Assembly: GCA_963622445.1 (NCBI GenBank)
Contig: CAVFHY010000002.1
Coordinates: forward strand, 1 to 58,926
DNA: 58,926 nucleotides
From: Bacteroidaceae bacterium
GTDB lineage: Bacteria > Bacteroidota > Bacteroidia > Bacteroidales > Paludibacteraceae
Direction: 5' to 3'
Under the pieces are notes generated by a model, which saw only the letters and a list, made by a program, of their open reading frames with translations, searched no databases and was not told where the DNA came from. Position numbers and translations under genes: made by a program. Shown here in pieces: positions 1 to 58,926 of the stretch; position 1 is the stretch's first letter, and every line of letters starts with the position of its first letter.

Positions 1-145
1 CCCCTTAAAATTTTATTTCTCCCGAACTTCCGTTTAGCAGTAACCATCCTTTCCGAAAGAACTCCGCCCCCCCCCAAAAAAAAAGTGTCAATTTTTACGA
101 TTTTGCACCTTGCCGCCGACTACCTCGTTCGGACAGAAAATGCCA

Positions 146-383
146 GGCAACCGCATCAAAATAGTAACATAACAAGCAGGAAATAGCACAATAGTCATCA
201 AAATAGCATTAAAATGCCATCAGAAAGACAAATTAGAGCATATCTATAGTTCGGGAAAGCCGATAACGACGCGAGCCGCGTCGTCTCCCAATCGCGTAGC
301 AAAGTCATCCGTTTAGCGCCAAACCGCTCATAGACAGGAGGAAATACATCTATAGAATACTACCTAATTTTGATGCGGTTGCC
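146..383. repeat. Perfect 17-bp inverted repeat pair bracketing a 204-bp non-coding segment
   Basis: GGCAACCGCATCAAAAT at 146-162 and its exact reverse complement ATTTTGATGCGGTTGCC at 367-383. The match extends two more bases with a 1-nt indel. No ORF lies inside. Confidence 0.9.
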
Positions 384-457
384 CTGCAATATATGGATTC
401 TTTTCCACAAAATAGAGAAAAATACACCGACTATTTTCGTATGTCATTTTTTTTGTG

Positions 458-465
458 TACTTTTG
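458..465 (+). promoter_or_regulatory. Candidate Bacteroidetes -7 promoter box TACTTTTG for the 545-2029 operon
   Basis: Matches TAnnTTTG about 80 nt upstream of the ATG at 545. It follows a T-rich stretch. Confidence 0.5.
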
Positions 466-480
466 TCCCCAGAAAGTGTG

Positions 481-530
481 GCAACACACGATAATTTCCA
501 CATAAGCAACACACGATAATTTCCACATAA
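481..530. repeat. Exact tandem duplication, 25 bp x 2 (GCAACACACGATAATTTCCACATAA)
   Basis: Positions 481-505 and 506-530 are identical. The repeat lies between the candidate -7 box and the start codon at 545, so it is probably in the 5' leader. Confidence 0.95.
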
Positions 531-544
531 CACTTTTCTATCTA

Positions 545-1498
545 ATGAAAACATATCGTTTCGTCCTCTCGTCGTTCTTGGCTGTAGCCCTCTTTGCTGC
601 CGGCTGTTCCGAATCTCCCGCCATTAAGAATCCAGGCGACAACAGCCACAATCAGGAAGGTATAACAACTCTCCCCGAACCAGAAAATATCGATATACCG
701 GATAGTACATTGACCGTAGCGCAAGCACGAAAGATATGTTCGCAGTTAGCAAGTGGCGCATCTACTACTGAAAAGTATTATGTAAAGGGGTGGATACAAA
801 GTCTTGACGAAGATAACGCTTCTGCGGTACAAAATTATGGCAATGCTATTTTTACATTGGCAGGTGTCAGCACGGGCGTATCTACACAGACTCTGATAGC
901 CTACCAAGTATATGGTAAGGACGGCAAGAAGATACAGACTGAAAAGGCTATTGCTGTAGGCGACTATGTAGTACTATACGGACAACTTACTAACTACAAA
1001 GGCACCTACGAGACCGTTGGAAGAGGTGCCGCTTATGTCTATTCCAGTACCAATGATGTATTCAATGGCAAGATTGATACTACGGTTATTACTCCCGACC
1101 CGGAGGGTGCGGATGTCCCTGCCGGTACACTTAATGTTTATCAAGCCAACGCCCTCTGCGATAGTCTGATAAGCACTTCCGGAAAGACTACCACCAACAA
1201 GTATTACATCAAAGGTTATGTGCGCAGTATAAATAGTGGAAATGAGGAGGCGATAAAGACTTATGGCAATGCGCTGTTTACCATTGCACCTACCAAGGAC
1301 GATTCTTCCTATTCGACATTCTACGCTTACCAAGTCTATGGTAAGAATGGTCAGAAGTTGACAAGCACCGAGCAAGTACAAGTAGGTGATTTTGTAGTAC
1401 TTTATGGTCAGTTGACCAATTATAGTGGTACTTATGAGACCGTAGGGCGTGGGGCTTCCTACATATACTATAGCACCAACGAACAATGGGCAAACTAA
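545..1498 (+). CDS. Surface lipoprotein with two tandem ~115-aa OB-fold-like repeats (function unknown)
   Basis: Lipoprotein signal MKTYRFVLSSFLAVALFAAG/C. Residues ~53-168 and ~190-311 are paralogous. Both carry KYY(V/I)KG, YGNA(I/L)FT, AYQVYGK(D/N)G and VGD(Y/F)VVLYGQLTNY.GTYETVGRGA. Confidence 0.85.
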   Translation: MKTYRFVLSSFLAVALFAAGCSESPAIKNPGDNSHNQEGITTLPEPENIDIPDSTLTVAQARKICSQLASGASTTEKYYVKGWIQSLDEDNASAVQNYGNAIFTLAGVSTGVSTQTLIAYQVYGKDGKKIQTEKAIAVGDYVVLYGQLTNYKGTYETVGRGAAYVYSSTNDVFNGKIDTTVITPDPEGADVPAGTLNVYQANALCDSLISTSGKTTTNKYYIKGYVRSINSGNEEAIKTYGNALFTIAPTKDDSSYSTFYAYQVYGKNGQKLTSTEQVQVGDFVVLYGQLTNYSGTYETVGRGASYIYYSTNEQWAN

Positions 1499-1552
1499 AT
1501 TCTATACATTCAATACATTCAAAACATTTTTAATTTAAAATTTCATTGTATT

Positions 1553-2029
1553 ATGAAGAAATTTTTGCTTGCAGTTGTAATGGCTGTTGTGAGTGTGGCA
1601 TTTGTGAATGCTCAACCTCGTGCTATCGGTGGTAACATCGGTTATGGTGTATCGTTCTCCTATCAGCACAACCTCGGTGCTGCCAATATGATTGATTTGG
1701 CAGTCGAACTTCCTGCGTTCTCCGGTATCGGTGCTACTTGTACTTACGATTGGATTGACCCGTTCGGTACACAAATTCCTTGGAACAACAAGGGTGAGTG
1801 GCACTGGAGTCTCGGCGTAGGTGCGGGTGCCGGTTTCCTTTGGGGTATTACCGGCGGTTATGCCGGTGTTGTTGGACACTGCGGCGTGGACTATGATTTC
1901 TGGTTCCCGCTCGAACTCTCTGTAGATTGGCGTCCGAATGTAGGTGCTTGGTTCGATGGAGGCGGAGCAGGCTTCTACGGAGCAGGTCTCTACTCCGGTA
2001 TCACCATTGGTGTCCGCTACAAATTCTAA
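1553..2029 (+). CDS. Small outer-membrane beta-barrel protein (OmpW/OMP_b-brl-like)
   Basis: Signal peptide MKKFLLAVVMAVVSVAFVNA/Q. Gly/aromatic-rich alternating pattern. C-terminal ...GVRYKF with a terminal Phe, typical of OMPs. 54 nt downstream of the lipoprotein gene. Confidence 0.8.
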   Translation: MKKFLLAVVMAVVSVAFVNAQPRAIGGNIGYGVSFSYQHNLGAANMIDLAVELPAFSGIGATCTYDWIDPFGTQIPWNNKGEWHWSLGVGAGAGFLWGITGGYAGVVGHCGVDYDFWFPLELSVDWRPNVGAWFDGGGAGFYGAGLYSGITIGVRYKF

Positions 2030-2051
2030 ACGCCGTATCGCATACAGCGAC

Positions 2052-2085
2052 AGAAGGTTGCCCACCGTGGGCAACCTTCTTTTTA
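2052..2085 (+). terminator. Rho-independent terminator after the OMP gene
   Basis: AGAAGGTTGCCC-ACCGT-GGGCAACCTTCT forms a perfect 12-bp stem and is followed by TTTTT. Confidence 0.85.
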
Positions 2086-2317
2086 TGTACATACTTGGCT
2101 ACATAGTTTGCTACAAACCTTGCCACATTCTGTCCTCCACAGCGTATGTAAGCACTGACAATAGCCCTACTGCGGCATAGAGCAAGCAACAAGCAAAATT
2201 GCGGCATAGAGCAAGCAGAAAATACAGAAAACTGCGTAATCCACGCCGCAGTTTATTGCACAATTCAAAAATAAGTGGTACTTTTGCAGCGGATAGCGAT
2301 TAAAAACAAACACGCCT

Positions 2318-3013
2318 ATGCACCCAATAGAACCGGCTATGCTGCAACTGCAGCAAACGATGCAGCGGCTCTAAGGCACAAAGAACATCCGCTTTGTGCA
2401 TTACTTATACAGCCAAATTAACTGGGAGGGACGGCTCATTGCTATTCTCGGTGCACGCGGTGTGGGCAAGTCTACAATACTACTACACATTCTGCTCACA
2501 GGCAAAGAGAACACCCTACTATATAACGGCAGATGATTGTTACTTCTCGCAACACCGCCTCTTCGACATGGCATTGGCGTTCTATCAGCAAGGCGGCAAG
2601 CGGCTGCTGATAGACGAAATACACAAATATCACGGTTGGTCGAACGAGATAAAGCATATCTACGCCCCAATCCCTCAATTGCAATTAATATACACAGGCT
2701 TCCTCCATACTCGATTTGGAACGGGGCGGAGCAGACATCAGTCGCCGTAAGTCGGAGTACCACCTTGCCCCTCTCTCGTTCCGTGAATGGCTTATAATAA
2801 GAGAAGGGTGGCAGTGGACAGCGGATGTATATCCTTGCGCAATCGGTACCTTTTAAGCCGAACTTCCGTGCACTGGAACGCAACCTCGGCATGAACCGCA
2901 ACACACTGTTACGATATCTTGCAGAGCATACAAGAGGGCTATGTGGTCCGTGATGATATTGAGTACGCCACTGGGCATATCCTCCCGCTCTGGATGTTCG
3001 GACTGCTCTATTA
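2318..3013 (+). pseudogene. Decayed AAA+ ATPase gene (ATP-binding protein family with Walker A GARGVGKST)
   Basis: The Walker A segment (EGRLIAILGARGVGKSTILLHILL) is in one frame. The following LLIDEIHKYHGWSNEIKHIYAPIPQLQLIYTG is in a second frame. SSILDLERGGADISRRKSEYHLAPLSFREWL is in a third. There is an in-frame TAA after the first ~17 codons. The family-typical C-terminal tail (...HILPLWMFGLLY*) ends at 3013. A TACTTTTG box sits at 2279-2286. Confidence 0.75.
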
Positions 3014-3059
3014 GTTTCTACAGAAACAATTATTCACACAGAATCAAATACAAAACAAC

Positions 3060-4439
3060 ATGACAGATACTTTTCTACTGCCTGGGCGTATTTGCGCTAC
3101 GGAGGAGATACACCAAATTGCCCAAACGGCTGCTGCGCCTTACATTTTGATACAGATTAAGCCCGAGATAGATTGGGTGTATCGTGCGGAGGAGCGCATG
3201 GTGCAAGTGTTGGAGCAGACGGGAGCGACGATGGTCTATGCCGACCGCTTTCAGTCTATCGGCGGGAATACTACCGAAGCACCCGTGATTGACTATCAGC
3301 AGGGGGCACTGCGGGACGATTTCGATTTCGGTAGCGTCATGCTCTGGCGCACCGACCGACTGAAAGCCCTCGTGGCAGCCATGGACACCGACTACCAATA
3401 CGCAGGGCTATACGACTTGCGATTGCGTGCCACAGAGGGCGGTACGGGCGACTGCGGACTCGTACATATCCCCGAATACCTCTACTACGAGATAGAAACC
3501 GACACCCGCAAGTCGGGCGAGAAACTGTTCGACTATGTAGACCCTCGCAACCGTGGCGTACAGATAGAGATGGAAAAGTGCGTTACAGCACACCTACGCC
3601 GCATCGGGGCGTACCTGCAGCCGTTGCAGTATAAAAACCTTGGCGGGTTTACACCAATGGAGAACAGCACGACGGCAAGCGTCATCATCCCTTGCCGCAA
3701 CCGAGTACGCACCGTGCGGGATGCTATCCGCAGTGCGCTTTCGCAAGAGGTGCGTGCGCCTTATACCTATAATGTGTTTATTGTGGACGACAACTCGACA
3801 GACGGCACGCAGGAAGTAATCAAAGAATTAGTTGCCGACAATCACCGGCTGCGAGAGCAGCACCCGAACATCCCCGAACTGATATACATTGCGCAGGACA
3901 AGTCGTGGCACGCCATCGGTGGCAACTGGAACAAGGCAATCCACGACCCCCGCTGCGGGAAATACGCCATTCAGTTGGACTCGGACGACACCTACCATGA
4001 CCAAACGACAGTGCAGCGGTTCATTGACACATTCGAAGCGGGGCAATATGGTATGGTGATTGGCACCTATCAGATGACCGATATAGAGGGCAACCCGCTG
4101 CCGCCGGGCGTGATAGACCACCGTGAATGGACTGAAGAGAACGGGCGAAACAACGCATTGCGTATCAATGGCTTAGGTGCTCCTCGTGCGTTCTATGTAC
4201 CGCTGTTGCGCACGATAGATTTCCCCACTACCAAGTACGGAGAGGACTATGCGGTCGGGTTGCGTATCTCGCGCGACTACCCCATCGGTCGTATCTACGA
4301 TGTAGTCTACAACTGCCGCCGCTGGGAAGACAACTCCGACGCTAACTGCGACATTCCTGCTATGAACCGCAACAACTGGTACAAAGACCGCCTGCGCACT
4401 TGGGAGTTACAGGCACGACTCACGCAAATACATAAGTAA
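3060..4439 (+). CDS. Glycosyltransferase family 2 with an extra N-terminal GT-A-like domain
   Basis: C-terminal half: [40 protein letters not shown] (GT2 DxD region). No signal peptide or TM segment seen. Confidence 0.85.
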
Positions 4440-4450
4440 TACATTGATAT

Positions 4451-5551
4451 ATGCAGATTCGTGTTGGGGTGCTGACTGCCCCGCATATTGACTACGAGCA
4501 ACAAGAACACGGTTTTTTGTTGCATAATGTGCGTATCGGAATTGGCTTCCATTGGGATAGACTCGAAGACCAAGAGTTTGAGGGGCGACTCGAGATAGTG
4601 CAGAATGCGGACGGGACGCAGACAGCCGTCAATGTGCTGGACTTGGAGGACTACCTCACTTCTGTCATATCCTCCGAGATGTCTGCAGACAGTCCTCTCG
4701 AATTGCTCAAAGCCCACGCCGTTATCTCCCGCACTTGGGCAATGAACATCCTGCTCGGGCGCAACCGTACGGGGCACGAAGGCTACGATGTCTGCGGGGA
4801 TGACCACTGCCAGCGTTACGAAGGAACTCGCCGCCGCAATCCCCGTGCCATAGAGGCCGTGCGGGCAACCGAAGGGCTGGTACTGACCTACATGGGCGAG
4901 ATTTGCGACACCCGCTACCACAAGTGCTGCGGAGGCAAGACCGAGCAGTTTGCCACCTGTTGGGAGGATGTTGAGGTGCCGTATCTTACATCGGTAGACT
5001 GCCCTTATTGCGGTCGGGCTGTTGGCAACTCACGCCTGCTTCGTCTGGTGCTGAACAACTACGACCAAGAGACGCAGGACTTCCACGACTGGGAAGTGCG
5101 CTACTCGCAGGCGGAGTTGGCGGACATCATCCGCACCAAGTCGGGCCAGGACTTCGGTGAGATAGTGGCGTTGCATCCTCTTTTGCGGGGCGCAAGCGGG
5201 CGTATCTATTCGCTCGAGATAGTCGGGACTCGGCGGACGGAAACTATCGGCAAGGAACTCACTATCCGCTATTGGCTCAGCCGCAGTTGCCTCTATTCCT
5301 CGTGGTTCGAGGTAGAAACGCTGTACGAAGACAACACAGGGCCCTTGGAACAAAGCAGGGATGTGTCATGCCAAGTTCCCCAATCTATTCCTTCTGCGTT
5401 TGTCCTGCGTGGTCACGGCTGGGGGCATGGCGTAGGACTATGTCAAATAGGGGCTGCCGAAATGGCGGCTGAGGGAGCATCGTACGAAGAGATTCTGACG
5501 CACTACTATCCGCACACGAAAGAACTACCCAACTCCGTATGCAGGCAATAA
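4451..5551 (+). CDS. SpoIID/LytB domain protein
   Basis: SSEMSADSPLELLKAHAVISRTW, CGDDHCQRYEG, ATEGLVLTY, YHKCCGGKTE, GHGWGHGVGLCQIGAAEMA. The gene starts 11 nt after the GT2 stop. An in-frame TGA at 4445-4447 rules out a longer N-terminus. Confidence 0.85.
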   Translation: MQIRVGVLTAPHIDYEQQEHGFLLHNVRIGIGFHWDRLEDQEFEGRLEIVQNADGTQTAVNVLDLEDYLTSVISSEMSADSPLELLKAHAVISRTWAMNILLGRNRTGHEGYDVCGDDHCQRYEGTRRRNPRAIEAVRATEGLVLTYMGEICDTRYHKCCGGKTEQFATCWEDVEVPYLTSVDCPYCGRAVGNSRLLRLVLNNYDQETQDFHDWEVRYSQAELADIIRTKSGQDFGEIVALHPLLRGASGRIYSLEIVGTRRTETIGKELTIRYWLSRSCLYSSWFEVETLYEDNTGPLEQSRDVSCQVPQSIPSAFVLRGHGWGHGVGLCQIGAAEMAAEGASYEEILTHYYPHTKELPNSVCRQ

Positions 5552-5641
5552 GACTGCCTATCTTGGCACTGTTTTGCCTTTTCGATATGGATTTATTACA
5601 CGGAAAAATCGTATACATTTGTGTATATGCGGGAATTGTCG

Positions 5642-5649
5642 TACCTTTG
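5642..5649 (+). promoter_or_regulatory. Candidate -7 box TACCTTTG upstream of tmRNA
   Basis: TAnnTTTG match ~80 nt upstream of the mature tmRNA 5' end. Confidence 0.4.
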
Positions 5650-5729
5650 CGGTGCTTTTCGTACCAGACAAAGCAGTTCGGACGGATAATCCGCTTGGCA
5701 AAAAGCTGCCGCGAGGCTACACCAAGAAC

Positions 5730-6121
5730 GGGGCTATTTGGTTTTGACAGCAGGTAGAATGGGTATGTAAGCACGCCGAGCCCTGCAGAGACGCTCGTAA
5801 ATATCGTCTGCGAACTATAACTGACAACAACACTGTTGCTCTCGCTGCCTAACCGAAGTATAGTAGGTTACTTTATTCGGGCACAAGGTGCCTGAACGAG
5901 ACATCGCTCCAAGCCGAGTCTGTAGGCTGATAGGATCAAGCGGTGCGGAAATATACAGAATAGCCTTGTCGGGCTGCGACGACGGGGCGAAACACAAAGC
6001 AGATAAGCCTGCGGTTGGTGGCTTGGGTCTTGCCGCAGGACGAAAATGAAGGCCAAGATAAGCGTGTAGAAAGCGTAAACTTTCCTTGTTTGGACGCGGG
6101 TTCGAATCCCGCTAGCTCCAC
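5730..6121 (+). ncRNA. ssrA: tmRNA (SsrA)
   Basis: The 5' GGGGCTATTTGGTTTTGACAGC pairs with the 3' tRNA-like end GGACGCGGGTTCGAATCCCGCTAGCTCCA. The internal tag reading frame ends ...GAC AAC AAC ACT GTT GCT CTC GCT GCC TAA (...DNNTVALAA*), with the stop at 5850-5852. CCA is not fully encoded. End coordinates are good to a few nt. Confidence 0.9.
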
Positions 6122-6169
6122 AGACAACATAGGACGCACCAACAAATATGGTGCGTCCTATGTTGTCTG
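6121..6169 (+). terminator. 20-bp perfect hairpin abutting the tmRNA 3' end
   Basis: CAGACAACATAGGACGCACC (6121-6140), a 9-nt loop, then GGTGCGTCCTATGTTGTCTG (6150-6169). There is no T-tract. Confidence 0.6.
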
Positions 6170-6252
6170 ATAGACCGCCTGCTGTTATCAGACCGCTTGC
6201 GTTATCGGAAACCAGAACACCCTTTGGGGCTGTCAGAGTCGGATGTTAGGGA

Positions 6253-6960
6253 TTAAAAGTTCGAGGCTTGATGAAGAACGAAAGAACGATAGTAAGCGAT
6301 GACACGCTCTGCCATAAGGGCATGCCCTGCTTCCGATGGGTGGATACCATCGGCACAGATATACTGCGTATAGTCCTTATTGTCCAGGAAAGGCGTCGTA
6401 ATATCGATGATAGGAACCTGCTGCTCGATGGCAATACGATAGACCTCCATATTGTACATATCGTGGTAGTTACGAATACGCTCCAACTGACCACCTAACC
6501 ACGAGAGGATATGCGCACGCTCAACCGAAGACATGGTGCGGGTGGTATAGTCGAAGAAACGCTGTCCGTCCATCAAAGGAAGGCTGAGCATCACAGGTTG
6601 GCTGCCGAGTTCGCGCACACGCCGAATCATCTGCGTATAGAGCGCACGGAACTGCAGAAGCCCCGTCTTGGGAAAGTGTTTCTCTTCGGGCGTCTCGGCT
6701 ATCTCATTCCAAAAGAAATCGGAATCGTTACCTCCATACTCCAAGAGCGTAAAGTCTGCCGCTGCAACTGCGTCTTTGCGTTGCTCAAGTATCTGTACAC
6801 CACGGGCAATGGTACACCCCATCTTACTGAAATTCTGTACCGTAAGATCGAGAACTGAAGCACTCTGCTCCAAAAAACCTTGCTCCAGAATAGCATAGCG
6901 CTCGTCGCGCAAGACTATGCCGCGGGAGATAGAGTCTCCCAATACAACTACCTTTTTCAT
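6253..6960 (-). CDS. SGNH/GDSL-family hydrolase
   Basis: MKKVVVLGDSISRG (block I Ser), EYGGNDSD (block III) and DGIHPSEAGH (block V). The ORF track begins at 6990, but the Met at 6960 directly precedes the GDS block and fits the family better. Confidence 0.85.
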   Translation of the reverse strand: MKKVVVLGDSISRGIVLRDERYAILEQGFLEQSASVLDLTVQNFSKMGCTIARGVQILEQRKDAVAAADFTLLEYGGNDSDFFWNEIAETPEEKHFPKTGLLQFRALYTQMIRRVRELGSQPVMLSLPLMDGQRFFDYTTRTMSSVERAHILSWLGGQLERIRNYHDMYNMEVYRIAIEQQVPIIDITTPFLDNKDYTQYICADGIHPSEAGHALMAERVIAYYRSFVLHQASNF

Positions 6961-6964
6961 ACCT

Positions 6965-7159
6965 TTACTTATTTGGCTGATTGCATCCATATATTCGTTT
7001 CATTTTATCGTGGAGAATAACCCGTTTGCGGTTGATTACAATGGAAATGCCCGCTCTGTCATCCACATCCTTGTGGGCTACACGAGAGGGGATTTCGATT
7101 TCGGGTGCAAAAGTACAGCGAACGGGATGATACGGCAAAGAATAGTGACTAAATGGCAT
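6965..7159 (-). CDS. Possible small hypothetical protein (64 aa) upstream of the SGNH gene
   Basis: Its stop lies 4 nt before the preferred SGNH start, a coupling-like layout. I recognise no family, so it could be spurious. Confidence 0.3.
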   Translation of the reverse strand: MPFSHYSLPYHPVRCTFAPEIEIPSRVAHKDVDDRAGISIVINRKRVILHDKMKRIYGCNQPNK

Positions 7160-7258
7160 AATTCTTGATAGAATACAGGCAAAAGAGGACTAAAACGTAA
7201 ATAATGTGACGAAATCAGTGAGTTTCTGCTTTCGTCACACCAGCGATATTGACGAAAA

Positions 7259-8056
7259 ATGCAACGAATTCCGACTACTATACTGAGCCTGACGGCACTC
7301 TTTCTGCACTTGCTGGCGATACCGGCATTCTTCCTCTGCTTTATCCTGCTCTACCACTCGGAATGGATGGTGGATTTCCTCGGTATGGGGCAAGATATGC
7401 TGGTCTTCAACACGCTGATGCTGATGTGTATCATGATAGGTGTACTCTGCGGCTCACGCATACCGATGACGGTATGCAGGAAACACCTGCGGCTGCCGTG
7501 GGTGTTCTATATCCTCTGGAGCCTGGCAGAAGTGGTGGTAATGGCACTCTTCATGGCACTCTACATGACGCTGATGTACAAAGGACAATACCACTATTTC
7601 CCCGTAGCAGGGCGATGCATGCTGCTGTTGCTCGCTACGGTCAGTTATCCGTACACCATTATCAACCTGCTGATGTGTGCGACCCCAAAGGCAGAACTGC
7701 CCGCAGCGGAGGAGAACCTCATGCGCTTCTACGACAGCACACAACGACTGAAATTGGTAATTGCCGCTGATGCCATTCTCTACATTCAGGCAGACGAGAA
7801 CTACATCCATATACACTATATGGAGAGCGACAGCCATAAAAAGTATGCGCTGCGGAACTCAATGCGCTCGGTAGAAGAGGGATTGCAGCAACACGGGATA
7901 GTACGCTGCCAACGGTCGTACTTTGTTAACCCGAAGCACATCAAAGTGTTACGGCGGGACAAGGAGGGAGTAATCGTAGCCGAACTCGATACGCCCGACA
8001 TCAAGCCTGTCCCCGTCTCGCCACGCTTCTATCAAGCACTCAACGAACGACTGTAA
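7259..8056 (+). CDS. Membrane-anchored LytTR-domain DNA-binding protein (no receiver domain)
   Basis: Four or five N-terminal hydrophobic helices. C-terminal LytTR signature: LKLVIAADAILYIQADENYIHIHY...YALRNSMRSVEEGL...GIVRCQRSYFVNPKHIKVL. Confidence 0.85.
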   Translation: MQRIPTTILSLTALFLHLLAIPAFFLCFILLYHSEWMVDFLGMGQDMLVFNTLMLMCIMIGVLCGSRIPMTVCRKHLRLPWVFYILWSLAEVVVMALFMALYMTLMYKGQYHYFPVAGRCMLLLLATVSYPYTIINLLMCATPKAELPAAEENLMRFYDSTQRLKLVIAADAILYIQADENYIHIHYMESDSHKKYALRNSMRSVEEGLQQHGIVRCQRSYFVNPKHIKVLRRDKEGVIVAELDTPDIKPVPVSPRFYQALNERL

Positions 8057-8081
8057 AGTCTTCCTTTCGTTCGCACAGTTT

Positions 8082-8115
8082 ACGCCCCGTTTCCTGAGAA
8101 GCGGGGCGTATTTTA
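8082..8115 (+). terminator. Rho-independent terminator after the LytTR gene
   Basis: ACGCCCCG-TTTCCTGAGAAG-CGGGGCGT followed by ATTTT. Confidence 0.85.
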
Positions 8116-8304
8116 TGCTTATTCATAGGGAATTCAGAGGAGAATCACATACACTTAACCGCTTAAGAGTGGCATCTTGGCAATTATGAATTACGAATGA
8201 TGATTTTCCCCGTAGTAGACACAATAATGCGTACGATACACAATGACCATTCAGGGTGGATAAGGGAGTTGGCATTGCGACTTGCGTATGTCGGGGAAAA
8301 GATG

Positions 8305-8312
8305 TAACTTTG
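8305..8312 (+). promoter_or_regulatory. Candidate -7 box TAACTTTG for the PUL regulator gene
   Basis: TAnnTTTG match ~70 nt upstream of the ATG at 8380. Confidence 0.45.
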
Positions 8313-8379
8313 TGCGCTGATAGGTAACTTCGTGTGCGAAGAATATATACATTGTACACGGAGATACTTGTGTACGGAT

Positions 8380-11220
8380 ATGAAAGGAAAACGGCTGATA
8401 ATCATTTCGGGACTGCTAGTGGCTTGGGGGCTGACAGCAGAAGGTGCGTATAATGATAGCGGGTATCGAGCGGAATGGGTGCCGGTAACAGAAAACTATA
8501 CGCCAGACGACTACAAAGCCGGGACCCAAAACTGGAACATCCTACAACATCCCAACGGGTGGATATACGCCGCCAACAACTATGGGGTGCTCGAGTATGA
8601 CGGCGCACGCTGGCATCTCTACGGCATCGGGAACTCAACCGTGGTGCGCGCCCTTGCGACCGATACCGAAGGGCATGTCTACGCCGGCGGAACAGATGAG
8701 TTCGGGTATTTCACGCCCAATACATTCGGCGGGTTGGACTATCACACGCTGACCGAACAGATACCCGAACGATACAAGCAGTTTGGCGAAGTATGGCGTA
8801 TATTCCCCTCCGAACAATGCCTCTATGTACAGACAAGAAACTATATCTTTCTGCTCTACCAAGGCGGACACACGGAGGTAATTGACCCAGGAGATGTGAT
8901 ACGGACTGCCTTGCTTGCGAACGGGGAATTCTATGTTGCTACTGCGCACAATGTATTCATTCTCAGCGCAAACCGGCTGCATGCGCTGCGGGGGACAGAG
9001 GCTATTCAAGGGGCTGTGGTCTGCGCCCTACTGCCCTACGGCGACCAGATACTCATCGCTACAGACTTCAAAGGACTATACACCTACGACGGAGAAACAC
9101 TGAAGCGACTGCCGACCGAGGCGGACCGCTTCATCACCAACAACCAACTCTACGCTGTAGCACTGAATAAGTACCACATTGCCCTCGGCACTGTGCGTAA
9201 CGGGCTGGTACTAACGGACTTGGATGGACGAAACTGCGTCTATCTAAACCGCGACAACGGACTACAGAACAACACGATACTGAGCCTGCTCTTCGACCGG
9301 CAAAACGACCTATGGATCGGATTAGACAAAGGTATCGACTGCATACGACTGATGTCTCCTGTGCGTGTACTGAACAATATACGAGACGATTACGGTTCCG
9401 GGTATGCGGCGATCGAATACCAAGGGAGCCTGCTACTCGGCACGAACCAAGGAGTATATCGCATAGAGGGAAACACACCAAAGTTGATAGAGAACTCATT
9501 GGGGCAAGTATGGAACATCAAAGAGACAGACGGGCGATTGGTCTGCTGCCACAACCGAGGGTTGTTTGAGATAACCGGCAACCGTCTAACGCCTATCGAG
9601 GAGGGAGATGGCGTATGGAATGTGCGCCCGTACGCCCGCAGCCGCTACGCCATTGCGGGGACTTACACGGGCTTCTCCCTGCTGCAACGGAACGGGGAGC
9701 GCTGGAGCATCGCACACCTAAACGGATTCAACGAGACGGCTCTCTACTACCAAACGGACTATCAAGGAAATATATGGGTACTCTCGTCGCAGGGCGTCGA
9801 ACGGCTACGGGTGGATATAGACAAACGGCAGGTACAGCGTGAGGTGGTGATAGCCTGCCCCTCGGCACAACAACACTATTCGCTTGCATGCGTGGGCAAC
9901 GAGGTGATTGTATCCTCAGCCATGTATCTCGGGCGAGTGGACACAACAGGAGCACTGTGTGAATGTACGCCCGAAGAGGTGGGTGTGCCTGCTATCGGAC
10001 GATATTTACAGATAAAACAAGACGAGGCGCATAACCTATGGTTCATCACAGACGACAAACTCTTCATTCGCCCGTGGAATACAGCGGAAGGAAAGTATGA
10101 GGCAGCACAAGAGCGTATGGAATACGGTGCGTTCATGATAGGCGGCTTTAGCAATATCCATTTCACCCACAGCGGACAGGCTATCGTAGGCGGCATAAGC
10201 GGTTTTCGGCAGATAGAGTCTGTACAGACCCCTCCGCACGAATGTCCGCAGGCAGACCTCTACATACGCAGTATACGCAGCCTCAGCCCCAACGAAAAGG
10301 AACTCTACGGAGAATCATACGCCGAGCGGCAACAGCGCATCGACCTGCCAACGGGTGTCTATTCGCTACACATAGAATACAGCGGGAATACCGAGAGCGG
10401 CAGCCATACCCGCTATGCTACTCGTCTGCGCCCTTCAGAGAAAGAGTTCTCGCCCGCCACAGCCGCCACGGAACGCGACCTGACAGCCCTCGCACCAGGG
10501 AACTACACACTGGACATCCGTATGTTCACTCCGACAGGAACGACAGAAAGGAGCATCGCAATAACCATTGCACGCCCGTGGTACAAGAGCGGATGGATGA
10601 TCGTACTCTATGTCGTAGCGGGTATCGTATGCGGATTAGGTATAACATGGTGGGTACGACGAGAGATACGACGCAACAAAGAGCGTATCGAAGCAGAGAA
10701 AAACGAACAACTTCGGGCGCAAGAGATGCAGATACTGCAATTAGAGAACGACAAAGCACAGTTTGACCTGCGCCAAAAGAGCCAAGAACTGAGCCATATC
10801 ATTCTCTCGGAGAATACCCGCAAAGAACTGACCGAGTCGATACAACGGGAACTGAGACGCACCATAGACTGCCTAAACCAAGGCGAAGAAGCCGATGCGA
10901 AAGTGCGACTGCAAAACCTGCTGCAACGACTGGCAACCAACACCGACGGAACAGTGGACTGGAGCCGGTTCGAAGACAACTTCGACATCGTAAATGACCA
11001 ATTCATCCGACGACTGACCGCCAAGTATCCATGGCTCAACAAACAAGAGAAGCGTCTCTGTGTCTATATCAAAATGGGTCTGCAGACCAAAGAGATTGCG
11101 CCACTGCTGAATATATCGCCGCGAGGCGTGGAGATGATGCGGTATCGGTTGCGGCAGAAAATGGGGCTCGATACACAACGGAACCTGAAAATGTACTTCA
11201 ACAATGAAGAATTGTCTTAG
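8380..11220 (+). CDS. Transmembrane one-component regulator: periplasmic beta-propeller (Reg_prop) repeats + Y_Y_Y domain, one TM helix, coiled coil, C-terminal LuxR/GerE HTH
   Basis: Signal-like MKGKRLIIISGLLVAWGLTAEG. The ORF track starts 16 codons earlier at 8332. Propeller-type repeats (NWNILQHPNGWIYAANNYGVLEYDG...). Y_Y_Y-type region (YSLHIEYSGNTES...YATRLRPSEKEFSP...GNYTLDIRMF). TM helix WMIVLYVVAGIVCGLGITWWV. LuxR HTH LNKQEKRLCVYIKMGLQTKEIAPLLNISPRGVEMMRYRLRQKMGL. I saw no HisKA, HATPase or REC motifs. Confidence 0.85.
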   Translation: MKGKRLIIISGLLVAWGLTAEGAYNDSGYRAEWVPVTENYTPDDYKAGTQNWNILQHPNGWIYAANNYGVLEYDGARWHLYGIGNSTVVRALATDTEGHVYAGGTDEFGYFTPNTFGGLDYHTLTEQIPERYKQFGEVWRIFPSEQCLYVQTRNYIFLLYQGGHTEVIDPGDVIRTALLANGEFYVATAHNVFILSANRLHALRGTEAIQGAVVCALLPYGDQILIATDFKGLYTYDGETLKRLPTEADRFITNNQLYAVALNKYHIALGTVRNGLVLTDLDGRNCVYLNRDNGLQNNTILSLLFDRQNDLWIGLDKGIDCIRLMSPVRVLNNIRDDYGSGYAAIEYQGSLLLGTNQGVYRIEGNTPKLIENSLGQVWNIKETDGRLVCCHNRGLFEITGNRLTPIEEGDGVWNVRPYARSRYAIAGTYTGFSLLQRNGERWSIAHLNGFNETALYYQTDYQGNIWVLSSQGVERLRVDIDKRQVQREVVIACPSAQQHYSLACVGNEVIVSSAMYLGRVDTTGALCECTPEEVGVPAIGRYLQIKQDEAHNLWFITDDKLFIRPWNTAEGKYEAAQERMEYGAFMIGGFSNIHFTHSGQAIVGGISGFRQIESVQTPPHECPQADLYIRSIRSLSPNEKELYGESYAERQQRIDLPTGVYSLHIEYSGNTESGSHTRYATRLRPSEKEFSPATAATERDLTALAPGNYTLDIRMFTPTGTTERSIAITIARPWYKSGWMIVLYVVAGIVCGLGITWWVRREIRRNKERIEAEKNEQLRAQEMQILQLENDKAQFDLRQKSQELSHIILSENTRKELTESIQRELRRTIDCLNQGEEADAKVRLQNLLQRLATNTDGTVDWSRFEDNFDIVNDQFIRRLTAKYPWLNKQEKRLCVYIKMGLQTKEIAPLLNISPRGVEMMRYRLRQKMGLDTQRNLKMYFNNEELS

Positions 11221-11255
11221 AGGATAAAGACAAAACAACAGACTAATCACAAATA

Positions 11256-11290
11256 AATCGGCGTATAGGCTTGGTGTCTATACGCCGATT
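11256..11290. terminator. Bidirectional terminator hairpin between convergent genes
   Basis: AATCGGCGTATAG-GCTTGGTGT-CTATACGCCGATT forms a perfect 13-bp stem. It lies between the regulator stop (11220) and the stop of the minus-strand gene (11322). Confidence 0.8.
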
Positions 11291-11321
11291 CTTGTTCTAT
11301 ACTGCAATGCTGCTGTTACTA

Positions 11322-12440
11322 TTATTGCTGGCGGGTGCCGATAGCGTTGTAGCGGGTGCCGTCCCTGGTGATGACAAGTTGCCCATTCTCGATAGTCTTC
11401 TTTACGCGGGAAGTAGAGACGGTTGCATCTATGATGCCGGAAGTACCTTGCTTGTAGAAATACACATTGTCGATATAGCAAGTCGCCGGCATCGCAGCCC
11501 ATTTCAGTTGGTATATACCGGCTGCGTTAATCCCTGCAAAGTCGGTCGCAAGGTCTATATCCAATGCATTCCAACCTGCTACAAGGGTATAGGTATGCAG
11601 CGCCTCTTTGCCCCAAATCGGTGTAAACTGAATCGTCCCTGCCTCAGCCACATAGACATCCATATGCAGCATCGGATAGTCAGATAGTGCCGCAATAGCC
11701 TGATTGCTATTCAGTTCCCAGCCCATATAGTTGCCCGTTGTGCAGTAGTACGCCTTGTCGTCATCCGCAAGGTTCACTTCTTGAATAGCGGTCGTCTGCC
11801 CCCAACTGCCAATAGCCATCACCGTACCGGCCGTATAAGCGTCCGAGTAAATGGAGAATACATCGGCAGCAGCGTATATCGGAGCGGTTGCAGGAGCCGG
11901 GTGCGTCACGGGATCCGGCGTTACGGCGTCGCCCACCTCCTTGATAGAGATGTTCGAAATCGTGATTTGCGTACCGGCAGCCGCATAGCCAAAGTCAAAC
12001 ACAAGAATCTTGTTATTGTCTTTCACGCCATTGCCTTGTTCAGAGATAAAGGTATAATCTGTGTTTGCAGGCAACTTAATCGTCTGATTGGCAAATACCA
12101 CCTCTGCATTATCATCCATCTTGAGCGTAACACCGCCCAACTCTTTGTTCGAGTGGAACTTCACCGACACGATGTATGCCTTCGTCTCGTCGAATGCTAC
12201 ATTGTGGTTCAGTTTTACCTGTCCTTGCCACTGAGCCGACAGGCCATTTTTGATATCCACCGAGAGGATTCCAGTCGTGGCATCGTAGGTGACGGTGCTG
12301 GTCTTGTCTTCTGTCCAATTGGGTGCAATGTAGGTATAGTTTATTGACGCCTGTGAGGGGTCAAACAGTTCCGTTCCATCAGCCCAAGCCGCTGCCGCCA
12401 TACAGAACAGAGCAGCCACAAAAGTAAAAACTTTTTTCAT
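11322..12440 (-). CDS. Secreted non-catalytic protein: CBM-like beta-sandwich + 'VYFYK' module + T9SS C-terminal sorting domain
   Basis: Signal peptide MKKVFTFVAALFCMAAAAWA. C-terminal KKTIENGQLVITRDGTRYNAIG (T9SS type-A CTD style). The C-terminal ~185 aa are paralogous to the C-terminus of the 1034-aa neighbour. Confidence 0.8.
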   Translation of the reverse strand: MKKVFTFVAALFCMAAAAWADGTELFDPSQASINYTYIAPNWTEDKTSTVTYDATTGILSVDIKNGLSAQWQGQVKLNHNVAFDETKAYIVSVKFHSNKELGGVTLKMDDNAEVVFANQTIKLPANTDYTFISEQGNGVKDNNKILVFDFGYAAAGTQITISNISIKEVGDAVTPDPVTHPAPATAPIYAAADVFSIYSDAYTAGTVMAIGSWGQTTAIQEVNLADDDKAYYCTTGNYMGWELNSNQAIAALSDYPMLHMDVYVAEAGTIQFTPIWGKEALHTYTLVAGWNALDIDLATDFAGINAAGIYQLKWAAMPATCYIDNVYFYKQGTSGIIDATVSTSRVKKTIENGQLVITRDGTRYNAIGTRQQ

Positions 12441-12512
12441 GATCGTTTTGTGTTAGTTCGTGTGTTGTATTATTGTCATTTTATGTATTCTTCGGTGCAT
12501 GAATCAAAGACA

Positions 12513-12548
12513 CTACCTCACAGTTCTCTCTCGAGAACTGCAAGGTAG
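12513..12548 (-). terminator. Imperfect 16-bp hairpin between the 1034-aa and 372-aa genes
   Basis: CTACCTCACAGTTCTC..GAGAACTGCAAGGTAG, with 2 mismatches in the stem. Confidence 0.4.
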
Positions 12549-12563
12549 TATTGTCCTATATCA

Positions 12564-15500
12564 TTACTCAATCACTTGCCCCATAGCATTGTAGCGGATG
12601 CCGTCACGAGTGATGACAAGTTGGCCATTCTCTATGGTCTTCTTTGCGGGAGAAGTAGAGGAAGTAGCGTCTATCATTGTAGTTTTGTCTTGCTTGTAGA
12701 AATAGACATTGTCGATGAAGCAAGTAGCCGGCATAGCAGCCCATTTGAGTTGGAAGATAGTTGCCAAGTCTATTGCTGCGAAGTCCGACTTAAGGTCGAT
12801 ATTGAACACATTCCAACCGGCGGCAAGGGTATAGGTCTTAACTGCCTCACCACCTGTCCAAATCGGCGTGAACTGAATCGAGCTTGCCTCCTCTACATAG
12901 ATGTCTATATGGCAGTACGGGTAGTCGGTTACATCAACGGTTGCACCCAATTCCCAGCCGAGATAGTTGCACTTGGTATAGAACAGAGCCTTGTCGTCCG
13001 TAGCCAATGTAACCTCGGTTTCAGCGGTCGTTTGGCCCCAACTCCCCATGGTGCGTGCAACAACCGGTGTGTAGGCATCGGAATAGATTGCCTTTACATC
13101 ATCCGCCGTGACAGTAGGTGCTACAGCCGCTGTTGGGAGTGCCTTGGTCGTGAACGACAGCGTTTCTACATTGGCAGCCGCATTGCCTGCCTCATCGACG
13201 GCTTTCACAGTAAGTGCATAGTCCGTATCTGCTTCAAGACCCGAAACGGTGAAAGTAACAGCCGTGGCAGAAGCAGCGTTTTGTGTGGCTATCTGCAATT
13301 CGCCGTTGAGGACTTGGAATATAACTGCACCCGAGTTGTCGGTAGCCTTCGCCGTGATGTCCACCGATACATAAGAAGGCGTTGCCGATACTGTGAAGTC
13401 GGTCGGTGCCTCTGTGTCCACATCGGGCGCTTGGGTGGTATAGAAATAGATATTATTGAGCCAGAAGGTCTTGTTCGAAGCGTTGTCTATCTTGAGTTGG
13501 AAGACATTGGTCCAGTCGGTAACACCGGCAAACTCGGTAAGAGGAATATCAAAACTGTTCCATTGTTCGCCAACGACAGACTTGGTAACACCGACTTCTG
13601 TACCACCGTGAATCGGAACGAAGCGCAAGGTCATATCCTCTTCGCACCATACATCAACATGGAGAGCCTCCATAGAAGCGCAGTTGAGTGCAAAATCAAT
13701 CAAACCGAAATAGCCAGATGCAATGGTGGTAAACTTCTTGCCGTAGGTATCTTGGGTATAGGCAGTGCCGCTTCCCCAGTCACCAAAGTTGCAGTCTGCC
13801 GAATAGGTAGCCGAATAGATGGCTTTCACTTGGTCTGCCGGGTAGGTGGGAACGGCAGGAAGAGCCTCCGGTGCGGTCTTGTGTGCAGGGGTGGTAACCT
13901 CCACATTCTTGGAGTTGTCCGATTCGTTGCCTACGAGGTCGAATGCCGTAATGGTGAAATTGTATGTGGTAGATGGCGTTAGATCCGTAACGGTAATGTT
14001 GCCATCCTTAGCGGTGCATTTGGCGTCAATGCTATTCGTAGCGTCCACTACATGATAGGAAGCCACGCCTACATTGTCGGTAGCCGAAACAGCGATAACG
14101 GCTGTGTTGTAGGTATTGGAAACCAAAGCGGCCGATACCATAACCGGCTTCTCCTCATCAGCCGGCGCAGTGGTCGGTGTACCAAAGACTTTCATCTCGA
14201 ATATCTTCATACCATACTGGGTGGCTGCCTTGGTGCTGTAGAAGCGTACATAGCGTACTACCGAAGCATTCTTAAGGTTGTCACCGTATATCAAGTCGGT
14301 ACGCCCGTCAATACCGGCAACACCCACATAGTTGTAGGCTTCATTCCACGTGGCGTTATCCACCGAGCAGTCGATATGGTACTCCTGCGAACAAGCCCCC
14401 TCGAAGAGAATCGAGATAAAGTTAAGGCTGTAGTAGTCGCCCAAATCGAGCGTGAACCACGAATCGTAGGTACGCGAGGTCTCATCAGCGGCTGTGCTAC
14501 CCGTAGCAGAACCTTGCCATACACTACCTTCATTGCCATCAACGGCATAGAAAGCATCCGTACCACCTGTACCCATATCGGATTGTGCAATCACCTTGTT
14601 GTCGGTGGAGATATTGGTACTGAGGGCTACATTGGTACCCTCGTAACAGAAGAGGCTGACAGGGTCGCTGCTGACGCTGCCCGAGATAGCCGTAATGGTA
14701 ACAGCCCCTAACTTGGCAGCCGTGAAGACACCGTCTGCAACCGTACCTGCGTCTGCGGGCGACACCGTATAGGTAATCTCCGCCTCCATGGTTTCGCCAT
14801 CTTGGTCTTTGGCCGTAGCGGTAAGCGCCACCGTCTCACCGACCTTAACGATGTCGGCTGCCGACTTGAGCGTGATAGTGGTCAGCGTCTGCTCCTTTTT
14901 CTCGAAAGCACGCAACTCCCAGAAAGAGTAGCCATAGCCCGTCGCACGCTCGATGCCATAGAAACGCACATACTTGGCATTCTGCTCGCCAACCGAAAGA
15001 GTCTGCAAATAGGGGAAGCCCGATAGGGTTTGGTCGGTAACGGCACTGATAGCGGTCCAGGTCGTGCCATCGTTGCTGACCTCGAGGCGGAAACTCTTGG
15101 CATACGCGTTCTCCCAAAGGATTTGCACCGTATTGAATTGGCTCTGCTCTGCCATCTCGCACATCCACCATTGGTCATCCGTATGGTCGGACTCCCAGCG
15201 AGTACCCTCGTTGCCGTCATTACCGTTGGAAGCCGTACCCGAGGAGGCAGTAGCCGTCTCGTTGAGCACTACATTGTCCTTTTGGGCGGCAGCACCATCG
15301 GCATAGTAGACATGGAAGACAACGGTGCCCTGCGCATGCACGACCGTCACCTCGGTCTCTTGTGCCGTAAAGGCAGAGAGGTGCAAAATAATACCTGCAC
15401 CCTGAATATCACTCGACACCGAACAGGAAGAAATACCCGAAGGGAAAGTCATGTAGATACCCGCCTCCGAAGCAAAACCGGGTTTTTGGATATTCACAAC

Positions 15501-15668
15501 GCTAAGACCGTCAACGGTCTCTACCTTGTACTTGTTGGAGTAAGCACCTCCGCCGACACCATCGCCAACGAAGACATACTGCGACCAATCAACGGCTGCA
15601 AAAGCCGTTACTGTTGCACATAGACACATAAGCGCTATGGCAAATAATCGAAAAGATACCTTTTTCAT
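12564..15668 (-). CDS. Large secreted multi-module protein: 2x F5/8 type C (discoidin/CBM32-like), Big_2, 2x FN3-like, 2x 'VYFYK' modules, T9SS CTD; no catalytic domain recognised
   Basis: Signal peptide MKKVSFRLFAIALMCLCATVTAFA. Discoidin-type NGNDGNEGTRWESDH..QWWMCEM...FRLEVSNDGTTW and AVDGNEGSVWQG...YHIDCSVDNATW. Big_2-type ITLKSAADIVKVGETVALTATAKDQDGE. FN3-like PVMVSAALVSNTYNTAVIAVSATDNVGV.. and TDFTVSATPSYVSVDITAKATDN... C-terminal KKTIENGQLVITRDGIRYNAMG. Confidence 0.85.
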   Translation of the reverse strand: MKKVSFRLFAIALMCLCATVTAFAAVDWSQYVFVGDGVGGGAYSNKYKVETVDGLSVVNIQKPGFASEAGIYMTFPSGISSCSVSSDIQGAGIILHLSAFTAQETEVTVVHAQGTVVFHVYYADGAAAQKDNVVLNETATASSGTASNGNDGNEGTRWESDHTDDQWWMCEMAEQSQFNTVQILWENAYAKSFRLEVSNDGTTWTAISAVTDQTLSGFPYLQTLSVGEQNAKYVRFYGIERATGYGYSFWELRAFEKKEQTLTTITLKSAADIVKVGETVALTATAKDQDGETMEAEITYTVSPADAGTVADGVFTAAKLGAVTITAISGSVSSDPVSLFCYEGTNVALSTNISTDNKVIAQSDMGTGGTDAFYAVDGNEGSVWQGSATGSTAADETSRTYDSWFTLDLGDYYSLNFISILFEGACSQEYHIDCSVDNATWNEAYNYVGVAGIDGRTDLIYGDNLKNASVVRYVRFYSTKAATQYGMKIFEMKVFGTPTTAPADEEKPVMVSAALVSNTYNTAVIAVSATDNVGVASYHVVDATNSIDAKCTAKDGNITVTDLTPSTTYNFTITAFDLVGNESDNSKNVEVTTPAHKTAPEALPAVPTYPADQVKAIYSATYSADCNFGDWGSGTAYTQDTYGKKFTTIASGYFGLIDFALNCASMEALHVDVWCEEDMTLRFVPIHGGTEVGVTKSVVGEQWNSFDIPLTEFAGVTDWTNVFQLKIDNASNKTFWLNNIYFYTTQAPDVDTEAPTDFTVSATPSYVSVDITAKATDNSGAVIFQVLNGELQIATQNAASATAVTFTVSGLEADTDYALTVKAVDEAGNAAANVETLSFTTKALPTAAVAPTVTADDVKAIYSDAYTPVVARTMGSWGQTTAETEVTLATDDKALFYTKCNYLGWELGATVDVTDYPYCHIDIYVEEASSIQFTPIWTGGEAVKTYTLAAGWNVFNIDLKSDFAAIDLATIFQLKWAAMPATCFIDNVYFYKQDKTTMIDATSSTSPAKKTIENGQLVITRDGIRYNAMGQVIE

Positions 15669-15769
15669 GGTTGAAATTGAATTAGTTAGTTATTATGTTA
15701 TGTTGTTTGCTTGAATGATGCGTTTGTATTGCTATGGAGTGTTTGGCACACGACAGCAAACACACCGGC

Positions 15770-16897
15770 TTACTCTACGACGGTACCTAAAGCGTTGTAG
15801 TAGATGCCATTGTGGAGGATAAGGAGTTCGCCGTTGCGAATTACCTTTTGGGCGTGACGGGCCAAGGTCTCGACTGCCTCAATGGCTGTGGAAGAATCCT
15901 GACACAACTGCGAAGCCGTTACTTCAAAAGGATTGGTAACCCACTGACCATCGCCCAATGCCGGCGTATGCCAGAAGACATTGCAAGTAAAGTCCAAACC
16001 GGCGAGTTCGTCGAAAACCAACTCGGTGGTAACGACCGTACCTGCATTCTTGGTTCCGACCTCTTTTGCTACACCGTTAATCTCTACATGATACCAGTCG
16101 ATAACCGTTTCGCTGTTGGTCAGCACCTTGACGCCAATGGAAGTATCACTCTTCTTGGTGATAGTCAGCAGGATACGACCTGCTGGGTCGCCAAAGTCGG
16201 CATTACCGAGATGCCCCGTGGGGAAATCGCAATAGGTAAGGCTCGATGTGGTGAAAGACACCTCCTTGTAGTTCTCGGAGAGCAAACCCGTGGTTTTCAG
16301 GGCATAGATTTGGAGCGTATAAGCCGTGCCGCTCGCAAGCCCCGTTACAGTAATCTGTCCGTCTGCGGGAACGAAAGAGCCGAGTTTGGTCTCACCGCTC
16401 TGCACCTGATAGAGCGCAATACTGTCCGCCGGGGTTGCCGAGACGGCTATGACTGCGCTGTTGTGGGTGGCACTGACGAAAGTGGCACTCTCCATGACAG
16501 GCGCCTTGGTGTCCTGCTCGCCATCGCCGCAAGTACTCCACTCGATGTCGCTCAGCGTACCGAAATTGACCTCACCCGGCATCAAGACATAGAGCGGGGT
16601 GTAGAAAACGGGGTCGGATTCTGCGGCTATGGAGCAGACCAGTTTGGTGGGGGTGTTGGTCGTAATCGTGGTACGGATATCCACCGCCCCCGGGTTGAAG
16701 AAAGTACCACCAAAGCCTGCCAAATTTTCGCCCTCGACAGTCAGGCGATAGTTGCCCAGCGAGAGTTTCTCGCACGAAAGATAAATCGTGTTCGTCCCTT
16801 GAGTCAGTTCTTCGTGGCAGTACACCTTGGCAAAGCCACACTCTGCGCCGAACAACGCGGCGGAAAGCAGAAGAAATGAAAGTAGATTTCTTTTCAT
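15770..16897 (-). CDS. Secreted protein with a central FN3-like domain and T9SS CTD (function unknown)
   Basis: Signal peptide MKRNLLSFLLLSAALFGAEC. FN3-like KAPVMESATFVSATHNSAVIAVSAT... shares AVIAVSAT with the 1034-aa protein. C-terminal QKVIRNGELLILHNGIYYNALG. Confidence 0.8.
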   Translation of the reverse strand: MKRNLLSFLLLSAALFGAECGFAKVYCHEELTQGTNTIYLSCEKLSLGNYRLTVEGENLAGFGGTFFNPGAVDIRTTITTNTPTKLVCSIAAESDPVFYTPLYVLMPGEVNFGTLSDIEWSTCGDGEQDTKAPVMESATFVSATHNSAVIAVSATPADSIALYQVQSGETKLGSFVPADGQITVTGLASGTAYTLQIYALKTTGLLSENYKEVSFTTSSLTYCDFPTGHLGNADFGDPAGRILLTITKKSDTSIGVKVLTNSETVIDWYHVEINGVAKEVGTKNAGTVVTTELVFDELAGLDFTCNVFWHTPALGDGQWVTNPFEVTASQLCQDSSTAIEAVETLARHAQKVIRNGELLILHNGIYYNALGTVVE

Positions 16898-17032
16898 GAC
16901 TGTGTATTTGATTTAGTTAACATATATAAGTTGCCTATCCCTTGCGTAAGGGTTGCTTATCCCTTGCTGATAAGGTGCTTTTCGGTTGTTTGTAGATTTT
17001 AATTATTCCTATTGTTGGCAGGGGCGTAATAG

Positions 17033-19333
17033 TTATTGCAATCGGAAACGAGCGGGAGTCCCTTCGGCACTGCTTCGGGAAATCCATACTTGGAAATCGC
17101 CCGGCTCGGCAGAACGGACATAGCGACCGTCCGCACCCAAAGTAACGCCATCCGCCAAATGCCAGTAAGCCAGGTCGTCCTCCGAGAGCGTGAACTGCAC
17201 CGTGCGGCTCTCACCTGCCGGAATCGATACCCGCTCGAAACCTTTCAACTCACGGATGGGGCGGGTGAGGCTGCCCACAAGGTCGCGAATATAGAGTTGC
17301 GGAACAGCAACGGCTTCCCTATTGCCCGTATTGGTGATGGTACACGAAGCGGTAAGGGTGGCATTTCTGCCCATAGCAAGCAGCGTATCGGACAGCGTAA
17401 CGGGGCTATAGTCGAAAGTGGTATAGGTAAGCCCATAGCCGAAGGGGAAGAGAGGCTTATCTCCATACTCGAGCCAATAACTGGACTCGCCCAACGAGAA
17501 CTGCGGCGCACCCACGGGAATCTGGTCTATCAAGACGGGATGGTCGGTGGGGCGACCCGTGTTCTTCTTGTTATAGTACATCGGTATTTGCCCCTCTGCC
17601 TGCGGGAAAGTCATCGGCAAACGCCCCGACGGAGCGACTACGCCTGTGAGCAGGTTCGCCAACGCCGGACCTTGCATGGTGCCACCGTGGAATGCATACA
17701 ACACGGCATCGACTATGTCAATATCCGCACCTATACAGAGCGGACGACCCGCCATAACAGTCAGCACCACCGGCTTGCCCGTGGCCTTGAGCGCACGCAA
17801 CTGAGCCGACTGGTCGCCCGGCAAATCGAGATGCGCACGGCAGCGTGCTTCGCCCGAAAGAATACTCTCCTCGCCACCAAAATAGAGAACTACATCGGCT
17901 TGACGGGCTTTGGCAACCAATTGATTGATATTGTCCAGGCTAACCTCGCGCGACCAATGCTTGCCCTCCTGCTCAATGAGGCGTATCTTGCCCTCACGAG
18001 CCAACTGACGGAACGCCATAAGCGGGGTAACGGTCATGGAATCGACCTTGTCGAAGCACCATGTACCGTTCTGGTCGTGCTGGGAATTGCAGAGAGGACC
18101 GCAGACAAGAACAGTGAGGCGTTGCGTATTGAGAGTGGAGAGCGGGAGTATGCCGTTGTTCTTGAGCAGAACGGCTGACTCCTCGGCGGCACGCTGTGCG
18201 GCTGCCAATGCCTCCGTCGTAAAGTACTGCGTGGAATCGAGCGTACAATACGGATTCTCAAACAGCCCCAAGCGGAACTTCAGACGCAAAATATCCCGCA
18301 CACAAGCGTCCAACTGCTTTTCGCTGACCTTGCCGCTCTCGACGAGTTCTTTGAGGTACCACGGATAGCCATGCCCCTCCATATCCATCTCCATCTGTGC
18401 ATTGACGCTCAACACCGTCGCCTCACGCAAGTCGGCACAGTTGCCGTGCGCAATCATATTCGCCGAGGATGCCCAATCGGACACAAGCATACCCGTATAT
18501 CCCCACTCGCCTCGCAAGATGTCTACATTGAGGTGACGGTTTGCCGAAGCAGGCACACCATTGAGGTCGTTGAACGAACACATGATAGTCGCTGAACCCG
18601 CATCAACAGCCGCCTTGAAGGGCGGAAGGTAGGTCTCACGGAGTTGCACCTCTGGAATCCAAGTAGTGTTGTAGTCACGCCCACCCTCGGAAACGGCATA
18701 GCCTGCAAAATGCTTGACACAAGCCGCCATATCGATAGTACCCTGACCCGTTGCAGGGTGGTAGTCGGCACCCTGATAGCCACGCACACAGGCTGCGCCC
18801 ATGACAGAGGTAAGGTAGGTATCCTCTCCATAGCCCTCGGCAATGCGCCCCCAACGAGGATCACGCGCTACATCGACCATAGGGGAGAATGTCCAACGCA
18901 GCCCCGCATGGACAGCCTCGTTGGCCGTAAGGCGGGCCGCCTGCTCAACCAAAGCGGGATCGAAAGTAGCCGCCTGACCGAGCGGAATAGGATAGATAGT
19001 ATGGTAGCCATGGATGATATCACGACCGAAAATCATCGGGATACCCAGGCGAGTTTCCTCAACGGCAATGCGCTGGTAGTAGTTCGCCTCCTCACCCACG
19101 CTGTTGAGCATAGAACCTGCCCCCGCACGCACCTGGTTGGCAAGGTCGTCGGAATACCAACCGCCACAGACCTGCGTCATCTGGCCGATTTTCTCCTCGA
19201 GGGTCATCTCAGACAAAAGGCGGTCGATTTGCTGCTCAGTGGGGTCTTTCTTCTGGCAAGAAGCCAGGACAAGGCACAATGCACACAGAATGTACAACGA
19301 GAGGCTGCAAAATGTACGGGAGTGAGTTTTCAT
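17033..19333 (-). CDS. GH3 beta-glucosidase (BglX-like), lipoprotein/periplasmic
   Basis: MTLEEKIGQMTQ, GIPMIFGRDIIHG, KHFAGY, GMLVSDWAS (GH3 nucleophile Asp context). Signal ...LCLVLASC. Confidence 0.9.
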   Translation of the reverse strand: MKTHSRTFCSLSLYILCALCLVLASCQKKDPTEQQIDRLLSEMTLEEKIGQMTQVCGGWYSDDLANQVRAGAGSMLNSVGEEANYYQRIAVEETRLGIPMIFGRDIIHGYHTIYPIPLGQAATFDPALVEQAARLTANEAVHAGLRWTFSPMVDVARDPRWGRIAEGYGEDTYLTSVMGAACVRGYQGADYHPATGQGTIDMAACVKHFAGYAVSEGGRDYNTTWIPEVQLRETYLPPFKAAVDAGSATIMCSFNDLNGVPASANRHLNVDILRGEWGYTGMLVSDWASSANMIAHGNCADLREATVLSVNAQMEMDMEGHGYPWYLKELVESGKVSEKQLDACVRDILRLKFRLGLFENPYCTLDSTQYFTTEALAAAQRAAEESAVLLKNNGILPLSTLNTQRLTVLVCGPLCNSQHDQNGTWCFDKVDSMTVTPLMAFRQLAREGKIRLIEQEGKHWSREVSLDNINQLVAKARQADVVLYFGGEESILSGEARCRAHLDLPGDQSAQLRALKATGKPVVLTVMAGRPLCIGADIDIVDAVLYAFHGGTMQGPALANLLTGVVAPSGRLPMTFPQAEGQIPMYYNKKNTGRPTDHPVLIDQIPVGAPQFSLGESSYWLEYGDKPLFPFGYGLTYTTFDYSPVTLSDTLLAMGRNATLTASCTITNTGNREAVAVPQLYIRDLVGSLTRPIRELKGFERVSIPAGESRTVQFTLSEDDLAYWHLADGVTLGADGRYVRSAEPGDFQVWISRSSAEGTPARFRLQ

Positions 19334-19337
19334 GAGA

Positions 19338-22300
19338 TTACAATTTGATGGTTACGATGACTTGTTTGACTTGACCGTCACGGGCGAAGATATGGTGCGA
19401 GGTCGAGGCATCTATGGTGTTAGCGAACGAAAGGGTCTTGCCGTCGGCAAATTCGACCGCGATACTCGGCTCGCTGCCCAAACGATAGGTGAACGGGGTT
19501 TGGCAATAGGTGAAAGACAGGGTATCTTCGTGGAACATATCGGCACCAAGCATAATAGGCTCGATACGAATGGCACCATCTGCCACACGCACGCCCAACT
19601 CGAAGAAGCGGGAAAGAATGTCTTCCTTGACTTGCCCCGTCATGCCCGGCTGCTGAACGCCTCCACAAACATACCCGTTGGCCTCTGTCGGCTCGTACAA
19701 CCAAGGCGTGTGGGAATAGGCATCGAAGGGGAAAGAGCCGTACTCGGCAGGGGTCTTATGCGCACCAATACCCTCACGGACAGCCGCATAGTGGGCTTTC
19801 AGGCGAGCAAGGACTGCCTCATCGGCATGAGCGTCTATCGCCTGCTCGATGGTTTCGCCCACTGCTACCAGCAACTTGCTGACCATGTGCCAATAGATAG
19901 AGCCAAGCCCCTCGTACTTGTAGAACGAACCGGAACGACCCGTGAAAGCATGGTGGTGGAACATCTGCTCATAGACGGCAAGCAGTTCTTTGCGCTCGGC
20001 GGTGGTGATGTCCGCATGACTATCCAAGGCACGGGACAGGAAATCGGCATTGTTGAACGACGCACAGAAATGCACCCCACCCTCGCAGTCCTGCACCAGG
20101 ATGTCGGTTGCCTGCTCGCTCAACAGACGCTCAACGACAGGCAACGACAAGGCCTCAGCAGGCAAGTTGTTTCGGTCGAGGAAAGAGGGGCGGCGGCGGT
20201 TGGGATAGAGCATATAACTGCGCTGGTCTTCGCGATAGAGAGCCGAACAGCGCATAGCATCGAGCAAGTCGGCGGCTTCGGCGGGCGCAAGCGCACCAGA
20301 AGACAAGATAGCCACTTGCCCCTCGAGCATCTCGTAGAGGTGCTCAACGCTCAGCGTCCCCTCGCCAAAGGAGATGAGGTTGTAGGCGTGGTACAAGCCG
20401 TCTGCACGCTTATTGACCGCAATGGAGGCGTCGATATAGGTCTGCACCTTGTTCAGGAATTGGAGAAGAAGATCAGTCGATAATTCTACCTTCTCACCGG
20501 AATGGCCGGCATAGACAGCCCGGCGATAGGTCTCACCTGCACGACCGACCGTGTCGATGAAGGTGCGGCGGGTTTCGTCGGTGAACGAAAGCGACCGGCC
20601 GGCACACTCGGCATCGTGGGCTGCAAAAGCACTAGATATATCACGCAGGAAGACAACGACCTCCCGGGAAAGCGCATAGGACGAATCCACACCCTCGTAC
20701 AAACGAGTCAGGAACTGCACGAAACGACGCATATAGCAGAGCGTGACCATAGACGCACCATAGCCAACGAGGGCATTGTTGGCGTCGTTCCACTCGGGGC
20801 GAAGGGTATTCATCCAAATACCTGCCTCGGGGATGAAGTTGCTCAACTTGGTGAGCAAAGTGATGAGTACTTTCTCCGTGAAGGTAACGAGCAGGGGTTG
20901 GTCGCCTGCCATAACGAGGCGTGCATCCTGCCCGTAGGTGGGCAACAGGGAGAAGATATGCTTATGGAGATCGTCAACGAAACAGATAGAATCCTTGGGA
21001 TTGGCAACTATCTCGGAGTAGGTTCGGAAATGGTACGGGACATTGGCAAAAGCGAACTCCCTATCGCCCAATATGGCACGCAATGCAGCGGGGTTGTGCT
21101 TGTAACTCAACTCCAACAGACGACAGAGATAGATAATCTGGTGGTCGCCCCAATAGCCGATATTCGACCACGGGTTTTCCGGCTCGATAACCTCCCAATC
21201 GATGCCCTCGGAGGTAACCTTATAGGGATTGTAGCCGTCCGCTGTAGTGGCATTGAGGAACTTGGCAATAATGCCGTTGGTATAGTCAGGGTACGAAAGT
21301 GAAAGCGCCTCCCAGTTCTGGAAAATATCACGCCAGTTGCCCTGATAGGAAATGAGGCGACGGCCATCCTTGTCGTTGACACGAATGTCGAACAAGTTCC
21401 ACGGACGGCTCGGGTCGCCATGGCGACGAGAGAATGTAATGGGCAGGTACTCCATGAAAAGACGGTGCAACTGGTGGTCTTGCAGATCCATGATACGCTC
21501 CTCGAGGCGGCTATAAGATATAGTCTCAGGCAGCGAGGATAGGAAACCACGGTACTGCTCGGCAAGCGCCTTGTTGAATACCTCGACATGGTAAGCAAAA
21601 GCAGGGCCGTTGATTTGATAGTTATCACAATAGAAACCGCCACGCATGGTATTGAACAGCGTGTTGGCGAAATGGCGAGCATCGTCCCACTCATCCGCCG
21701 TATGCTGTACCCCGTCGTTCTGCGCCACGATAGAGCGGAGCGTGTCGGTGGCAGTACGGATGGCTGCCTCGACCTCGCTGATGGCATTCGGCTCACCAAG
21801 GAAATGCAAGCTGCGGCGCACATCGGCAGCATCCTGCATGACATCGCAGACAAAATACCACTGCTCGCTCGCGTACGGGGCGAGAGAGAGGGAAGTATGG
21901 GCGAAGATAGCACCACGCATACCCTTCGACTCCGGCTCGGCAAGGACTGCTTCGCCACGACGGAAGGCATCCAACTGCACAGATGAAGTCAGATAATCGG
22001 CCTCCGATAGACCGAGCGTATAGACACTATTGCAGCGCAAAGACTCACTCGGCTCGGCTCGATCGACCAAGATGGCCTCCATACGGAACAAAACCATGGG
22101 TTGGTTCGGGACTTGTTCGGTCTTTTTGTAGGCATCGACCAAAGTGGAGAACACATTTTGGGTCTTCTGCTCCACGCCCGAAGGCATAACATTCTGCAAA
22201 CCATCCAACAATTCGACGGAGATAGCACAATCCGTGTCGTTGAACAAGCGAGCACAGCGCACCCAACCGAAGCGGTCAGCTGCTGCCCACTCGTAAGCGA

Positions 22301-22730
22301 AGGTAAGCCCAAGGTCGAGATTCTGCTCCATAAAGAGCAGTTTGTTGCCCGTGACCGACTTGGCAATGCTGCGGCGGACACGGTAGATACCGTTCAGGCG
22401 GTCGGAGAAAGGCTCCCAGAGGACTCCCTCCTGCCCAGATGTAGGCGTATCGGAGGATACGGGCAGTACTCTTAGGATAGTCTTGGCACCGGTATGCTCA
22501 TAGTTCTCGGTGATTTTGTCGTCGGTATAGTACGGGAACAGCACCTGCTCGGGGTTGCGGCGGCCACAGGTAAGCCCGCCCGTGGAGGAGATATACATCC
22601 ACAGATCGGTATCGCTGGCAAGGCTGATAAAGAACGGATGCAGTTCATCGTAATTCTCTATCTGATAATACTTCTCACCGTTGAGGGTCAAGTACTTACC
22701 CGTTACTTGCTTTTTTTCTATTGTATTCAT
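19338..22730 (-). CDS. Large cytoplasmic glycoside phosphorylase candidate (GH94-clan; best fit GH149/GH161-type beta-1,3-glucan phosphorylase)
   Basis: 1130 aa with no signal peptide. RPEWNDANNALVG resembles the catalytic DWND motif region of GH94-type phosphorylases. The size (~128 kDa) matches GH149 proteins. It sits between a sugar symporter and GH3 inside a beta-1,3-glucanase locus. The family call is an inference, not a search result. Confidence 0.55.
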   Translation of the reverse strand: MNTIEKKQVTGKYLTLNGEKYYQIENYDELHPFFISLASDTDLWMYISSTGGLTCGRRNPEQVLFPYYTDDKITENYEHTGAKTILRVLPVSSDTPTSGQEGVLWEPFSDRLNGIYRVRRSIAKSVTGNKLLFMEQNLDLGLTFAYEWAAADRFGWVRCARLFNDTDCAISVELLDGLQNVMPSGVEQKTQNVFSTLVDAYKKTEQVPNQPMVLFRMEAILVDRAEPSESLRCNSVYTLGLSEADYLTSSVQLDAFRRGEAVLAEPESKGMRGAIFAHTSLSLAPYASEQWYFVCDVMQDAADVRRSLHFLGEPNAISEVEAAIRTATDTLRSIVAQNDGVQHTADEWDDARHFANTLFNTMRGGFYCDNYQINGPAFAYHVEVFNKALAEQYRGFLSSLPETISYSRLEERIMDLQDHQLHRLFMEYLPITFSRRHGDPSRPWNLFDIRVNDKDGRRLISYQGNWRDIFQNWEALSLSYPDYTNGIIAKFLNATTADGYNPYKVTSEGIDWEVIEPENPWSNIGYWGDHQIIYLCRLLELSYKHNPAALRAILGDREFAFANVPYHFRTYSEIVANPKDSICFVDDLHKHIFSLLPTYGQDARLVMAGDQPLLVTFTEKVLITLLTKLSNFIPEAGIWMNTLRPEWNDANNALVGYGASMVTLCYMRRFVQFLTRLYEGVDSSYALSREVVVFLRDISSAFAAHDAECAGRSLSFTDETRRTFIDTVGRAGETYRRAVYAGHSGEKVELSTDLLLQFLNKVQTYIDASIAVNKRADGLYHAYNLISFGEGTLSVEHLYEMLEGQVAILSSGALAPAEAADLLDAMRCSALYREDQRSYMLYPNRRRPSFLDRNNLPAEALSLPVVERLLSEQATDILVQDCEGGVHFCASFNNADFLSRALDSHADITTAERKELLAVYEQMFHHHAFTGRSGSFYKYEGLGSIYWHMVSKLLVAVGETIEQAIDAHADEAVLARLKAHYAAVREGIGAHKTPAEYGSFPFDAYSHTPWLYEPTEANGYVCGGVQQPGMTGQVKEDILSRFFELGVRVADGAIRIEPIMLGADMFHEDTLSFTYCQTPFTYRLGSEPSIAVEFADGKTLSFANTIDASTSHHIFARDGQVKQVIVTIKL

Positions 22731-22765
22731 TGCGTATCGAATTTTCTATTTTCGGTCAAACAAAA

Positions 22766-24223
22766 TTACTCGGCGGCACGGCGTTCTTCCAACTCCTTCT
22801 TCATAAGCGCAAGCGTCGGCTTGTCGATATTATAGAAAGCCAAAAGAATGGCGCACGATGCATAGAGAACGCCCGGGACAATGCCAAACAGGACACGGAT
22901 ACAAGACATGATTTCCGGCACGGATTGGATCTCGGAAGTGGTCATAGTGGCCGGATCGAATCCGACATGGCTCATGATAGCCCCAAGAATGGCCGCACCA
23001 ATAGACCAACCTATCTTCTGCGCAAAGACGGCAGCCGAGAGGCAAAGACCCGTCGTGCGACGGTTGAATTTCCAATCGCCATAGTCTGCCGCATCGGCAA
23101 GCATTGTCCAAAGCAGCGAGATAGCCGGCGCATAGGAGATTTTTGCCAAACAGTTGAACACATTAATCAGCACAAAATTAGTACCAGCAAAGAACAACAT
23201 ACAAAAGAAGAAACCCGACAAAAGCGAGCAGACGATATACAGATTGCGGCCACCATAGCGTGCGACAAGAGGCTTGGTGAACGGGATGGCAATGATAAGC
23301 GCAATCGTGCCCAAGAGATTGAACATCTGGCTCTTGGACTCAGCATCGCAAAAGTACTTGAAATAGTAGGTGGCAGAGATGTTTTGGATGGCAAACATGA
23401 TAAACGACACGATACCTACCAGCGTCAGCACTACCCACGGACGGTTTTGGAAAAGCGAGCCGAAATCACGGAACAAGTTGGTGTCCTGCTTGGCTGCCGG
23501 GGCAACACGCTCACGCGTGGAAAAGAATGTAATGAACAGCAGCACGACACTAATCGCACCGAAAATGGCCACGAGATAGCGGAAACCATACTGATATGCC
23601 GTACTGACCAAAGCAGCATTGTCGGCAGAAGACTCGGCAAAGAGTTTGCGAGCCTCGTCGTTTGCCATGGTGGCATAATCAAGACCCGACACACACAGCG
23701 TGCCGAGATAGTACACGCCATAGAGTGCCAAACCGGAAACGATAAGTTGACCGATATTGGCTGCCACAAAACGATAGGAATTGAGCCCGGCACGCTCGAT
23801 AGAATCATTGGTCATCACCGCACCCAAAGAGGAATAGGGGATATTGACAATGGCATAGATGATACGCAACAGGATAAAGGTAATCAACACATACGCCACC
23901 TGCGCATTGCCCGCGAGCGAAGGCCCCCAAAAAGCAAGAAGGGCACAGAGCGCAAAGGGAACGGCTCCGAAAAGGATAAATGGACGGAACTTGCCCCAAC
24001 GAGTATTGGTACGGTCTGCCCAGATACCCACTATCGGATCCATGACGGCGTCCATAATGGTGCCCAGAATAGCAATCGTGGTTGCCCACGCGATGCTGAT
24101 ACCCGCCACATCGGTGTAGTAGAAAATCAGCCAAAAATTGACCATATCCCACACGAAATGGGAGGCAGTGTCGCCAAGGCTGTATCCTAATTTTTCTTTA
24201 ACGCTCAGTTTCATAACATTCAA
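22766..24223 (-). CDS. GPH-family (MelB-like) MFS glycoside:cation symporter
   Basis: KEKLGYSLGDTASHFVWDMVNFWLIFYYTDVAGI plus about 12 hydrophobic helices. Confidence 0.85.
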   Translation of the reverse strand: MNVMKLSVKEKLGYSLGDTASHFVWDMVNFWLIFYYTDVAGISIAWATTIAILGTIMDAVMDPIVGIWADRTNTRWGKFRPFILFGAVPFALCALLAFWGPSLAGNAQVAYVLITFILLRIIYAIVNIPYSSLGAVMTNDSIERAGLNSYRFVAANIGQLIVSGLALYGVYYLGTLCVSGLDYATMANDEARKLFAESSADNAALVSTAYQYGFRYLVAIFGAISVVLLFITFFSTRERVAPAAKQDTNLFRDFGSLFQNRPWVVLTLVGIVSFIMFAIQNISATYYFKYFCDAESKSQMFNLLGTIALIIAIPFTKPLVARYGGRNLYIVCSLLSGFFFCMLFFAGTNFVLINVFNCLAKISYAPAISLLWTMLADAADYGDWKFNRRTTGLCLSAAVFAQKIGWSIGAAILGAIMSHVGFDPATMTTSEIQSVPEIMSCIRVLFGIVPGVLYASCAILLAFYNIDKPTLALMKKELEERRAAE

Positions 24224-24272
24224 TTTGGAAATTTGTAAATGGGTAGATAGAATTTATTTACTAATTTACGCA

Positions 24273-25250
24273 TTATTCATTGTATCGATAGACACGCACA
24301 TAATCCACATACATCTTGACAGGAGTGCCATCAGCGGGAAGGGCAGAGATGCGTTGGAAATTCGGGTCGTCTGCCGTCACCTGCTCAGGGTACTTGGGCG
24401 AGGTAGGCATACCGGGGAAATGGCCTCCTACGGCAAGGTTCAGCAAGATATAGAACGGCTTGTTGAAATAATGCCCCGGTTGGTTGATCGCTTTATCGCG
24501 CAAAGATAATTCAAAGTAAGGCGCTGCTTCGGGAAAACGGTCTTGATCGAGGTACATAGCAAGGCTGTCCTCCGACCACACAAGTGTGAACAGATGGAAG
24601 CCGTCCTGCACCGAATAGGGAGCCTCGCAGACCCCCGCCTTATTGGGATAACGGCCGTTATTGAACGACTCGCCCCAATGGGCTGCGCCATTGAAATAAC
24701 GGTCTTGCAGACCCTTGGCGATGCCGTCCTGATGCCCCATCTCCACGATGTCTAGCTCGCCGCAGCGAGGCCATACGACCTGACCCGACTGCGCCAACTC
24801 AGCCGCACAAGAATCGACCGTATCGTCGTTGCCCAAATCACGGGCTATGTCGTTGCCGAGCATCCAGAAAGCCGGCCAAAGACCATCTGCGGTATTGGGG
24901 AAAGCGATACGAGCCTCTATCTTGCCGTACTGCACCGTTACCTTGTCCTGCGTATTGAGGCGGGCGGAAGTGGCGGGGCGGTTGCCGTAGTCCTCGCGGC
25001 GTGCAGAAAGCACCAAGCAGCGCTCGCCCGTAACGGGATGGTTCTCTATCGATACATTGCGAGGCGAGTAGTACTGCATCTCGTAGTTGCCACCGCCACG
25101 GGCATTGTCCTCGATATTCCAATAGGCGGTATTGAGTGTGTCGGCATCGAAGGTATCCTCCCAGACGAGAGTGTAGGAGTCTTTGGGTGTGCACGAGGAA
25201 AGAAGGGCGACCATGGCGAAAGCGATATAAGCGGTTGTGTGTTTCATCAT
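24273..25250 (-). CDS. GH16 beta-1,3-glucanase (laminarinase-type), lipoprotein
   Basis: Catalytic ExDxxE as GELDIVEM. WPAFWMLG. Preferred start MMKHTTAYIAFAMVALLSSC at 25250. The track start at 25394 would overlap the upstream gene. Confidence 0.85.
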   Translation of the reverse strand: MMKHTTAYIAFAMVALLSSCTPKDSYTLVWEDTFDADTLNTAYWNIEDNARGGGNYEMQYYSPRNVSIENHPVTGERCLVLSARREDYGNRPATSARLNTQDKVTVQYGKIEARIAFPNTADGLWPAFWMLGNDIARDLGNDDTVDSCAAELAQSGQVVWPRCGELDIVEMGHQDGIAKGLQDRYFNGAAHWGESFNNGRYPNKAGVCEAPYSVQDGFHLFTLVWSEDSLAMYLDQDRFPEAAPYFELSLRDKAINQPGHYFNKPFYILLNLAVGGHFPGMPTSPKYPEQVTADDPNFQRISALPADGTPVKMYVDYVRVYRYNE

Positions 25251-25290
25251 AGTTTGTGCTATTATTTGGGTATGCTTTGTTAGGATTGTA

Positions 25291-26817
25291 TTAGTGAAGC
25301 GGGGTGCCGAGCAAGGTGTAGCGAGTGCCATTATGCTCAATATATATCTGTCCGTCACGGAGTACCTTGCGGGTTGGTTCGGGAATTTGGGCATTTACGC
25401 AGTCGGTGGAGGTGCTGCCCTCGATAGGATCGGAGGCAACAGCGGAATAGAACGACTCGCCCACATCGCCTTTCTGATAGACACGCACCCAATCGACATA
25501 CATCGAACGAGAACCTGACGAGAGAGCCGTGATACCGTTGATGTCGTAGATACCCGGGAATTGGCCGCCTACCGCCAAATTGAAGATAATGCCATTGGGC
25601 TTGTGGAAATACTTGCCCGGGGCGTTGTCCTCGCTGCTGACAGGGATGGTCATCGAATAGTAAGGCGAGACCGTTGGGTGGGCGTCGAGATCGACATACA
25701 TGGCGACATGGTCGGCGTCCCAGATACAAGTGATGATATGGAAGCCATCCTCGACGCTATACGCATTGGTGATGTCCTGCGCATACTGATAGTGACTGCT
25801 CCAGATAGGCCCCCAATGGCTGGCGCCATTGAAGAAACGGTCTTGCGTGCCCGCACTGATACCGTTCTGATGGCCCAACTCGATGATGTCGGTCTCGCCA
25901 CAAGCAGGCCAGCCTACCGTGGGATAGTCGTTGCCCATCATCCAGAAAGCCGGCCACAAGCCGTTGGCCGTATTGGGGAACCAGATACGAGCCTCGATTT
26001 TGCCGTATTGAAAATAGGTCTTATCGAAGGAATTGATACGGCCTGAGGTGCAGGTCTTGCCCATATAACTCTCTTTGGTAGCGGTCAGAATAAGGCAATG
26101 CTTGCCCTCGACAGGGTCGGTACCGAGGCGCACCCCACGGTCGCAATAGTACTGCAACTCGCTGTTGCCGCCGCCATCGCCGTTGGTCTCGATGTTCCAA
26201 GCGGAGAGATTGAGGGTCTCATCGGTGAAATCTGCGTTCCAAACCAACTCATAATCGCCTGTTGGTTCGGGAGTGGTGCGGCAAACTGCGTTGGGAGTGG
26301 TGCGGGGAGAGGCATCGTTGGAAAGCACCACATCGTCGATATACATAACGGCATCGGCACTGAGCGTGGTGCGGTCGACCATCAAAAAGAGGAAATCGAC
26401 ACTATGGTCGCCAAGGTCGAAAACAACATCCTGCCACTGATTGGCCACGATGGTATTCATAGGAACCAAGTCGGCAGAGCCATCTTGCTCGGTCGGATCA
26501 TAGACTTTGAGATTGGGCTGGTTGGTATTGTTGCGATACATCAACACATGGGCGTAACGATAGCCCGAAATAGAAGAAGACGGAGTGTACATAGCACCCG
26601 CCCAGTTGTTTGCCGACTGAGGACGCACCACCTGCAACACCTTGCACGAGAGGTTTAGTCCCGTCTCGGAAGGATTGTTGACTACGGTGGTTGCCCCCTC
26701 TACGGCCGTCCATGCGCTGCCACTCTCGAAATCGGAGATAGTTACCTGAGCAGACGCACAGAACGCTACTAACACAACAACTACTAAACTACATATCTTT
26801 TTTGTACCTTGGTTCAT
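25291..26817 (-). CDS. GH16 beta-1,3-glucanase with N-terminal CBM-like domain and T9SS CTD
   Basis: Signal peptide ...VAFCASA/Q. GETDIIELGH (ExDxxE). WPAFWMMG. C-terminal RKVLRDGQIYIEHNGTRYTLLG. Confidence 0.85.
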   Translation of the reverse strand: MNQGTKKICSLVVVVLVAFCASAQVTISDFESGSAWTAVEGATTVVNNPSETGLNLSCKVLQVVRPQSANNWAGAMYTPSSSISGYRYAHVLMYRNNTNQPNLKVYDPTEQDGSADLVPMNTIVANQWQDVVFDLGDHSVDFLFLMVDRTTLSADAVMYIDDVVLSNDASPRTTPNAVCRTTPEPTGDYELVWNADFTDETLNLSAWNIETNGDGGGNSELQYYCDRGVRLGTDPVEGKHCLILTATKESYMGKTCTSGRINSFDKTYFQYGKIEARIWFPNTANGLWPAFWMMGNDYPTVGWPACGETDIIELGHQNGISAGTQDRFFNGASHWGPIWSSHYQYAQDITNAYSVEDGFHIITCIWDADHVAMYVDLDAHPTVSPYYSMTIPVSSEDNAPGKYFHKPNGIIFNLAVGGQFPGIYDINGITALSSGSRSMYVDWVRVYQKGDVGESFYSAVASDPIEGSTSTDCVNAQIPEPTRKVLRDGQIYIEHNGTRYTLLGTPLH

Positions 26818-26879
26818 AAGGGTATGGAATTGATTCGGTTTGTTGGCGTTATAAATGGGTTTGTTTGCAAAAAGCGAGG

Positions 26880-28142
26880 TTAGTTTTTCAACTCATAGAA
26901 ATTGAACGCACCATCCAAGACCTCGAAACGCAAGCAGGTTCGGCCATGCTTCGGGACAAAGGAGCAAGTGAGCGTGGTCGGCGTGGACACATCGCCCGTG
27001 CGGGGAAGGCTGACCACCGTCTGCAGCACGCCATCGCAATAGATATTGACCATGCTGTTGGACAGCGAGGCATACGAAATCTGCAAGGGCTGCTCGGCGG
27101 TAACCAGAACCTGATAGTCGAGCCATGCGCCCGACTGTAGGTTGTAGATATAAGGCTTGCCATCGCACAGACGCTGCGAAATGGAATTGTTCTGCAACGC
27201 AATATATTGGTTCGCCCCCACCCCGTCGGACAACGGCAACCAAGCCGAATGGTCGAAGGAAGAGAACTGCGTATAGAGAACACCCAAATCGGTGAGCGCA
27301 GAGGGCGATGTATGCGTGAGCAACTGCATATAAGGATAGGAATCGACCTTGCCGCTCGTGCGAGGGATGAACCATGCATAGCGCTCGACCAAATCGGTCT
27401 GCTCGAAATAGTTAAGCACGGAACACATATAATCCATCTGGTTCTCCACACGGGACACTGTGCTTTCCCATGCACAAAACTCGGTCATCCAAATTGGTTT
27501 GCCGTACTTCTCGAACCGCTCGACATAACTCTGCACCGCTGAGGGGGACGCCATATAGCAATGGATGGCGATGGCATCGACATCATCGAGCGACACGCCC
27601 GGCTGCACGAAGAACTCGTCGAGCCACTTGATAGGGTCGCTATAGCCGGAAAGTGTACCGTAATTCATTGCCGGTGAGACCAGTTTCAGCCCCAACTCAT
27701 GCGCCAAAGCCACAACAGCCGGCCACTGAGCGGCTGCCTCTGCGGGCGTCATATTCGCCTGGTCGGTCAGGTTCGGCTCGTTGAACGCCAACAGGTAGCG
27801 GGTATTGGGGTGTGCCTGCTTGTAGGCACGAATCTTATCAGCATCGTAACTGCCGCTCCACGCCATAGGGCAATAGTCCATGTCGTTGGTATCGAACCAC
27901 AAAGCCGCATTGTCGTTCTGGCCGTTGCCCCAGTTGTACGCCCACGAGCAAGACTCAGACAGCAGCGGCAAGTCCTCCGTCAGCGAGAAATTGAACGCTA
28001 CGCCGCGCTTTGCACTCTTGCGCATGGCGGTATAGGTCTTGTCCGATACCTCACCATTGCCCTCGCACGCGAACAGCACCACCACGAGCAAAACGGCGGT
28101 GAGCAGGACAGATGCGGTATGTCGGAGAAAAGAACGAGTCAT
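26880..28142 (-). CDS. Clan GH-A glycosidase of the Glyco_hydro_cc / GH128-like type (beta-1,3-glucanase candidate) with C-terminal beta-sandwich
   Basis: Lipoprotein signal ...VVVLFAC. KRGVAFNF, SWAYNWG, LLAFNEPN (acid/base Glu context), IHCY, KPIWMTEFCAW (nucleophile Glu context). Confidence 0.65.
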   Translation of the reverse strand: MTRSFLRHTASVLLTAVLLVVVLFACEGNGEVSDKTYTAMRKSAKRGVAFNFSLTEDLPLLSESCSWAYNWGNGQNDNAALWFDTNDMDYCPMAWSGSYDADKIRAYKQAHPNTRYLLAFNEPNLTDQANMTPAEAAAQWPAVVALAHELGLKLVSPAMNYGTLSGYSDPIKWLDEFFVQPGVSLDDVDAIAIHCYMASPSAVQSYVERFEKYGKPIWMTEFCAWESTVSRVENQMDYMCSVLNYFEQTDLVERYAWFIPRTSGKVDSYPYMQLLTHTSPSALTDLGVLYTQFSSFDHSAWLPLSDGVGANQYIALQNNSISQRLCDGKPYIYNLQSGAWLDYQVLVTAEQPLQISYASLSNSMVNIYCDGVLQTVVSLPRTGDVSTPTTLTCSFVPKHGRTCLRFEVLDGAFNFYELKN

Positions 28143-28239
28143 GGTAGAAGTTCGATTTTGAAAGGGGAACTATTTTTCTTTGCGTGTGTTTGAAATGTTT
28201 ATGTAAGGATGCTTGGGCAAGTATCGGGGGGCAGCGGGA

Positions 28240-29508
28240 TTATTGCGCCTCCTCGCGCTGATAGACACGCACCCAATCGACATACATGATACGCTGCGTA
28301 TCGAAGATGGCGTCGTCCACCGTGCCGCCCATATTGCCGCCTATAGCCAAATTGAAGATAATGAAATGCGCCTTATTGAACGGCCACGCTTGGGCGTTGT
28401 CTATCTCGCTCTCCCATGAGGTGGCATAGACCACACCATCGACCGTGAAACGAATACAATCCTTACCGTTCTCTTCCTCTTGGCACCACTCTACTCCATA
28501 GGTATGGAAACCACCCGCCAACGATTGGTCAAAGAAATGGGTACTCGACCAGTTGTTGCCACGCGTGCCGTTCTTGAGCGGGGTATGCAGAGCAAACGAT
28601 GCACGAGTGGGCTGCGAACCGATATGCTCGATGATATCTATCTCGCCACAAGCCGGCCACGAACCTTTGTTGCCCATCATCCAGAACGCAGGCCATGTGC
28701 CTTGCCCGCCCGGGAAACTGATACGCGCCTCGATTTTTCCATAAGTGAATGTCTTCTTGTCCTTCGAGAGAATACGCGCAGAGGTATAGTTACGGTTCTC
28801 GTACGCCTCCTTGCGTGCCTCTATCTCGAGGCAACCGTTCTGCACACGGATGTTTTCGGTACGGGTGGTATAGTACTGCAACTCGTTGTTGCCCCAACCG
28901 CCACCACCGATATTGTAGTCCCAAACACTCTCGTCGAGAGAAGTGCCATCAAACTCATCCGACCACACCAATTTGTAGTCGCCCCAATGGTGTGCCACTG
29001 CTACTATTGCGGTATGGCTCTCAACAGGAGTAGCTAAGGTGATGGTAGCATTACCCGGGGCGATGGCGGTAACAAGACCGGAATTATCAACACGCGCCAC
29101 GCTCTCGTCGGAAGACGACCAAGTGAGTTCAAGATCGTAGGTATTTCCGTACGAGAATTGGTAGGTATCGCCTTTCTCGAGGCTGACAAGAGCCGGTGTG
29201 ATACGCAACGAAGAACCATCGGTAGCCGTAACAAACACCTCGCAAGTGGCTGTAGCAGAACCCTTCTTGGCCGTAATAATCGCCTTGCCGATAGCCTTGG
29301 CCGTGACAGTGCCATAGAAAACCGTTGCCACTGAATCGTTGGAGGAAGCCCACTCTACATCTGCCACATCGCCAGACAGCGTAATGGTCTGAATATCACC
29401 CGGAATCATCTGGAGTGTATTGGGCGTAAGCACAAGGCTTACCTTATCGGTGCAAGCCGCAAGAAAAATGGAGCCGAATATGAAAAACGTGGTCAGTTGG
29501 CGTGTCAT
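28240..29508 (-). CDS. GH16 beta-1,3-glucanase with two N-terminal Big_2 domains, lipoprotein
   Basis: Signal ...GSIFLAAC. Big_2-like LTPNTLQMIPGDIQTITL... and ITPALVSLEKGDTYQF... GEIDIIEHIG (ExDxxE). WPAFWMMG. Confidence 0.85.
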   Translation of the reverse strand: MTRQLTTFFIFGSIFLAACTDKVSLVLTPNTLQMIPGDIQTITLSGDVADVEWASSNDSVATVFYGTVTAKAIGKAIITAKKGSATATCEVFVTATDGSSLRITPALVSLEKGDTYQFSYGNTYDLELTWSSSDESVARVDNSGLVTAIAPGNATITLATPVESHTAIVAVAHHWGDYKLVWSDEFDGTSLDESVWDYNIGGGGWGNNELQYYTTRTENIRVQNGCLEIEARKEAYENRNYTSARILSKDKKTFTYGKIEARISFPGGQGTWPAFWMMGNKGSWPACGEIDIIEHIGSQPTRASFALHTPLKNGTRGNNWSSTHFFDQSLAGGFHTYGVEWCQEEENGKDCIRFTVDGVVYATSWESEIDNAQAWPFNKAHFIIFNLAIGGNMGGTVDDAIFDTQRIMYVDWVRVYQREEAQ

Positions 29509-29546
29509 AAGGGTCTGTTTTTTTGTGAAAAGATTTGATTGGAGCC

Positions 29547-29571
29547 ATAAGGAGGGTATCAGCCTCCTTAT
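29547..29571 (-). other. Intra-operon RNA hairpin after the SGBP-like gene
   Basis: ATAAGGAGG-GTATCAG-CCTCCTTAT forms a perfect 9-bp stem. It lies between the 29601 stop and the 29508 start. Confidence 0.4.
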
Positions 29572-29600
29572 AGCAAAGATATAATTTTCGGCTTACGAGA

Positions 29601-30530
29601 TTATTTCTTGTAGAAATAAACAGCATCCAAGTTGAGTTGAGCACCGGCAACACCCTCTGTCAGAACTACAAATACATTGACACCTGCAGCGCAAGTGGTA
29701 GAAGCCAAGGCGGTAGCATATTTCGACATAGGAATATCAAACTCTTGCCAACTGCCGTCACGCGTGAAGTCGGAATAGATAGGACCATCGTATACAACCG
29801 ATGTACCCAAGACAAACTTGGTGTTCTCTGCACCAAAGATATAGAAGCAGTGGCTGTACTTGTCGGTCGATTTGATAGCCAAGTGCAGATAGTAATCATC
29901 CGGATTGGCTACGATAGCCGCACGCAATGCCTCTGCACCCTGCCAACCCGTGCCGCTCTCGGTCAAGCAGAAACCACAGCCAGACCATCCGACTTCTCCT
30001 ACTGTCAGAGCAGTAAAGCCGTCGGTATTGCCATAGAAGTTCAAACCGGTAGGATTGTCATTGGCTACATACGTTCCATCCCATACATAAAGGAATTGGT
30101 CTACATCGTTCGGTGCAAAGGAAGCCGCAATTTTCGATTGGACGGCCTCCGTGGTGGTAGCATCAAGGATGACAGGCCAAATCTGGCTCCCCTTGACCTC
30201 TGCAGTCTTGCCACTGTCATCGCCACCTTTGGCGGTAACCTTAACGACGCAAGTCTTGGTAGTACCGTTAGCCGTAGCCGAAATGATAGCCGTACCCTCG
30301 GCAACAGCGGTAACAAGACCATTATTGTCCACGGTAGCAATGGTCTCTGCAGAAGACTTCCACTCGTCCACCGTAATGTTGGCTACGAGTTGTTGGGTCT
30401 CACCTACCTTGAGGGTAGTAGAGGAGGGCGTGAGTTCGAGTGTTTTCTCATCGTTTTTGTCTTTGCATGCATTCAGACCGAAAAGAGTCAGTGCTGCGAG
30501 TGCAAATGCACAAATTTTGTTCGCTTTCAT
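29601..30530 (-). CDS. SGBP-like surface lipoprotein (Big_2 + C-terminal 'VYFYK' beta-sandwich)
   Basis: Signal MKANKICAFALAALTLFGLNAC. Big_2-like LTPSSTTLKVGETQQLVANI... Ends ...WQEFDIPMSKY...LNLDAVYFYKK. It sits immediately downstream of SusD, the usual SGBP slot. Confidence 0.7.
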   Translation of the reverse strand: MKANKICAFALAALTLFGLNACKDKNDEKTLELTPSSTTLKVGETQQLVANITVDEWKSSAETIATVDNNGLVTAVAEGTAIISATANGTTKTCVVKVTAKGGDDSGKTAEVKGSQIWPVILDATTTEAVQSKIAASFAPNDVDQFLYVWDGTYVANDNPTGLNFYGNTDGFTALTVGEVGWSGCGFCLTESGTGWQGAEALRAAIVANPDDYYLHLAIKSTDKYSHCFYIFGAENTKFVLGTSVVYDGPIYSDFTRDGSWQEFDIPMSKYATALASTTCAAGVNVFVVLTEGVAGAQLNLDAVYFYKK

Positions 30531-30666
30531 AATGAATCGTATTTTATGGTTAATAATGAATCGTTTTATATAGGATTAGTTCCTTTGCTTGTAGTAGTAT
30601 GGGCGGCGAGCCAATTGGATTACGATAGGTTACACACTATGTACAGCAGGCTCGCACCGTGGCGAA

Positions 30667-32313
30667 TCAATAGCCCGGGTTCTGCGACATGGTTGTCGGA
30701 TTGAGTTGGATCTCCTCCTGCGGGATAGGGAATAACTCGTGCTTGCCCTTGATGAACGAAGTGATATGCGACCGGGCATTGGTGGATTCGGTCTCGGCAT
30801 AGGCATCCATGTGCTCCTTAAGCCCGGTGCCACTGACACCCTCCCAACGAACAAGGTCGAACCAACGGTGTCCCTCCATGGCGAGTTCGACACGACGCTC
30901 GTGGCGCAAGCATTGCTCCGTGGTAGGAGAAGCGACCTCGACACCATTTACACGGAAGGTATATGTACCGACCTCGCCCAGACCTGCACGGGAACGCACC
31001 TTGTTGATATAGGTTTTGGCGGTTGCCTCATCGCCCAAACCAAGAGTTGCTTCGGCGTACATAAGGAGAACATCGGCATAACGAATCTGACGATTGTTGA
31101 GCGGACCACGGCTGGCATGCAGGCTCCACTTGCCAAAACCACCACCCAGGCTCTCCGGGTCACGATACATACCGTACTTGTTGTTGAGGTAACGGTTGTC
31201 GAGATAAATCTCCTCTGCCGGCGATTCGATGAGCGAATCGGCAGGATTGAGAATAGCCACCGCACGACGAAGCGAATCCACAGGTTCGAACTCGTCGTAC
31301 AGGTTCTGCGTCGGATGGTCGAAACCCCAGCCTCCGCCAATCTTGGACGAACGGGAACGCATCAGAATCTGCGTGAAAGAGCCTGCCGTGAAACCAAAGC
31401 CCTCGCCATAGTCGCTCCAAGGCTGCTCGGAATACTGAATCTCGAAAACGGACTCCTCGCCATTCTCACCGGCAAGGGTGAAATTGTCCTCGTAATTGGG
31501 GCAAAGGTCGTACTCGCCCGAAGCGATGATGCTATCGCCCCACGCCTTGGCTGCCGCAAAGCACTCTGCCGCGTCGGCACCAATCTGCGCACTCCAATAA
31601 GAAGAGGCACGGTAGAGATTGACCTTCATCAACATAGCCTGAGCAGCCCCCCTGGTAGCACGGCCGACCTGCTCGTCCTCCAGTTGACTGCGCAGCCAAA
31701 GACCCTTGTTCGCCTCCGTGAGGTCGCTTAAAATCTGGTCGAAAACCGCCTCTACCGACGAACGAGGCACGCCCCAACTGTCGGAATTGTCGATAACGGT
31801 AGTCGAGACAGGCACACCGCCATAGACACGCAAGAGGCGGAAATAGTAGTAAGCACGCAAGAAATACGCCTCGCCGAGCAGACGATTTTTCATCGAAGCG
31901 GTGAAATTCTCGTCTATCCCTATCTCCATATTTGAGATATACTTGATGGCCAAATTGCAGCGGGCAATACCCTGATACTGCGCACGATAGAAATCGAGCA
32001 ACAAGGTATTCTGCGAGGTAGTGCGCCAGTTCTCCATATCATAAGCATCCGCCATATCGGTGGTGCTGCCGCCGCCCTTGAGCGCATCGTCGCTGACAAT
32101 ATCGCCAATGAACCACTCGGGGCAATAGGTGCTGTTGTATTCCCACATGAGAGGCACATAGCAACCCGTCACATTCTCGACTGCCGCATCGGTGGAAACG
32201 AAATAGTCGTCCAAACGCGTCGTACCCGGCTCTATCTCGGTCAGATAGTCTTTGCAACCCGTGAAAGCCACGCAAGCCGCCAACGCCAAAACGATATATT
32301 GTGTCTTTTTCAT
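30667..32313 (-). CDS. SusD/RagB-family outer-membrane glycan-binding lipoprotein
   Basis: MKKTQYIVLALAACVAFTGC lipobox (Met 6 of the track ORF). SusD-like length and TPR-like helical content. Directly downstream of the SusC-like gene. Confidence 0.9.
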   Translation of the reverse strand: MKKTQYIVLALAACVAFTGCKDYLTEIEPGTTRLDDYFVSTDAAVENVTGCYVPLMWEYNSTYCPEWFIGDIVSDDALKGGGSTTDMADAYDMENWRTTSQNTLLLDFYRAQYQGIARCNLAIKYISNMEIGIDENFTASMKNRLLGEAYFLRAYYYFRLLRVYGGVPVSTTVIDNSDSWGVPRSSVEAVFDQILSDLTEANKGLWLRSQLEDEQVGRATRGAAQAMLMKVNLYRASSYWSAQIGADAAECFAAAKAWGDSIIASGEYDLCPNYEDNFTLAGENGEESVFEIQYSEQPWSDYGEGFGFTAGSFTQILMRSRSSKIGGGWGFDHPTQNLYDEFEPVDSLRRAVAILNPADSLIESPAEEIYLDNRYLNNKYGMYRDPESLGGGFGKWSLHASRGPLNNRQIRYADVLLMYAEATLGLGDEATAKTYINKVRSRAGLGEVGTYTFRVNGVEVASPTTEQCLRHERRVELAMEGHRWFDLVRWEGVSGTGLKEHMDAYAETESTNARSHITSFIKGKHELFPIPQEEIQLNPTTMSQNPGY

Positions 32314-32364
32314 AATAGAATCTCCCATAGTATTAATTCATCATTCGTAATTCTTCATTCATAA

Positions 32365-35300
32365 TTAGAAAGTGGCATTCAGACCGAAAGTGAAAGTACG
32401 GCTCTGCGGATAGTTTCCGTAATCGACACCGCTACCTACCTCCGGGTCGTAGCCCGAATACTTTGTGATGGTGAAGAGGTTGCTTGCCGTAACATAGAAA
32501 CGCAAGCGGCTGCAGAAGAATTTCTCCGTTACCTTCTTGGGCAGCGTATAGCCAATTTGGGCGTTCTTGAGGCGCAGGTAGGAGCCGCTCTCGAGGAAAC
32601 GCGTGGAGTTCTCTGTATTGGTGGCCGAACCGAGCGGGTTTGGAATAGTACCGTTGCGATTCTCCAACTCCATCCAGTTGACGCCCTGTGCAAGCAATGC
32701 GTCACGCACCAAATCGGTATAGCCTACCCAAACATCGTCAGCCATATAGGAGGCAAGCGCACTGCTGGAGCCGTCGCCCTCGAGACGCTCACGAAGGGCA
32801 TTGTAAATTTGATTGCCATAGACACCTTGGAAGAACAACTGAATATCAACCCCATAGAACTCGGCACCGAGATTGAAGCCGTAGGTCAGTTTCGGGAACG
32901 GATTGCCGATATTGCTCTTGTCGTTCTCGTCGATTTTGCCGTCGCCGTTGAGGTCCTTGTAGCGAGCGTCACCCGCATGCACCGGAATAGAAGTAGCGTC
33001 GTAGGAATAGAGTTGCGAAAGTGCCTCCTCGTCGGACTGATAGACTCCCTCGTACTCATAGCCCCAGAAGGAATTGAGCGACATACCTACATCGGTCTTG
33101 GTTCGGTCGCCCCAGATAGGCGAGCCGCCATTGATCTCGGTCAGTTCGTTGTGCAGGTAACTGAGGTTGGCACCTATGTTATAATGTACTTTACCGACCT
33201 GATTATCATGATTGAGCGTCAACTCAAATCCCTCGTTGCGGATATTGCCCACATTCTTGACAAGCGAATAGCGGTTGCCCACATGGGCTGGCGCATTGAC
33301 ATAGAGCAGAGCGTCCTTGGTATCGCGGCAGAAATAATCGAGCGTACCGCTCAACTTGCCGTTCCAGAAAGAGAAATCGATACCTGCATCCCACTGCTGG
33401 TTGGTTTCCCATTTGCCGTCCAAATTAACCTGCGTCAGGACCGCCGAGCCGCCATTGATGGTCTGCGACTTGCCCAGCGTATAGCCGTAGAATACATCCT
33501 GACTCGATCCCATAGTCGGCGTGAAAGAACCCGACGGGATACCATCGTTACCTACCTGACCGAATCCGGCACGAATCTTCAAGTTGTCGAGCCACTCGAC
33601 TTGCTTGAGCCAACTCTCCTCGCTCATACGCCATGCCAGCGCCACAGAGGGGAAGTAGCCCCACGGGTTCTTGCTGAAGCGGGAAGAAGCATCGGCACGG
33701 AAGTTGGCGGTTACCATATAGCGGTCGGCATAGGAATAGAACACACGACCGAGGAACGAGACACGACGGATACGCGATACCTCATCGGAAGCGTTGGTGC
33801 GGTCGGTGGTCGCCTTGCTCAGATACCAGTTGCTCTCGATAGGATTGAGAATCTGTGCGCCCGAGCCGCTGATACCATAGGTATTGTACTCCTGCCAAGT
33901 CTGACCTGCCATAACCGAGAAATTGTGTTTGCCAATTTTCTTGGCGTAGGTAACAGTGGTCTCCTCCTGCAACGAGCAGTAGCGCGTCATGGAAGAGGTG
34001 ATGTAGTTCTTCTCGGAGTAGTTGTAGGAAGTATAGGTATTGGGATAAGTGAAGTTGCGGGTGCGGTTGAGCGTATAGTCCACCGAGAAACTCGGGCGGA
34101 TGGTAAGCCCGTCGATAGGCTTGATTTCGAGATAGATGTCGCCGATGGCACGCTCGTTCTTATTAGATGGTTCGGTGTTGTAGGACATCTGGTAGGGGTT
34201 GGTCACATTCTTGAAGTTCGACCCTGCAGAATAATGCCCCGAGAGGTCGTCGCCATTGACATTGACAGAACCATCGGGATAGTAAACAGGATCCCACGGA
34301 GACATAGCCAAAGCAGCGGAGATAACCGATGCACCCGCAGAAGAACTGTTGTTCATGGCGTTACGGCCTTTGGAGGTGGCGAAACTGAGGTGCTCGCCCA
34401 CCTTCAACCACTTACGGATTTCGTAGTCGGTATTGAGGCGGATGGTGAAGCGCTGGTAGTTACTGCCTATAATGGTACCCTCTTGGCCAAAGTAGTTGGC
34501 AGAGAGAGCGTAGTGCCCTTTGTCGTTGCCGCCATCTACGCTCAGGTTGTAGTTGTGCATGAAGGCGTTGGCATTGAATACCTCGTCCTGCCAATCGGTT
34601 TCCTGGTCGGCATAGTTGAAGTTGGTGGGATAGTAAACCGATTTGCCCAACTTGTACATCTGGAGCCAACCAGCAAAGCCTTGGTTGTTGTAATAGGAGA
34701 TTTCCTCGGCACCATTACGCATAGCGCCGATACGCAACTCGGTCTCGGCGTGGCTGCGGGAGTCCATCACATCGAGTTTGCGCCAACGGTTCTGGAAGCC
34801 CCAATAAGCATCGAAAGTGATGTTGGGTTTCGCACCGGCAGAGGCACCGGTCTTGGTGGTAACGATGATGACACCGTTCGCACCTCGCGAACCGTAGATA
34901 GCCGTGGCAGAAGCGTCCTTAAGAATCTCCATCGACTGAATGTCGTTCGGGGCAAGGAACGAGATGTCGCTCGTGATGACACCGTCAACGACATAAAGCG
35001 GGTCGTTGCCACCAATAGCAGAACCAATACCACGAATACGAATGGTCGCCGCCTCACCGGGTTGACCAGAGTTGGTAGTAACCGTAACGCCTGCCGCACG
35101 CCCCTGCAAGGCTTGGTCGAGGCCAGAAACGGGGGCTTTCATCAGTTCGTCTGCGCTGACAGAGGTTACGGCACCCGTCAAGTCCGATTTGCGCATCGTG
35201 CCATAGCCCACAGCAACTACTTCCTGCAGCAGGACATTGTCCGACTGAAGGGTAATGCGCATGGGCGAGGCAGTAGCCTTGACCTCTTGGGTCTTGTAGC

Positions 35301-35553
35301 CCATATACGAAACGGAGAGAATGTCGCCCGCCTTGGCTTGGAGCGAGAAATTGCCGTCGAAATCCGTAATTGTGCCGTTGGAAGTGCCTTTGACCATCAC
35401 ATTAGCACCGATAACGGGATCCGGTTCTCCTTCGGCATAGACAACGCCCGTAACAGTGAGCGTCTGCGCCGATATACTATAAGGAAACAGAATCGCGAAG
35501 AGTGCGAATAGGATGGGGGGGGTGTTTCTGAGTATATTCGTAATCATTCTCAT
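32365..35553 (-). CDS. SusC-like TonB-dependent transporter
   Basis: N-terminal carboxypeptidase-regulatory-like region VTGVVYAEGEPDPVIGANVMVKGTSNGTITDFDGNFSL. Plug/TonB-box region. Terminal beta-strand ...TFGLNATF. Confidence 0.95.
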   Translation of the reverse strand: MRMITNILRNTPPILFALFAILFPYSISAQTLTVTGVVYAEGEPDPVIGANVMVKGTSNGTITDFDGNFSLQAKAGDILSVSYMGYKTQEVKATASPMRITLQSDNVLLQEVVAVGYGTMRKSDLTGAVTSVSADELMKAPVSGLDQALQGRAAGVTVTTNSGQPGEAATIRIRGIGSAIGGNDPLYVVDGVITSDISFLAPNDIQSMEILKDASATAIYGSRGANGVIIVTTKTGASAGAKPNITFDAYWGFQNRWRKLDVMDSRSHAETELRIGAMRNGAEEISYYNNQGFAGWLQMYKLGKSVYYPTNFNYADQETDWQDEVFNANAFMHNYNLSVDGGNDKGHYALSANYFGQEGTIIGSNYQRFTIRLNTDYEIRKWLKVGEHLSFATSKGRNAMNNSSSAGASVISAALAMSPWDPVYYPDGSVNVNGDDLSGHYSAGSNFKNVTNPYQMSYNTEPSNKNERAIGDIYLEIKPIDGLTIRPSFSVDYTLNRTRNFTYPNTYTSYNYSEKNYITSSMTRYCSLQEETTVTYAKKIGKHNFSVMAGQTWQEYNTYGISGSGAQILNPIESNWYLSKATTDRTNASDEVSRIRRVSFLGRVFYSYADRYMVTANFRADASSRFSKNPWGYFPSVALAWRMSEESWLKQVEWLDNLKIRAGFGQVGNDGIPSGSFTPTMGSSQDVFYGYTLGKSQTINGGSAVLTQVNLDGKWETNQQWDAGIDFSFWNGKLSGTLDYFCRDTKDALLYVNAPAHVGNRYSLVKNVGNIRNEGFELTLNHDNQVGKVHYNIGANLSYLHNELTEINGGSPIWGDRTKTDVGMSLNSFWGYEYEGVYQSDEEALSQLYSYDATSIPVHAGDARYKDLNGDGKIDENDKSNIGNPFPKLTYGFNLGAEFYGVDIQLFFQGVYGNQIYNALRERLEGDGSSSALASYMADDVWVGYTDLVRDALLAQGVNWMELENRNGTIPNPLGSATNTENSTRFLESGSYLRLKNAQIGYTLPKKVTEKFFCSRLRFYVTASNLFTITKYSGYDPEVGSGVDYGNYPQSRTFTFGLNATF

Positions 35554-35671
35554 GGTATATTTGGTGTTTGTTGATTATCTTGAGAGCGTGTTGCGCAGCG
35601 GAAGATTCGATGAACTGTCCGGCGGCGTACGCTACGGGCATTCTCGGACAGGTTGCTTCCGAAAAGCAGTG

Positions 35672-35679
35672 CAAAAGTA
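35672..35679 (-). promoter_or_regulatory. Candidate -7 box (TACTTTTG on the minus strand) for the PUL operon
   Basis: The plus strand reads CAAAAGTA, ~120 nt upstream of the susC-like ATG at 35553. Confidence 0.5.
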
Positions 35680-36026
35680 GTATATATATGGAGAAAAAGC
35701 AAATTTTGAAAATATGTTTTATAGCATAAACTTGATTTTTCAGCATTCAATCACAATACTACACGCAATATATTATCTATTTGGTTTTCTGTAGTTTTAT
35801 TATATATAATACTTTCACAAAATAAGTTGTACAGAGGGTATATATAAGCGAGTTTGTGTAGTAGTTGCAATTCGCCCGATTGTAGAAATGCATACTTTAT
35901 AACTTATGTTTCATCTGGCAGATTTTTCGGACGGCAACAAACGACTTTACGCACACAACGGGAAACAAACGACATAATCCGTAAACAACCCACACAAGAA
36001 CCATCCACAAGCCGCACACCCACGCA

Positions 36027-36057
36027 GCAAGGGATGAGCAAGGGATAAGCAAGGGAT
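36027..36057. repeat. Three direct copies of GCAAGGGAT at 11-bp phasing
   Basis: Copies start at 36027, 36038 and 36049. The array lies in the divergent susC-like/ffh intergenic region. Confidence 0.9.
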
Positions 36058-36120
36058 GGCGCAGTTTTCTTCCCTTTTTATGCTTGTTGAAATAAACAAA
36101 GAGGAGAAGACAGAAAAACA

Positions 36121-36154
36121 TTTGCGTATATAGAGAAAAAAGCGTACCTTTGCA
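36121..36154 (+). promoter_or_regulatory. ffh promoter: -33 TTTG, A-tract, -7 TACCTTTG
   Basis: TTTGCGTATATAGAGAAAAAAGCGTACCTTTGCA. There are 20 nt between TTTG and TAnnTTTG. 30 of 34 positions are identical to the tRNA-Gly promoter at 44232-44265. Confidence 0.65.
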
Positions 36155-36271
36155 GGATTTTAGGAATCCGGTAGAAGACCAAGAGCAGAACCGGGCAAAA
36201 AACAAGGGACAAAGCCGACAGAACAATGGACAAAAGCCCGACAAAGCGAATCATAAACTACACGAAAATAT

Positions 36272-37570
36272 ATGTTTGACAATCTATCCGAACGATTAGA
36301 ACGGTCTTTCAAGATACTGAAAGGCGAAGGACGCATTACCGAAATCAACATTGCCGAGACAGTAAAAGACATCCGTAAGGCACTGCTCGAAGCCGATGTA
36401 AACTACAAGACGGCGAAGCAGTTCACCGACCGCGTGAAAGAAAAAGCACTCGGGCAAAATGTGATTACCGCCGTGCGCCCCGGGCAGTTGATGGTGAAGA
36501 TTACCCACGACGAGTTGGCTGATCTGATGGGTGGCGAAACGCAGGAAATCAACCTGAAAGGTACGCCTGCCGTTATCCTGATGTCGGGTTTGCAGGGTTC
36601 GGGTAAGACGACCTTTGCATCGAAACTCGCCAACTACCTGCAGACCAAGAAAGGTAAGCGGGTCATGCTCGTGGCGTGCGATGTGTATCGTCCTGCCGCC
36701 ATTGAGCAGTTGCGGGTACTGGGCGAGCAGATCAATGCGAAAGTATATACCGAAGAGACAGAGCAGAACCCCGTAAAGAAAGCGCAGAATGCCATAGCGG
36801 AGGCACGCAAATACGGCTACGATGTAGTGATTGTCGATACTGCCGGACGATTGGCCGTAGATGAGCAGATGATGCAGGAAATAGCGGCTATCAAGCAGGC
36901 GATTCAGCCATCGGAAACGCTGTTCGTGGTAGATGCGATGACGGGTCAAGATGCCGTGAACACTGCCAAAGAGTTCAACGACCGAATCGACTTTGACGGT
37001 GTGGTACTGACCAAATTGGACGGCGATGCACGAGGCGGTGCGGCACTGTCGATCCGCTCGGTGGTGGACAAACCGATCAAGTTTATCGGCACGGGCGAGA
37101 AAATGGACGCACTCGATGTGTTCCACCCTGCGCGTATGGCGGACCGTATCCTCGGTATGGGCGATGTGGTCAGCCTTGTGGAGCGTGCGCAAGAGCAGTT
37201 TGACGAAGAGGAGGCACGGCGTATCAGCAAGCGTATTGCGAAGAATCAGTTCGACTTCAACGACTTTCTGACCCAACTGAACCAAATCAAGAAAATGGGT
37301 TCGATGAAAGATTTGATAGGTATGATTCCCGGTATGGACAAGGCGTTGAAAGGCGTGGAGGTGAGCGACGATGCGTTCAAGCCTATCGAGGCGATTATCG
37401 GCTCGATGACCCCCGCAGAGCGTGCCAACCCCAGCCTACTAAACGGCTCACGCAAAGAGCGTATTGCGCGCGGTTCGGGTACGAGCATTGTGGAGGTGAA
37501 CCGCTTCCTTAAGCAGTTCGACCAGACGAGCAAGATGATGAAGAAAATGCAACAGATGCGGAGAAAATAG
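36272..37570 (+). CDS. ffh: Signal recognition particle protein Ffh
   Basis: MFDNLSERLERSFKILKG..., GLQGSGKTT (G1), DTAGR, TKLDGDARGG, and a Met-rich M domain. Confidence 0.95.
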   Translation: MFDNLSERLERSFKILKGEGRITEINIAETVKDIRKALLEADVNYKTAKQFTDRVKEKALGQNVITAVRPGQLMVKITHDELADLMGGETQEINLKGTPAVILMSGLQGSGKTTFASKLANYLQTKKGKRVMLVACDVYRPAAIEQLRVLGEQINAKVYTEETEQNPVKKAQNAIAEARKYGYDVVIVDTAGRLAVDEQMMQEIAAIKQAIQPSETLFVVDAMTGQDAVNTAKEFNDRIDFDGVVLTKLDGDARGGAALSIRSVVDKPIKFIGTGEKMDALDVFHPARMADRILGMGDVVSLVERAQEQFDEEEARRISKRIAKNQFDFNDFLTQLNQIKKMGSMKDLIGMIPGMDKALKGVEVSDDAFKPIEAIIGSMTPAERANPSLLNGSRKERIARGSGTSIVEVNRFLKQFDQTSKMMKKMQQMRRK

Positions 37571-37573
37571 GGC

Positions 37574-38674
37574 ATGGATATATTAGACAAAATAGACGGA
37601 CTGGAGGCGAAGTTCCACGAGGTAAGCCTGCTCATAACCGACCCCGCTGTGATAGCCGACCAAGCACGCTATGTGCGGCTGAATCGGGAATACCACGACT
37701 TGGAGAGGGTGCTGTCGTCGGCGGAGAAATACAAGAAAGCACGCACCAATCTGGAGGAGGCAAAGAATCTGTTCCACAACGAGACCGACCCCGAACTTCG
37801 AGAAATGGCACGGGCGGAGATAGACGAATTAGAGCCACAGATACCTGCATTAGAGGAAGAGGTAAAACTCATGTTGTTGCCGCAGGATCCCGAGGACGGG
37901 AAGAATGTGGTAATGGAAATCCGTGGCGGCACGGGCGGCGACGAGGCGGCGTTGTTTGCGGGCGACCTTTTCCGCATGTACACCAAGTACTTCGAGATAC
38001 ACGGATTCAAATACACGGTGTCGTCGTTCTCGGAAGGTGCTGTAGGCGGATACAAAGAAATCATTTTCAATGTGACGGGACAGAATGTGTACGGCACGCT
38101 GAAATATGAATCGGGCGTGCACCGTGTGCAGCGTGTGCCTGCCACTGAGACACAAGGGCGGGTGCATACCTCGGCGGCGACGGTGGCAGTGCTGCCCGAA
38201 GCCGATGAGTTTGAGGTACATATCAACGAAGGCGAGATCAAGTGGGAGACCTTCCGTTCGGGTGGTGCCGGCGGACAGAATGTAAACAAGGTAGAGTCGG
38301 GTGTGCGCCTGCGTTACAACTGGAAGAACCCGAATACGGGCGAAGTACAGGAGATACTGATAGAATGTACCGAGACACGCGACCAGCCGAAGAACAAAGA
38401 GCGGGCATTGTCGCGCCTGCGCACACAGATATACGACAAAGAGCACCAGAAATACATCGACGACATTGCAGCACGCCGCAAGACCATGGTTTCCACAGGC
38501 GACCGCTCGGCAAAGATACGCACCTACAACTACCCGCAAGGGCGTATCACCGACCACCGTATCGGCTACACGGTGTATAACCTCGCTGCATTCATGGACG
38601 GGGATATACAGGGCGTGATAGATGCCCTGCAAGTAGCCGAAAACGCCGAACGGCTGAAGGAGAGCGAACTATAG
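37574..38674 (+). CDS. prfA: Peptide chain release factor 1
   Basis: PAT tripeptide (RVPATETQGRVHTS), which is RF1-specific. GGQ motif (GGAGGQNVNKVESGVRL). No internal frameshift site. Confidence 0.95.
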   Translation: MDILDKIDGLEAKFHEVSLLITDPAVIADQARYVRLNREYHDLERVLSSAEKYKKARTNLEEAKNLFHNETDPELREMARAEIDELEPQIPALEEEVKLMLLPQDPEDGKNVVMEIRGGTGGDEAALFAGDLFRMYTKYFEIHGFKYTVSSFSEGAVGGYKEIIFNVTGQNVYGTLKYESGVHRVQRVPATETQGRVHTSAATVAVLPEADEFEVHINEGEIKWETFRSGGAGGQNVNKVESGVRLRYNWKNPNTGEVQEILIECTETRDQPKNKERALSRLRTQIYDKEHQKYIDDIAARRKTMVSTGDRSAKIRTYNYPQGRITDHRIGYTVYNLAAFMDGDIQGVIDALQVAENAERLKESEL

Positions 38675-38716
38675 TTTTGAACAATTGTATTCATAGACCC
38701 TCCGTAGTAAGCGAAT

Positions 38717-39430
38717 ATGTATCTGTTTTATACACCGAACATAGAGACCAGTAAGTGCCTTTCGGAAGAGGAATCGGGGCATTGCGTGCGTGTGTTGCGC
38801 TATACGCGGGGCGATAGCATTCTGTTGACCGACGGACGAGGCACTACTTACGAAGCACGCATTACCAACCCGCACCCCAAGCACTGCGAGTTTGAGGTAG
38901 TAAGCCAAGAGCGGCAACAGCCCTCGCACCCTTTTCATCTCCATATAGCCATTGCGCCGACCAAGAACATAGAGCGGCTCGAGTGGATGATAGAGAAATG
39001 CACCGAGATAGGTATTGACGAGATTACCCCCCTACTCTGCCGTTTCTCCGAGCGAAAGCAACTACGCACCGACCGCCTCGAGAAGATTATCCTTTCGGCA
39101 GCCAAGCAATCGCTCACACCATACTTGCCCGTATTGCACGAACTGACCGATTATCAAGATTTTATGCGTGAATACGCTGCGACACGACACACCGGAACGG
39201 ATAAGTTCATCGCCCATTGCTACAAGGAGGACAAGCGGTTGCTCAAAGACCTGATTGTGCGGGGACACGATGTATTGGTACTGATTGGTCCGGAGGGAGA
39301 TTTCTCCGAGCAGGAAATACGGCAAGCCCTTGCCGAGGGGTTCCGACCTGTAAGTCTCGGGAACTCACGGTTGCGCACAGAGACGGCAGGCGTGGTTGCC
39401 TGCCATACAGCGATACTGCTCAACGAGTAA
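38717..39430 (+). CDS. rsmE: 16S rRNA (uracil1498-N3)-methyltransferase RsmE
   Basis: MYLFYTP... N-terminal PUA-like region. SPOUT C-terminus with VLIGPEGDFSEQEI and ...LGNSRLRTETA. Confidence 0.85.
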   Translation: MYLFYTPNIETSKCLSEEESGHCVRVLRYTRGDSILLTDGRGTTYEARITNPHPKHCEFEVVSQERQQPSHPFHLHIAIAPTKNIERLEWMIEKCTEIGIDEITPLLCRFSERKQLRTDRLEKIILSAAKQSLTPYLPVLHELTDYQDFMREYAATRHTGTDKFIAHCYKEDKRLLKDLIVRGHDVLVLIGPEGDFSEQEIRQALAEGFRPVSLGNSRLRTETAGVVACHTAILLNE

Positions 39431-39537
39431 AGCGAGGCTTTTTTACGCTGAACAAATTACAAGAAATATCCATTCAAATACCGCCTGATAGGCACCACAT
39501 AAGACATAAGACATAACACATAACGCATTGATACTCT

Positions 39538-40092
39538 ATGACTGAGAAAGAGAAAATGTTGGCAGGGTTGGATTACGATGCCAACGATAAAGAACTGCTT
39601 GCAGAGGTGTTTCACTGCAAAGACCTCTGCCAACAATACAATAACCTTCCTGCGTCCGACATTGCTGCACAACGAGCGATGTTGAAAGATATGCTCGGCA
39701 CTTGCGACGACGACACCTATATCAACCCGCCTTTCTACTGCGACTACGGCAAACAGATACATGTCGGGAAACGCTTCTTTGCGAACTTCCATTTCACAGT
39801 ACTCGATGAAGCCCCCGTCACTATCGGCGATGATGTGTTTATCGGACCCAATGTGTCGCTCTACACTGCCTGCCACAGTACCCTACCTGAAGAGCGCAAC
39901 ACCCGCCACGAATGGGCAAAGCCTATCACCATCGGCAACAACTGTTGGTTAGGCGGTTCCGTAACAGTGGTACCCGGTGTAACCATAGGCGACAACTGCA
40001 CGATAGGCGCAGGTTCGGTTGTGACGCACGACATACCAGCGAACAGCATTGCAGTAGGCAATCCTTGCCGTGTCATCAAACATATTGACTGA
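39538..40092 (+). CDS. Maltose/galactoside O-acetyltransferase-like hexapeptide-repeat protein
   Basis: N-terminal Mac domain (EKEKMLAGLDYDANDKELL). Left-handed beta-helix repeats (IGDDVFIGPNV, IGNNCWLGGSVTV, IGDNCTIGAGSVV). Confidence 0.85.
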   Translation: MTEKEKMLAGLDYDANDKELLAEVFHCKDLCQQYNNLPASDIAAQRAMLKDMLGTCDDDTYINPPFYCDYGKQIHVGKRFFANFHFTVLDEAPVTIGDDVFIGPNVSLYTACHSTLPEERNTRHEWAKPITIGNNCWLGGSVTVVPGVTIGDNCTIGAGSVVTHDIPANSIAVGNPCRVIKHID

Positions 40093-40110
40093 TCTTCTAT
40101 TCTCCGCACC

Positions 40111-40620
40111 ATGAAGACTACCAAAGAGAAAATGCTCGCCGGTGAAGACTATTTTGCCAACGACCCGTCTTTGTTGGTCGAAGTCTTTCGGTGCAAAACG
40201 CTCTGCCAAGCGTATAACACCCTGCCCGCAACAGACGCGGCAGGGCATTTGGCGTTGCTTGAGCAGATACTCGGCACTTGCCACTCAGATACCCAAATAA
40301 CGCCGCCTTTCCACTGCGACTACGGGGCGCAGATACATGTAGGGCGTGGTTTTCGGGCAGGAACGAACCTCACTATCTTGGACGAAGGGGAGGTGCGCAT
40401 AGGCGATAATGTGACGCTGGGGGCGAATGTATCGCTCTACACTGCCTGCCACAGCACGATACCCGCCGAACGCAATACATTCCATGTCTGGACACGCCCG
40501 ATAACGATAGGCGATCGCTGTATCATAGGCGGTTCTGTTACAATACTGCCGGGAGCAGTTATCCCCGACGACACCATCATCCCCGCAGGCAGCGTGATCG
40601 TACCAGAACACAACGCATAA
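40111..40620 (+). CDS. Second, tandem paralogous hexapeptide-repeat O-acetyltransferase
   Basis: TKEKMLAGEDYFANDPSLL, IGDNVTLGANV, IGDRCIIGGSVTI. Collinear with the upstream paralogue and 18 nt downstream of it. Confidence 0.85.
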   Translation: MKTTKEKMLAGEDYFANDPSLLVEVFRCKTLCQAYNTLPATDAAGHLALLEQILGTCHSDTQITPPFHCDYGAQIHVGRGFRAGTNLTILDEGEVRIGDNVTLGANVSLYTACHSTIPAERNTFHVWTRPITIGDRCIIGGSVTILPGAVIPDDTIIPAGSVIVPEHNA

Positions 40621-40705
40621 TTCACAATGCACAATGGTGGCGTGTCGCCACTGATGCCCCGGCAATGCATAGAACACCCTAATAACAGTACAAAAACATA
40701 CAACA

Positions 40706-41917
40706 ATGAATATCACAGACCGCTTTTTGAAGTATGTCGGTTTCTGCACCACATCGGATGAAGAAACCAACATGACCCCCTCCACTCCAGGGCAGATGGA
40801 GTTTGCCGAGTACCTACAATCCGAACTCAAGCAGATAGGCTTGCAGGAGGTAACACTCGACCAAAACGGCTATATTATGGCAACTCTCCCAGCCACTGCC
40901 GAAGGTAAACCGACTATCGGCTTTATCGCCCACATGGATACATCGCCCGATGCAAGCGGCAAGCATGTACAGCCTCGTATTGTCAAGAACTACGACGGAC
41001 AGGACATCGTGCTCAACGAAGCAGAGAATATCGTGCTTGAGACAGCCAAATACCCAGAGATACTGCGCTATACAGGGCAAGACATCATTGTCACGAACGG
41101 CAAGACACTGCTTGGTGCAGACGACAAAGCCGGCATTGCCGAGATAGTATCCGCTTGTGAATATCTGATACAACACCCCGAAATCAAACACGGCAAGATA
41201 CGCATCGGCTTTACCCCTGATGAGGAAATCGGGCAAGGTGCAGACCACTTCGATGTACAGAAGTTCGGATGCGACTTTGCTTATACCATGGACGGTGGTG
41301 CAGTAGGCGAGTTGGAGTTTGAGAACTTCAATGCCGCTTCGTGCAAAATACATATTCACGGTGTCAATGTACACCCGGGCTATGGATACCACAAGATGCA
41401 GAACTCCATGCGAATTGCATTCCAGTTGGCAGTGATGTTACCGCGTTGGGAAACTCCGGAACATACCGAAGGATACGAGGGCTTTTACCATCTCGTAGGT
41501 ATGAACGGCAGCGTAGAGGAAACAACGCTGAGTTATATCATCCGCGACCATGACCGTGCGCGATTTGAGAGCCGAAAGCGGGAAATGGAGCATCTTGTGC
41601 GCAAGGTCAATCGTGAATACGGCGAGGGCACGGCAGAGATAGAAATACGCGACCAATACTATAACATGCGCGAAAAAGTAGAGCCCGTAATGCATATCGT
41701 CACGCTGGTAGAAGAGGCAATGACCGAAGTGGGCGTAACCCCAAAGGTACAACCTATTCGTGGTGGTACGGACGGCGCACGCTTGTCTTTCGAAGGACTA
41801 CCCTGCCCGAATATCTTTGCAGGCGGAGAGAACTTCCACAGCCGCTTTGAGTACTTGCCTATACCCTCTATGGAGAAGGCTATGCAAGTCATCCTCAAAA
41901 TAGTCGAAAAAGCATAA
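40706..41917 (+). CDS. pepT: Peptidase T (tripeptide aminopeptidase, M20B)
   Basis: [51 protein letters not shown]. Confidence 0.9.
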
Positions 41918-41922
41918 AGACT

Positions 41923-42600
41923 ATGGAGAGCAAAGAAACCAAAGGAGGCTATGTCTATATTCTAACCAATCCAAGTTTTCGTGAGGATTGGGTCAAGATT
42001 GGCAAGACATCTCGTAGTGTTGAAGAGCGTGTAAATGATTTGGACAACACTGCTGTACCATTACCCTTTCAAATATATGCAACCATTCAGACTACCAAAT
42101 ACAATGAGGTAGAGAAAATGGTACATAAGATGATGGATAAACTGAACGAACATTTGCGTGTACGCAAAAACAGGGAGTTCTTCAATGTTACACCCGAAAA
42201 AGCATTGAGTATATTTTACGACATCAAGGAAATAGTAGACGATGCTGTAATCACGGTGTACAAAGACAACAAGCCTTTTACCCCGCAAGAAATGGATTCT
42301 TCGGAAACCGAAAAAGGCGTGTCTGTCAATACACCCAAGCGTGGGCGTTTTAAGTTCAGTATGATAGGCATATCCATTGGTGAGATGATTACCTTTGTGC
42401 CTACGGGCATACAAGTATGCGTAGCCAGCGACGACACCGTGGAGTACGAAGGGCGTATATACAAACTCTCACCTTTTGTGGGTACCTTTATGCCCGAAGA
42501 GAAACGCAACCATTCGGGAGCCTATCAAGGAGCAAAGTTCTTCTCCTACAAAGGCAAGATACTCGATGACCTTCGTACTAAGATAGAAGCAGAAATATAA
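41923..42600 (+). CDS. T5orf172 / GIY-YIG-superfamily domain protein with an uncharacterised C-terminal domain
   Basis: GYVYILTNPSFREDWVKIGKTSRSVEERVNDLDNTAVPLPFQIYA...REFFNV. Visibly more AT-rich than its flanks. Starts 5 nt after the pepT stop. Confidence 0.7.
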   Translation: MESKETKGGYVYILTNPSFREDWVKIGKTSRSVEERVNDLDNTAVPLPFQIYATIQTTKYNEVEKMVHKMMDKLNEHLRVRKNREFFNVTPEKALSIFYDIKEIVDDAVITVYKDNKPFTPQEMDSSETEKGVSVNTPKRGRFKFSMIGISIGEMITFVPTGIQVCVASDDTVEYEGRIYKLSPFVGTFMPEEKRNHSGAYQGAKFFSYKGKILDDLRTKIEAEI

Positions 42601-42661
42601 TCAATACCATAATCAACCTGCAATGTAATTACACATTACACACTAAAAACACATATTTAAC

Positions 42662-43729
42662 ATGAAAGAGACTCCTTTTACTGCGACCCATATTGCGTTG
42701 GGCGCAAAGATGGCAGAATTTGCGGGATTTAATATGCCCATTCAGTACCCGACAGGCATCAACCAAGAGCACCTTATTGTCCGCAATGGCGTGGGTGTAT
42801 TCGATGTGAGCCACATGGGTGAGTTCTGGGTTAAGGGCGAGAAGGCACTTGATTTTCTGCAGTATATCACCACCAACGATGTCAGCAAACTCGATGCAGG
42901 TAAGGCGCAGTACACCTGTATGCCGAACGGCAAGGGCGGTATTGTGGATGACCTGATTATCTACAAATACAGCACCACCAAATACCTGATGGTAGTCAAT
43001 GCAGGCAATATCGACAAGGACTGGGCGTGGGTAAACCAACAGAACACTTTCGGGGTATCGCTCGAGAATGCCAGCGACCGCTACGGACAGTTGGCAGTGC
43101 AAGGTCCCAAGGCAACCGAACTGCTGCAACTACTCACGGATGCTGACCTGAGTGCCATTCCGTACTATGCATTCCGTGAGTGGTCTTTTGCGGGCGTGCA
43201 AGGCGTTATCTTGAGCAATACGGGTTATACGGGAGCAGGCGGCTTTGAGCTCTACTTCCCCAAGGAGTACGCCAAGCAGATTTGGGACGCTATCTTCGAG
43301 GTTGGTAAGGCATTTGGTGTAGCACCTATTGGATTAGGTGCACGCGATAGTCTGCGTCTGGAGAAATGGTATTGCCTCTACGGGCACGACATCGACGACA
43401 CGACTTCGCCGCTCGAAGCAGGGCTGGGCTGGATAACCAAATTCGATGCAAAAGACTTCATAGATAAAGAGTTCCTGCTCAAGCAGAAGGCCGAAGGAGT
43501 GAAGCGTAAACTGGTTCATTTCGAGTGCCAAGAGCGTGCCATACCGCGCAACGGTTACGAGATTTGTGACGCTGAGGGCAATACGATAGGCAATGTGACG
43601 AGCGGTATCATGCTGCCGACAACCAAAGTGGGTATCGGCATGGGATATGTCAAGACGGAGTATGCCAAGAAAGAGACTCTCATTTACATCAAGATTCGCG
43701 AGAAACTCATCCCCGCAAAAATAGTGTAA
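42662..43729 (+). CDS. gcvT: Glycine cleavage system aminomethyltransferase GcvT
   Basis: [59 protein letters not shown]. Confidence 0.95.
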
Positions 43730-43848
43730 TAAACCGCTCGGCTTACGGCTCGTACGAAAATAGACCACCGACTACAGGCAAAGAGCATGGCGCGAGTAGC
43801 ATTATCTGCGAAGTATTGGGTTGTTGGGATAATACTAAAAACTCCTAC

Positions 43849-43887
43849 GAAAAGCACTGCTGCATACCGTATGCGGTAGTGCTTTTC
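43849..43887 (+). terminator. Hairpin downstream of gcvT
   Basis: GAAAAGCACT...AGTGCTTTTC outer 10-bp stem with an inner GCATA-CCG-TATGC hairpin. Confidence 0.5.
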
Positions 43888-44005
43888 ATTTCCCCTCTAT
43901 TTTGTTATCATTGATTAGAAACTCCCGGCAAAGAAGGAGCAACGGAACGGAGTAATGAAAGGATAGCAACAGGGTAAGAACAGGGAAGAAAAAGGTTCGC
44001 CGGTC

Positions 44006-44049
44006 TGTCGAACGAGCGTCGAACCACCGTCGAACCACCGTCGAATCAC
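44006..44049. repeat. 11-bp tandem array, 3 good copies plus 1 degenerate copy (CGTCGAACCAC)
   Basis: Units at 44006 (tgtcgaacgag), 44017, 44028 and 44039 (cgtcgaatcac). Intergenic. Confidence 0.9.
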
Positions 44050-44231
44050 CTCCGAGGGAAAAAAGCCCCCCATCCGAGCCTCAAAAGCACCACCTGAACA
44101 CGACCCAAAAGTCCCAATTCCACCCCAAACTACCCGCTGGTACCACAACATAAATTAACCTACTCAATATCGAATATTCCCCCACCGCCAAGGGACGGTT
44201 TGCAGAAAAACGCAGGGAAAAACGGGCAAGA

Positions 44232-44265
44232 TTTGCGTATATCAAAAAAAAAGCCTACCTTTGCA
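44232..44265 (+). promoter_or_regulatory. tRNA-Gly promoter: -33 TTTG, A-tract, -7 TACCTTTG
   Basis: TTTGCGTATATCAAAAAAAAAGCCTACCTTTGCA. The -7 box at 44256-44263 lies ~44 nt upstream of the tRNA. Confidence 0.65.
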
Positions 44266-44306
44266 ACCGATTTACGGAAAGACCGTAGTTGACAGACATC
44301 ATCGCT

Positions 44307-44377
44307 GCGGCATTAGCACATCGGTAGTGCATCAGCTTCCCAAGCTGAGGAGGAGGGTTCGACTCCCTTATGCCGCT
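44307..44377 (+). tRNA. tRNA-Gly (anticodon CCC)
   Basis: Hand-folded cloverleaf. Acceptor GCGGCAT/ATGCCGC, D-stem GCAC/GTGC, anticodon stem TCAGC/GCTGA with loop TTCCCAA, T-arm GAGGG-TTCGACT-CCCTT, discriminator T. CCA is not encoded. Confidence 0.9.
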
Positions 44378-44382
44378 CAAAG

Positions 44383-44404
44383 ACAGCCCGGTAAGGGCTG
44401 TTTT
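44383..44404 (+). terminator. Terminator hairpin after tRNA-Gly
   Basis: CAGCCC-GGTAA-GGGCTG followed by TTTT. Confidence 0.7.
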
Positions 44405-44426
44405 CGAATGGATATATTGAGAATAT

Positions 44427-44742
44427 AGCAGACCGGCTCATCGCGGAGCAGTGGCAGACAAACGCTGGGTTTGTATCCCCTGCGACGAGGAAAGTCCGGG
44501 CAGCACAGAGCACCACAGCGGCTAACGACCGTCAGGCAGCAATGTTTGGTCCCCGCTACAGAGACGAGAGAATGTGAAACGAGCATACTGTGGGCTGCAA
44601 TTCCATGTAAACCGATGTTTGAGCGTTGCTCGCGCGAGTCGGAGGGTAGGAAGCGGGAGAAGCGTATGGTAACATTTCGCTCGAGATTAATGATGAGCAC
44701 CGTCCTGTCGGGGCGGCACAGAACCCGGCTTACAGGTCTGCT
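44427..44742 (+). ncRNA. rnpB: RNase P RNA (bacterial type A)
   Basis: Universal GAGGAAAGTCCGGGC (44487-44501) and ACAGAACCCGGCTTA (44718-44732). P1-like pairing of AGCAGACC (5') with GGTCTGCT (3'). Further flanking complementarity (TATTGAGA / TCTCAATA) may extend the ends by ~15 nt on each side. Confidence 0.85.
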
Positions 44743-44853
44743 ACTCTCTCAATATACAGTTCGTTGCCCGTTACACACTAAAAATCAACCATCCGGTTCT
44801 CTGATTGTCAGCGGGGTCAGCCGGAGCAGAACCACCTTGTCTTTCTACCGCTT

Positions 44854-46170
44854 ATGGCATCACTGCAGCAGATTATCAAATTCTTGCGCTACGACCTTTG
44901 GCGGCGTACCACGAGCGAACTGACGAGCAACGGCAAACGCTTGGGGTATCAAATACTGCGCACCATTGTACTGGTGGTCAAGGGTTTTACATCCAAGAAA
45001 CTGAATGTCAGTGCCAACAGCCTTGCCTACTCACTGATTTTCGCCATCATACCTGTCCTGGCGCTGGTGCTGGCGGTGGCAAAAGGTTTTGGTGCCGCCG
45101 AAGTGATAGAGGAGGAACTGAACCACACCATTCTGGGTGAGACCAACCTTGTGCCAACTATCATGCCGATGGTGGAGCGCTACCTCTCGACGGCGCAGGA
45201 GGGGCTTTTCATCGGTATCGGACTGCTTATTCTTCTTTGGGCGATCTACTCTTTTTTTCAGAATGTGGAAACCGCCTTCAACGAGATATGGAATGTGAAG
45301 CAATCGCGCTCGCTCGTCCGGCAGTTTACCACCTACCTCGCTATCCTATTCCTCATCCCCGTGTTGATTATCGTGTCGGCGGGTTTGAGTATATTCGTCA
45401 ATTCCACGGTGATGGCGACGCTGCACGAGATTGCTTTCATAGCGGAGATCAAGTCGGGGCTTGTCCGCCTGCTGCAGTTCATTATCTGCTGGGCGTTGTT
45501 CACATGGATGTACAGTGCCATTCCGAACACGAAAGTTCATTTCCTAAGTGCGTGTATTCCCGGTGTACTGATAGGCACGCTCTTCCAACTGTTGCAGATG
45601 CTCTCGGTGAACATTATCGTCTTTCTTTCCCGCACAAGTATAGTCTACGGTGCGTTTGCCACCTTGCCCATATTGCTTATCTGGCTGCAGTGGACCTGCC
45701 TCCTAATACTGATAGGGGCGGAGATGTCGTTTGCCATACAGAACAACGAACTCTTTGAGTACGAGCAGGATGTGCAGAGTATGTCCCGCCGCTACAAGGA
45801 CTTTATCACGCTCTACCTGCTGTCGATTATCATCCATCGTTTCGAGGAGGATCAAGAGCCGTTGACGGCACACGAATTGGCGGAACAGAACCACTTGCCC
45901 GCACGACTGGTGGGTCAGTTGCTCTCCCGTCTGGTGGAGACCCGTCTGGTACGCGAAATCTACATTGAGAACAAGGAGGAGCGGACCTACCAACCCGCCC
46001 TGGATACGCACCGTATCACCATCGGCATGGTCTTTGACCGCATCGACCGGCAGGGGACAGAAGAGTTTCTGCAGTCCACTACCCCTGAGATGCAAGTCTT
46101 CTGGCAGCATTTTCTCCAGTTGAAGCGCGAGCATAACACCCTCGACCAGATTTGCGTCAGCGAAATCTAA
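44854..46170 (+). CDS. YihY/BrkB-family membrane protein with a C-terminal winged-helix-like extension
   Basis: Six hydrophobic helices and LAYSLIFAIIPVLALV, typical of the YihY family. About 130 aa of soluble tail. Confidence 0.8.
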   Translation: MASLQQIIKFLRYDLWRRTTSELTSNGKRLGYQILRTIVLVVKGFTSKKLNVSANSLAYSLIFAIIPVLALVLAVAKGFGAAEVIEEELNHTILGETNLVPTIMPMVERYLSTAQEGLFIGIGLLILLWAIYSFFQNVETAFNEIWNVKQSRSLVRQFTTYLAILFLIPVLIIVSAGLSIFVNSTVMATLHEIAFIAEIKSGLVRLLQFIICWALFTWMYSAIPNTKVHFLSACIPGVLIGTLFQLLQMLSVNIIVFLSRTSIVYGAFATLPILLIWLQWTCLLILIGAEMSFAIQNNELFEYEQDVQSMSRRYKDFITLYLLSIIIHRFEEDQEPLTAHELAEQNHLPARLVGQLLSRLVETRLVREIYIENKEERTYQPALDTHRITIGMVFDRIDRQGTEEFLQSTTPEMQVFWQHFLQLKREHNTLDQICVSEI

Positions 46171-46196
46171 CCACACGAACATAATACCACACAACC

Positions 46197-48065
46197 ATGA
46201 AACATACCTCTCTTTTCTTTGCCCTTCTGCTCAGCCCCGTGCTAGCGTGGGCGACCCCAAAAATCACACGCGTCGAACCGCTCTGCTGGTGGACGGATAT
46301 GAACCAACCGCTGACGCTGCTTTTCTACGGCGAAGACCTGCAGGACGCCGAAGTACAGATACAGGAGGTAGCCGCCGGACGCGTTCTCCGGGGGCAATGT
46401 CTCGGGCTTGTCGCCACGGGACAACACAACGCAGAGAGCAGGAACTACCTCTTTGTGGATATGGATGTACGCCAGGCCGGCACCTATCGCATCACGCTCC
46501 GCAAAGGCAAGCACCGTGCGTCGTACACCTACACCATATACTCCCGCCAAGAAGGCAGCCGCGAGCGTGGTTCGTTCACCACGGCAGACCTCATCTACCT
46601 CATTATGTCCGACCGTTTTGTGGACGCTGACCCTGCCAACAACTCCACTGCGGACACCCGTGAGAAAGCCGACAAGAACAATATACACGGGCGTTTCGGT
46701 GGCGACATCGAGGGTATCGTGAGCCAACTCGACCATATTGCCGACCTCGGGGCTACCGCCATCTGGCCTACGCCGCTGCTGCTGGACAACGAGGACGCAT
46801 GGTCGTACCACGGCTATGCCTGCGCTGACTATTACCGCATCGACCCGCGGTTCGGTACGAACGAGAGTTACAAACAGATGGTGCACACGGCACACGCCAA
46901 AGGGATCAAGGTTCTAATGGACATGGTGCCCAACCACTGCGGCGCAGCACATTGGTGGATGAAAGACCTGCCCTACGCCGATTGGATAAACCAGTTCAGC
47001 GAGTTCACCAATACGAACAATGTCTTCTCTGCCAACTACGACATCAACGCCTCGGAGTACGACCGTCTGCTCTCTAACCGCGGGTGGTTCGACCGCCCTA
47101 TGCCCGACATGAATCTGGAGAACCCCGATCTATTGCGCTATTTCCAGCAGTGGGCAATCTGGTGGATAGAGTATGCAGACTTGGACGGATTGCGTGTGGA
47201 CACCTATCCGTACATCGAGAAACAGCCGGCAGCCCAATGGCTACAGGCGATACGCCAAGAGTACCCGAACCTCAATATCGTGGGCGAATGTTGGACGCGT
47301 CCTGCGTCTGCCGTTGCCTACTGGCAGTCGGGTACAGCGAACTACGACGGTTTCGACAGCCACCTGCCTACCGTCATGGATTTCCCCTTGAACGAAGCCA
47401 TACGCCAAGCCCTCGAAAACGACGGCAACGGTTGGGGAAACGGGCTGACCAAAGTCTACGATGCATTGGCGCAAGACTATCTCTACGCCGATGTCAACCG
47501 TTTGCTTATTTTCCTTGATAACCACGATATGGACCGTATCGGCGATGTAGTGAAGGACAAAGACCCCCGCCGCACGAAGATAGCCTACACCCTGCTCGCT
47601 ACGCTGCGCGGCATACCGCAAGTGTTTGCGGGGGATGAATATGATATGCACTCCGCCGACCTCTCGCAGGGGCACTCTACCCTGCGCATGCCCCTGCCTG
47701 TGCCCGCCGATCCGAACGACAGCACCTACCTTACGCCGGAGCAACGGGATATGTTCGCCTACCAGCGTGCACTCTTCCAGTGGCGCAAGACGGAGCCGAT
47801 ACTCCACCACGGACGAACGATGCACTTCCTGAGCCGCGACAACACCTATGCCTACTTCCGTTATACCGACGAGGGAGCGGTGTTTGTCTTTGCCAATGCT
47901 TCGGACGATGAGAAGACCGTTCCAACCGCCCGTTACGCCGAGATTTTGAGTCACTACAACCCCGTAGGCACGGATGTACTCACGGGGAAAACCATCGATC
48001 TCTCAAGAGCGGACAACCGCATTCCCGCACTCTCGAGCCTCGTTGTACGCCTCAACCGCAAATAG
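46197..48065 (+). CDS. GH13 alpha-amylase family enzyme (SusA/neopullulanase-like), secreted/periplasmic
   Basis: Signal peptide MKHTSLFFALLLSPVLAWA. GH13 regions DMVPNHCG, DGLRVDTYPY, GECW and FLDNHDMDR. Cyclomaltodextrinase-type N-terminal domain. Confidence 0.9.
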   Translation: MKHTSLFFALLLSPVLAWATPKITRVEPLCWWTDMNQPLTLLFYGEDLQDAEVQIQEVAAGRVLRGQCLGLVATGQHNAESRNYLFVDMDVRQAGTYRITLRKGKHRASYTYTIYSRQEGSRERGSFTTADLIYLIMSDRFVDADPANNSTADTREKADKNNIHGRFGGDIEGIVSQLDHIADLGATAIWPTPLLLDNEDAWSYHGYACADYYRIDPRFGTNESYKQMVHTAHAKGIKVLMDMVPNHCGAAHWWMKDLPYADWINQFSEFTNTNNVFSANYDINASEYDRLLSNRGWFDRPMPDMNLENPDLLRYFQQWAIWWIEYADLDGLRVDTYPYIEKQPAAQWLQAIRQEYPNLNIVGECWTRPASAVAYWQSGTANYDGFDSHLPTVMDFPLNEAIRQALENDGNGWGNGLTKVYDALAQDYLYADVNRLLIFLDNHDMDRIGDVVKDKDPRRTKIAYTLLATLRGIPQVFAGDEYDMHSADLSQGHSTLRMPLPVPADPNDSTYLTPEQRDMFAYQRALFQWRKTEPILHHGRTMHFLSRDNTYAYFRYTDEGAVFVFANASDDEKTVPTARYAEILSHYNPVGTDVLTGKTIDLSRADNRIPALSSLVVRLNRK

Positions 48066-48091
48066 GTATTGCATATTCGACAAAAAAGTAG

Positions 48092-48099
48092 TACCTTTG
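48092..48099 (+). promoter_or_regulatory. Candidate -7 box TACCTTTG for tamB-comM
   Basis: CAAAAAAGTAGTACCTTTGCGC, about 45 nt upstream of the ATG at 48143. Confidence 0.55.
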
Positions 48100-48142
48100 C
48101 GCACTAAACCGAAGCGTGCACCGCACCCACCGGTAACCGGAT

Positions 48143-51100
48143 ATGAAACGGGTACTATACATATTGGCAGTCCTGCTGACGAGCCTTCTGCTCGTTGGGG
48201 CAATGTGTGTGTGCATCCTCTCGAGCGACCGTGTCGAAACGGCGGCGGTAAATCTTGTGGCAGACGAGTTGAGCCAGGGGCTGGGTACAGCCGCCGAGGT
48301 AGGGGCTGTCGAGTACCATTTTCCCGCCCGCCTACGGATAAAGGACATCTACATCGAAGACCGACAGCACGATACACTGCTCTATGTAGGCGAAATATAT
48401 GCCCACTTACGCCCTTTGCCACTATGGAAGAACGAGATACGCTTCTCCCGTGTGGCGGTGCGCAACGGTGTAGTACGCGCGTATGCCCTGCCCTCTGGGG
48501 AGTATAATTACCAATTCCTCGTCGATGCCTTTCGGCGTACGGACAAGCCCCATAATCCGTTCCATGCCTTTCTGTCCGTAAAGGACATTGAGATAGAGAA
48601 CATCCGGGCACAATACGATGACTACCAAGGGTGGATAGATCGTGCGTACATGGATCTGTACCACCTGACGCAAGATTCGCTCGATGCGGAGATACGCAGC
48701 CTCAGCGCCTATGCCGCCAATCCGCACGACCGTTTGCAGATAGAAGACCTGCGGGCGCACCTCGTCTATAACGACACCCTGCTCGCCATACCGACACTCT
48801 ATCTGCGCTTGCCCCACTCGGAAGTGGACGCAGGCGGCGTAGAGTACACGATGCACAATGCCGCCGGAGAGCACGAGCCCTGTGGCATAGACCACAGCAC
48901 CCGTACGGGGAAACTGCTCTCCGAATCCAACACCATCCGTTTTCACATCACACAAGCTGCCGTCAGCCCGCAGGATTTGGCATTCTTCGCACCCAAACTG
49001 CGTACACTCAACAAGAAAGTACGCCTCACGGGCGACATCGTAGGCACGCTCGACAGCATACGGGCGACGGACTTCACGCTCCGCTACAATGAACAGCAAC
49101 TCTTCGAAGGCGACTTCACCGCCATTGGATTGCCCGATATTCACAACCCCTACCTCAAGATACGCTGTACCGACCTCTTTGCCAACGCCCGCCTGCTACA
49201 GGACTTCGTGAGCGACTTGCAGGATCGTCCCTACCGCCTGCCGCGTGAGGTACACCGGTTGGGGGATATCCACTATCGGGGGCAGATAGAGGGGCGGCTG
49301 CACGATGTAGTACTGCACGGTGCTTTCCGCACCGCCCTCGGCGTCATCACCACCGACGGAGCACTGCAGTCCGATTCGCTCTTCCGGCACTTGGACTATA
49401 ATATGCGTGTAGCGACCAAGCGTTTCCGCCTGGGCAAAATGCTAGCACACCAACCATTAGGGAATATATCCCTCGATGTGCGGCTGCAGGGAGAGGCGAC
49501 AGACGGGCAACCGAAAGGCAAAGTACAAGCCTATGTGCGCGACCTGACCTACAACGGCTATACATACCGCCAACTGCAGGCAAACGGGCACTACAACGAG
49601 CAGCACTATGACGGCACTCTCGCTATAAAGGACGACAATCTGGAGCTGTATTTCAACGGACTGGTCAGCCTGACAGAAGGGAAACCCGAGATAGACTGCG
49701 ACCTGCGCCTTGTGCGTTTCCGCCCCGGCGTACTCGGGCTCTCCCCCTCGCTCGCAGCCGTCGAAGTCGGTAGCACAATCGCCGTCAACCTGAACGGAAT
49801 CAATGTGGACGAGATGAACGGCTACCTCGTAGTGGATTCGCTGCGCTTGAAGAATGGCAGCGATTCGCTCCTCATGCAGCAACTGAAACTTATCGTCCAA
49901 GCCGAGCAGAAAAAGAAACAAATACGATTGTCGAGCGACTACCTCACCATGGGTGTCAGCGGGGAGTTCCGCTATGCCGAGTTGCCCCAAATGGTACTGC
50001 GGCAGGCAGCACACTACCTCCCGCATGCGTTCTCCGCCGAAAAACGCGAAGCCATACGCCGAAGCACGCCCACAGACTCGAGGCTTACCTTCTATGCCTA
50101 CGGCTATAAGTTGGGTGCGCTGCAACGGGTACTCAAACTTCCGACGCGCATCAGCGGGCAACCCGTTGTGAAAGGTTTCTTGCGCGAAGACAAAAACCAG
50201 TTCGGACTGATGGCATACTTGCCTGGGGTGCGCATCGGCACTACTCCTGTGCGAGATATTACCCTCTCATTGGACAACATCGGCAATAGTGCGAACCTGT
50301 CGGTATCTGCCGAAGCCCTGAATATGGGCAGTCTGCTCCGTGCCACGGCGGCAGGCGATTCGCTGACGACACATCTCTCGCTCTACCAAACGGCAGAGGC
50401 GGATTATGCGTACGGTGGTGAGATCAACCTCTGCACCAAATTCTTGCAATACGCAGGCAAGCCGCTGATAGATACCCATATACAACCCTCTATCTTCCAA
50501 CTGAGAGACTCGATTTATACGCTGAGCGACAGCCATATAGTCTATTGTGTGGCAGATACCACTCTAGGTATCAACCATTTCAATATGCAGGCGGCGCACC
50601 AATACATCCGTGCGGACGGTATGGCGTCGGCACATCCCAAAGACTCGCTCAGAGTAGAACTCGGGAATATAGACGCCGGCTATCTGCTACCGTTCTTCCT
50701 GCCCGAGAAATCCCTCAAGTTAGGCGGAAGCCTAACAGGTTGGGCAACACTGTACAGCCTCTTCTCCACCCCGATGTTCGAAGCGGATGTGCGGCTCGAT
50801 TCCGCCTTGCTCAACGATGCGTATGTAGGGAACGCCACCGCCGTGGTAGCACTCGACAAAGAGAGTAAGAATGTACTGATAGACGGAGATGTGATGCTAC
50901 ACGAGCGCAAGATAGCGCATGTGGACGGCACCGTAGAAACCGCGACACGCAAATGGGGAATTATGATATATCCGGACTCTATCCCTCTGAACTTCATTGA
51001 TCATTGGGCGCAGGGTATCATTACCGACATCGGAGGTTACGGCTCGGGCGTAGTGCATGTCTTCGGTGACAGAGAGGGAGGCGAAAAACGCACATGGGTG

Positions 51101-52681
51101 GAAACAAGGGCAAAAGTATCGGGCGGCAAACTGACTATTCCCTATACGGGGTGTCGCTACCACCTCGAAGACTCGGTATTTATGGACTCCACTTCCATTC
51201 AGTTCAACGATATCACGCTCTACGACGACGAGGGACACCGCCTGCACCTCGATGGCGCATTGCGACATACGCTGTTCAAGAATTTTACCTACACCTTTGA
51301 TGTACGGGTATTCGATGCCCTGGCGTTCGACCGTCCCGACAAGGTAGGTGAGATGTTGCAAGGTAAAGTATATGCCAACGGTACAGCAAACATAGAGGGC
51401 AACGGCGACGAAGTACGCATTACCGCCAATGCACGAAGCGTGGGCAAGTCGCGCTTCACGCTGTCGATAGACAATGCGTCGTCTGCCGCAGACAACAACT
51501 TTGTTACTTTCGTAGACCATAACGCCATTCCTCCTTCCCCCACGGAAGACGAGGACATCGATCTGCAAGACGCAGAGGAAGAGAAACTCTCGACCCGCGT
51601 TCTGCTGTCGATGAATATGGACATCAATCAGCATCTGCTCTTCCAACTTATGCTGGGGGAGCGCAACGGCGATATGATACAAGGGCGGGGAGACGGTGCT
51701 ATGCGCTTTGCCTACGACTCACAGGACGGCACCATGCAACTGCTCGGCACTTATACTATTCAGCAAGGCTCGCTGGACTTCACGGTCGGTAATGTCATCC
51801 ACCGCCGTTTCACGATAGGCGAAGGCGGAGCGATTTCGTGGTCAGGCAACCCTGCTGCACCGCAACTGAATGTAACCGCCAAATACCGTGTAACGGCGAG
51901 CCTGAAAGACCTCTTCGGCAGCGAAATAAGCCAACTCGCCACCAGCCGTACGAGCGTGCCTGTCAATACCTGCCTGACGCTGACGGGCAACCTGCTACAA
52001 CCCACACTGCATTTCGGCATTGAGTTACCCCAATCGGACGAGTCGATACAGAGTCAGATACGCGCCATTATCAACACCGATGAGATGCTGATGCGGCAAG
52101 TCATCTACCTGCTGGTCTTCGGGCGGTTCTTCACTCCCGAATACATGACCAGCACTACCTACACGGGGCTCAACGAAACCTATTCACTCCTCTCGTCCAC
52201 CATTACAGGGCAGATAGACACTTGGCTAAGTAAACTGACGAATGTGTTTACTATGGGCGTGAATATCCGTACCGACGGTGAAGGGAAAGATATGGGGCAA
52301 GAATACGAAGCAGAGTTCCAACTGCAACCGGTGGACAGACTGGTAATCAATGGCAATGTAGGCTACCGCTACAACGATATATCCAAGCAACCTTTCTTCG
52401 GCGACTTGGATGTAGAGGTACTACTGACGGACGACGGCAAACTGCGCCTAAAGGGCTACACGCATACCGTAGACAAGTACTCTCTACGGCAGGCGAACAC
52501 CATTCAGGGTGTGGGCTTCGTATGGAAGTACGACTTCAATTTCCCTACCAAAGAAGATAGAGAGCGGAACAAGATACTCCGCGCCGAGAAGAAAGCCGAG
52601 AAAACAAGACTGAAAGAAGAGAAAAAGGCAAAGAAAGAGCAAGAGAAAGCCACCCGACAGGAAGCCGGAAACAACCCCTAA
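48143..52681 (+). CDS. tamB: Translocation and assembly module protein TamB (DUF490 C-terminus)
   Basis: 1512 aa. One N-terminal anchor helix (VLYILAVLLTSLLLVGAMCVCIL), a long beta-rich body, a C-terminal DUF490-like region and a Lys/Glu-rich tail. Confidence 0.8.
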   Translation: MKRVLYILAVLLTSLLLVGAMCVCILSSDRVETAAVNLVADELSQGLGTAAEVGAVEYHFPARLRIKDIYIEDRQHDTLLYVGEIYAHLRPLPLWKNEIRFSRVAVRNGVVRAYALPSGEYNYQFLVDAFRRTDKPHNPFHAFLSVKDIEIENIRAQYDDYQGWIDRAYMDLYHLTQDSLDAEIRSLSAYAANPHDRLQIEDLRAHLVYNDTLLAIPTLYLRLPHSEVDAGGVEYTMHNAAGEHEPCGIDHSTRTGKLLSESNTIRFHITQAAVSPQDLAFFAPKLRTLNKKVRLTGDIVGTLDSIRATDFTLRYNEQQLFEGDFTAIGLPDIHNPYLKIRCTDLFANARLLQDFVSDLQDRPYRLPREVHRLGDIHYRGQIEGRLHDVVLHGAFRTALGVITTDGALQSDSLFRHLDYNMRVATKRFRLGKMLAHQPLGNISLDVRLQGEATDGQPKGKVQAYVRDLTYNGYTYRQLQANGHYNEQHYDGTLAIKDDNLELYFNGLVSLTEGKPEIDCDLRLVRFRPGVLGLSPSLAAVEVGSTIAVNLNGINVDEMNGYLVVDSLRLKNGSDSLLMQQLKLIVQAEQKKKQIRLSSDYLTMGVSGEFRYAELPQMVLRQAAHYLPHAFSAEKREAIRRSTPTDSRLTFYAYGYKLGALQRVLKLPTRISGQPVVKGFLREDKNQFGLMAYLPGVRIGTTPVRDITLSLDNIGNSANLSVSAEALNMGSLLRATAAGDSLTTHLSLYQTAEADYAYGGEINLCTKFLQYAGKPLIDTHIQPSIFQLRDSIYTLSDSHIVYCVADTTLGINHFNMQAAHQYIRADGMASAHPKDSLRVELGNIDAGYLLPFFLPEKSLKLGGSLTGWATLYSLFSTPMFEADVRLDSALLNDAYVGNATAVVALDKESKNVLIDGDVMLHERKIAHVDGTVETATRKWGIMIYPDSIPLNFIDHWAQGIITDIGGYGSGVVHVFGDREGGEKRTWVETRAKVSGGKLTIPYTGCRYHLEDSVFMDSTSIQFNDITLYDDEGHRLHLDGALRHTLFKNFTYTFDVRVFDALAFDRPDKVGEMLQGKVYANGTANIEGNGDEVRITANARSVGKSRFTLSIDNASSAADNNFVTFVDHNAIPPSPTEDEDIDLQDAEEEKLSTRVLLSMNMDINQHLLFQLMLGERNGDMIQGRGDGAMRFAYDSQDGTMQLLGTYTIQQGSLDFTVGNVIHRRFTIGEGGAISWSGNPAAPQLNVTAKYRVTASLKDLFGSEISQLATSRTSVPVNTCLTLTGNLLQPTLHFGIELPQSDESIQSQIRAIINTDEMLMRQVIYLLVFGRFFTPEYMTSTTYTGLNETYSLLSSTITGQIDTWLSKLTNVFTMGVNIRTDGEGKDMGQEYEAEFQLQPVDRLVINGNVGYRYNDISKQPFFGDLDVEVLLTDDGKLRLKGYTHTVDKYSLRQANTIQGVGFVWKYDFNFPTKEDRERNKILRAEKKAEKTRLKEEKKAKKEQEKATRQEAGNNP

Positions 52682-52695
52682 TTCCCAAAGAGACT

Positions 52696-54255
52696 ATGCT
52701 GATTAAGACATACGGTGCAGCACCCGTAGGTATAGATGCTGTATTAGTGACGATAGAGGTGCACACCGTACCCGGGTTCGATTTCACACTGGTTGGACTG
52801 CCGGACAATGCTGTCAAAGAGTCGCACGAGCGTATTGTGGCGGCACTGAATGTAAACGGCTTCGGCTCTCCCAAACGGACATTCACCATCAATATGGCGC
52901 CTGCCGACATTCGCAAAGAGGGAGCGTCGTACGATTTACCGCTGGCAATCGGAATGCTGGCAGGCGAAGAGAAAGTACAGTCGCAGCGGCTCGAACAGTA
53001 TATGCTCATGGGGGAATTGAGTCTTGATGGTTCGCTCCAACCCATTCGCGGTGCACTGCCTATGGCACTCTGTGCACGCAAAGAGGGATTCAAAGGACTT
53101 ATCCTGCCTGCTGCCAATGCACAGGAAGCTGCCGTGGTAAACGGACTGGAAGTCTATGGTATAGAGACGCTACTCGATGTAGTACGCTTCCTAAACGGGG
53201 AAATGCAGATTAGTCCTAGCACAGTCGATACAGAGACGCTGTTTCGGGAAGAAGCCTATACCACAGACTTGGATTTTGCCGATGTACGAGGACAAGAGAA
53301 TGTGCGACGGGCGATGGAGGTAGCCGCTGCTGGAGGACATAATATCCTTATGGTAGGTCCTCCGGGAGCAGGCAAATCGATGATGGCAAAACGACTGCCC
53401 TCTATCCTACCGCCTCTCACACTTGAGGAAGCACTCGAGACAACAAAGATTCATTCCGTAGCAGGCTTGCTCAATCGCCGCAGCGGCATTACAACCAAAG
53501 AGTCGCTGATAGTACGCCGTCCGTTCCGAAGCCCACACCATACCATTACCGATGTAGCACTCGTGGGAGGCGGGGCTAATCCGCAGCCTGGCGAGATAAG
53601 TCTGGCACACAACGGAGTGCTGTTTCTCGACGAACTGCCCGAATACAAACGCACGGCATTGGAGGTAATGCGTCAGCCATTGGAAGACAGAAAGATAACC
53701 GTCTCACGCAACAAGATGTCAATAGAGTACCCTGCGTCTTTTATGCTCGTGGCTGCGATGAACCCCTGCCCCTGCGGTCATTATGGAGAAAACAACCCCG
53801 TACATCCCTGCATCTGTACCCCCACACAAGTACATCGCTACCTGAGCCGAATCTCGGGTCCCCTACTCGACCGAATCGATATTCAGTGCGAGATACAAGC
53901 CGTTGCCTACGACCAACTCCGCAGTATGCAGCAGGGAGAATCGTCGGCAGCCATTCGCCAACGCGTGGTAGCGGCACGCAAAATCCAATCGGAGCGCTTT
54001 GTAGGAACAGGTATATACTGCAATGCACAGATGACGCCACAGATACTTCGGCAGTATTGCCGTGTGGACGAAGAGGGGGATAAACTGCTGGCGTTCTCAA
54101 TGAACCGATTGGGACTTTCTGCGCGTGCATACGACCGGATACTGAAAGTGTCCCGTACCATTGCCGACCTTGCGGGAGAAGAGAATATCACGGCACGGCA
54201 CCTCCTCGAAGCTATCGGCTACCGCTCACTCGACCGCTCCACTTGGGCTGGATAA
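52696..54255 (+). CDS. comM: YifB/ComM-family Mg-chelatase-like AAA+ ATPase
   Basis: N-terminal Lon-protease-like domain (YDLPLAIGML). Walker A GPPGAGKSM. Walker B VLFLDELPE. C-terminal ...RAYDRILKVSRTIADLAG. Confidence 0.9.
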   Translation: MLIKTYGAAPVGIDAVLVTIEVHTVPGFDFTLVGLPDNAVKESHERIVAALNVNGFGSPKRTFTINMAPADIRKEGASYDLPLAIGMLAGEEKVQSQRLEQYMLMGELSLDGSLQPIRGALPMALCARKEGFKGLILPAANAQEAAVVNGLEVYGIETLLDVVRFLNGEMQISPSTVDTETLFREEAYTTDLDFADVRGQENVRRAMEVAAAGGHNILMVGPPGAGKSMMAKRLPSILPPLTLEEALETTKIHSVAGLLNRRSGITTKESLIVRRPFRSPHHTITDVALVGGGANPQPGEISLAHNGVLFLDELPEYKRTALEVMRQPLEDRKITVSRNKMSIEYPASFMLVAAMNPCPCGHYGENNPVHPCICTPTQVHRYLSRISGPLLDRIDIQCEIQAVAYDQLRSMQQGESSAAIRQRVVAARKIQSERFVGTGIYCNAQMTPQILRQYCRVDEEGDKLLAFSMNRLGLSARAYDRILKVSRTIADLAGEENITARHLLEAIGYRSLDRSTWAG

Positions 54256-54265
54256 AAAGGATAAG

Positions 54266-54305
54266 ACAGGGGAAAACAGGGGAAGACAGGGGAAGACAGA
54301 GGGAG
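54266..54305. repeat. 10-bp tandem array x4 (ACAGGGGAAR)
   Basis: acaggggaaa / acaggggaag / acaggggaag / acagagggag. The array begins 10 nt after the comM stop. Confidence 0.9.
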
Positions 54306-54510
54306 AGCTGTGATGACATTGACACCATTGCTTACCGCAAGCATTGGTTCTATCACAACAATCAAAAAATCACCGCCATAGCGGGAGAAAAGACTTTCAA
54401 AATAAGTATAGACAACCCGAAACGATTTGCAGAACTCCTCACTGCAAAGAACCCTGAAATACAATGCGATTTGTAACTTTAATGGGGATTTAGTCTGTAT
54501 AGGATTACAA

Positions 54511-54549
54511 AATAATAAGAGACGGTATGTCATACCGTCTCTTATTATT
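54511..54549. terminator. Bidirectional terminator between convergent comM and the PiT gene
   Basis: AATAATAAGAGACGGTATG / CATACCGTCTCTTATTATT. The two 19-nt arms are perfectly complementary and both flanks are A/T-rich. Confidence 0.85.
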
Positions 54550-54629
54550 CGATAGCATTTTACAAGTCTGTGTATTCGTATCCACTCGGTATCATCTCGA
54601 TATCCACTCGATGATGTACTTGGCAGGCA

Positions 54630-56891
54630 TTACTCCATAAAGTGCAAGTAGGCACGGAGGAAGTGGCGCAATTCGGACAGCAGTTGCTGGCTCTCTTGGA
54701 GAATGTTCAAGTAGAGTAGAGCAGTCTGCTGAGGCAGTGCCTCTTGGTCTTCTTTGCTCGCTGTTGTCAGTCGGTCAAGGTGCTTCTTGCGTAGGGAGGA
54801 CAAGCGCAGTTTATACACCTCTATCTTGTCCAACAAGGCACGAATATCCGCTTCTTTCCCGTTATACACTTGTTCCGCCATCTCGTAGTATCCCGCTGTC
54901 TCTTGGGCGATAAGGTGCAGTTCTTCGCATAGATCCTCCGGCAGGGGGCGGAATCCGCTGTCGATATGGTCGCGGCAGGGGACGGCGATACGCTTCAGTC
55001 CGTAGAGCATCTGTTCGCCAGCGTTCGAGCCGAGATGGAACCAAGTGTTCTTTTCGAGTACAAATGTCGGCGTTATGCGGCGCAGTGCCATCAGTTCACG
55101 GCTACGGCATTTGCGTTTCCATTGTTGCAGTTGGTCGAGTTCCTTGCAGGTCTGGCGCAGTCCTTTCAGGTCGGCGAGTTCAAAAGCGTCGCAGGTTTTT
55201 TGGTATAGTTCCCGTGTGTCACGAATCATCAGCCCGGAGCCCAAGCGGTGGTGTTCTTTCAGCAATTCCCACATTTTGCCGCTGTCGTTGGTAGCGAGCA
55301 TTTGTGTGTAGCAATCCTCCAGCGGTTTCGTATTCTCGTCCACTGTCTGTTTCTTGGAGCGCAAGTTGCTCACTATCAGTATCACAACCACAATGACTAT
55401 CAGCACTATCATGGCGGCAATACCTCCAAAGTGGAATAGCAGGCAGACCAATCCTGCAGACAAGAATGCTACGGCTGCCGTCAAGAACCAACCACCTATC
55501 ACAGATAGCACACCCGTGATACGATATACGGCAGACTCACGAGTCCATGCACGGTCGGCAAGCGAGGTACCCATCGCCACGATAAAGGTTACATAAGTGG
55601 TAGAAAGCGGCAGTTTAAGCGAAGTACCCATAATGATAAGCAAGCCCGCAATGACCAAGTTGACGGAGGCACGAATCACATCGAACGCTGCATCGTCGGG
55701 CAGAATCGCATTCTCTTTGTCGAATCGGCTCTCTATCCAGCGGCGTACGGGTTCGGGTGTGATACGCTCTATCGACTCGTTCAGTCGGTTTGCACCACGC
55801 ACGAGGCTCTTGGCTACTCGGCTTCCGCCGAACATCTCATCGCCTTCGGCTTGTCGCGACAGATTGACCGAGGTCTGTACCACATTCTGTGCTTTCTTCG
55901 ACATCGTGAGTGCCACTACCATGATAAGTCCTGCGCCGAGCAAGAAATAGGAGGAGGTGGTTGCAGGTGCGTTCAGTGCGCCCATATAGTAGGCATTGGC
56001 TTCTGCACCGCTTGCCGCATAGTGTCTGAACGAGTCGAGTGCAGTCAGCGGCACACCCACAAAGTTCACCAAGTCGTTGCTTGCGAACGCCATCGCCAGT
56101 GCGAATGTACCAAAGAGGATAATGATTCGAAATACATTGACACGGCAGAGGTAGAGTATCTCCATAAGCAGCGTGCTGCCTACAAAGATACCCGCCATCA
56201 GTGCCCCTGTATTCGAACCAATCCACTCATTTACACCCGTAGGCATGATGGGGCTCGAAGCGAGTACTTTTACGAGTACGAAATAGAGTATGGCCGTTAT
56301 GCTTATGCCACCGAATATACCGATAAAATACTTCAGTCGTTTGGTATAGTTGAAGGTAAATAGGATACGAGCCAGCCATTGCACCACCGTACCGACCACA
56401 AATGCAATTCCCACCGACAAGAATATACCGAGTATCACTTCCAGCGCTTTGCCGGTATTGAGCAGACTGTAGAAATTGAGTTCGCCCGTAGTGTCAGCGG
56501 CTATCTTCATGCACGATAGGCAGAATGTGCCGCCGAGCAATTCAAACACCAGCGAAACGGTTGTACTGGTTGGCATACCGAGCGAGTTGAATACATCGAG
56601 CAGTATCACATCGGTCAGCATCACCGCCATAAAGATACACATGATTTCCTCAAAGGTGAATTGCTCCGGTCTGAATATACCGTGTCGGGCAACATCCATC
56701 ATACCATTGCCCGCCACTGCGCCGACAAATACGCCGATAGCAGCGATAAAGATAATTTTTTTCAGTGAGGTCACTTTGCTGCCCACGGCGGAGTTCAAGA
56801 AGTTGACAGCGTCGTTGCTGACTCCCACCCATAGGTCGATGATTGCCAATCCGAATAGGAATACGATCATCACGAGATAAATCATGCTCAT
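54630..56891 (-). CDS. PiT/PHO4-family inorganic phosphate transporter with a long C-terminal cytoplasmic (PhoU-like helical) extension
   Basis: Duplicated PiT signatures GVSNDAVNFLNSAVGS and ASNDLVNFVGVPL. About 10-12 TM helices. A ~230-aa soluble helical tail. Confidence 0.85.
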   Translation of the reverse strand: MSMIYLVMIVFLFGLAIIDLWVGVSNDAVNFLNSAVGSKVTSLKKIIFIAAIGVFVGAVAGNGMMDVARHGIFRPEQFTFEEIMCIFMAVMLTDVILLDVFNSLGMPTSTTVSLVFELLGGTFCLSCMKIAADTTGELNFYSLLNTGKALEVILGIFLSVGIAFVVGTVVQWLARILFTFNYTKRLKYFIGIFGGISITAILYFVLVKVLASSPIMPTGVNEWIGSNTGALMAGIFVGSTLLMEILYLCRVNVFRIIILFGTFALAMAFASNDLVNFVGVPLTALDSFRHYAASGAEANAYYMGALNAPATTSSYFLLGAGLIMVVALTMSKKAQNVVQTSVNLSRQAEGDEMFGGSRVAKSLVRGANRLNESIERITPEPVRRWIESRFDKENAILPDDAAFDVIRASVNLVIAGLLIIMGTSLKLPLSTTYVTFIVAMGTSLADRAWTRESAVYRITGVLSVIGGWFLTAAVAFLSAGLVCLLFHFGGIAAMIVLIVIVVVILIVSNLRSKKQTVDENTKPLEDCYTQMLATNDSGKMWELLKEHHRLGSGLMIRDTRELYQKTCDAFELADLKGLRQTCKELDQLQQWKRKCRSRELMALRRITPTFVLEKNTWFHLGSNAGEQMLYGLKRIAVPCRDHIDSGFRPLPEDLCEELHLIAQETAGYYEMAEQVYNGKEADIRALLDKIEVYKLRLSSLRKKHLDRLTTASKEDQEALPQQTALLYLNILQESQQLLSELRHFLRAYLHFME

Positions 56892-56914
56892 GTCTTGTAC
56901 TATTTAATCCACTG

Positions 56915-56922
56915 CAAAAGTA
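56915..56922 (-). promoter_or_regulatory. Candidate -7 box (TACTTTTG on the minus strand) for the PiT gene
   Basis: The plus strand reads CAAAAGTA, ~25 nt upstream of the ATG at 56891. Confidence 0.45.
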
Positions 56923-57008
56923 TTGCTTTCCTGCAAAGAAATTATGTATATTTTGTGAAGAAACCGTTAAGTGCTTTCTTTCGTTTTGCCCAAACCATAG
57001 AAAAGCTG

Positions 57009-57016
57009 TATCTTTG
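57009..57016 (+). promoter_or_regulatory. Candidate -7 box TATCTTTG for the two-component operon
   Basis: TAnnTTTG match ~95 nt upstream of the ATG at 57112. Confidence 0.45.
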
Positions 57017-57111
57017 CAACGCATTTGAGAATGTATTCTGCCCAAACATGGCGCATAGCGAAAAGCAGTCCGTAGCGACCTACCACAGCAAAACGAAATC
57101 ATAACAAGAAT

Positions 57112-57795
57112 ATGGCACACATTCTGATAGTGGACGACGAGGACGATATTTGTCAAATTCTGTCCTATAGTCTGGGGGCAGCGGGGTACCAAACCAAGAT
57201 TGCCCATTCGGCAGAGGAGGCTCTGCCTTTGATTCGTGCTGCTGCGCCCGACCTGATACTGTTGGATATCATGATGGAAGGGATGTCCGGCACCCAACTG
57301 GCGGCGTACATGCAGGAGAACGGGCTGATGACGATGCCCATCATTTTCTTGACGGCGCTGGACGGGGAGTCGGATGTGCTCAAGGGCTTTCGCTTGGGGG
57401 CAGACGACTATATAACGAAGCCATTCCGTACTATGGAAGTGTTGGCGCGTGTGGCAGCGGTGCTAAAGCGTGCGCAGCCGCATACGGAGCCGGAGGCAGC
57501 ATCGGAGCGAGTGACATTCCAAGGGATAGTACTCAACCTGCGAGACAAGTCGCTGACGGTGGATGGCGAGCCGGTACCCATTACACGCAAGGAATGGGAG
57601 CTGCTCTGTTTTCTGCTGACGCACCAAGGGCAGATGCTCTCTCGTGAGCAACTGCTGCGGCAGGTATGGAAAGAAGACGCCTATGTGTTGGAGCGTACGG
57701 TGGATGTCCATATCACCCATCTTCGCCGCAAGGTAGGGCAGTATAGCGGGCACTTGCAAACCAAGTCGGGCTTTGGTTACATCTGGCGCCCGTAG
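57112..57795 (+). CDS. OmpR/PhoB-family response regulator
   Basis: ILIVDDEDDI, DLILLDIMMEGMSG (phospho-acceptor Asp context), ADDYITKPF. Winged-helix C-terminus with LTRKEWELL...VDVHITHLRRK...GFGY. Confidence 0.9.
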   Translation: MAHILIVDDEDDICQILSYSLGAAGYQTKIAHSAEEALPLIRAAAPDLILLDIMMEGMSGTQLAAYMQENGLMTMPIIFLTALDGESDVLKGFRLGADDYITKPFRTMEVLARVAAVLKRAQPHTEPEAASERVTFQGIVLNLRDKSLTVDGEPVPITRKEWELLCFLLTHQGQMLSREQLLRQVWKEDAYVLERTVDVHITHLRRKVGQYSGHLQTKSGFGYIWRP

Positions 57796-57828
57796 TTTAA
57801 TGAAGAATTCACTCAACTCTCAACGAAT

Positions 57829-58629
57829 ATGACTCTCACGATTATCATTATTGTTTGTTTCGCATTGTTCTGCGGACTTAGTTTTATTATCTATCATCAG
57901 TGGAGCGAGCGTCGTGTGATGAAGGCGCGTGAGCAACAACGCCTCGAACTGACGCAGAATATCTCCCATGAGTTGAAAACCCCCGTGGCGAGTATCTTGG
58001 GTGCCTTGGAGACCATTCTGCTTCACGCCGATATGCCCGCCGAGCAGCAGCACGAGTTTTTGGAGCGTGCCTACCAACAGGCAGGGCGTCTGAGCAACTT
58101 GGTAGAAGACATATCAATGCTCAATAAATTGGATTTGCAGGAGCAACTTTACGATAGGTTAGAGTTGGAACTCAGTTCGGTGGTAAAGAATGTAGTGGAC
58201 GATGTGTCCGACCGTGCGAAAGAGTTAGGCGCCAAGATATATTATAATGTGCCGGACCATATTATCATCTCGGGTAACTACACGCTTCTCTATTCTATAT
58301 TCCGCAATATAGTGGACAATTCGCTGAGCCATGTCGGTAAGGGGGTGGAGATACATATCGAGTGTACGGGACAGGCTCCGAGTTATATTTATTTTTCCGT
58401 CTATGACAACGGAACAGGTGTCCCACAGGAGTGTTTGCCGCACCTATTCGAGCGATTCTACCGTGTGGATAAGGGGCGCAGCCGCAAGTTAGGCGGTACG
58501 GGATTGGGCTTGTCTATCGTCAAGCACGCCGTTCAGTTCCATGGCGGCACTATCACGGCACTCAACCGCGAGAATGGTGGCTTGGAGTTTCAGTTCTCCC
58601 TCGCCCGCCACATCGGCGAGAAACTATGA
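57829..58629 (+). CDS. Compact sensor histidine kinase (one TM helix, HisKA, HATPase_c)
   Basis: TM helix IIIIVCFALFCGLSFIIY. H-box ISHELKTPVASILG. N-box RNIVDNSLSH. G-boxes YDNGTGV and GGTGLGLSIVK. Confidence 0.9.
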   Translation: MTLTIIIIVCFALFCGLSFIIYHQWSERRVMKAREQQRLELTQNISHELKTPVASILGALETILLHADMPAEQQHEFLERAYQQAGRLSNLVEDISMLNKLDLQEQLYDRLELELSSVVKNVVDDVSDRAKELGAKIYYNVPDHIIISGNYTLLYSIFRNIVDNSLSHVGKGVEIHIECTGQAPSYIYFSVYDNGTGVPQECLPHLFERFYRVDKGRSRKLGGTGLGLSIVKHAVQFHGGTITALNRENGGLEFQFSLARHIGEKL

Positions 58630-58770
58630 TGTATACGCTGTTTTTTTTCTCCGCTAATGCCTATATAAGCCACTTGCGGCATAGGAGACTTCCTGCACAC
58701 CCGCAACCGTATCGCTTTGGTAACAACTACCATTGATACACATCCACCTCATTGCAATAAGGATACAAAT

Positions 58771-58846
58771 AGTCTTATAAAAGTCTTATCAAAGTCGTAT
58801 AATAAACCCTTTATCTACCGTGTATCTACCGTGTATCAACCGTGAT
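58771..58846. repeat. Two adjacent 11-bp x3 direct-repeat arrays
   Basis: Array 1: agtcttataaa / agtcttatcaa / agtcgtataat (58771-58803). Array 2: tatctaccgtg / tatctaccgtg / tatcaaccgtg (58814-58846). Both lie downstream of the kinase gene. Confidence 0.9.
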
Positions 58847-58926
58847 GGTCTGGGGATAGACCGCTGATTGGAGGGGGGGGGTATCCGAATGACTATAGAC
58901 ACGATCTACCGATTATAAGATGGTGG

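What the first reader, a model, noticed from the sequence alone, without database searches (positions are those of the whole stretch)
11322..35679. About 24 kb beta-1,3-glucan utilization locus that merges Sus-type import, T9SS secretion and cytoplasmic phosphorolysis
One strand carries, in order: a SusC-like gene, a SusD-like gene, an SGBP-like lipoprotein, GH16 (2x Big_2, lipoprotein), a GH128-like lipoprotein, GH16 (CBM + T9SS tail), GH16 (lipoprotein), a GPH symporter, a 1130-aa phosphorylase candidate, GH3, and three T9SS-tailed binding-module proteins.

Three GH16 laminarinase-type enzymes plus GH128-like plus GH3 point to beta-1,3-glucan as the substrate (laminarin, yeast glucan or curdlan type). 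The unusual feature is the combination of three logistics in one locus. First, surface lipoproteins feed a SusCD pore. Second, four proteins carry the ...NGQL(V/L)Ixx(D/N)GxxYNxxG T9SS sorting tail, a pathway absent from Bacteroides sensu stricto. Third, an inner-membrane symporter sits next to a cytoplasmic phosphorylase, implying that oligosaccharides rather than glucose enter the cytoplasm.

Hairpins after the SGBP gene (29547-29571), after GH3 (16937-16976), after the 375-aa gene (15739-15763) and after the 1034-aa gene (12513-12548) suggest graded or sub-operonic expression.
Basis: partly seen in the sequence, partly recalled or inferred. Interest (0 to 1): 0.65.

Follow-up and report, generated by a model that had tools for sequence, protein, structure and literature searches.

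The report
Beta-1,3-glucan locus with unfamiliar short export tail
This is an ordinary, well-conserved gene cluster for eating beta-1,3-glucan in an uncultured gut or rumen Bacteroidales bacterium, but four of its proteins end in a 38-residue tail that matches no catalogued domain and sits exactly where related proteins carry the type IX secretion signal.

Summary
The gene list holds. Thirteen minus-strand genes encode SusC, SusD, a Big_2 binding lipoprotein, three GH16 laminarinase-type enzymes, GH128, an MFS_2/GPH symporter, GH3, three non-catalytic proteins and a 1130-aa protein. That last protein is a GH149 beta-1,3-glucan phosphorylase, scoring above NCBIfam's equivalog cut-off.

The same gene order recurs in uncultured Paludibacteraceae-like MAGs. 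GH149 with an MFS transporter inside Bacteroidetes PULs was published in 2018, so the "three logistics" combination is not new.

Three of the four hairpins exceed chance. The one after GH3 does not.

The "T9SS tail" is a real motif but not a recognised T9SS domain. It gets no TIGR04183, TIGR04131 or Pfam hit, whereas classical CTDs from sister lineages score 36-53 bits. It is about 38 residues, always at the extreme C-terminus, and matches 11,110 protein clusters.

In two protein families of this locus, orthologues carry either this tail or a full-length T9SS CTD at the same position. It is therefore probably a short, uncatalogued export or anchoring signal working in place of the CTD. This is inferred, not shown.

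The locus is a new member of a known kind. The tail is the interesting part.

The parts
35672..35679 (-). TACTTTTG, a match to the Bacteroidetes -7 promoter box TAnnTTTG, 119 nt upstream of the susC ATG
   Evidence: It is the only match in the 718-nt upstream spacer. The motif occurs 22 times on this strand in the window, so this is a consensus match only.
32365..35553 (-). SusC-like TonB-dependent transporter, 1062 aa
   Evidence: CarbopepD_reg_2, Plug and TonB_dep_Rec_b-barrel. No STN domain.
30667..32328 (-). SusD-like lipoprotein, 553 aa
   Evidence: SusD_RagB 5e-42 and SusD-like_3. Lipobox FTGC.
29601..30530 (-). Surface glycan-binding lipoprotein (Big_2 plus a C-terminal beta-sandwich ending ...AVYFYKK), 309 aa
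   Evidence: Big_2. Lipobox LNAC followed by KDKNDE. Position conserved in L001, L002, L004, L007, L010 and L012.
29544..29574 (-). 12-bp-stem hairpin after the SGBP gene, immediately preceded by TATCTTTG (29581-29574)
   Evidence: -19.6 kcal/mol, z=-3.3, 0 of 200 shuffles as good. for the box. Whether it is a terminator or a 5'-UTR structure was not decided.
28240..29508 (-). GH16 laminarinase-type lipoprotein with two Big_2 domains, 422 aa
   Evidence: best PDB match 3ILN laminarinase, 185 bits. GEIDIIE catalytic motif. Lipobox LAAC.
26880..28142 (-). GH128 (Glyco_hydro_cc) with a CBM6/35-like domain, lipoprotein, 420 aa
   Evidence: PF11790 1.6e-52. GH128 structures 6UAW/6UAV at 181/179 bits, 8J3X at 200 bits. 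Lipobox LFAC.
25291..26817 (-). GH16 with an N-terminal CBM-like domain, a signal-peptidase-I signal (ASA|Q) and the short C-terminal tail (25294-25404), 508 aa
   Evidence: GETDIIE. Tail found. Best PDB match 5NBO at 164 bits.
24273..25250 (-). GH16 laminarinase-type lipoprotein, 325 aa (start revised to the MMKHT... ATG)
   Evidence: GELDIVE. Lipobox LSSC.
22766..24223 (-). MFS_2 / GPH-family sugar:cation symporter, 485 aa
   Evidence: PF13347 1.4e-87 over the full-length profile. Adjacent to GH149 in 44 of 80 GH149 loci.
19338..22730 (-). GH149 beta-1,3-oligoglucan phosphorylase, 1130 aa, no signal peptide
   Evidence: NF058639 equivalog 1422.6 bits, cut-off 1150. PDB 6HQ6/6HQ8 1036 bits over residues 6-1082, RPEWNDANNALVG motif shared.
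17033..19333 (-). GH3 beta-glucosidase, lipoprotein signal, 766 aa
   Evidence: Glyco_hydro_3, Glyco_hydro_3_C and Fn3-like. Lipobox LASC.
15770..16897 (-). 375-aa secreted protein of unknown fold (weak fn3) ending in the short tail (15773-15883)
   Evidence: Of 120 homologues, 103 end in the tail and 17 carry a full-length CTD at the same position.
12564..15668 (-). 1034-aa multimodular binding protein (2x F5/8 type C, fn3, repeated SGBP-B-like modules) ending in the short tail (12567-12677)
   Evidence: The homologue L007:2920-5973 ends in a TIGR04183 CTD.
12510..12551 (-). 17-19-bp-stem hairpin after the 1034-aa gene
   Evidence: -32.9 kcal/mol, z=-5.4.
11322..12440 (-). 372-aa two-domain beta-glucan-binding protein (SGBP-B-like) with a signal-peptidase-I signal and the short tail (11325-11435)
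   Evidence: AF2 model, pLDDT 85, two beta-sandwiches, disordered linker 333-344, small beta-hairpin tail. Foldseek 7KWB E=1.4e-15; 7KWC 30% identity over 142 columns, rmsd 2.8.
11256..11290 (.). 14-15-bp-stem hairpin between the convergent 372-aa gene and the regulator gene; a likely bidirectional terminator and the end of the locus
   Evidence: -32 kcal/mol, z=-5.2.
8332..11220 (+). 962-aa regulator with Reg_prop propeller repeats and a LuxR/GerE helix-turn-helix domain; candidate regulator of the locus
   Evidence: Near-full-length homologues (25-30% identity) flank GH149 loci in Flavobacteriaceae and Cyclobacteriaceae (L029, L034, L063, L016, L024, L027 and others). Not adjacent in L081.

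Best explanation
The locus is a conserved laminarin-type (beta-1,3-glucan) polysaccharide utilisation locus. Its owner is an uncultured Paludibacteraceae-like Bacteroidales bacterium from a rumen or hindgut.

Inferred pathway:
1. At the cell surface, three GH16 endo-glucanases and a GH128 cut the glucan.
2. A Big_2 lipoprotein, SusD and the 372-aa and 1034-aa binding proteins hold the glucan (the 375-aa protein has no assigned function).
3. SusC imports oligosaccharides into the periplasm, where GH3 trims them.
4. The MFS_2 symporter carries short beta-1,3-oligosaccharides into the cytoplasm.
5. GH149 cleaves them with phosphate to give glucose-1-phosphate. This saves ATP, which suits an anaerobe.
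6. A LuxR-type propeller regulator next door probably controls the locus.

Proteins reach the surface in two ways. Five have lipoprotein signals. Four have ordinary signal peptides plus a 38-residue C-terminal tail, with consensus TAIDNxxVxxKAxKxIENGQLxIIxNGxxYNAxGxxV.

The tail is most likely a short, uncatalogued export and/or surface-attachment signal. It does the job that the type A C-terminal domain of the type IX secretion system does in sister lineages.

What is shown and what is inferred: family assignments, synteny and the tail's properties are shown. Substrate, pathway order, cellular locations and the tail's function are inferred.

Confidence is about 0.85 for the locus function and about 0.55 for the tail being a T9SS-type signal. 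The figure below is for the whole statement.
For: Locus:
- Pfam, NCBIfam and PDB family calls for every gene.
- Catalytic motifs are intact in all three GH16s.
- GH149 lacks a signal peptide and sits beside MFS_2. The same pairing occurs in 44 of 80 GH149 loci.
- The order SusC-SusD-SGBP-GH16-GH128-GH16-GH16-MFS-GH149 is conserved in L001, L002, L004, L009, L010 and L012. The downstream tail-protein genes are conserved in L003, L004 and L081.
- GH149 in Bacteroidetes PULs was already linked to beta-1,3-glucan degradation (PMC5827456).
- The model of the 372-aa protein best matches the laminarin-binding BtSGBP-B (7KWB/7KWC; PMC7974029).

Tail:
- It is present in all 22 inspected homologues of the 372-aa protein.
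- Its profile matches 11,110 clusters. In all of the top 150 the match ends at the last or second-to-last residue, with a single exception six residues from the end.
- Carriers have N-terminal signal peptides and surface-type domains: Big_2, Big_3, Flg_new_2, F5/8C, CBM26 and LRR_5.
- None of 86 carriers has TIGR04183 or TIGR04131.
- In the 375-aa family, 103 of 120 homologues end in the tail. The other 17 carry full-length CTDs at the same place, 10 of them PF18962.
- The 1034-aa family shows the same swap: L007 carries a TIGR04183 CTD of 51 bits.
- Among 1.73 Mb of loci, the tail occurs only in the Paludibacteraceae-like set. Those loci show no classical CTD, whereas sister Bacteroidales loci have CTDs and no tail.
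- There is precedent for a short signal: the last 22 residues of the HBP35 CTD suffice for secretion of GFP (PMC10202324).
Against: - There are no expression, localisation or activity data for any gene here.
- The organism's T9SS core genes could not be looked for, and none lies in the window.
- The tail fails TIGR04183, TIGR04131 and PF18962.
- Profile-profile comparison with 29 classical CTDs or 7 PF19910-type CTDs is not significant: probability about 2%, and 10 of 150 column shuffles score as well.
- At 38 residues with three short predicted strands, the tail cannot form the seven-stranded Ig-like fold that defines a CTD.
- The window's four tails end in E, Q or H, not in the motif-E lysines needed in P. 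gingivalis (PMC10202324).
- The tailed GH16's best solved relative is a mixed-linkage glucanase (5NBO), so the substrate range may be wider than beta-1,3-glucan.
- The regulator is not adjacent in the closest relative, L081.
Confidence: 0.7

Rival explanations
1. The tail is not an outer-membrane export signal. It is instead a small docking or anchoring module, dockerin-like or LPS/OMV-binding. It would hold already exported proteins on the cell surface or assemble them on a partner protein. Export would use some other, unrecognised feature.
For: - The tail is very strongly conserved across unrelated carrier proteins, as expected for a module that binds one fixed partner.
- It is predicted as a separate beta-hairpin behind a disordered linker.
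- It shows no significant similarity to any CTD.
- Carriers are mostly binding or adhesin-type proteins.
Against: - Carriers have plain signal-peptidase-I signals and no other shared feature, so nothing else is available to take them across the outer membrane.
- Orthologues carry a genuine T9SS CTD at exactly this position. The type A CTD itself combines export with attachment, so the two roles are not exclusive.
Confidence: 0.2
2. The main substrate is cereal or grass mixed-linkage beta-1,3/1,4-glucan, or beta-glucans in general, rather than beta-1,3-glucan.
For: - The tailed GH16's best solved relatives are 5NBO/7KR6 Bacteroides GH16s at 164 and 161 bits. 5NBO is, from my memory, the B. ovatus mixed-linkage glucanase.
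- The GH16s give weak partial hits to NCBIfam 1,3-1,4-glycanase models.
- Relatives come from ruminant and deer guts, where mixed-linkage glucan is abundant.
Against: - GH128 and GH149 are beta-1,3-specific families (PMC5827456).
- The other two GH16s match laminarinases best.
- The 372-aa protein resembles the laminarin-binding SGBP-B.
- Relatives add a GH30-like gene, which is typical of laminarin loci with beta-1,6 branches (by eye).
- All NCBIfam 1,3-1,4-glycanase hits lie far below their cut-offs.
Confidence: 0.15
3. The three downstream tail-protein genes (11322-16897) are separate transcription units. Their function is unrelated to the glucan locus and they are merely adjacent.
For: - Strong hairpins separate them.
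- They carry no catalytic domain.
- Their number and order vary among relatives: an extra 1068-aa gene in L081, and different sets in L001, L005 and L009.
Against: - They are on the same strand and follow GH149/GH3 in L003, L004, L081 and L082.
- The 372-aa protein and the repeated modules of the 1034-aa protein match a beta-1,3-glucan-binding SGBP.
- The SGBP lipoprotein inside the core locus ends in the same ...DAVYFYKK module end.
Confidence: 0.12
4. The tails are decayed remnants of T9SS CTDs, truncated pseudo-signals with no function of their own.
For: Four independent alignments place the tail on the first half of a CTD, ending at the vYNxxGxxV motif, as if the second half had been lost.
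Against: - 11,110 clusters keep the same 38 residues with several invariant positions, and the sequence always ends at the same point.
- 103 of 120 members of one family have it.
- Independent decay would not converge on one sequence and one end point.
Confidence: 0.03

Closest known systems
GH149-containing laminarin PULs and CAZyme clusters of marine Bacteroidetes (Kuhaudomlarp et al. 2018, PMC5827456; Christiangramia forsetii laminarin PUL, bioRxiv 10.1101/2023.09.07.556657)
   Same: - SusCD pair, GH16 endo-glucanases, GH3, a pfam13347 MFS transporter and a signal-less GH149.
- Multimodular SGBP and GH16 proteins with N-terminal Ig-like modules.
- A LuxR-type propeller regulator at the edge of several such loci.
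   Different: - The host here is an anaerobic gut or rumen Bacteroidales lineage.
- GH128 replaces GH17.
- There is no GH30 in this window, although relatives have one.
- There are three GH16s.
- Four proteins carry the short tail, which does not occur in any of the roughly 70 non-Paludibacteraceae-like loci examined.
Beta-1,3-glucan utilisation loci (1,3GUL) of human gut Bacteroides (Dejean et al. 2020, PMC7157763; Tamura et al. 2021, PMC7974029)
   Same: - SusC, SusD, SGBP-B, surface GH16 and GH3.
- The 372-aa protein's best structural match is BtSGBP-B, 7KWB/7KWC.
   Different: - From my knowledge of those papers, the Bacteroides loci use a hybrid two-component sensor, have no GH149 or MFS pair, and anchor every surface protein by a lipid.
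- Here the SGBP-B-like proteins have plain signal peptides plus the tail instead of a lipobox.
Pro_7066, the bacterial GH149 beta-1,3-oligosaccharide phosphorylase (PDB 6HQ6/6HQ8)
   Same: 1036-bit alignment over residues 6-1082, similar length, conserved RPEWNDANNALVG segment and no signal peptide.
   Different: The two differ in sequence. The alignment was not scored for identity, and the best GTDB relative is only 68% identical. Chain-length preference is untested.
T9SS type A C-terminal domain (TIGR04183 / PF18962)
   Same: - It sits at the extreme C-terminus of proteins that have Sec signal peptides.
- Its carriers are surface or secreted enzymes, adhesins and binding proteins.
- It occupies the identical position in orthologues.
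- It begins with the same TAIDN-like strand seen just before classical and PF19910-type CTDs of related taxa (by eye).
   Different: - It is 38 residues rather than 70-100.
- Three short strands are predicted rather than a seven-stranded Ig-like sandwich.
- It gets no HMM or profile-profile match.
- It has no D/E motifs or terminal lysines.
Flavobacterium johnsoniae chitin utilisation locus with T9SS-secreted ChiA
   Same: A SusCD-type locus whose soluble extracellular enzyme leaves by a C-terminal signal while the other components are lipoproteins. This is precedent for mixing the two routes (PMC10202324; PMC7426924, listed).
   Different: ChiA uses a roughly 100-residue 'type C' CTD. The substrate is chitin, and there is no cytoplasmic phosphorylase.

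Membership tests
Bacteroidota polysaccharide utilisation locus (PUL) | Adjacent susC-like (TonB-dependent transporter with Plug and barrel) and susD-like genes on one strand, with CAZyme genes | tested here: met
   susC 32365-35553 and susD 30667-32328 are 36 nt apart, followed by GH16, GH128, GH16, GH16, GH149 and GH3.
Bacteroidota polysaccharide utilisation locus (PUL) | Induction by the cognate glycan through a linked regulator | not testable with these tools
   No RNA run holds the locus. A LuxR-type propeller regulator is adjacent, and homologues flank other GH149 loci.
GH149 beta-1,3-glucan phosphorylase | Score above the curated equivalog cut-off, with full-length similarity to the characterised and crystallised Pro_7066 | tested here: met
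   NF058639 at 1422.6 bits versus 1150; 6HQ6 at 1036 bits over residues 6-1082.
GH149 beta-1,3-glucan phosphorylase | Phosphorolysis of beta-1,3-gluco-oligosaccharides to glucose-1-phosphate | not testable with these tools
   This needs an enzyme assay.
GH16 laminarinase-type endo-beta-1,3-glucanase | GH16 fold, E-x-D-x-x-E catalytic motif, and closest solved relatives that are laminarinases | tested here: met
   - PF00722 in all three.
- GEIDIIE, GETDIIE and GELDIVE.
- laminarinases among the top hits.
- For the tailed enzyme the top hit is 5NBO.
GH128 | Glyco_hydro_cc (PF11790) catalytic core with similarity to solved GH128 enzymes | tested here: met
   1.6e-52 over the full profile; 6UAW, 6UAV and 6UAX at 181, 179 and 132 bits.
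GH3 | GH3 N- and C-terminal domains plus the Fn3-like domain | tested here: met
   2.4e-64, 3.8e-40 and 1.6e-21.
T9SS type A CTD (TIGR04183 / PF18962) | Match to the family HMM | tested here: not met
   - No hit for whole proteins or for isolated tails at E<=10 or E<=1.
- 0 of 86 carriers hit.
- Positive controls from L002, L006 and L007 score 36-53 bits over model positions 1-72.
T9SS type A CTD (TIGR04183 / PF18962) | Seven-stranded Ig-like beta-sandwich of about 70-100 residues with motifs A-E (PMC10202324) | tested here: not met
   - The conserved unit is about 38 residues.
- The AF2 model shows three short strands after a disordered linker.
- There is no D/E motif.
T9SS type A CTD (TIGR04183 / PF18962) | Located at the extreme C-terminus of a protein with an N-terminal Sec signal | tested here: met
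   (top 150 all end at the C-terminus).
T9SS type A CTD (TIGR04183 / PF18962) | Remote homology detectable by profile-profile comparison | tested here: inconclusive
   - hhalign gives a probability of about 2%, and 10 of 150 shuffles score as well.
- Yet four alignments agree on the same register.
T9SS type A CTD (TIGR04183 / PF18962) | Co-occurrence with T9SS core genes, T9SS-dependent export, and cleavage by PorU | not testable with these tools
   Whole genomes of the carriers could not be scanned. No T9SS gene lies in the window.
T9SS type B CTD (TIGR04131) | Match to the family HMM | tested here: not met
SGBP-B-type surface glycan-binding protein | Tandem beta-sandwich architecture similar to a characterised SGBP-B, encoded in the PUL | tested here: met
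   7KWB E=1.4e-15; 7KWC 30% identity, rmsd 2.8 over 142 columns.
SGBP-B-type surface glycan-binding protein | N-terminal lipid anchor | tested here: not met
   The 372-aa protein has AWA|DG, a signal-peptidase-I type site with no lipobox. The tail takes the place of an anchor.

The most novel reading that the evidence does not exclude
The 38-residue tail is a new, fourth class of type IX secretion and attachment signal, about half the size of any known CTD. Alternatively, it is an independent surface-sorting tag. In a lineage of uncultured rumen and hindgut Paludibacteraceae-like Bacteroidales it has largely replaced the classical type A CTD. It marks more than 11,000 protein clusters that present annotation pipelines do not recognise as secreted.
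Probability: 0.5. Interest if true: 0.7.

Novelty: new variant of a known kind. Interest (0 to 1): 0.45.

Why it matters
The locus extends the GH149 phosphorolytic route for beta-1,3-glucan from marine bacteria to anaerobic gut and rumen Bacteroidales. There, saving one ATP per glycosidic bond is worth more. This is a modest, expected extension.

The tail matters more.
- Secretome and CAZyme-localisation predictions for rumen and hindgut metagenomes rely on TIGR04183 or PF18962 to call T9SS cargo.
- A clade-specific tag on about 11,000 clusters that these models miss means many surface enzymes, binding proteins and adhesins are currently labelled periplasmic or unknown.
- If T9SS recognises the tail, it would be a natural minimal signal. 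It could help define which part of a CTD the translocon and shuttle proteins actually read, a question the field's 2023 review lists as unanswered (PMC10202324).

Tried and rejected
1. Scanned the four tails alone against NCBIfam and Pfam at E<=10. Only chance hits appeared: shikimate dehydrogenase, hemP and similar.
2. Searched a tail profile against PDB sequences. Only chance-level matches to the P22 tailspike head-binding domain appeared, at E 0.03-0.14.
3. The word-indexed protein search with the tail alignment returned only short contig-end fragments, so it gave no domain context. The full HMMER scan was used instead.
4. hhalign of the tail against 29 classical CTDs and 7 PF19910-type CTDs, and the tail HMM against CTD-bearing orthologues, gave nothing significant. 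Homology to the CTD therefore stays a hypothesis.
5. 7 of 86 tail carriers match NF052644, a 'T9SS-dependent surface endonuclease'. I tried to find them by scanning 10 cluster representatives and missed them all.
6. Cluster look-ups for organism names returned none. Taxonomy rests on MAG titles and three Paludibacteraceae protein names.
7. Looked for RNA-seq runs to test graded expression. Only small metagenome-like runs hold the locus, with flat contig depth.
8. Literature searches for a described short T9SS signal, for T9SS in Paludibacteraceae and for DUF6383 found nothing relevant.
9. Sigma-70 promoter and terminator consensus scans gave counts near the shuffle expectation and were not used.
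10. The long plus-strand ORFs overlapping the genes (for example 32557-35511) were treated as shadow ORFs.

Full report
**Observation**

HMM searches support each label.

- SusC has CarbopepD_reg, Plug and barrel domains. SusD matches SusD_RagB at 5e-42.
- A 309-aa lipoprotein has a Big_2 domain.
- A 422-aa protein is GH16 with two Big_2 domains.
- A 420-aa protein has the Glyco_hydro_cc core (1.6e-52) and a CBM6/35-like end.
- Two further proteins are GH16.
- The transporter matches MFS_2 at 1.4e-87.
- GH3 has all three of its domains.
- A 1034-aa protein has two F5/8 type C domains and fn3 domains.

Comparison with solved structures agrees. The GH128-like protein matches the GH128 structures 6UAW, 6UAV and 6UAX. 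All three GH16s match laminarinase-type GH16 enzymes. All three keep the E-x-D-x-x-E catalytic motif.

- SusD, the SGBP, two GH16s, GH128 and GH3 have lipoboxes.
- One GH16 and the three downstream proteins have signal-peptidase-I type signals.
- The 1130-aa protein has no signal at all.

One correction: the third GH16 starts at 25250 (MMKHT...), not at the upstream ATG of the raw ORF.

**The phosphorylase**

The 1130-aa protein has no Pfam hit. It scores 1422.6 bits against NCBIfam NF058639, 'GH149 family 1,3-beta-D-glucan phosphorylase', an equivalog with a cut-off of 1150. It scores 1036 bits against the crystallised Pro_7066 (6HQ6/6HQ8) over residues 6-1082. It is therefore a member of a characterised family, not a mere candidate.

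The paper that founded GH149 already reported three relevant points (PMC5827456).
- Bacteroidetes GH149 genes lie in predicted PULs.
- Those PULs contain GH16 or GH17 and GH3 or GH30.
- Related clusters carry a pfam13347 transporter.

In my own sample of 80 GH149 loci from species-representative genomes, 44 have a homologue of the window's MFS gene and 51 have a GH16. The pairing of SusCD import with a symporter and cytoplasmic phosphorolysis is thus the known layout of this kind of locus.

**Conservation and host**

The closest GH149 among GTDB representatives is 68% identical. It comes from a Paludibacteraceae MAG. The next hits are uncultured Bacteroidales from rumen, reindeer and red deer.

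In L001, L002, L004, L009, L010 and L012 the order SusC-SusD-SGBP-GH16-GH128-GH16-GH16-MFS-GH149 is the same as in the window. In L003, L004 and L081/L082 the 375-aa-type and 1034-aa-type genes follow, and a 372-aa-type gene is confirmed only in L081/L082.

Several relatives have a roughly 545-aa gene after GH149 that by eye looks GH30-like. The window lacks it. The locus is therefore a conserved unit of a gut-associated Bacteroidales lineage.

**Binding proteins**

An AlphaFold2 model of the 372-aa protein was built from 36 sequences (mean pLDDT 85). It has two beta-sandwich domains, a disordered linker at 333-344 and a small C-terminal hairpin.

Its best structural matches are 7KWB and 7KWC, the SGBP-B of the Bacteroides thetaiotaomicron beta-1,3-glucan locus. 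The scores are E=1.4e-15 for 7KWB, and 30% identity with rmsd 2.8 over 142 columns for 7KWC (source paper PMC7974029).

The 1034-aa protein repeats the same module between fn3 domains. The label 'binding-module proteins' is therefore supported for these two. The 375-aa protein remains of unknown fold, with only a weak fn3 hit.

**Hairpins**

Each intergenic spacer was folded on the coding strand and compared with 200 shuffles.

| Spacer | Result |
|---|---|
| After the SGBP gene | 12-bp stem, z=-3.3 |
| After the 375-aa gene | z=-2.4 |
| After the 1034-aa gene | 17-19-bp stem, z=-5.4 |
| After GH3 | z=0.0, not above chance |

The spacer after GH3 holds two copies of a 10-mer, TATCCCTTGC. The same 10-mer appears three times upstream of susC.

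Expression could not be tested. The runs that hold the locus behave like DNA metagenomes.

**The tail: what it is not**

The four proteins end in K(K)xIxNGQLxIxxxGxxYNxxGxxxx. No other ORF of the window does.

None of these proteins, and none of the isolated tails at E<=10, matches TIGR04183, TIGR04131 or PF18962. The models are sensitive enough in this group. Four classical CTDs found in the sister loci L002, L006 and L007 score 36-53 bits over the whole 72-position model, while the tails of the window and of L001 give nothing at E<=1 in the same call.

A tail profile finds nothing meaningful among PDB sequences.

**The tail: what it is**

It is a conserved unit of about 38 residues, TAIDNxxVxxKAxKxIENGQLxIIxNGxxYNAxGxxV.

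- All 22 inspected homologues of the 372-aa protein have it.
- A profile search of 1.84 billion representative proteins finds 11,110 clusters at E<=0.001. In all of the best 150 the match ends at the last or second-to-last residue, with a single exception six residues from the end. The carriers range from about 60 to 1868 residues.
- Among 86 sampled carriers, those that appear complete begin with a signal peptide (about a quarter are N-terminally truncated or start without one). The commonest domains are Flg_new_2, Big_2, Big_3, CHB_HEX_C_1, Fn3_assoc, F5/8 type C, CBM26 and BspA-type LRR, all typical of surface proteins.
- None of the 86 matches TIGR04183 or TIGR04131.
- Seven match the 'T9SS-dependent surface endonuclease' model NF052644. 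Its last 70 positions are a CTD. I could not locate those seven to see which part matches.

In 1.73 Mb of fetched loci, a tail HMM hits only the window, L001, L003, L004, L005 and L081/82. It hits L009, L010 and L012 weakly. These are the Paludibacteraceae-like set. By a motif scan, those loci show no classical CTD. L002, L006, L007 and L067 have classical CTDs and no tail.

**The tail: why a T9SS-like role is still the best reading**

The strongest evidence is positional replacement in orthologues.

- Of 120 homologues of the 375-aa protein, 103 end in the tail.
- The other 17 are 40-60 residues longer. At the same point they carry a full-length CTD: ten of the PF18962 type and the rest of a PF19910/PF27154 type.
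- The homologue of the 1034-aa protein in L007 is 33% identical and has the same module order. It ends in a TIGR04183 CTD.

BLAST, MAFFT and two hhalign runs all lay the tail on the first half of the CTD. Its final YNAxGxxV falls on the CTD's vYNxxGxxV motif. The TAIDN start resembles the strand that precedes classical and PF19910-type CTDs in related taxa.

None of this reaches significance. The hhalign probability is about 2%, and 10 of 150 column shuffles score as well. Common descent remains a hypothesis.

Functionally, a protein with only a Sec signal needs some route across the outer membrane. The only feature these carriers share is the tail. A short signal also has precedent: the last 22 residues of the HBP35 CTD suffice to secrete GFP, although that region holds motifs D and E, which the tail lacks (PMC10202324). 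The same review lists only types A, B and C, all about 70-100 residues or longer.

My literature searches found no description of this tail. Pfam (2025 copy) and NCBIfam release 20 have no model for it.

**What could not be tested**

Whether the organism has T9SS core genes is unknown. The window has none, and whole genomes were out of reach. From memory, McBride and Zhu 2013 reported T9SS genes in Paludibacter and their absence from Bacteroides. I did not verify this here.

**Regulation**

No hybrid two-component sensor or sigma/anti-sigma pair is present. The convergent 962-aa gene (8332-11220) encodes Reg_prop propeller repeats and a LuxR-type helix-turn-helix domain. Near-full-length homologues flank GH149 loci in Flavobacteriaceae and Cyclobacteriaceae. 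That makes it the best candidate regulator. However, it is not adjacent in L081.

A TAnnTTTG box lies 119 nt upstream of susC, and another lies just before the SGBP hairpin. Both are consensus matches only.

**Verdict**

The substrate and the cytoplasmic phosphorolysis step are well supported. The claimed unusual merger of three logistics is the known design of GH149 loci plus a known way of exporting PUL enzymes.

The one real surprise is that the 'T9SS tail' is not a known T9SS domain. It is an uncatalogued, clade-restricted 38-residue tag of very wide use that stands in for the CTD.

Noticed in passing
window 36027-36058 (-) and 16936-16967 (+): The 10-mer (T/C)ATCCCTTGC occurs three times at 11-bp spacing about 470 nt upstream of susC. 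It occurs twice at 22-bp spacing, in the opposite orientation, between GH3 and the 375-aa gene. There are 9 matches in the window against 3.5 expected. Metagenome contigs pile up about 10-fold over 35756-36400 with many different flanks, so it looks like a dispersed short repeat. It is absent from the equivalent places in related loci.
   Followed up: partly
P0496, P0497, P0500, P0502, P0504, P0518 (homologues of window 15770-16897): A second kind of full-length C-terminal domain (Pfam PF19910 / PF27154) sits at the same position as the tail and the type A CTD. In P0518 it starts with TAIDN, like the tail. It may be an intermediate between the classical CTD and the short tail.
   Followed up: partly
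L001 13470-15119, L003 3574-5205, L004 13425-15074, L005 4674-6302, L009 12979-14619, L010 13015-14634: Relatives carry a roughly 545-aa gene directly after GH149. By eye it looks like GH30 (...GGPNHVNNF... motif). The window goes straight from GH149 to GH3, so it lacks this probable beta-1,6-debranching step.
   Followed up: no
window 12564-15668, N-terminal ~120 aa; also P0022, P0051, P0057, P0071, P0264: An unannotated N-terminal module (...DWxxYxFxGDGAGGGxYxNKYKV...VNIQxPGF...) recurs at the start of many tail-bearing proteins. It has no Pfam hit.
   Followed up: no
window 29574-29581 (-): A TATCTTTG box matching the Bacteroidetes -7 consensus directly abuts the 5' arm of the hairpin after the SGBP gene. 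The hairpin could therefore be a 5'-UTR structure of the next gene rather than a terminator.
   Followed up: no
window 5730-6123 (+), 44307-44378 (+), 44451-44748 (+): These are a tmRNA gene (tag DNNTVALAA), a tRNA-Gly(CCC) gene and bacterial RNase P RNA class A. All are housekeeping RNAs flanking the locus at a distance.
   Followed up: yes
window 41923-42600 (+): A T5orf172 / MUG113 (GIY-YIG-like) domain gene lies between an M20 peptidase gene and gcvT. It may be a small mobile or defence-related insertion.
   Followed up: no
window 54630-58629: A PHO4-family phosphate transporter gene (753 aa, minus strand) lies next to Bacteroidetes-type phoB and a phoR that runs toward the end of the contig.
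   Followed up: no
L002 20562-21539 (-): An ORF ends ...GTHEIMLGYSFCY. By eye it looks like a PorP/SprF-family T9SS membrane protein. It lies close to a classical-CTD protein in a sister lineage that lacks the short tail.
   Followed up: no

Follow-up and report, generated by a model that had tools for sequence, protein, structure and literature searches.

Among the closest described counterparts of the proteins analysed here are BtSGBP-B and BuSGBP-B from Bacteroides beta-1,3-glucan loci (PDB 7KWB; Tamura et al. 2021, PMC7974029), which are non-catalytic, multi-modular, PUL-encoded beta-glucan binders, as is predicted for the proteins here. Both are lipoproteins in which an N-terminal Ig spacer is combined with two copies of the same domain, and the CBML domains of BtSGBP-B bind beta-1,3-glucan (laminarin) (PMC7974029). 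A laminarin-binding tandem beta-sandwich CBM (CBMxx 'X584', PDB 8QX6) was described in the SGBP of a Christiangramia forsetii laminarin PUL (Zuhlke et al., bioRxiv 10.1101/2023.09.07.556657), and the CBM11 of Clostridium thermocellum Lic26A-Cel5E (PDB 1V0A, 6R3M) is a beta-1,3-1,4/beta-1,4-glucan binder from a cellulosome context.

A polysaccharide-degrading apparatus combined with C-terminally tagged secreted proteins is known from T9SS-secreted PUL CAZymes, such as ChiA of Flavobacterium johnsoniae and the CTD cellulases of 'Ca. Paraporphyromonas polyenzymogenes' (PMC5831590). The same combination is found in the locus described below, but those proteins are enzymes with catalogued CTDs, whereas here the cargo is mostly non-catalytic and the tag uncatalogued. 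The type A CTD (TIGR04183/PF18962) is ~75 aa long and has a seven-strand Ig fold. Its motif D/E ending, G-x-Y...K-x-x-K, was reported to be necessary for type A secretion, and its last 22 residues can suffice for secretion (PMC10202324); therefore, short signals are compatible with the T9SS.

Gene content and organization of the locus

The stretch of DNA analysed (the window) comprises 58,926 nucleotides of contig CAVFHY010000002.1. Pfam searches revealed SusC/D, several GH16s, a GH128-type Glyco_hydro_cc enzyme, a GH3 and an MFS transporter, and a GH149 beta-1,3-glucan phosphorylase was detected with NF058639 (1422 bits vs a cut-off of 1150). This content supports the assignment of the locus, from an uncultured gut Bacteroidales bacterium, as a beta-1,3-glucan PUL.

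At the distal end of the PUL, the three consecutive ORFs reported in a first-pass annotation are real, and encode proteins of 375 aa (15770-16897), 1034 aa (12564-15668) and 372 aa (11322-12440). All of them lie on the minus strand, 3' of the GH3 gene, with intergenic gaps of 101-135 nt. A convergent gene on the plus strand (8332-11220) encodes a regulator with Reg_prop repeats, one TM segment and a GerE HTH, identified with Pfam, an architecture (BguR-type) described in bioRxiv 10.64898/2026.01.10.698779. In relatives, the gene set is kept 3' of GH3 and GH149, and the regulator gene is likewise adjacent.

Domain architecture of the three proteins

The three proteins carry signal peptides, as had been annotated, with hydrophobic N-termini, Ala-X-Ala-type cleavage sites and no lipobox in any of them. 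No catalytic family of Pfam or NCBIfam was found in the 375-, 1034- or 372-aa protein, in agreement with the earlier failure to recognize a catalytic motif.

In the 372-aa protein, the signal peptide is followed by a CBM-like domain (residues 32-171; 11928-12347), a module named here VYFYK (residues 181-331; 11448-11900) and a short tail (residues 344-372; 11325-11411; tail profile E 7e-15), and the AlphaFold2 model of the protein (pLDDT 86.8) consists of two beta-sandwiches plus the tail, with three strands. The CBM-like domain is homologous to the CBML domains of BtSGBP-B: a phmmer search with the 372-aa protein against PDB 7KWB matched both of them (E 4e-16), 7KWB was also the best Foldseek match of the domain (E 1e-14), and Y37, W41 and W70 align with aromatic residues of the BtSGBP-B domains as a Tyr/Trp/Trp set. 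The 372-aa protein differs from BtSGBP-B in its type-I signal peptide, in the fusion of a single CBML-type domain to a CBM11-like module, and in its sorting-type C-terminal tail. Both this BtSGBP-B-like domain and the tail on a GH16 enzyme of the same PUL had been overlooked in the first-pass annotation.

The VYFYK module (~150 aa) had been claimed in four copies, three of which were recovered with a profile built from homologues: the one in the 372-aa protein (E 1e-80) and two in the 1034-aa protein, copy A (residues 600-745; 13434-13871; E 1e-19) and copy B (residues 845-993; 12690-13136; E 9e-69). Copy A is ~34% identical to the 372-aa copy, and copy B plus the tail is 64% identical to the C-terminal half of the 372-aa protein. 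The fourth copy had been placed in a lipoprotein SGBP candidate (29601-30530, minus strand; lipobox LNAC then KDKND) that contains a Big_2 and a ~200-aa domain. It was undetected by the module profile at E<=10 with filters off, and hhalign aligned only the last 44 columns of this lipoprotein, with a probability of 12%. The 'IYSD' of the lipoprotein stands ~8 residues before 'WQEFDIP' vs ~90 in a true VYFYK module.

A Pfam scan of the VYFYK module at E<=1 gave no family, CBM11 included. The isolated module was modelled by AlphaFold2 with a pLDDT of 96, and its best structural matches were CBM11, CBM30, CBM29 and CBM6, headed in Foldseek by the CBM11 entries 6r3m/1v0a (E 3e-6, TM 0.60, 13% identity). 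When a broad sequence profile of the module was compared with the PDB, CBM11 was the only family touched, with a marginal E of 0.1 that included the W..I.IP and DN motifs. The module is a predicted binder, modelled as a CBM11-like beta-sandwich whose relation to CBM11 is at the fold level only. Its setting also differs, a Bacteroidota PUL instead of a cellulosome. X584 appeared only 15th in the Foldseek list (TM 0.48, 17% identity) and had no sequence match to the module, either as single sequences or as profiles; both resemble an accessory module of a GH50 agarase.

Among the fetched loci that reached neighbouring genes, module-bearing proteins were usually encoded beside SusC/D, GH16, GH128, GH149 or GH3, and this beta-glucan PUL context was seen in gut Bacteroidales, Paludibacter, Flavobacteriia and Cyclobacteriaceae. 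The marine copies are lipoproteins, similar in architecture to the C. forsetii X584 SGBP, and several of them come directly after SusD, the usual SGBP position.

The 1034-aa protein begins with a domain (residues 25-128; 15285-15596) that had no Pfam match at E<=1 and no significant relation to the 375-aa family. The two discoidin (F5/8 type C) domains that had been annotated in it were found with PF00754: the first, CBM32-like (residues 131-254; 14907-15278; PF00754 at 141-250), also matches the discoidin domains of a glucanase and a chitosanase (PDB 4zy9/2rv9; E 2e-18), and the second occupies residues 362-486 (14211-14585; E 7e-13). Between them lies the single expected Big_2 domain (residues 261-332; 14673-14888), which exceeds the cut-off of PF02368 (E 2e-6, 28.1 bits vs 22.8). 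These are followed by FN3 unit 1 (residues ~505-593; 13890-14156; fn3 E 4e-5, its score of 24.2 bits being slightly under the Pfam cut-off of 25), VYFYK copy A, FN3 unit 2 (residues 754-830; 13179-13409; fn3 E 2e-5), VYFYK copy B and the short tail (residues 1006-1034; 12567-12653; tail profile E 3e-17). The sharing of AVIAVSAT between FN3-like units was also borne out, as FN3 unit 1 carries it and shares 44% identity over 90 aa with its counterpart in the 375-aa protein. The annotated inventory of modules therefore holds for two discoidin domains, one Big_2, the FN3 units and three VYFYK copies, but not for the copy in the lipoprotein.

In the 375-aa protein, one FN3 (residues 129-217) was the only module identified. 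It is flanked by an N-domain (residues 24-125) and a C-domain (residues 218-332), neither with a Pfam or PDB sequence match, and the latter is followed by a linker and the short tail (residues 347-375; 15773-15859; tail profile E 7e-14). In the family of this protein, Cys, Trp, Asp and Glu positions are invariant, and one His is nearly so.

A short C-terminal tail in place of the canonical CTD

The tails of the three proteins share the pattern K-x-I-x-N-G-(Q/E)-L-x-I-x-x-x-G-x-x-Y-N-A-x-G, which ends four residues before the stop. The tail spans ~29 aa, or ~40 with a conserved linker (T-x-I-(D/E)-N), has the consensus K-x-I-E-N-G-Q-L-x-I-I-R-x-G-x-x-Y-N-x-x-G-x-x-V, and was predicted in the AlphaFold2 model of the 372-aa protein as a beta-meander of three strands that follows a disordered linker. 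The same tail is present at residues 480-507 of a 508-aa GH16 enzyme of the PUL (25291-26817, minus strand; PF00722 plus tail profile), which belongs to the same cargo set. Hence, the three proteins described earlier as non-catalytic and tailed were non-catalytic by every profile tried, but the tail-bearing group also includes an enzyme.

The tail profile matched 11,210 representative proteins at E<=1e-3. In the best 150 of these, whose lengths range from 45 to 1349 aa, the match always stops within 0-3 residues of the C-terminus. The tail is joined to many unrelated domains, in other proteins mostly Ig-like and repeat domains. Sec-type N-termini were found in 81 of 89 tail-bearing proteins, and lipobox-like ones in only five. 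In its extreme C-terminal position, its association with Sec-exported non-lipoproteins and many unrelated passengers, and its use of the same junction in orthologues, the tail resembles a type A CTD.

The first-pass annotation had called these tails T9SS-type. A shared tail was indeed present on all three proteins, but it did not match TIGR04183, PF18962 or the type B and C models at E<=10, and it has neither motif A (YPNP) nor a motif D/E-type ending, the tails in the window finishing in QQ, IE, VE and LH. Its ~29 residues and three predicted strands also contrast with the size and fold of the type A CTD. In hhalign, the tail aligned with canonical CTDs only over a 12-column 'YNxxGxxV' stretch, which falls mid-CTD in type A, with a probability of 13% and a score of 16.6 that exceeded all of 60 column shuffles (8.2 +/- 2.1, maximum 12.9).

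Elsewhere, canonical CTDs were found on related proteins. VYFYK module proteins ending in TIGR04183 are present in Flavobacterium, Carboxylicivirga, Paludibacter, Cloacimonadales and a Bacteroidia MAG. PF18962 is present in homologues of the 375-aa protein, one of which (P0375) is 43% identical to it over residues 1-340, after which tail and CTD diverge. Over residues 13-456, the GH16 shares 52% identity with a syntenic GH16 ending in PF18962, and in one syntenic PUL (L076) the orthologous GH16 and the orthologue of the 375-aa protein both end in PF18962. Therefore, in syntenic-PUL orthologues the canonical CTD stands at the junction of the tail, as a replacement of one by the other. Short tail and canonical CTD were found together in none of 77 fetched loci (about 1.1 Mb) nor in the window. 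By comparison, the shared junction in orthologues and this mutual exclusivity suggest a link of the tail to the T9SS, and point to the tail as a putative miniature, lineage-specific export signal.

Proposed role of the tailed proteins

The three proteins had been proposed to form a T9SS-anchored glycan-capture layer alongside the lipoprotein SGBP. A capture role is reasonable given the PUL identity, the non-catalytic profiles and the CBM-like modules of the 372- and 1034-aa proteins, but the tail is not a recognizable CTD and the lipoprotein was not shown to share the module. We consider that the proteins are probably beta-glucan binders, surface-displayed or released, exported by a T9SS-type route through a lineage-specific mini-signal; their T9SS dependence, surface anchoring and actual ligand are what we infer.

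An alternative, in our opinion unlikely, is that the tail serves as address tag or anchor in another, as yet undescribed pathway of outer-membrane export or surface attachment that replaced T9SS display in this lineage, the proteins still being glucan binders. The failure of the tail in every T9SS CTD model, its 3-strand mini-domain without the motif D/E ending, and its absence beside canonical CTDs over about 1.1 Mb of related loci, a pattern that the displacement of one system by the other would produce, would fit this explanation. However, the replacement at the same junction in syntenic-PUL orthologues is most simply explained by a modified signal of the same secretion machinery, the 22 C-terminal residues that can suffice in type A CTDs and the weak 'YNxxGxxV' resemblance to the middle of canonical CTDs point in the same direction, and no candidate alternative machinery was seen within the window.

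A role as adhesins or structural surface-layer components, secreted or displayed and directed for example to particles, host mucus or other cells, is also rather improbable; the PUL neighbourhood would then reflect co-regulation only and have nothing to do with capturing glucan for uptake. Adhesins often contain FN3, Big_2 and discoidin domains, no CBM was recognized in the 375-aa protein, and the tail occurs elsewhere mostly on Ig-like and repeat domains. Such a role is at odds with the clear homology of one domain of the 372-aa protein to a domain with experimentally demonstrated beta-1,3-glucan binding, with the association of the VYFYK module with beta-1,3-glucan PULs in distant taxa, where it is also found at the SGBP position behind SusD, and with the conservation of the gene set 3' of GH3 and GH149 in relatives. 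That at least one of the three is an enzyme, with a catalytic domain hidden in the N- or C-domain of the 375-aa protein or the N-domain of the 1034-aa protein, seems very unlikely. These regions of about 100-115 residues without Pfam or PDB match, and the invariant Cys, Trp, Asp and Glu and nearly invariant His of the 375-aa family, would leave room for it, but the candidate domains measure only ~100 aa and came close to no profile of a hydrolase, lyase or esterase, and the remainder of each protein consists of binding or spacer modules only.

According to the preferred explanation, export of glucan binders through a T9SS-type route, the three non-catalytic proteins, of which two are assembled from CBM-like modules, would be exported by Sec via their type-I signal peptides, and would cross the outer membrane addressed by the linker plus the ~29-residue C-terminal signal, which in this lineage would stand in for the canonical ~75-aa type A CTD. 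Outside the cell, the BtSGBP-B-type domain, two CBM32-like discoidins and three VYFYK modules would be displayed on FN3 and Big_2 spacers. There, the proteins may capture beta-1,3-glucan or mixed-linkage glucan beside the same-tailed GH16 endoglucanase and feed the SusC/D importer, with the GH3, the MFS transporter and a cytoplasmic GH149 phosphorylase placed downstream.

Gene content of the locus

The three proteins are encoded on the minus strand by ORFs of 375 aa (15770-16897), 1034 aa (12564-15668) and 372 aa (11322-12440). They are the final genes of a cluster running in one direction, with SusC through GH3 upstream, and the spacers from the GH3 gene through the three ORFs measure 135, 101 and 123 nt. 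The cluster contains genes for SusC (32365-35553), SusD (30667-32328), a Big_2 lipoprotein (29601-30530, minus strand), a GH16 with two Big_2 domains (28240-29508), a Glyco_hydro_cc (GH128-type) protein with a CBM35-like domain (26880-28142), a short-tailed GH16 of 508 aa with a type-I signal peptide and an N-terminal CBM-like region (25291-26817, minus strand), a further GH16 (24273-25394, minus strand; 373 aa as mechanically called), an MFS transporter (MFS_2; 22766-24223, minus strand), a GH149 phosphorylase of 1130 aa (19338-22730, minus strand) and a GH3 (17033-19333). When the 1130-aa protein was compared with NF058639 (GH149 β-1,3-glucan phosphorylase), it scored 1422 bits, above the cut-off of 1150. 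Because of this assignment and of the gene set, the locus is recognised as a β-1,3-glucan PUL, as the first-pass annotation had assumed.

The phosphorylase carries no signal peptide (cytoplasmic) and adjoins the MFS_2 transporter, a pair which implies that laminari-oligosaccharides would be imported and then degraded by energy-saving phosphorolysis. The 373-aa GH16 ORF shares 104 nt with the upstream GH16; its true start is likely the internal MMKHTT..., with which the product would be ~325 aa long and begin with a lipoprotein signal (LLSSC).

A convergent gene on the plus strand (8332-11220) encodes a 962-aa regulator in which Reg_prop repeats, one TM segment and a GerE HTH were identified, with no phosphorelay-domain match in Pfam. 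The laminarin regulator BguR, described recently (bioRxiv 10.64898/2026.01.10.698779), has this Reg_prop/TM/GerE architecture. The 962-aa protein matches the BguR type of membrane-spanning one-component β-glucan regulator; BguR was described in marine Bacteroidota, and the present regulator belongs to a gut Bacteroidales PUL. Also on the plus strand, downstream of the housekeeping genes ffh, prfA and pepT, are genes for a GH13 α-amylase-family protein (46197-48065) and a 1512-aa TamB/AsmA-like protein (48143-52681), which show no obvious connection to the PUL.

Domains of the three proteins

No catalytic family was detected in the 375-, 1034- and 372-aa proteins with Pfam and NCBIfam, in agreement with the earlier impression that none of them has a recognisable catalytic motif. 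The 1034-aa protein begins with an unassigned N-domain (residues 25-128), which is followed, in order, by a first discoidin domain (131-254), a Big_2 domain (261-332), a second discoidin domain (362-486), an FN3 unit, copy A of the ~150-aa VYFYK module (600-745), another FN3 unit, copy B of the module (845-993) and the C-terminal tail. The discoidin domain at 131-254 matched CBM32-type domains of a Paenibacillus glucanase/chitosanase (E 2e-18). In the 375-aa protein, a single FN3 unit, which shares 44% identity with unit 1 of the FN3 pair in the 1034-aa protein, is flanked by two ~100-residue domains with no relative in Pfam or PDB, and a profile of the 375-aa family matched PDB entries through its FN3 alone. 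Kinship of these flanking domains with the N-domain of the 1034-aa protein was rejected (hhalign probability 1%).

The 372-aa protein had been only half described: the VYFYK module is there, but a BtSGBP-B-like domain at residues 32-171 had been overlooked. This segment matches both CBM-like (CBML) domains of BtSGBP-B (PDB 7KWB; phmmer E 4e-16), and 7KWB was also the best structural match of the full-length AlphaFold2 model (pLDDT 86.8; Foldseek E 1e-14). In the β-1,3-glucan locus of B. thetaiotaomicron, BtSGBP-B serves as the surface glycan-binding protein, and each of its two domains binds laminari-oligosaccharides with a Kd in the 1e-5 M range via three aromatic residues (PMC7974029). Residues Y37, W41 and W70 of the 372-aa protein align with the W/W/W of the BtSGBP-B middle domain and the Y/W/W of its distal domain, and may be the counterparts of the mutated triad, which the main text of that paper presents without residue numbers.

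Identity and distribution of the VYFYK module

When homologues of the 372-aa protein were used to build a module profile, it detected three copies in the window and no more (E 1e-19, 9e-69 and 1e-80). The fourth copy that the first-pass annotation had placed in the SGBP-like lipoprotein (29601-30530) was rejected as unsupported, as this protein gave no module match with hmmsearch --max at E≤10, hhalign aligned only the last 44 columns at a probability of 12%, and its 'IYSD' is in the wrong position for a true module. The idea that the module is a diverged copy of the N-terminal BtSGBP-B-like domain was likewise rejected at the sequence level (hhalign probability 0.15%).

The profile, Foldseek and AlphaFold checks that had been proposed for the module left it without a significant profile match to a known CBM in Pfam or PDB, and with CBM11 at the top of the structural comparison. 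Pfam gave nothing at E≤1, CBM_11 included, and a 14-sequence profile found no relative among PDB sequences. The isolated module was modelled by AlphaFold2 as a β-sandwich (pLDDT 96), the best Foldseek match of which was the CBM11 of C. thermocellum Lic26A-Cel5E with mixed-linkage glucan (E 3e-6, TM 0.60, rmsd 5.4 Å, 13% identity), followed by CBM30, CBM8, CBM29 and CBM6 with similar scores; the ExoP X-domain and a GH50 accessory module were also among the matches. With a broad 40-sequence profile from many taxa, CBM11 (1V0A/2LRO) was marginal at E 0.1 and nothing else was meaningful, and a marine three-module protein had no PDB match. The module is thus predicted to have a CBM11-like fold, membership of the CBM11 family being not demonstrable by Pfam and PDB searches. 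The laminarin CBM X584 (CBMxx, 8QX6) was also considered as a relative and rejected: neither of two module profiles (A4 and A7) nor the marine three-module protein gave a sequence link to it, and it ranked 15 in Foldseek.

A genome scan for the module yielded 71 loci. Where these reached neighbouring genes, the module proteins usually adjoined homologues of SusC/D, GH16, GH128, GH149 or GH3. Because the module tracks β-1,3-glucan PULs, β-1,3-glucan is its putative ligand, an indirect assignment for which this association is the main argument. The module proteins of marine Flavobacteriia and Cyclobacteriaceae are lipoproteins with acidic motifs after the Cys, several of them encoded right behind SusD, which is the SGBP position. 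Those of Flavobacterium, Carboxylicivirga, Paludibacter, Cloacimonadales and a Bacteroidia MAG are Sec-type proteins with a canonical TIGR04183 end, and those of the gut Bacteroidales related to the window are Sec-type as well, but have the short tail at their end. One module with three display modes in β-1,3-glucan loci makes a clean natural experiment on the display of glycan-capture proteins, and we nominate it for biochemistry as a candidate β-glucan CBM family without classification.

Variability among related loci

A copy of the locus with 99% identity is present in GCA_963603315.1. The closest relatives with a name are MAGs recorded as 'Paludibacteraceae bacterium' or 'uncultured Bacteroidales', which come from the guts of humans (Hadza among them) and ruminants; Prevotella was accordingly dropped as a candidate host. 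The constant member 3' of GH3 among these relatives is the orthologue of the 372-aa protein. The larger proteins beside it range from ~450 to 1860 aa, and in some loci further tailed proteins lie beyond it; ruminant-gut relatives (loci L013-L022 and L032-L033) have four or five short-tailed proteins after GH3, of up to ~1860 aa and with different numbers of modules. As the larger proteins vary in size and module number while the 372-aa orthologue is constant, the variability of the cargo set suggests rapid module shuffling. Three loci carrying this Bacteroidales PUL have the record titles 'Dialister sp. CAG:486' (L012), 'Azospirillum sp. CAG:239' (L026) and 'Mycobacteriaceae bacterium' (L027), and probably come from mislabelled or mis-binned MAGs.

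A short C-terminal tail outside the canonical CTD definition

The three proteins and the 508-aa GH16 end in a common pattern, K-x-(I/L)-x-(N/D)-G-(Q/E)-(L/I)-x-I-x-x-x-G-x-x-Y-(N/T)-x-x-G, and four further residues (...GTRQQ, ...GQVIE, ...GTVVE and ...GTPLH). The first-pass annotation had called this a T9SS-type tail and, in its title, the proteins T9SS cargo. The observation itself is real and the proteins are putative T9SS cargo, but by the catalogued definition the tail is not of T9SS type, as the models for type A, B and C CTDs were all silent. No match to TIGR04183 or PF18962 was obtained even at E≤10 in the three proteins, the isolated tails or the tailed GH16, with models that worked on controls, and the type B/C models (TIGR04131/PF13585 and NF033708) gave none on the tail at E≤10, NF033708 registering on a Flavobacterium control.

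In the AlphaFold2 model of the 372-aa protein, the segment beyond the last module is only 41 residues long, comprising a disordered linker (333-344) and a meander of three short strands (346-364), with block-mean pLDDT of ~74-83. A type A CTD is an Ig-like sandwich of ~70-100 aa with seven strands, motifs A-E and C-terminal lysines essential for secretion (PMC10202324). In contrast, the tail is short, has three predicted strands and is without the terminal lysines of the motif D/E type. When it was aligned to the canonical CTD with hhalign, only a 12-column mid-CTD stretch, 'YNxxGxxV', was matched with a score of 16.6 (probability 13%), compared to 8.2 ± 2.1 and a maximum of 12.9 for 60 column shuffles. 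A circular permutation of the CTD motifs was not compelling, since the permuted score was 20.2 versus 16.6 unpermuted and motifs D/E were not reached.

The 43-aa tail alignment returned only 9 short fragments in a word-indexed search. Out of 1.84 billion, 11,210 representative proteins were matched by a 43-column tail profile at E≤1e-3; a threshold of E≤1e-10 left 1,043. Each of the best 150 hits, which range from 45 to 1349 aa in length, had its match end 0-3 residues before the C-terminus. Ninety of these tail-bearing proteins had very diverse passengers, including Big_2, CHB_HEX_C_1, Flg_new_2, CBM26, CBM77, discoidin and β-helix domains, and PF18962 was found in none of the 90. Sec-type N-termini were present in 81 of 89, and a lipobox-like motif in at most 5 of the 89, so that non-lipoprotein Sec signal peptides are combined with an element at the extreme C-terminus of diverse passengers. 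Because of this position, the diversity of the passengers and the Sec-type N-termini, the tail appears to behave as a sorting signal; nevertheless, it is itself outside the canonical CTD definition. Conservation exceeds 90% for a T and an N located ~12-16 residues before the tail, across the 90 otherwise unrelated proteins (alignment A6). The linker motif T-x-(I/V)-(D/E)-N, encoded for example at 11412-11447 of the minus strand, could be a processing or attachment site.

Relationship of the tail to T9SS

Two readings of this signal were weighed. Less probably, the tail is the tag of a different, separate export or anchoring pathway. Comparison of the related loci connects the tail to the canonical CTD; the 59-kb window itself contains no T9SS gene. 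In the fetched loci, of ~16 kb each and ~1.1 Mb together, short tails were counted on 139 ORFs from 53 loci plus the window, canonical CTDs occurred only in other loci, and no locus had both. Homologues of the 375-aa protein at ~36-46% identity carry PF18962; against one of these proteins, P0375, the window protein is 43% identical over residues 1-340 (BLASTP), after which a 35-aa tail stands opposite a 77-aa CTD. The contig with a PF18962-bearing homologue of the 375-aa protein encodes a syntenic PUL: SusC, SusD, a Big_2 protein, GH16, GH128, a GH16 with PF18962, GH3 and the 375-aa orthologue with PF18962. The GH16 with PF18962 is 52% identical to the tailed GH16 of the window up to the tail junction. 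The most economical reading of these comparisons is that the tail would be a lineage-specific shortened signal for the T9SS machinery.

The full pattern of the signal can be written as T-x-I-(D/E)-N, 6-8 residues and K-x-I-E-N-G-Q-L-x-I-I-R-x-G-x-x-Y-N-x-x-G-x-x-V, with a length of ~30-40 residues. In the searchable literature on Paludibacteraceae, RF16 and Prevotella, no description of such a short T9SS tail was found. We tentatively propose, at somewhat short of an even chance, that it represents an undescribed class of C-terminal sorting signal of uncultured gut and rumen Bacteroidales, which would have displaced the type A CTD on whole PUL cargo sets and now ends more than 11,000 protein clusters.

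Other unusual C-termini were observed. A second short tail, ...Y-(D/N)-L-x-G-R-R-V...K-G-x-Y-I-x-x-G-R-K-x-x-x-K, ends module proteins from contigs labelled Prevotella, Muribaculaceae or 'Bacteroides sp.' (L066:5604-10856, L037:1614-3632, L055:5709-8639 and L073:6915-10286); it has no match to TIGR04183 or in Pfam and may be another under-annotated CTD variant. DUF6383 (PF19910) ends some homologues (P0380, P0381, P0388, P0402 and L031:7146-8663) and looks like a diverged T9SS CTD, as it overlaps a sub-threshold Por_Secre_tail match in P0380.

Proposed role and implications

In the model that we propose, the three proteins would be exported by Sec, cross the outer membrane through a T9SS-type step addressed by the tail, and be attached to the surface or released. 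There, the BtSGBP-B-like domain, the discoidin domains and the CBM11-like modules, carried on FN3 and Big_2 spacers, would provide multivalent capture of β-1,3-glucan. They would act with the tailed GH16, in parallel to the lipoprotein set of SusD, the Big_2 lipoprotein, GH16 and GH128. SGBPs encoded in PULs, PUL enzymes secreted through T9SS and T9SS cargo rich in CBMs are already known; what is new is an uncatalogued short tail in place of the CTD and a module of an unclassified family tied to β-glucan PULs.

T9SS cargo is now counted by models of the TIGR04183/PF18962 type. If the 30-residue tail does the job of the CTD in the abundant, uncultured Bacteroidales of gut and rumen, annotation misses thousands of their secreted or surface proteins; among the examples scanned, the tail was mostly attached to CBMs and Ig-like repeats, and to a few enzymes. 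Profile-based censuses may undercount T9SS cargo in gut Bacteroidales, since a second unrecognised short tail occupies the same position in contigs labelled Prevotella or Muribaculaceae. The minimal recognition needs of T9SS, or the use of another route, would then be testable by means of a very small tag, and if the tail is a miniaturised T9SS signal without motifs D/E, the view of recognition by the translocon and PorV would change.
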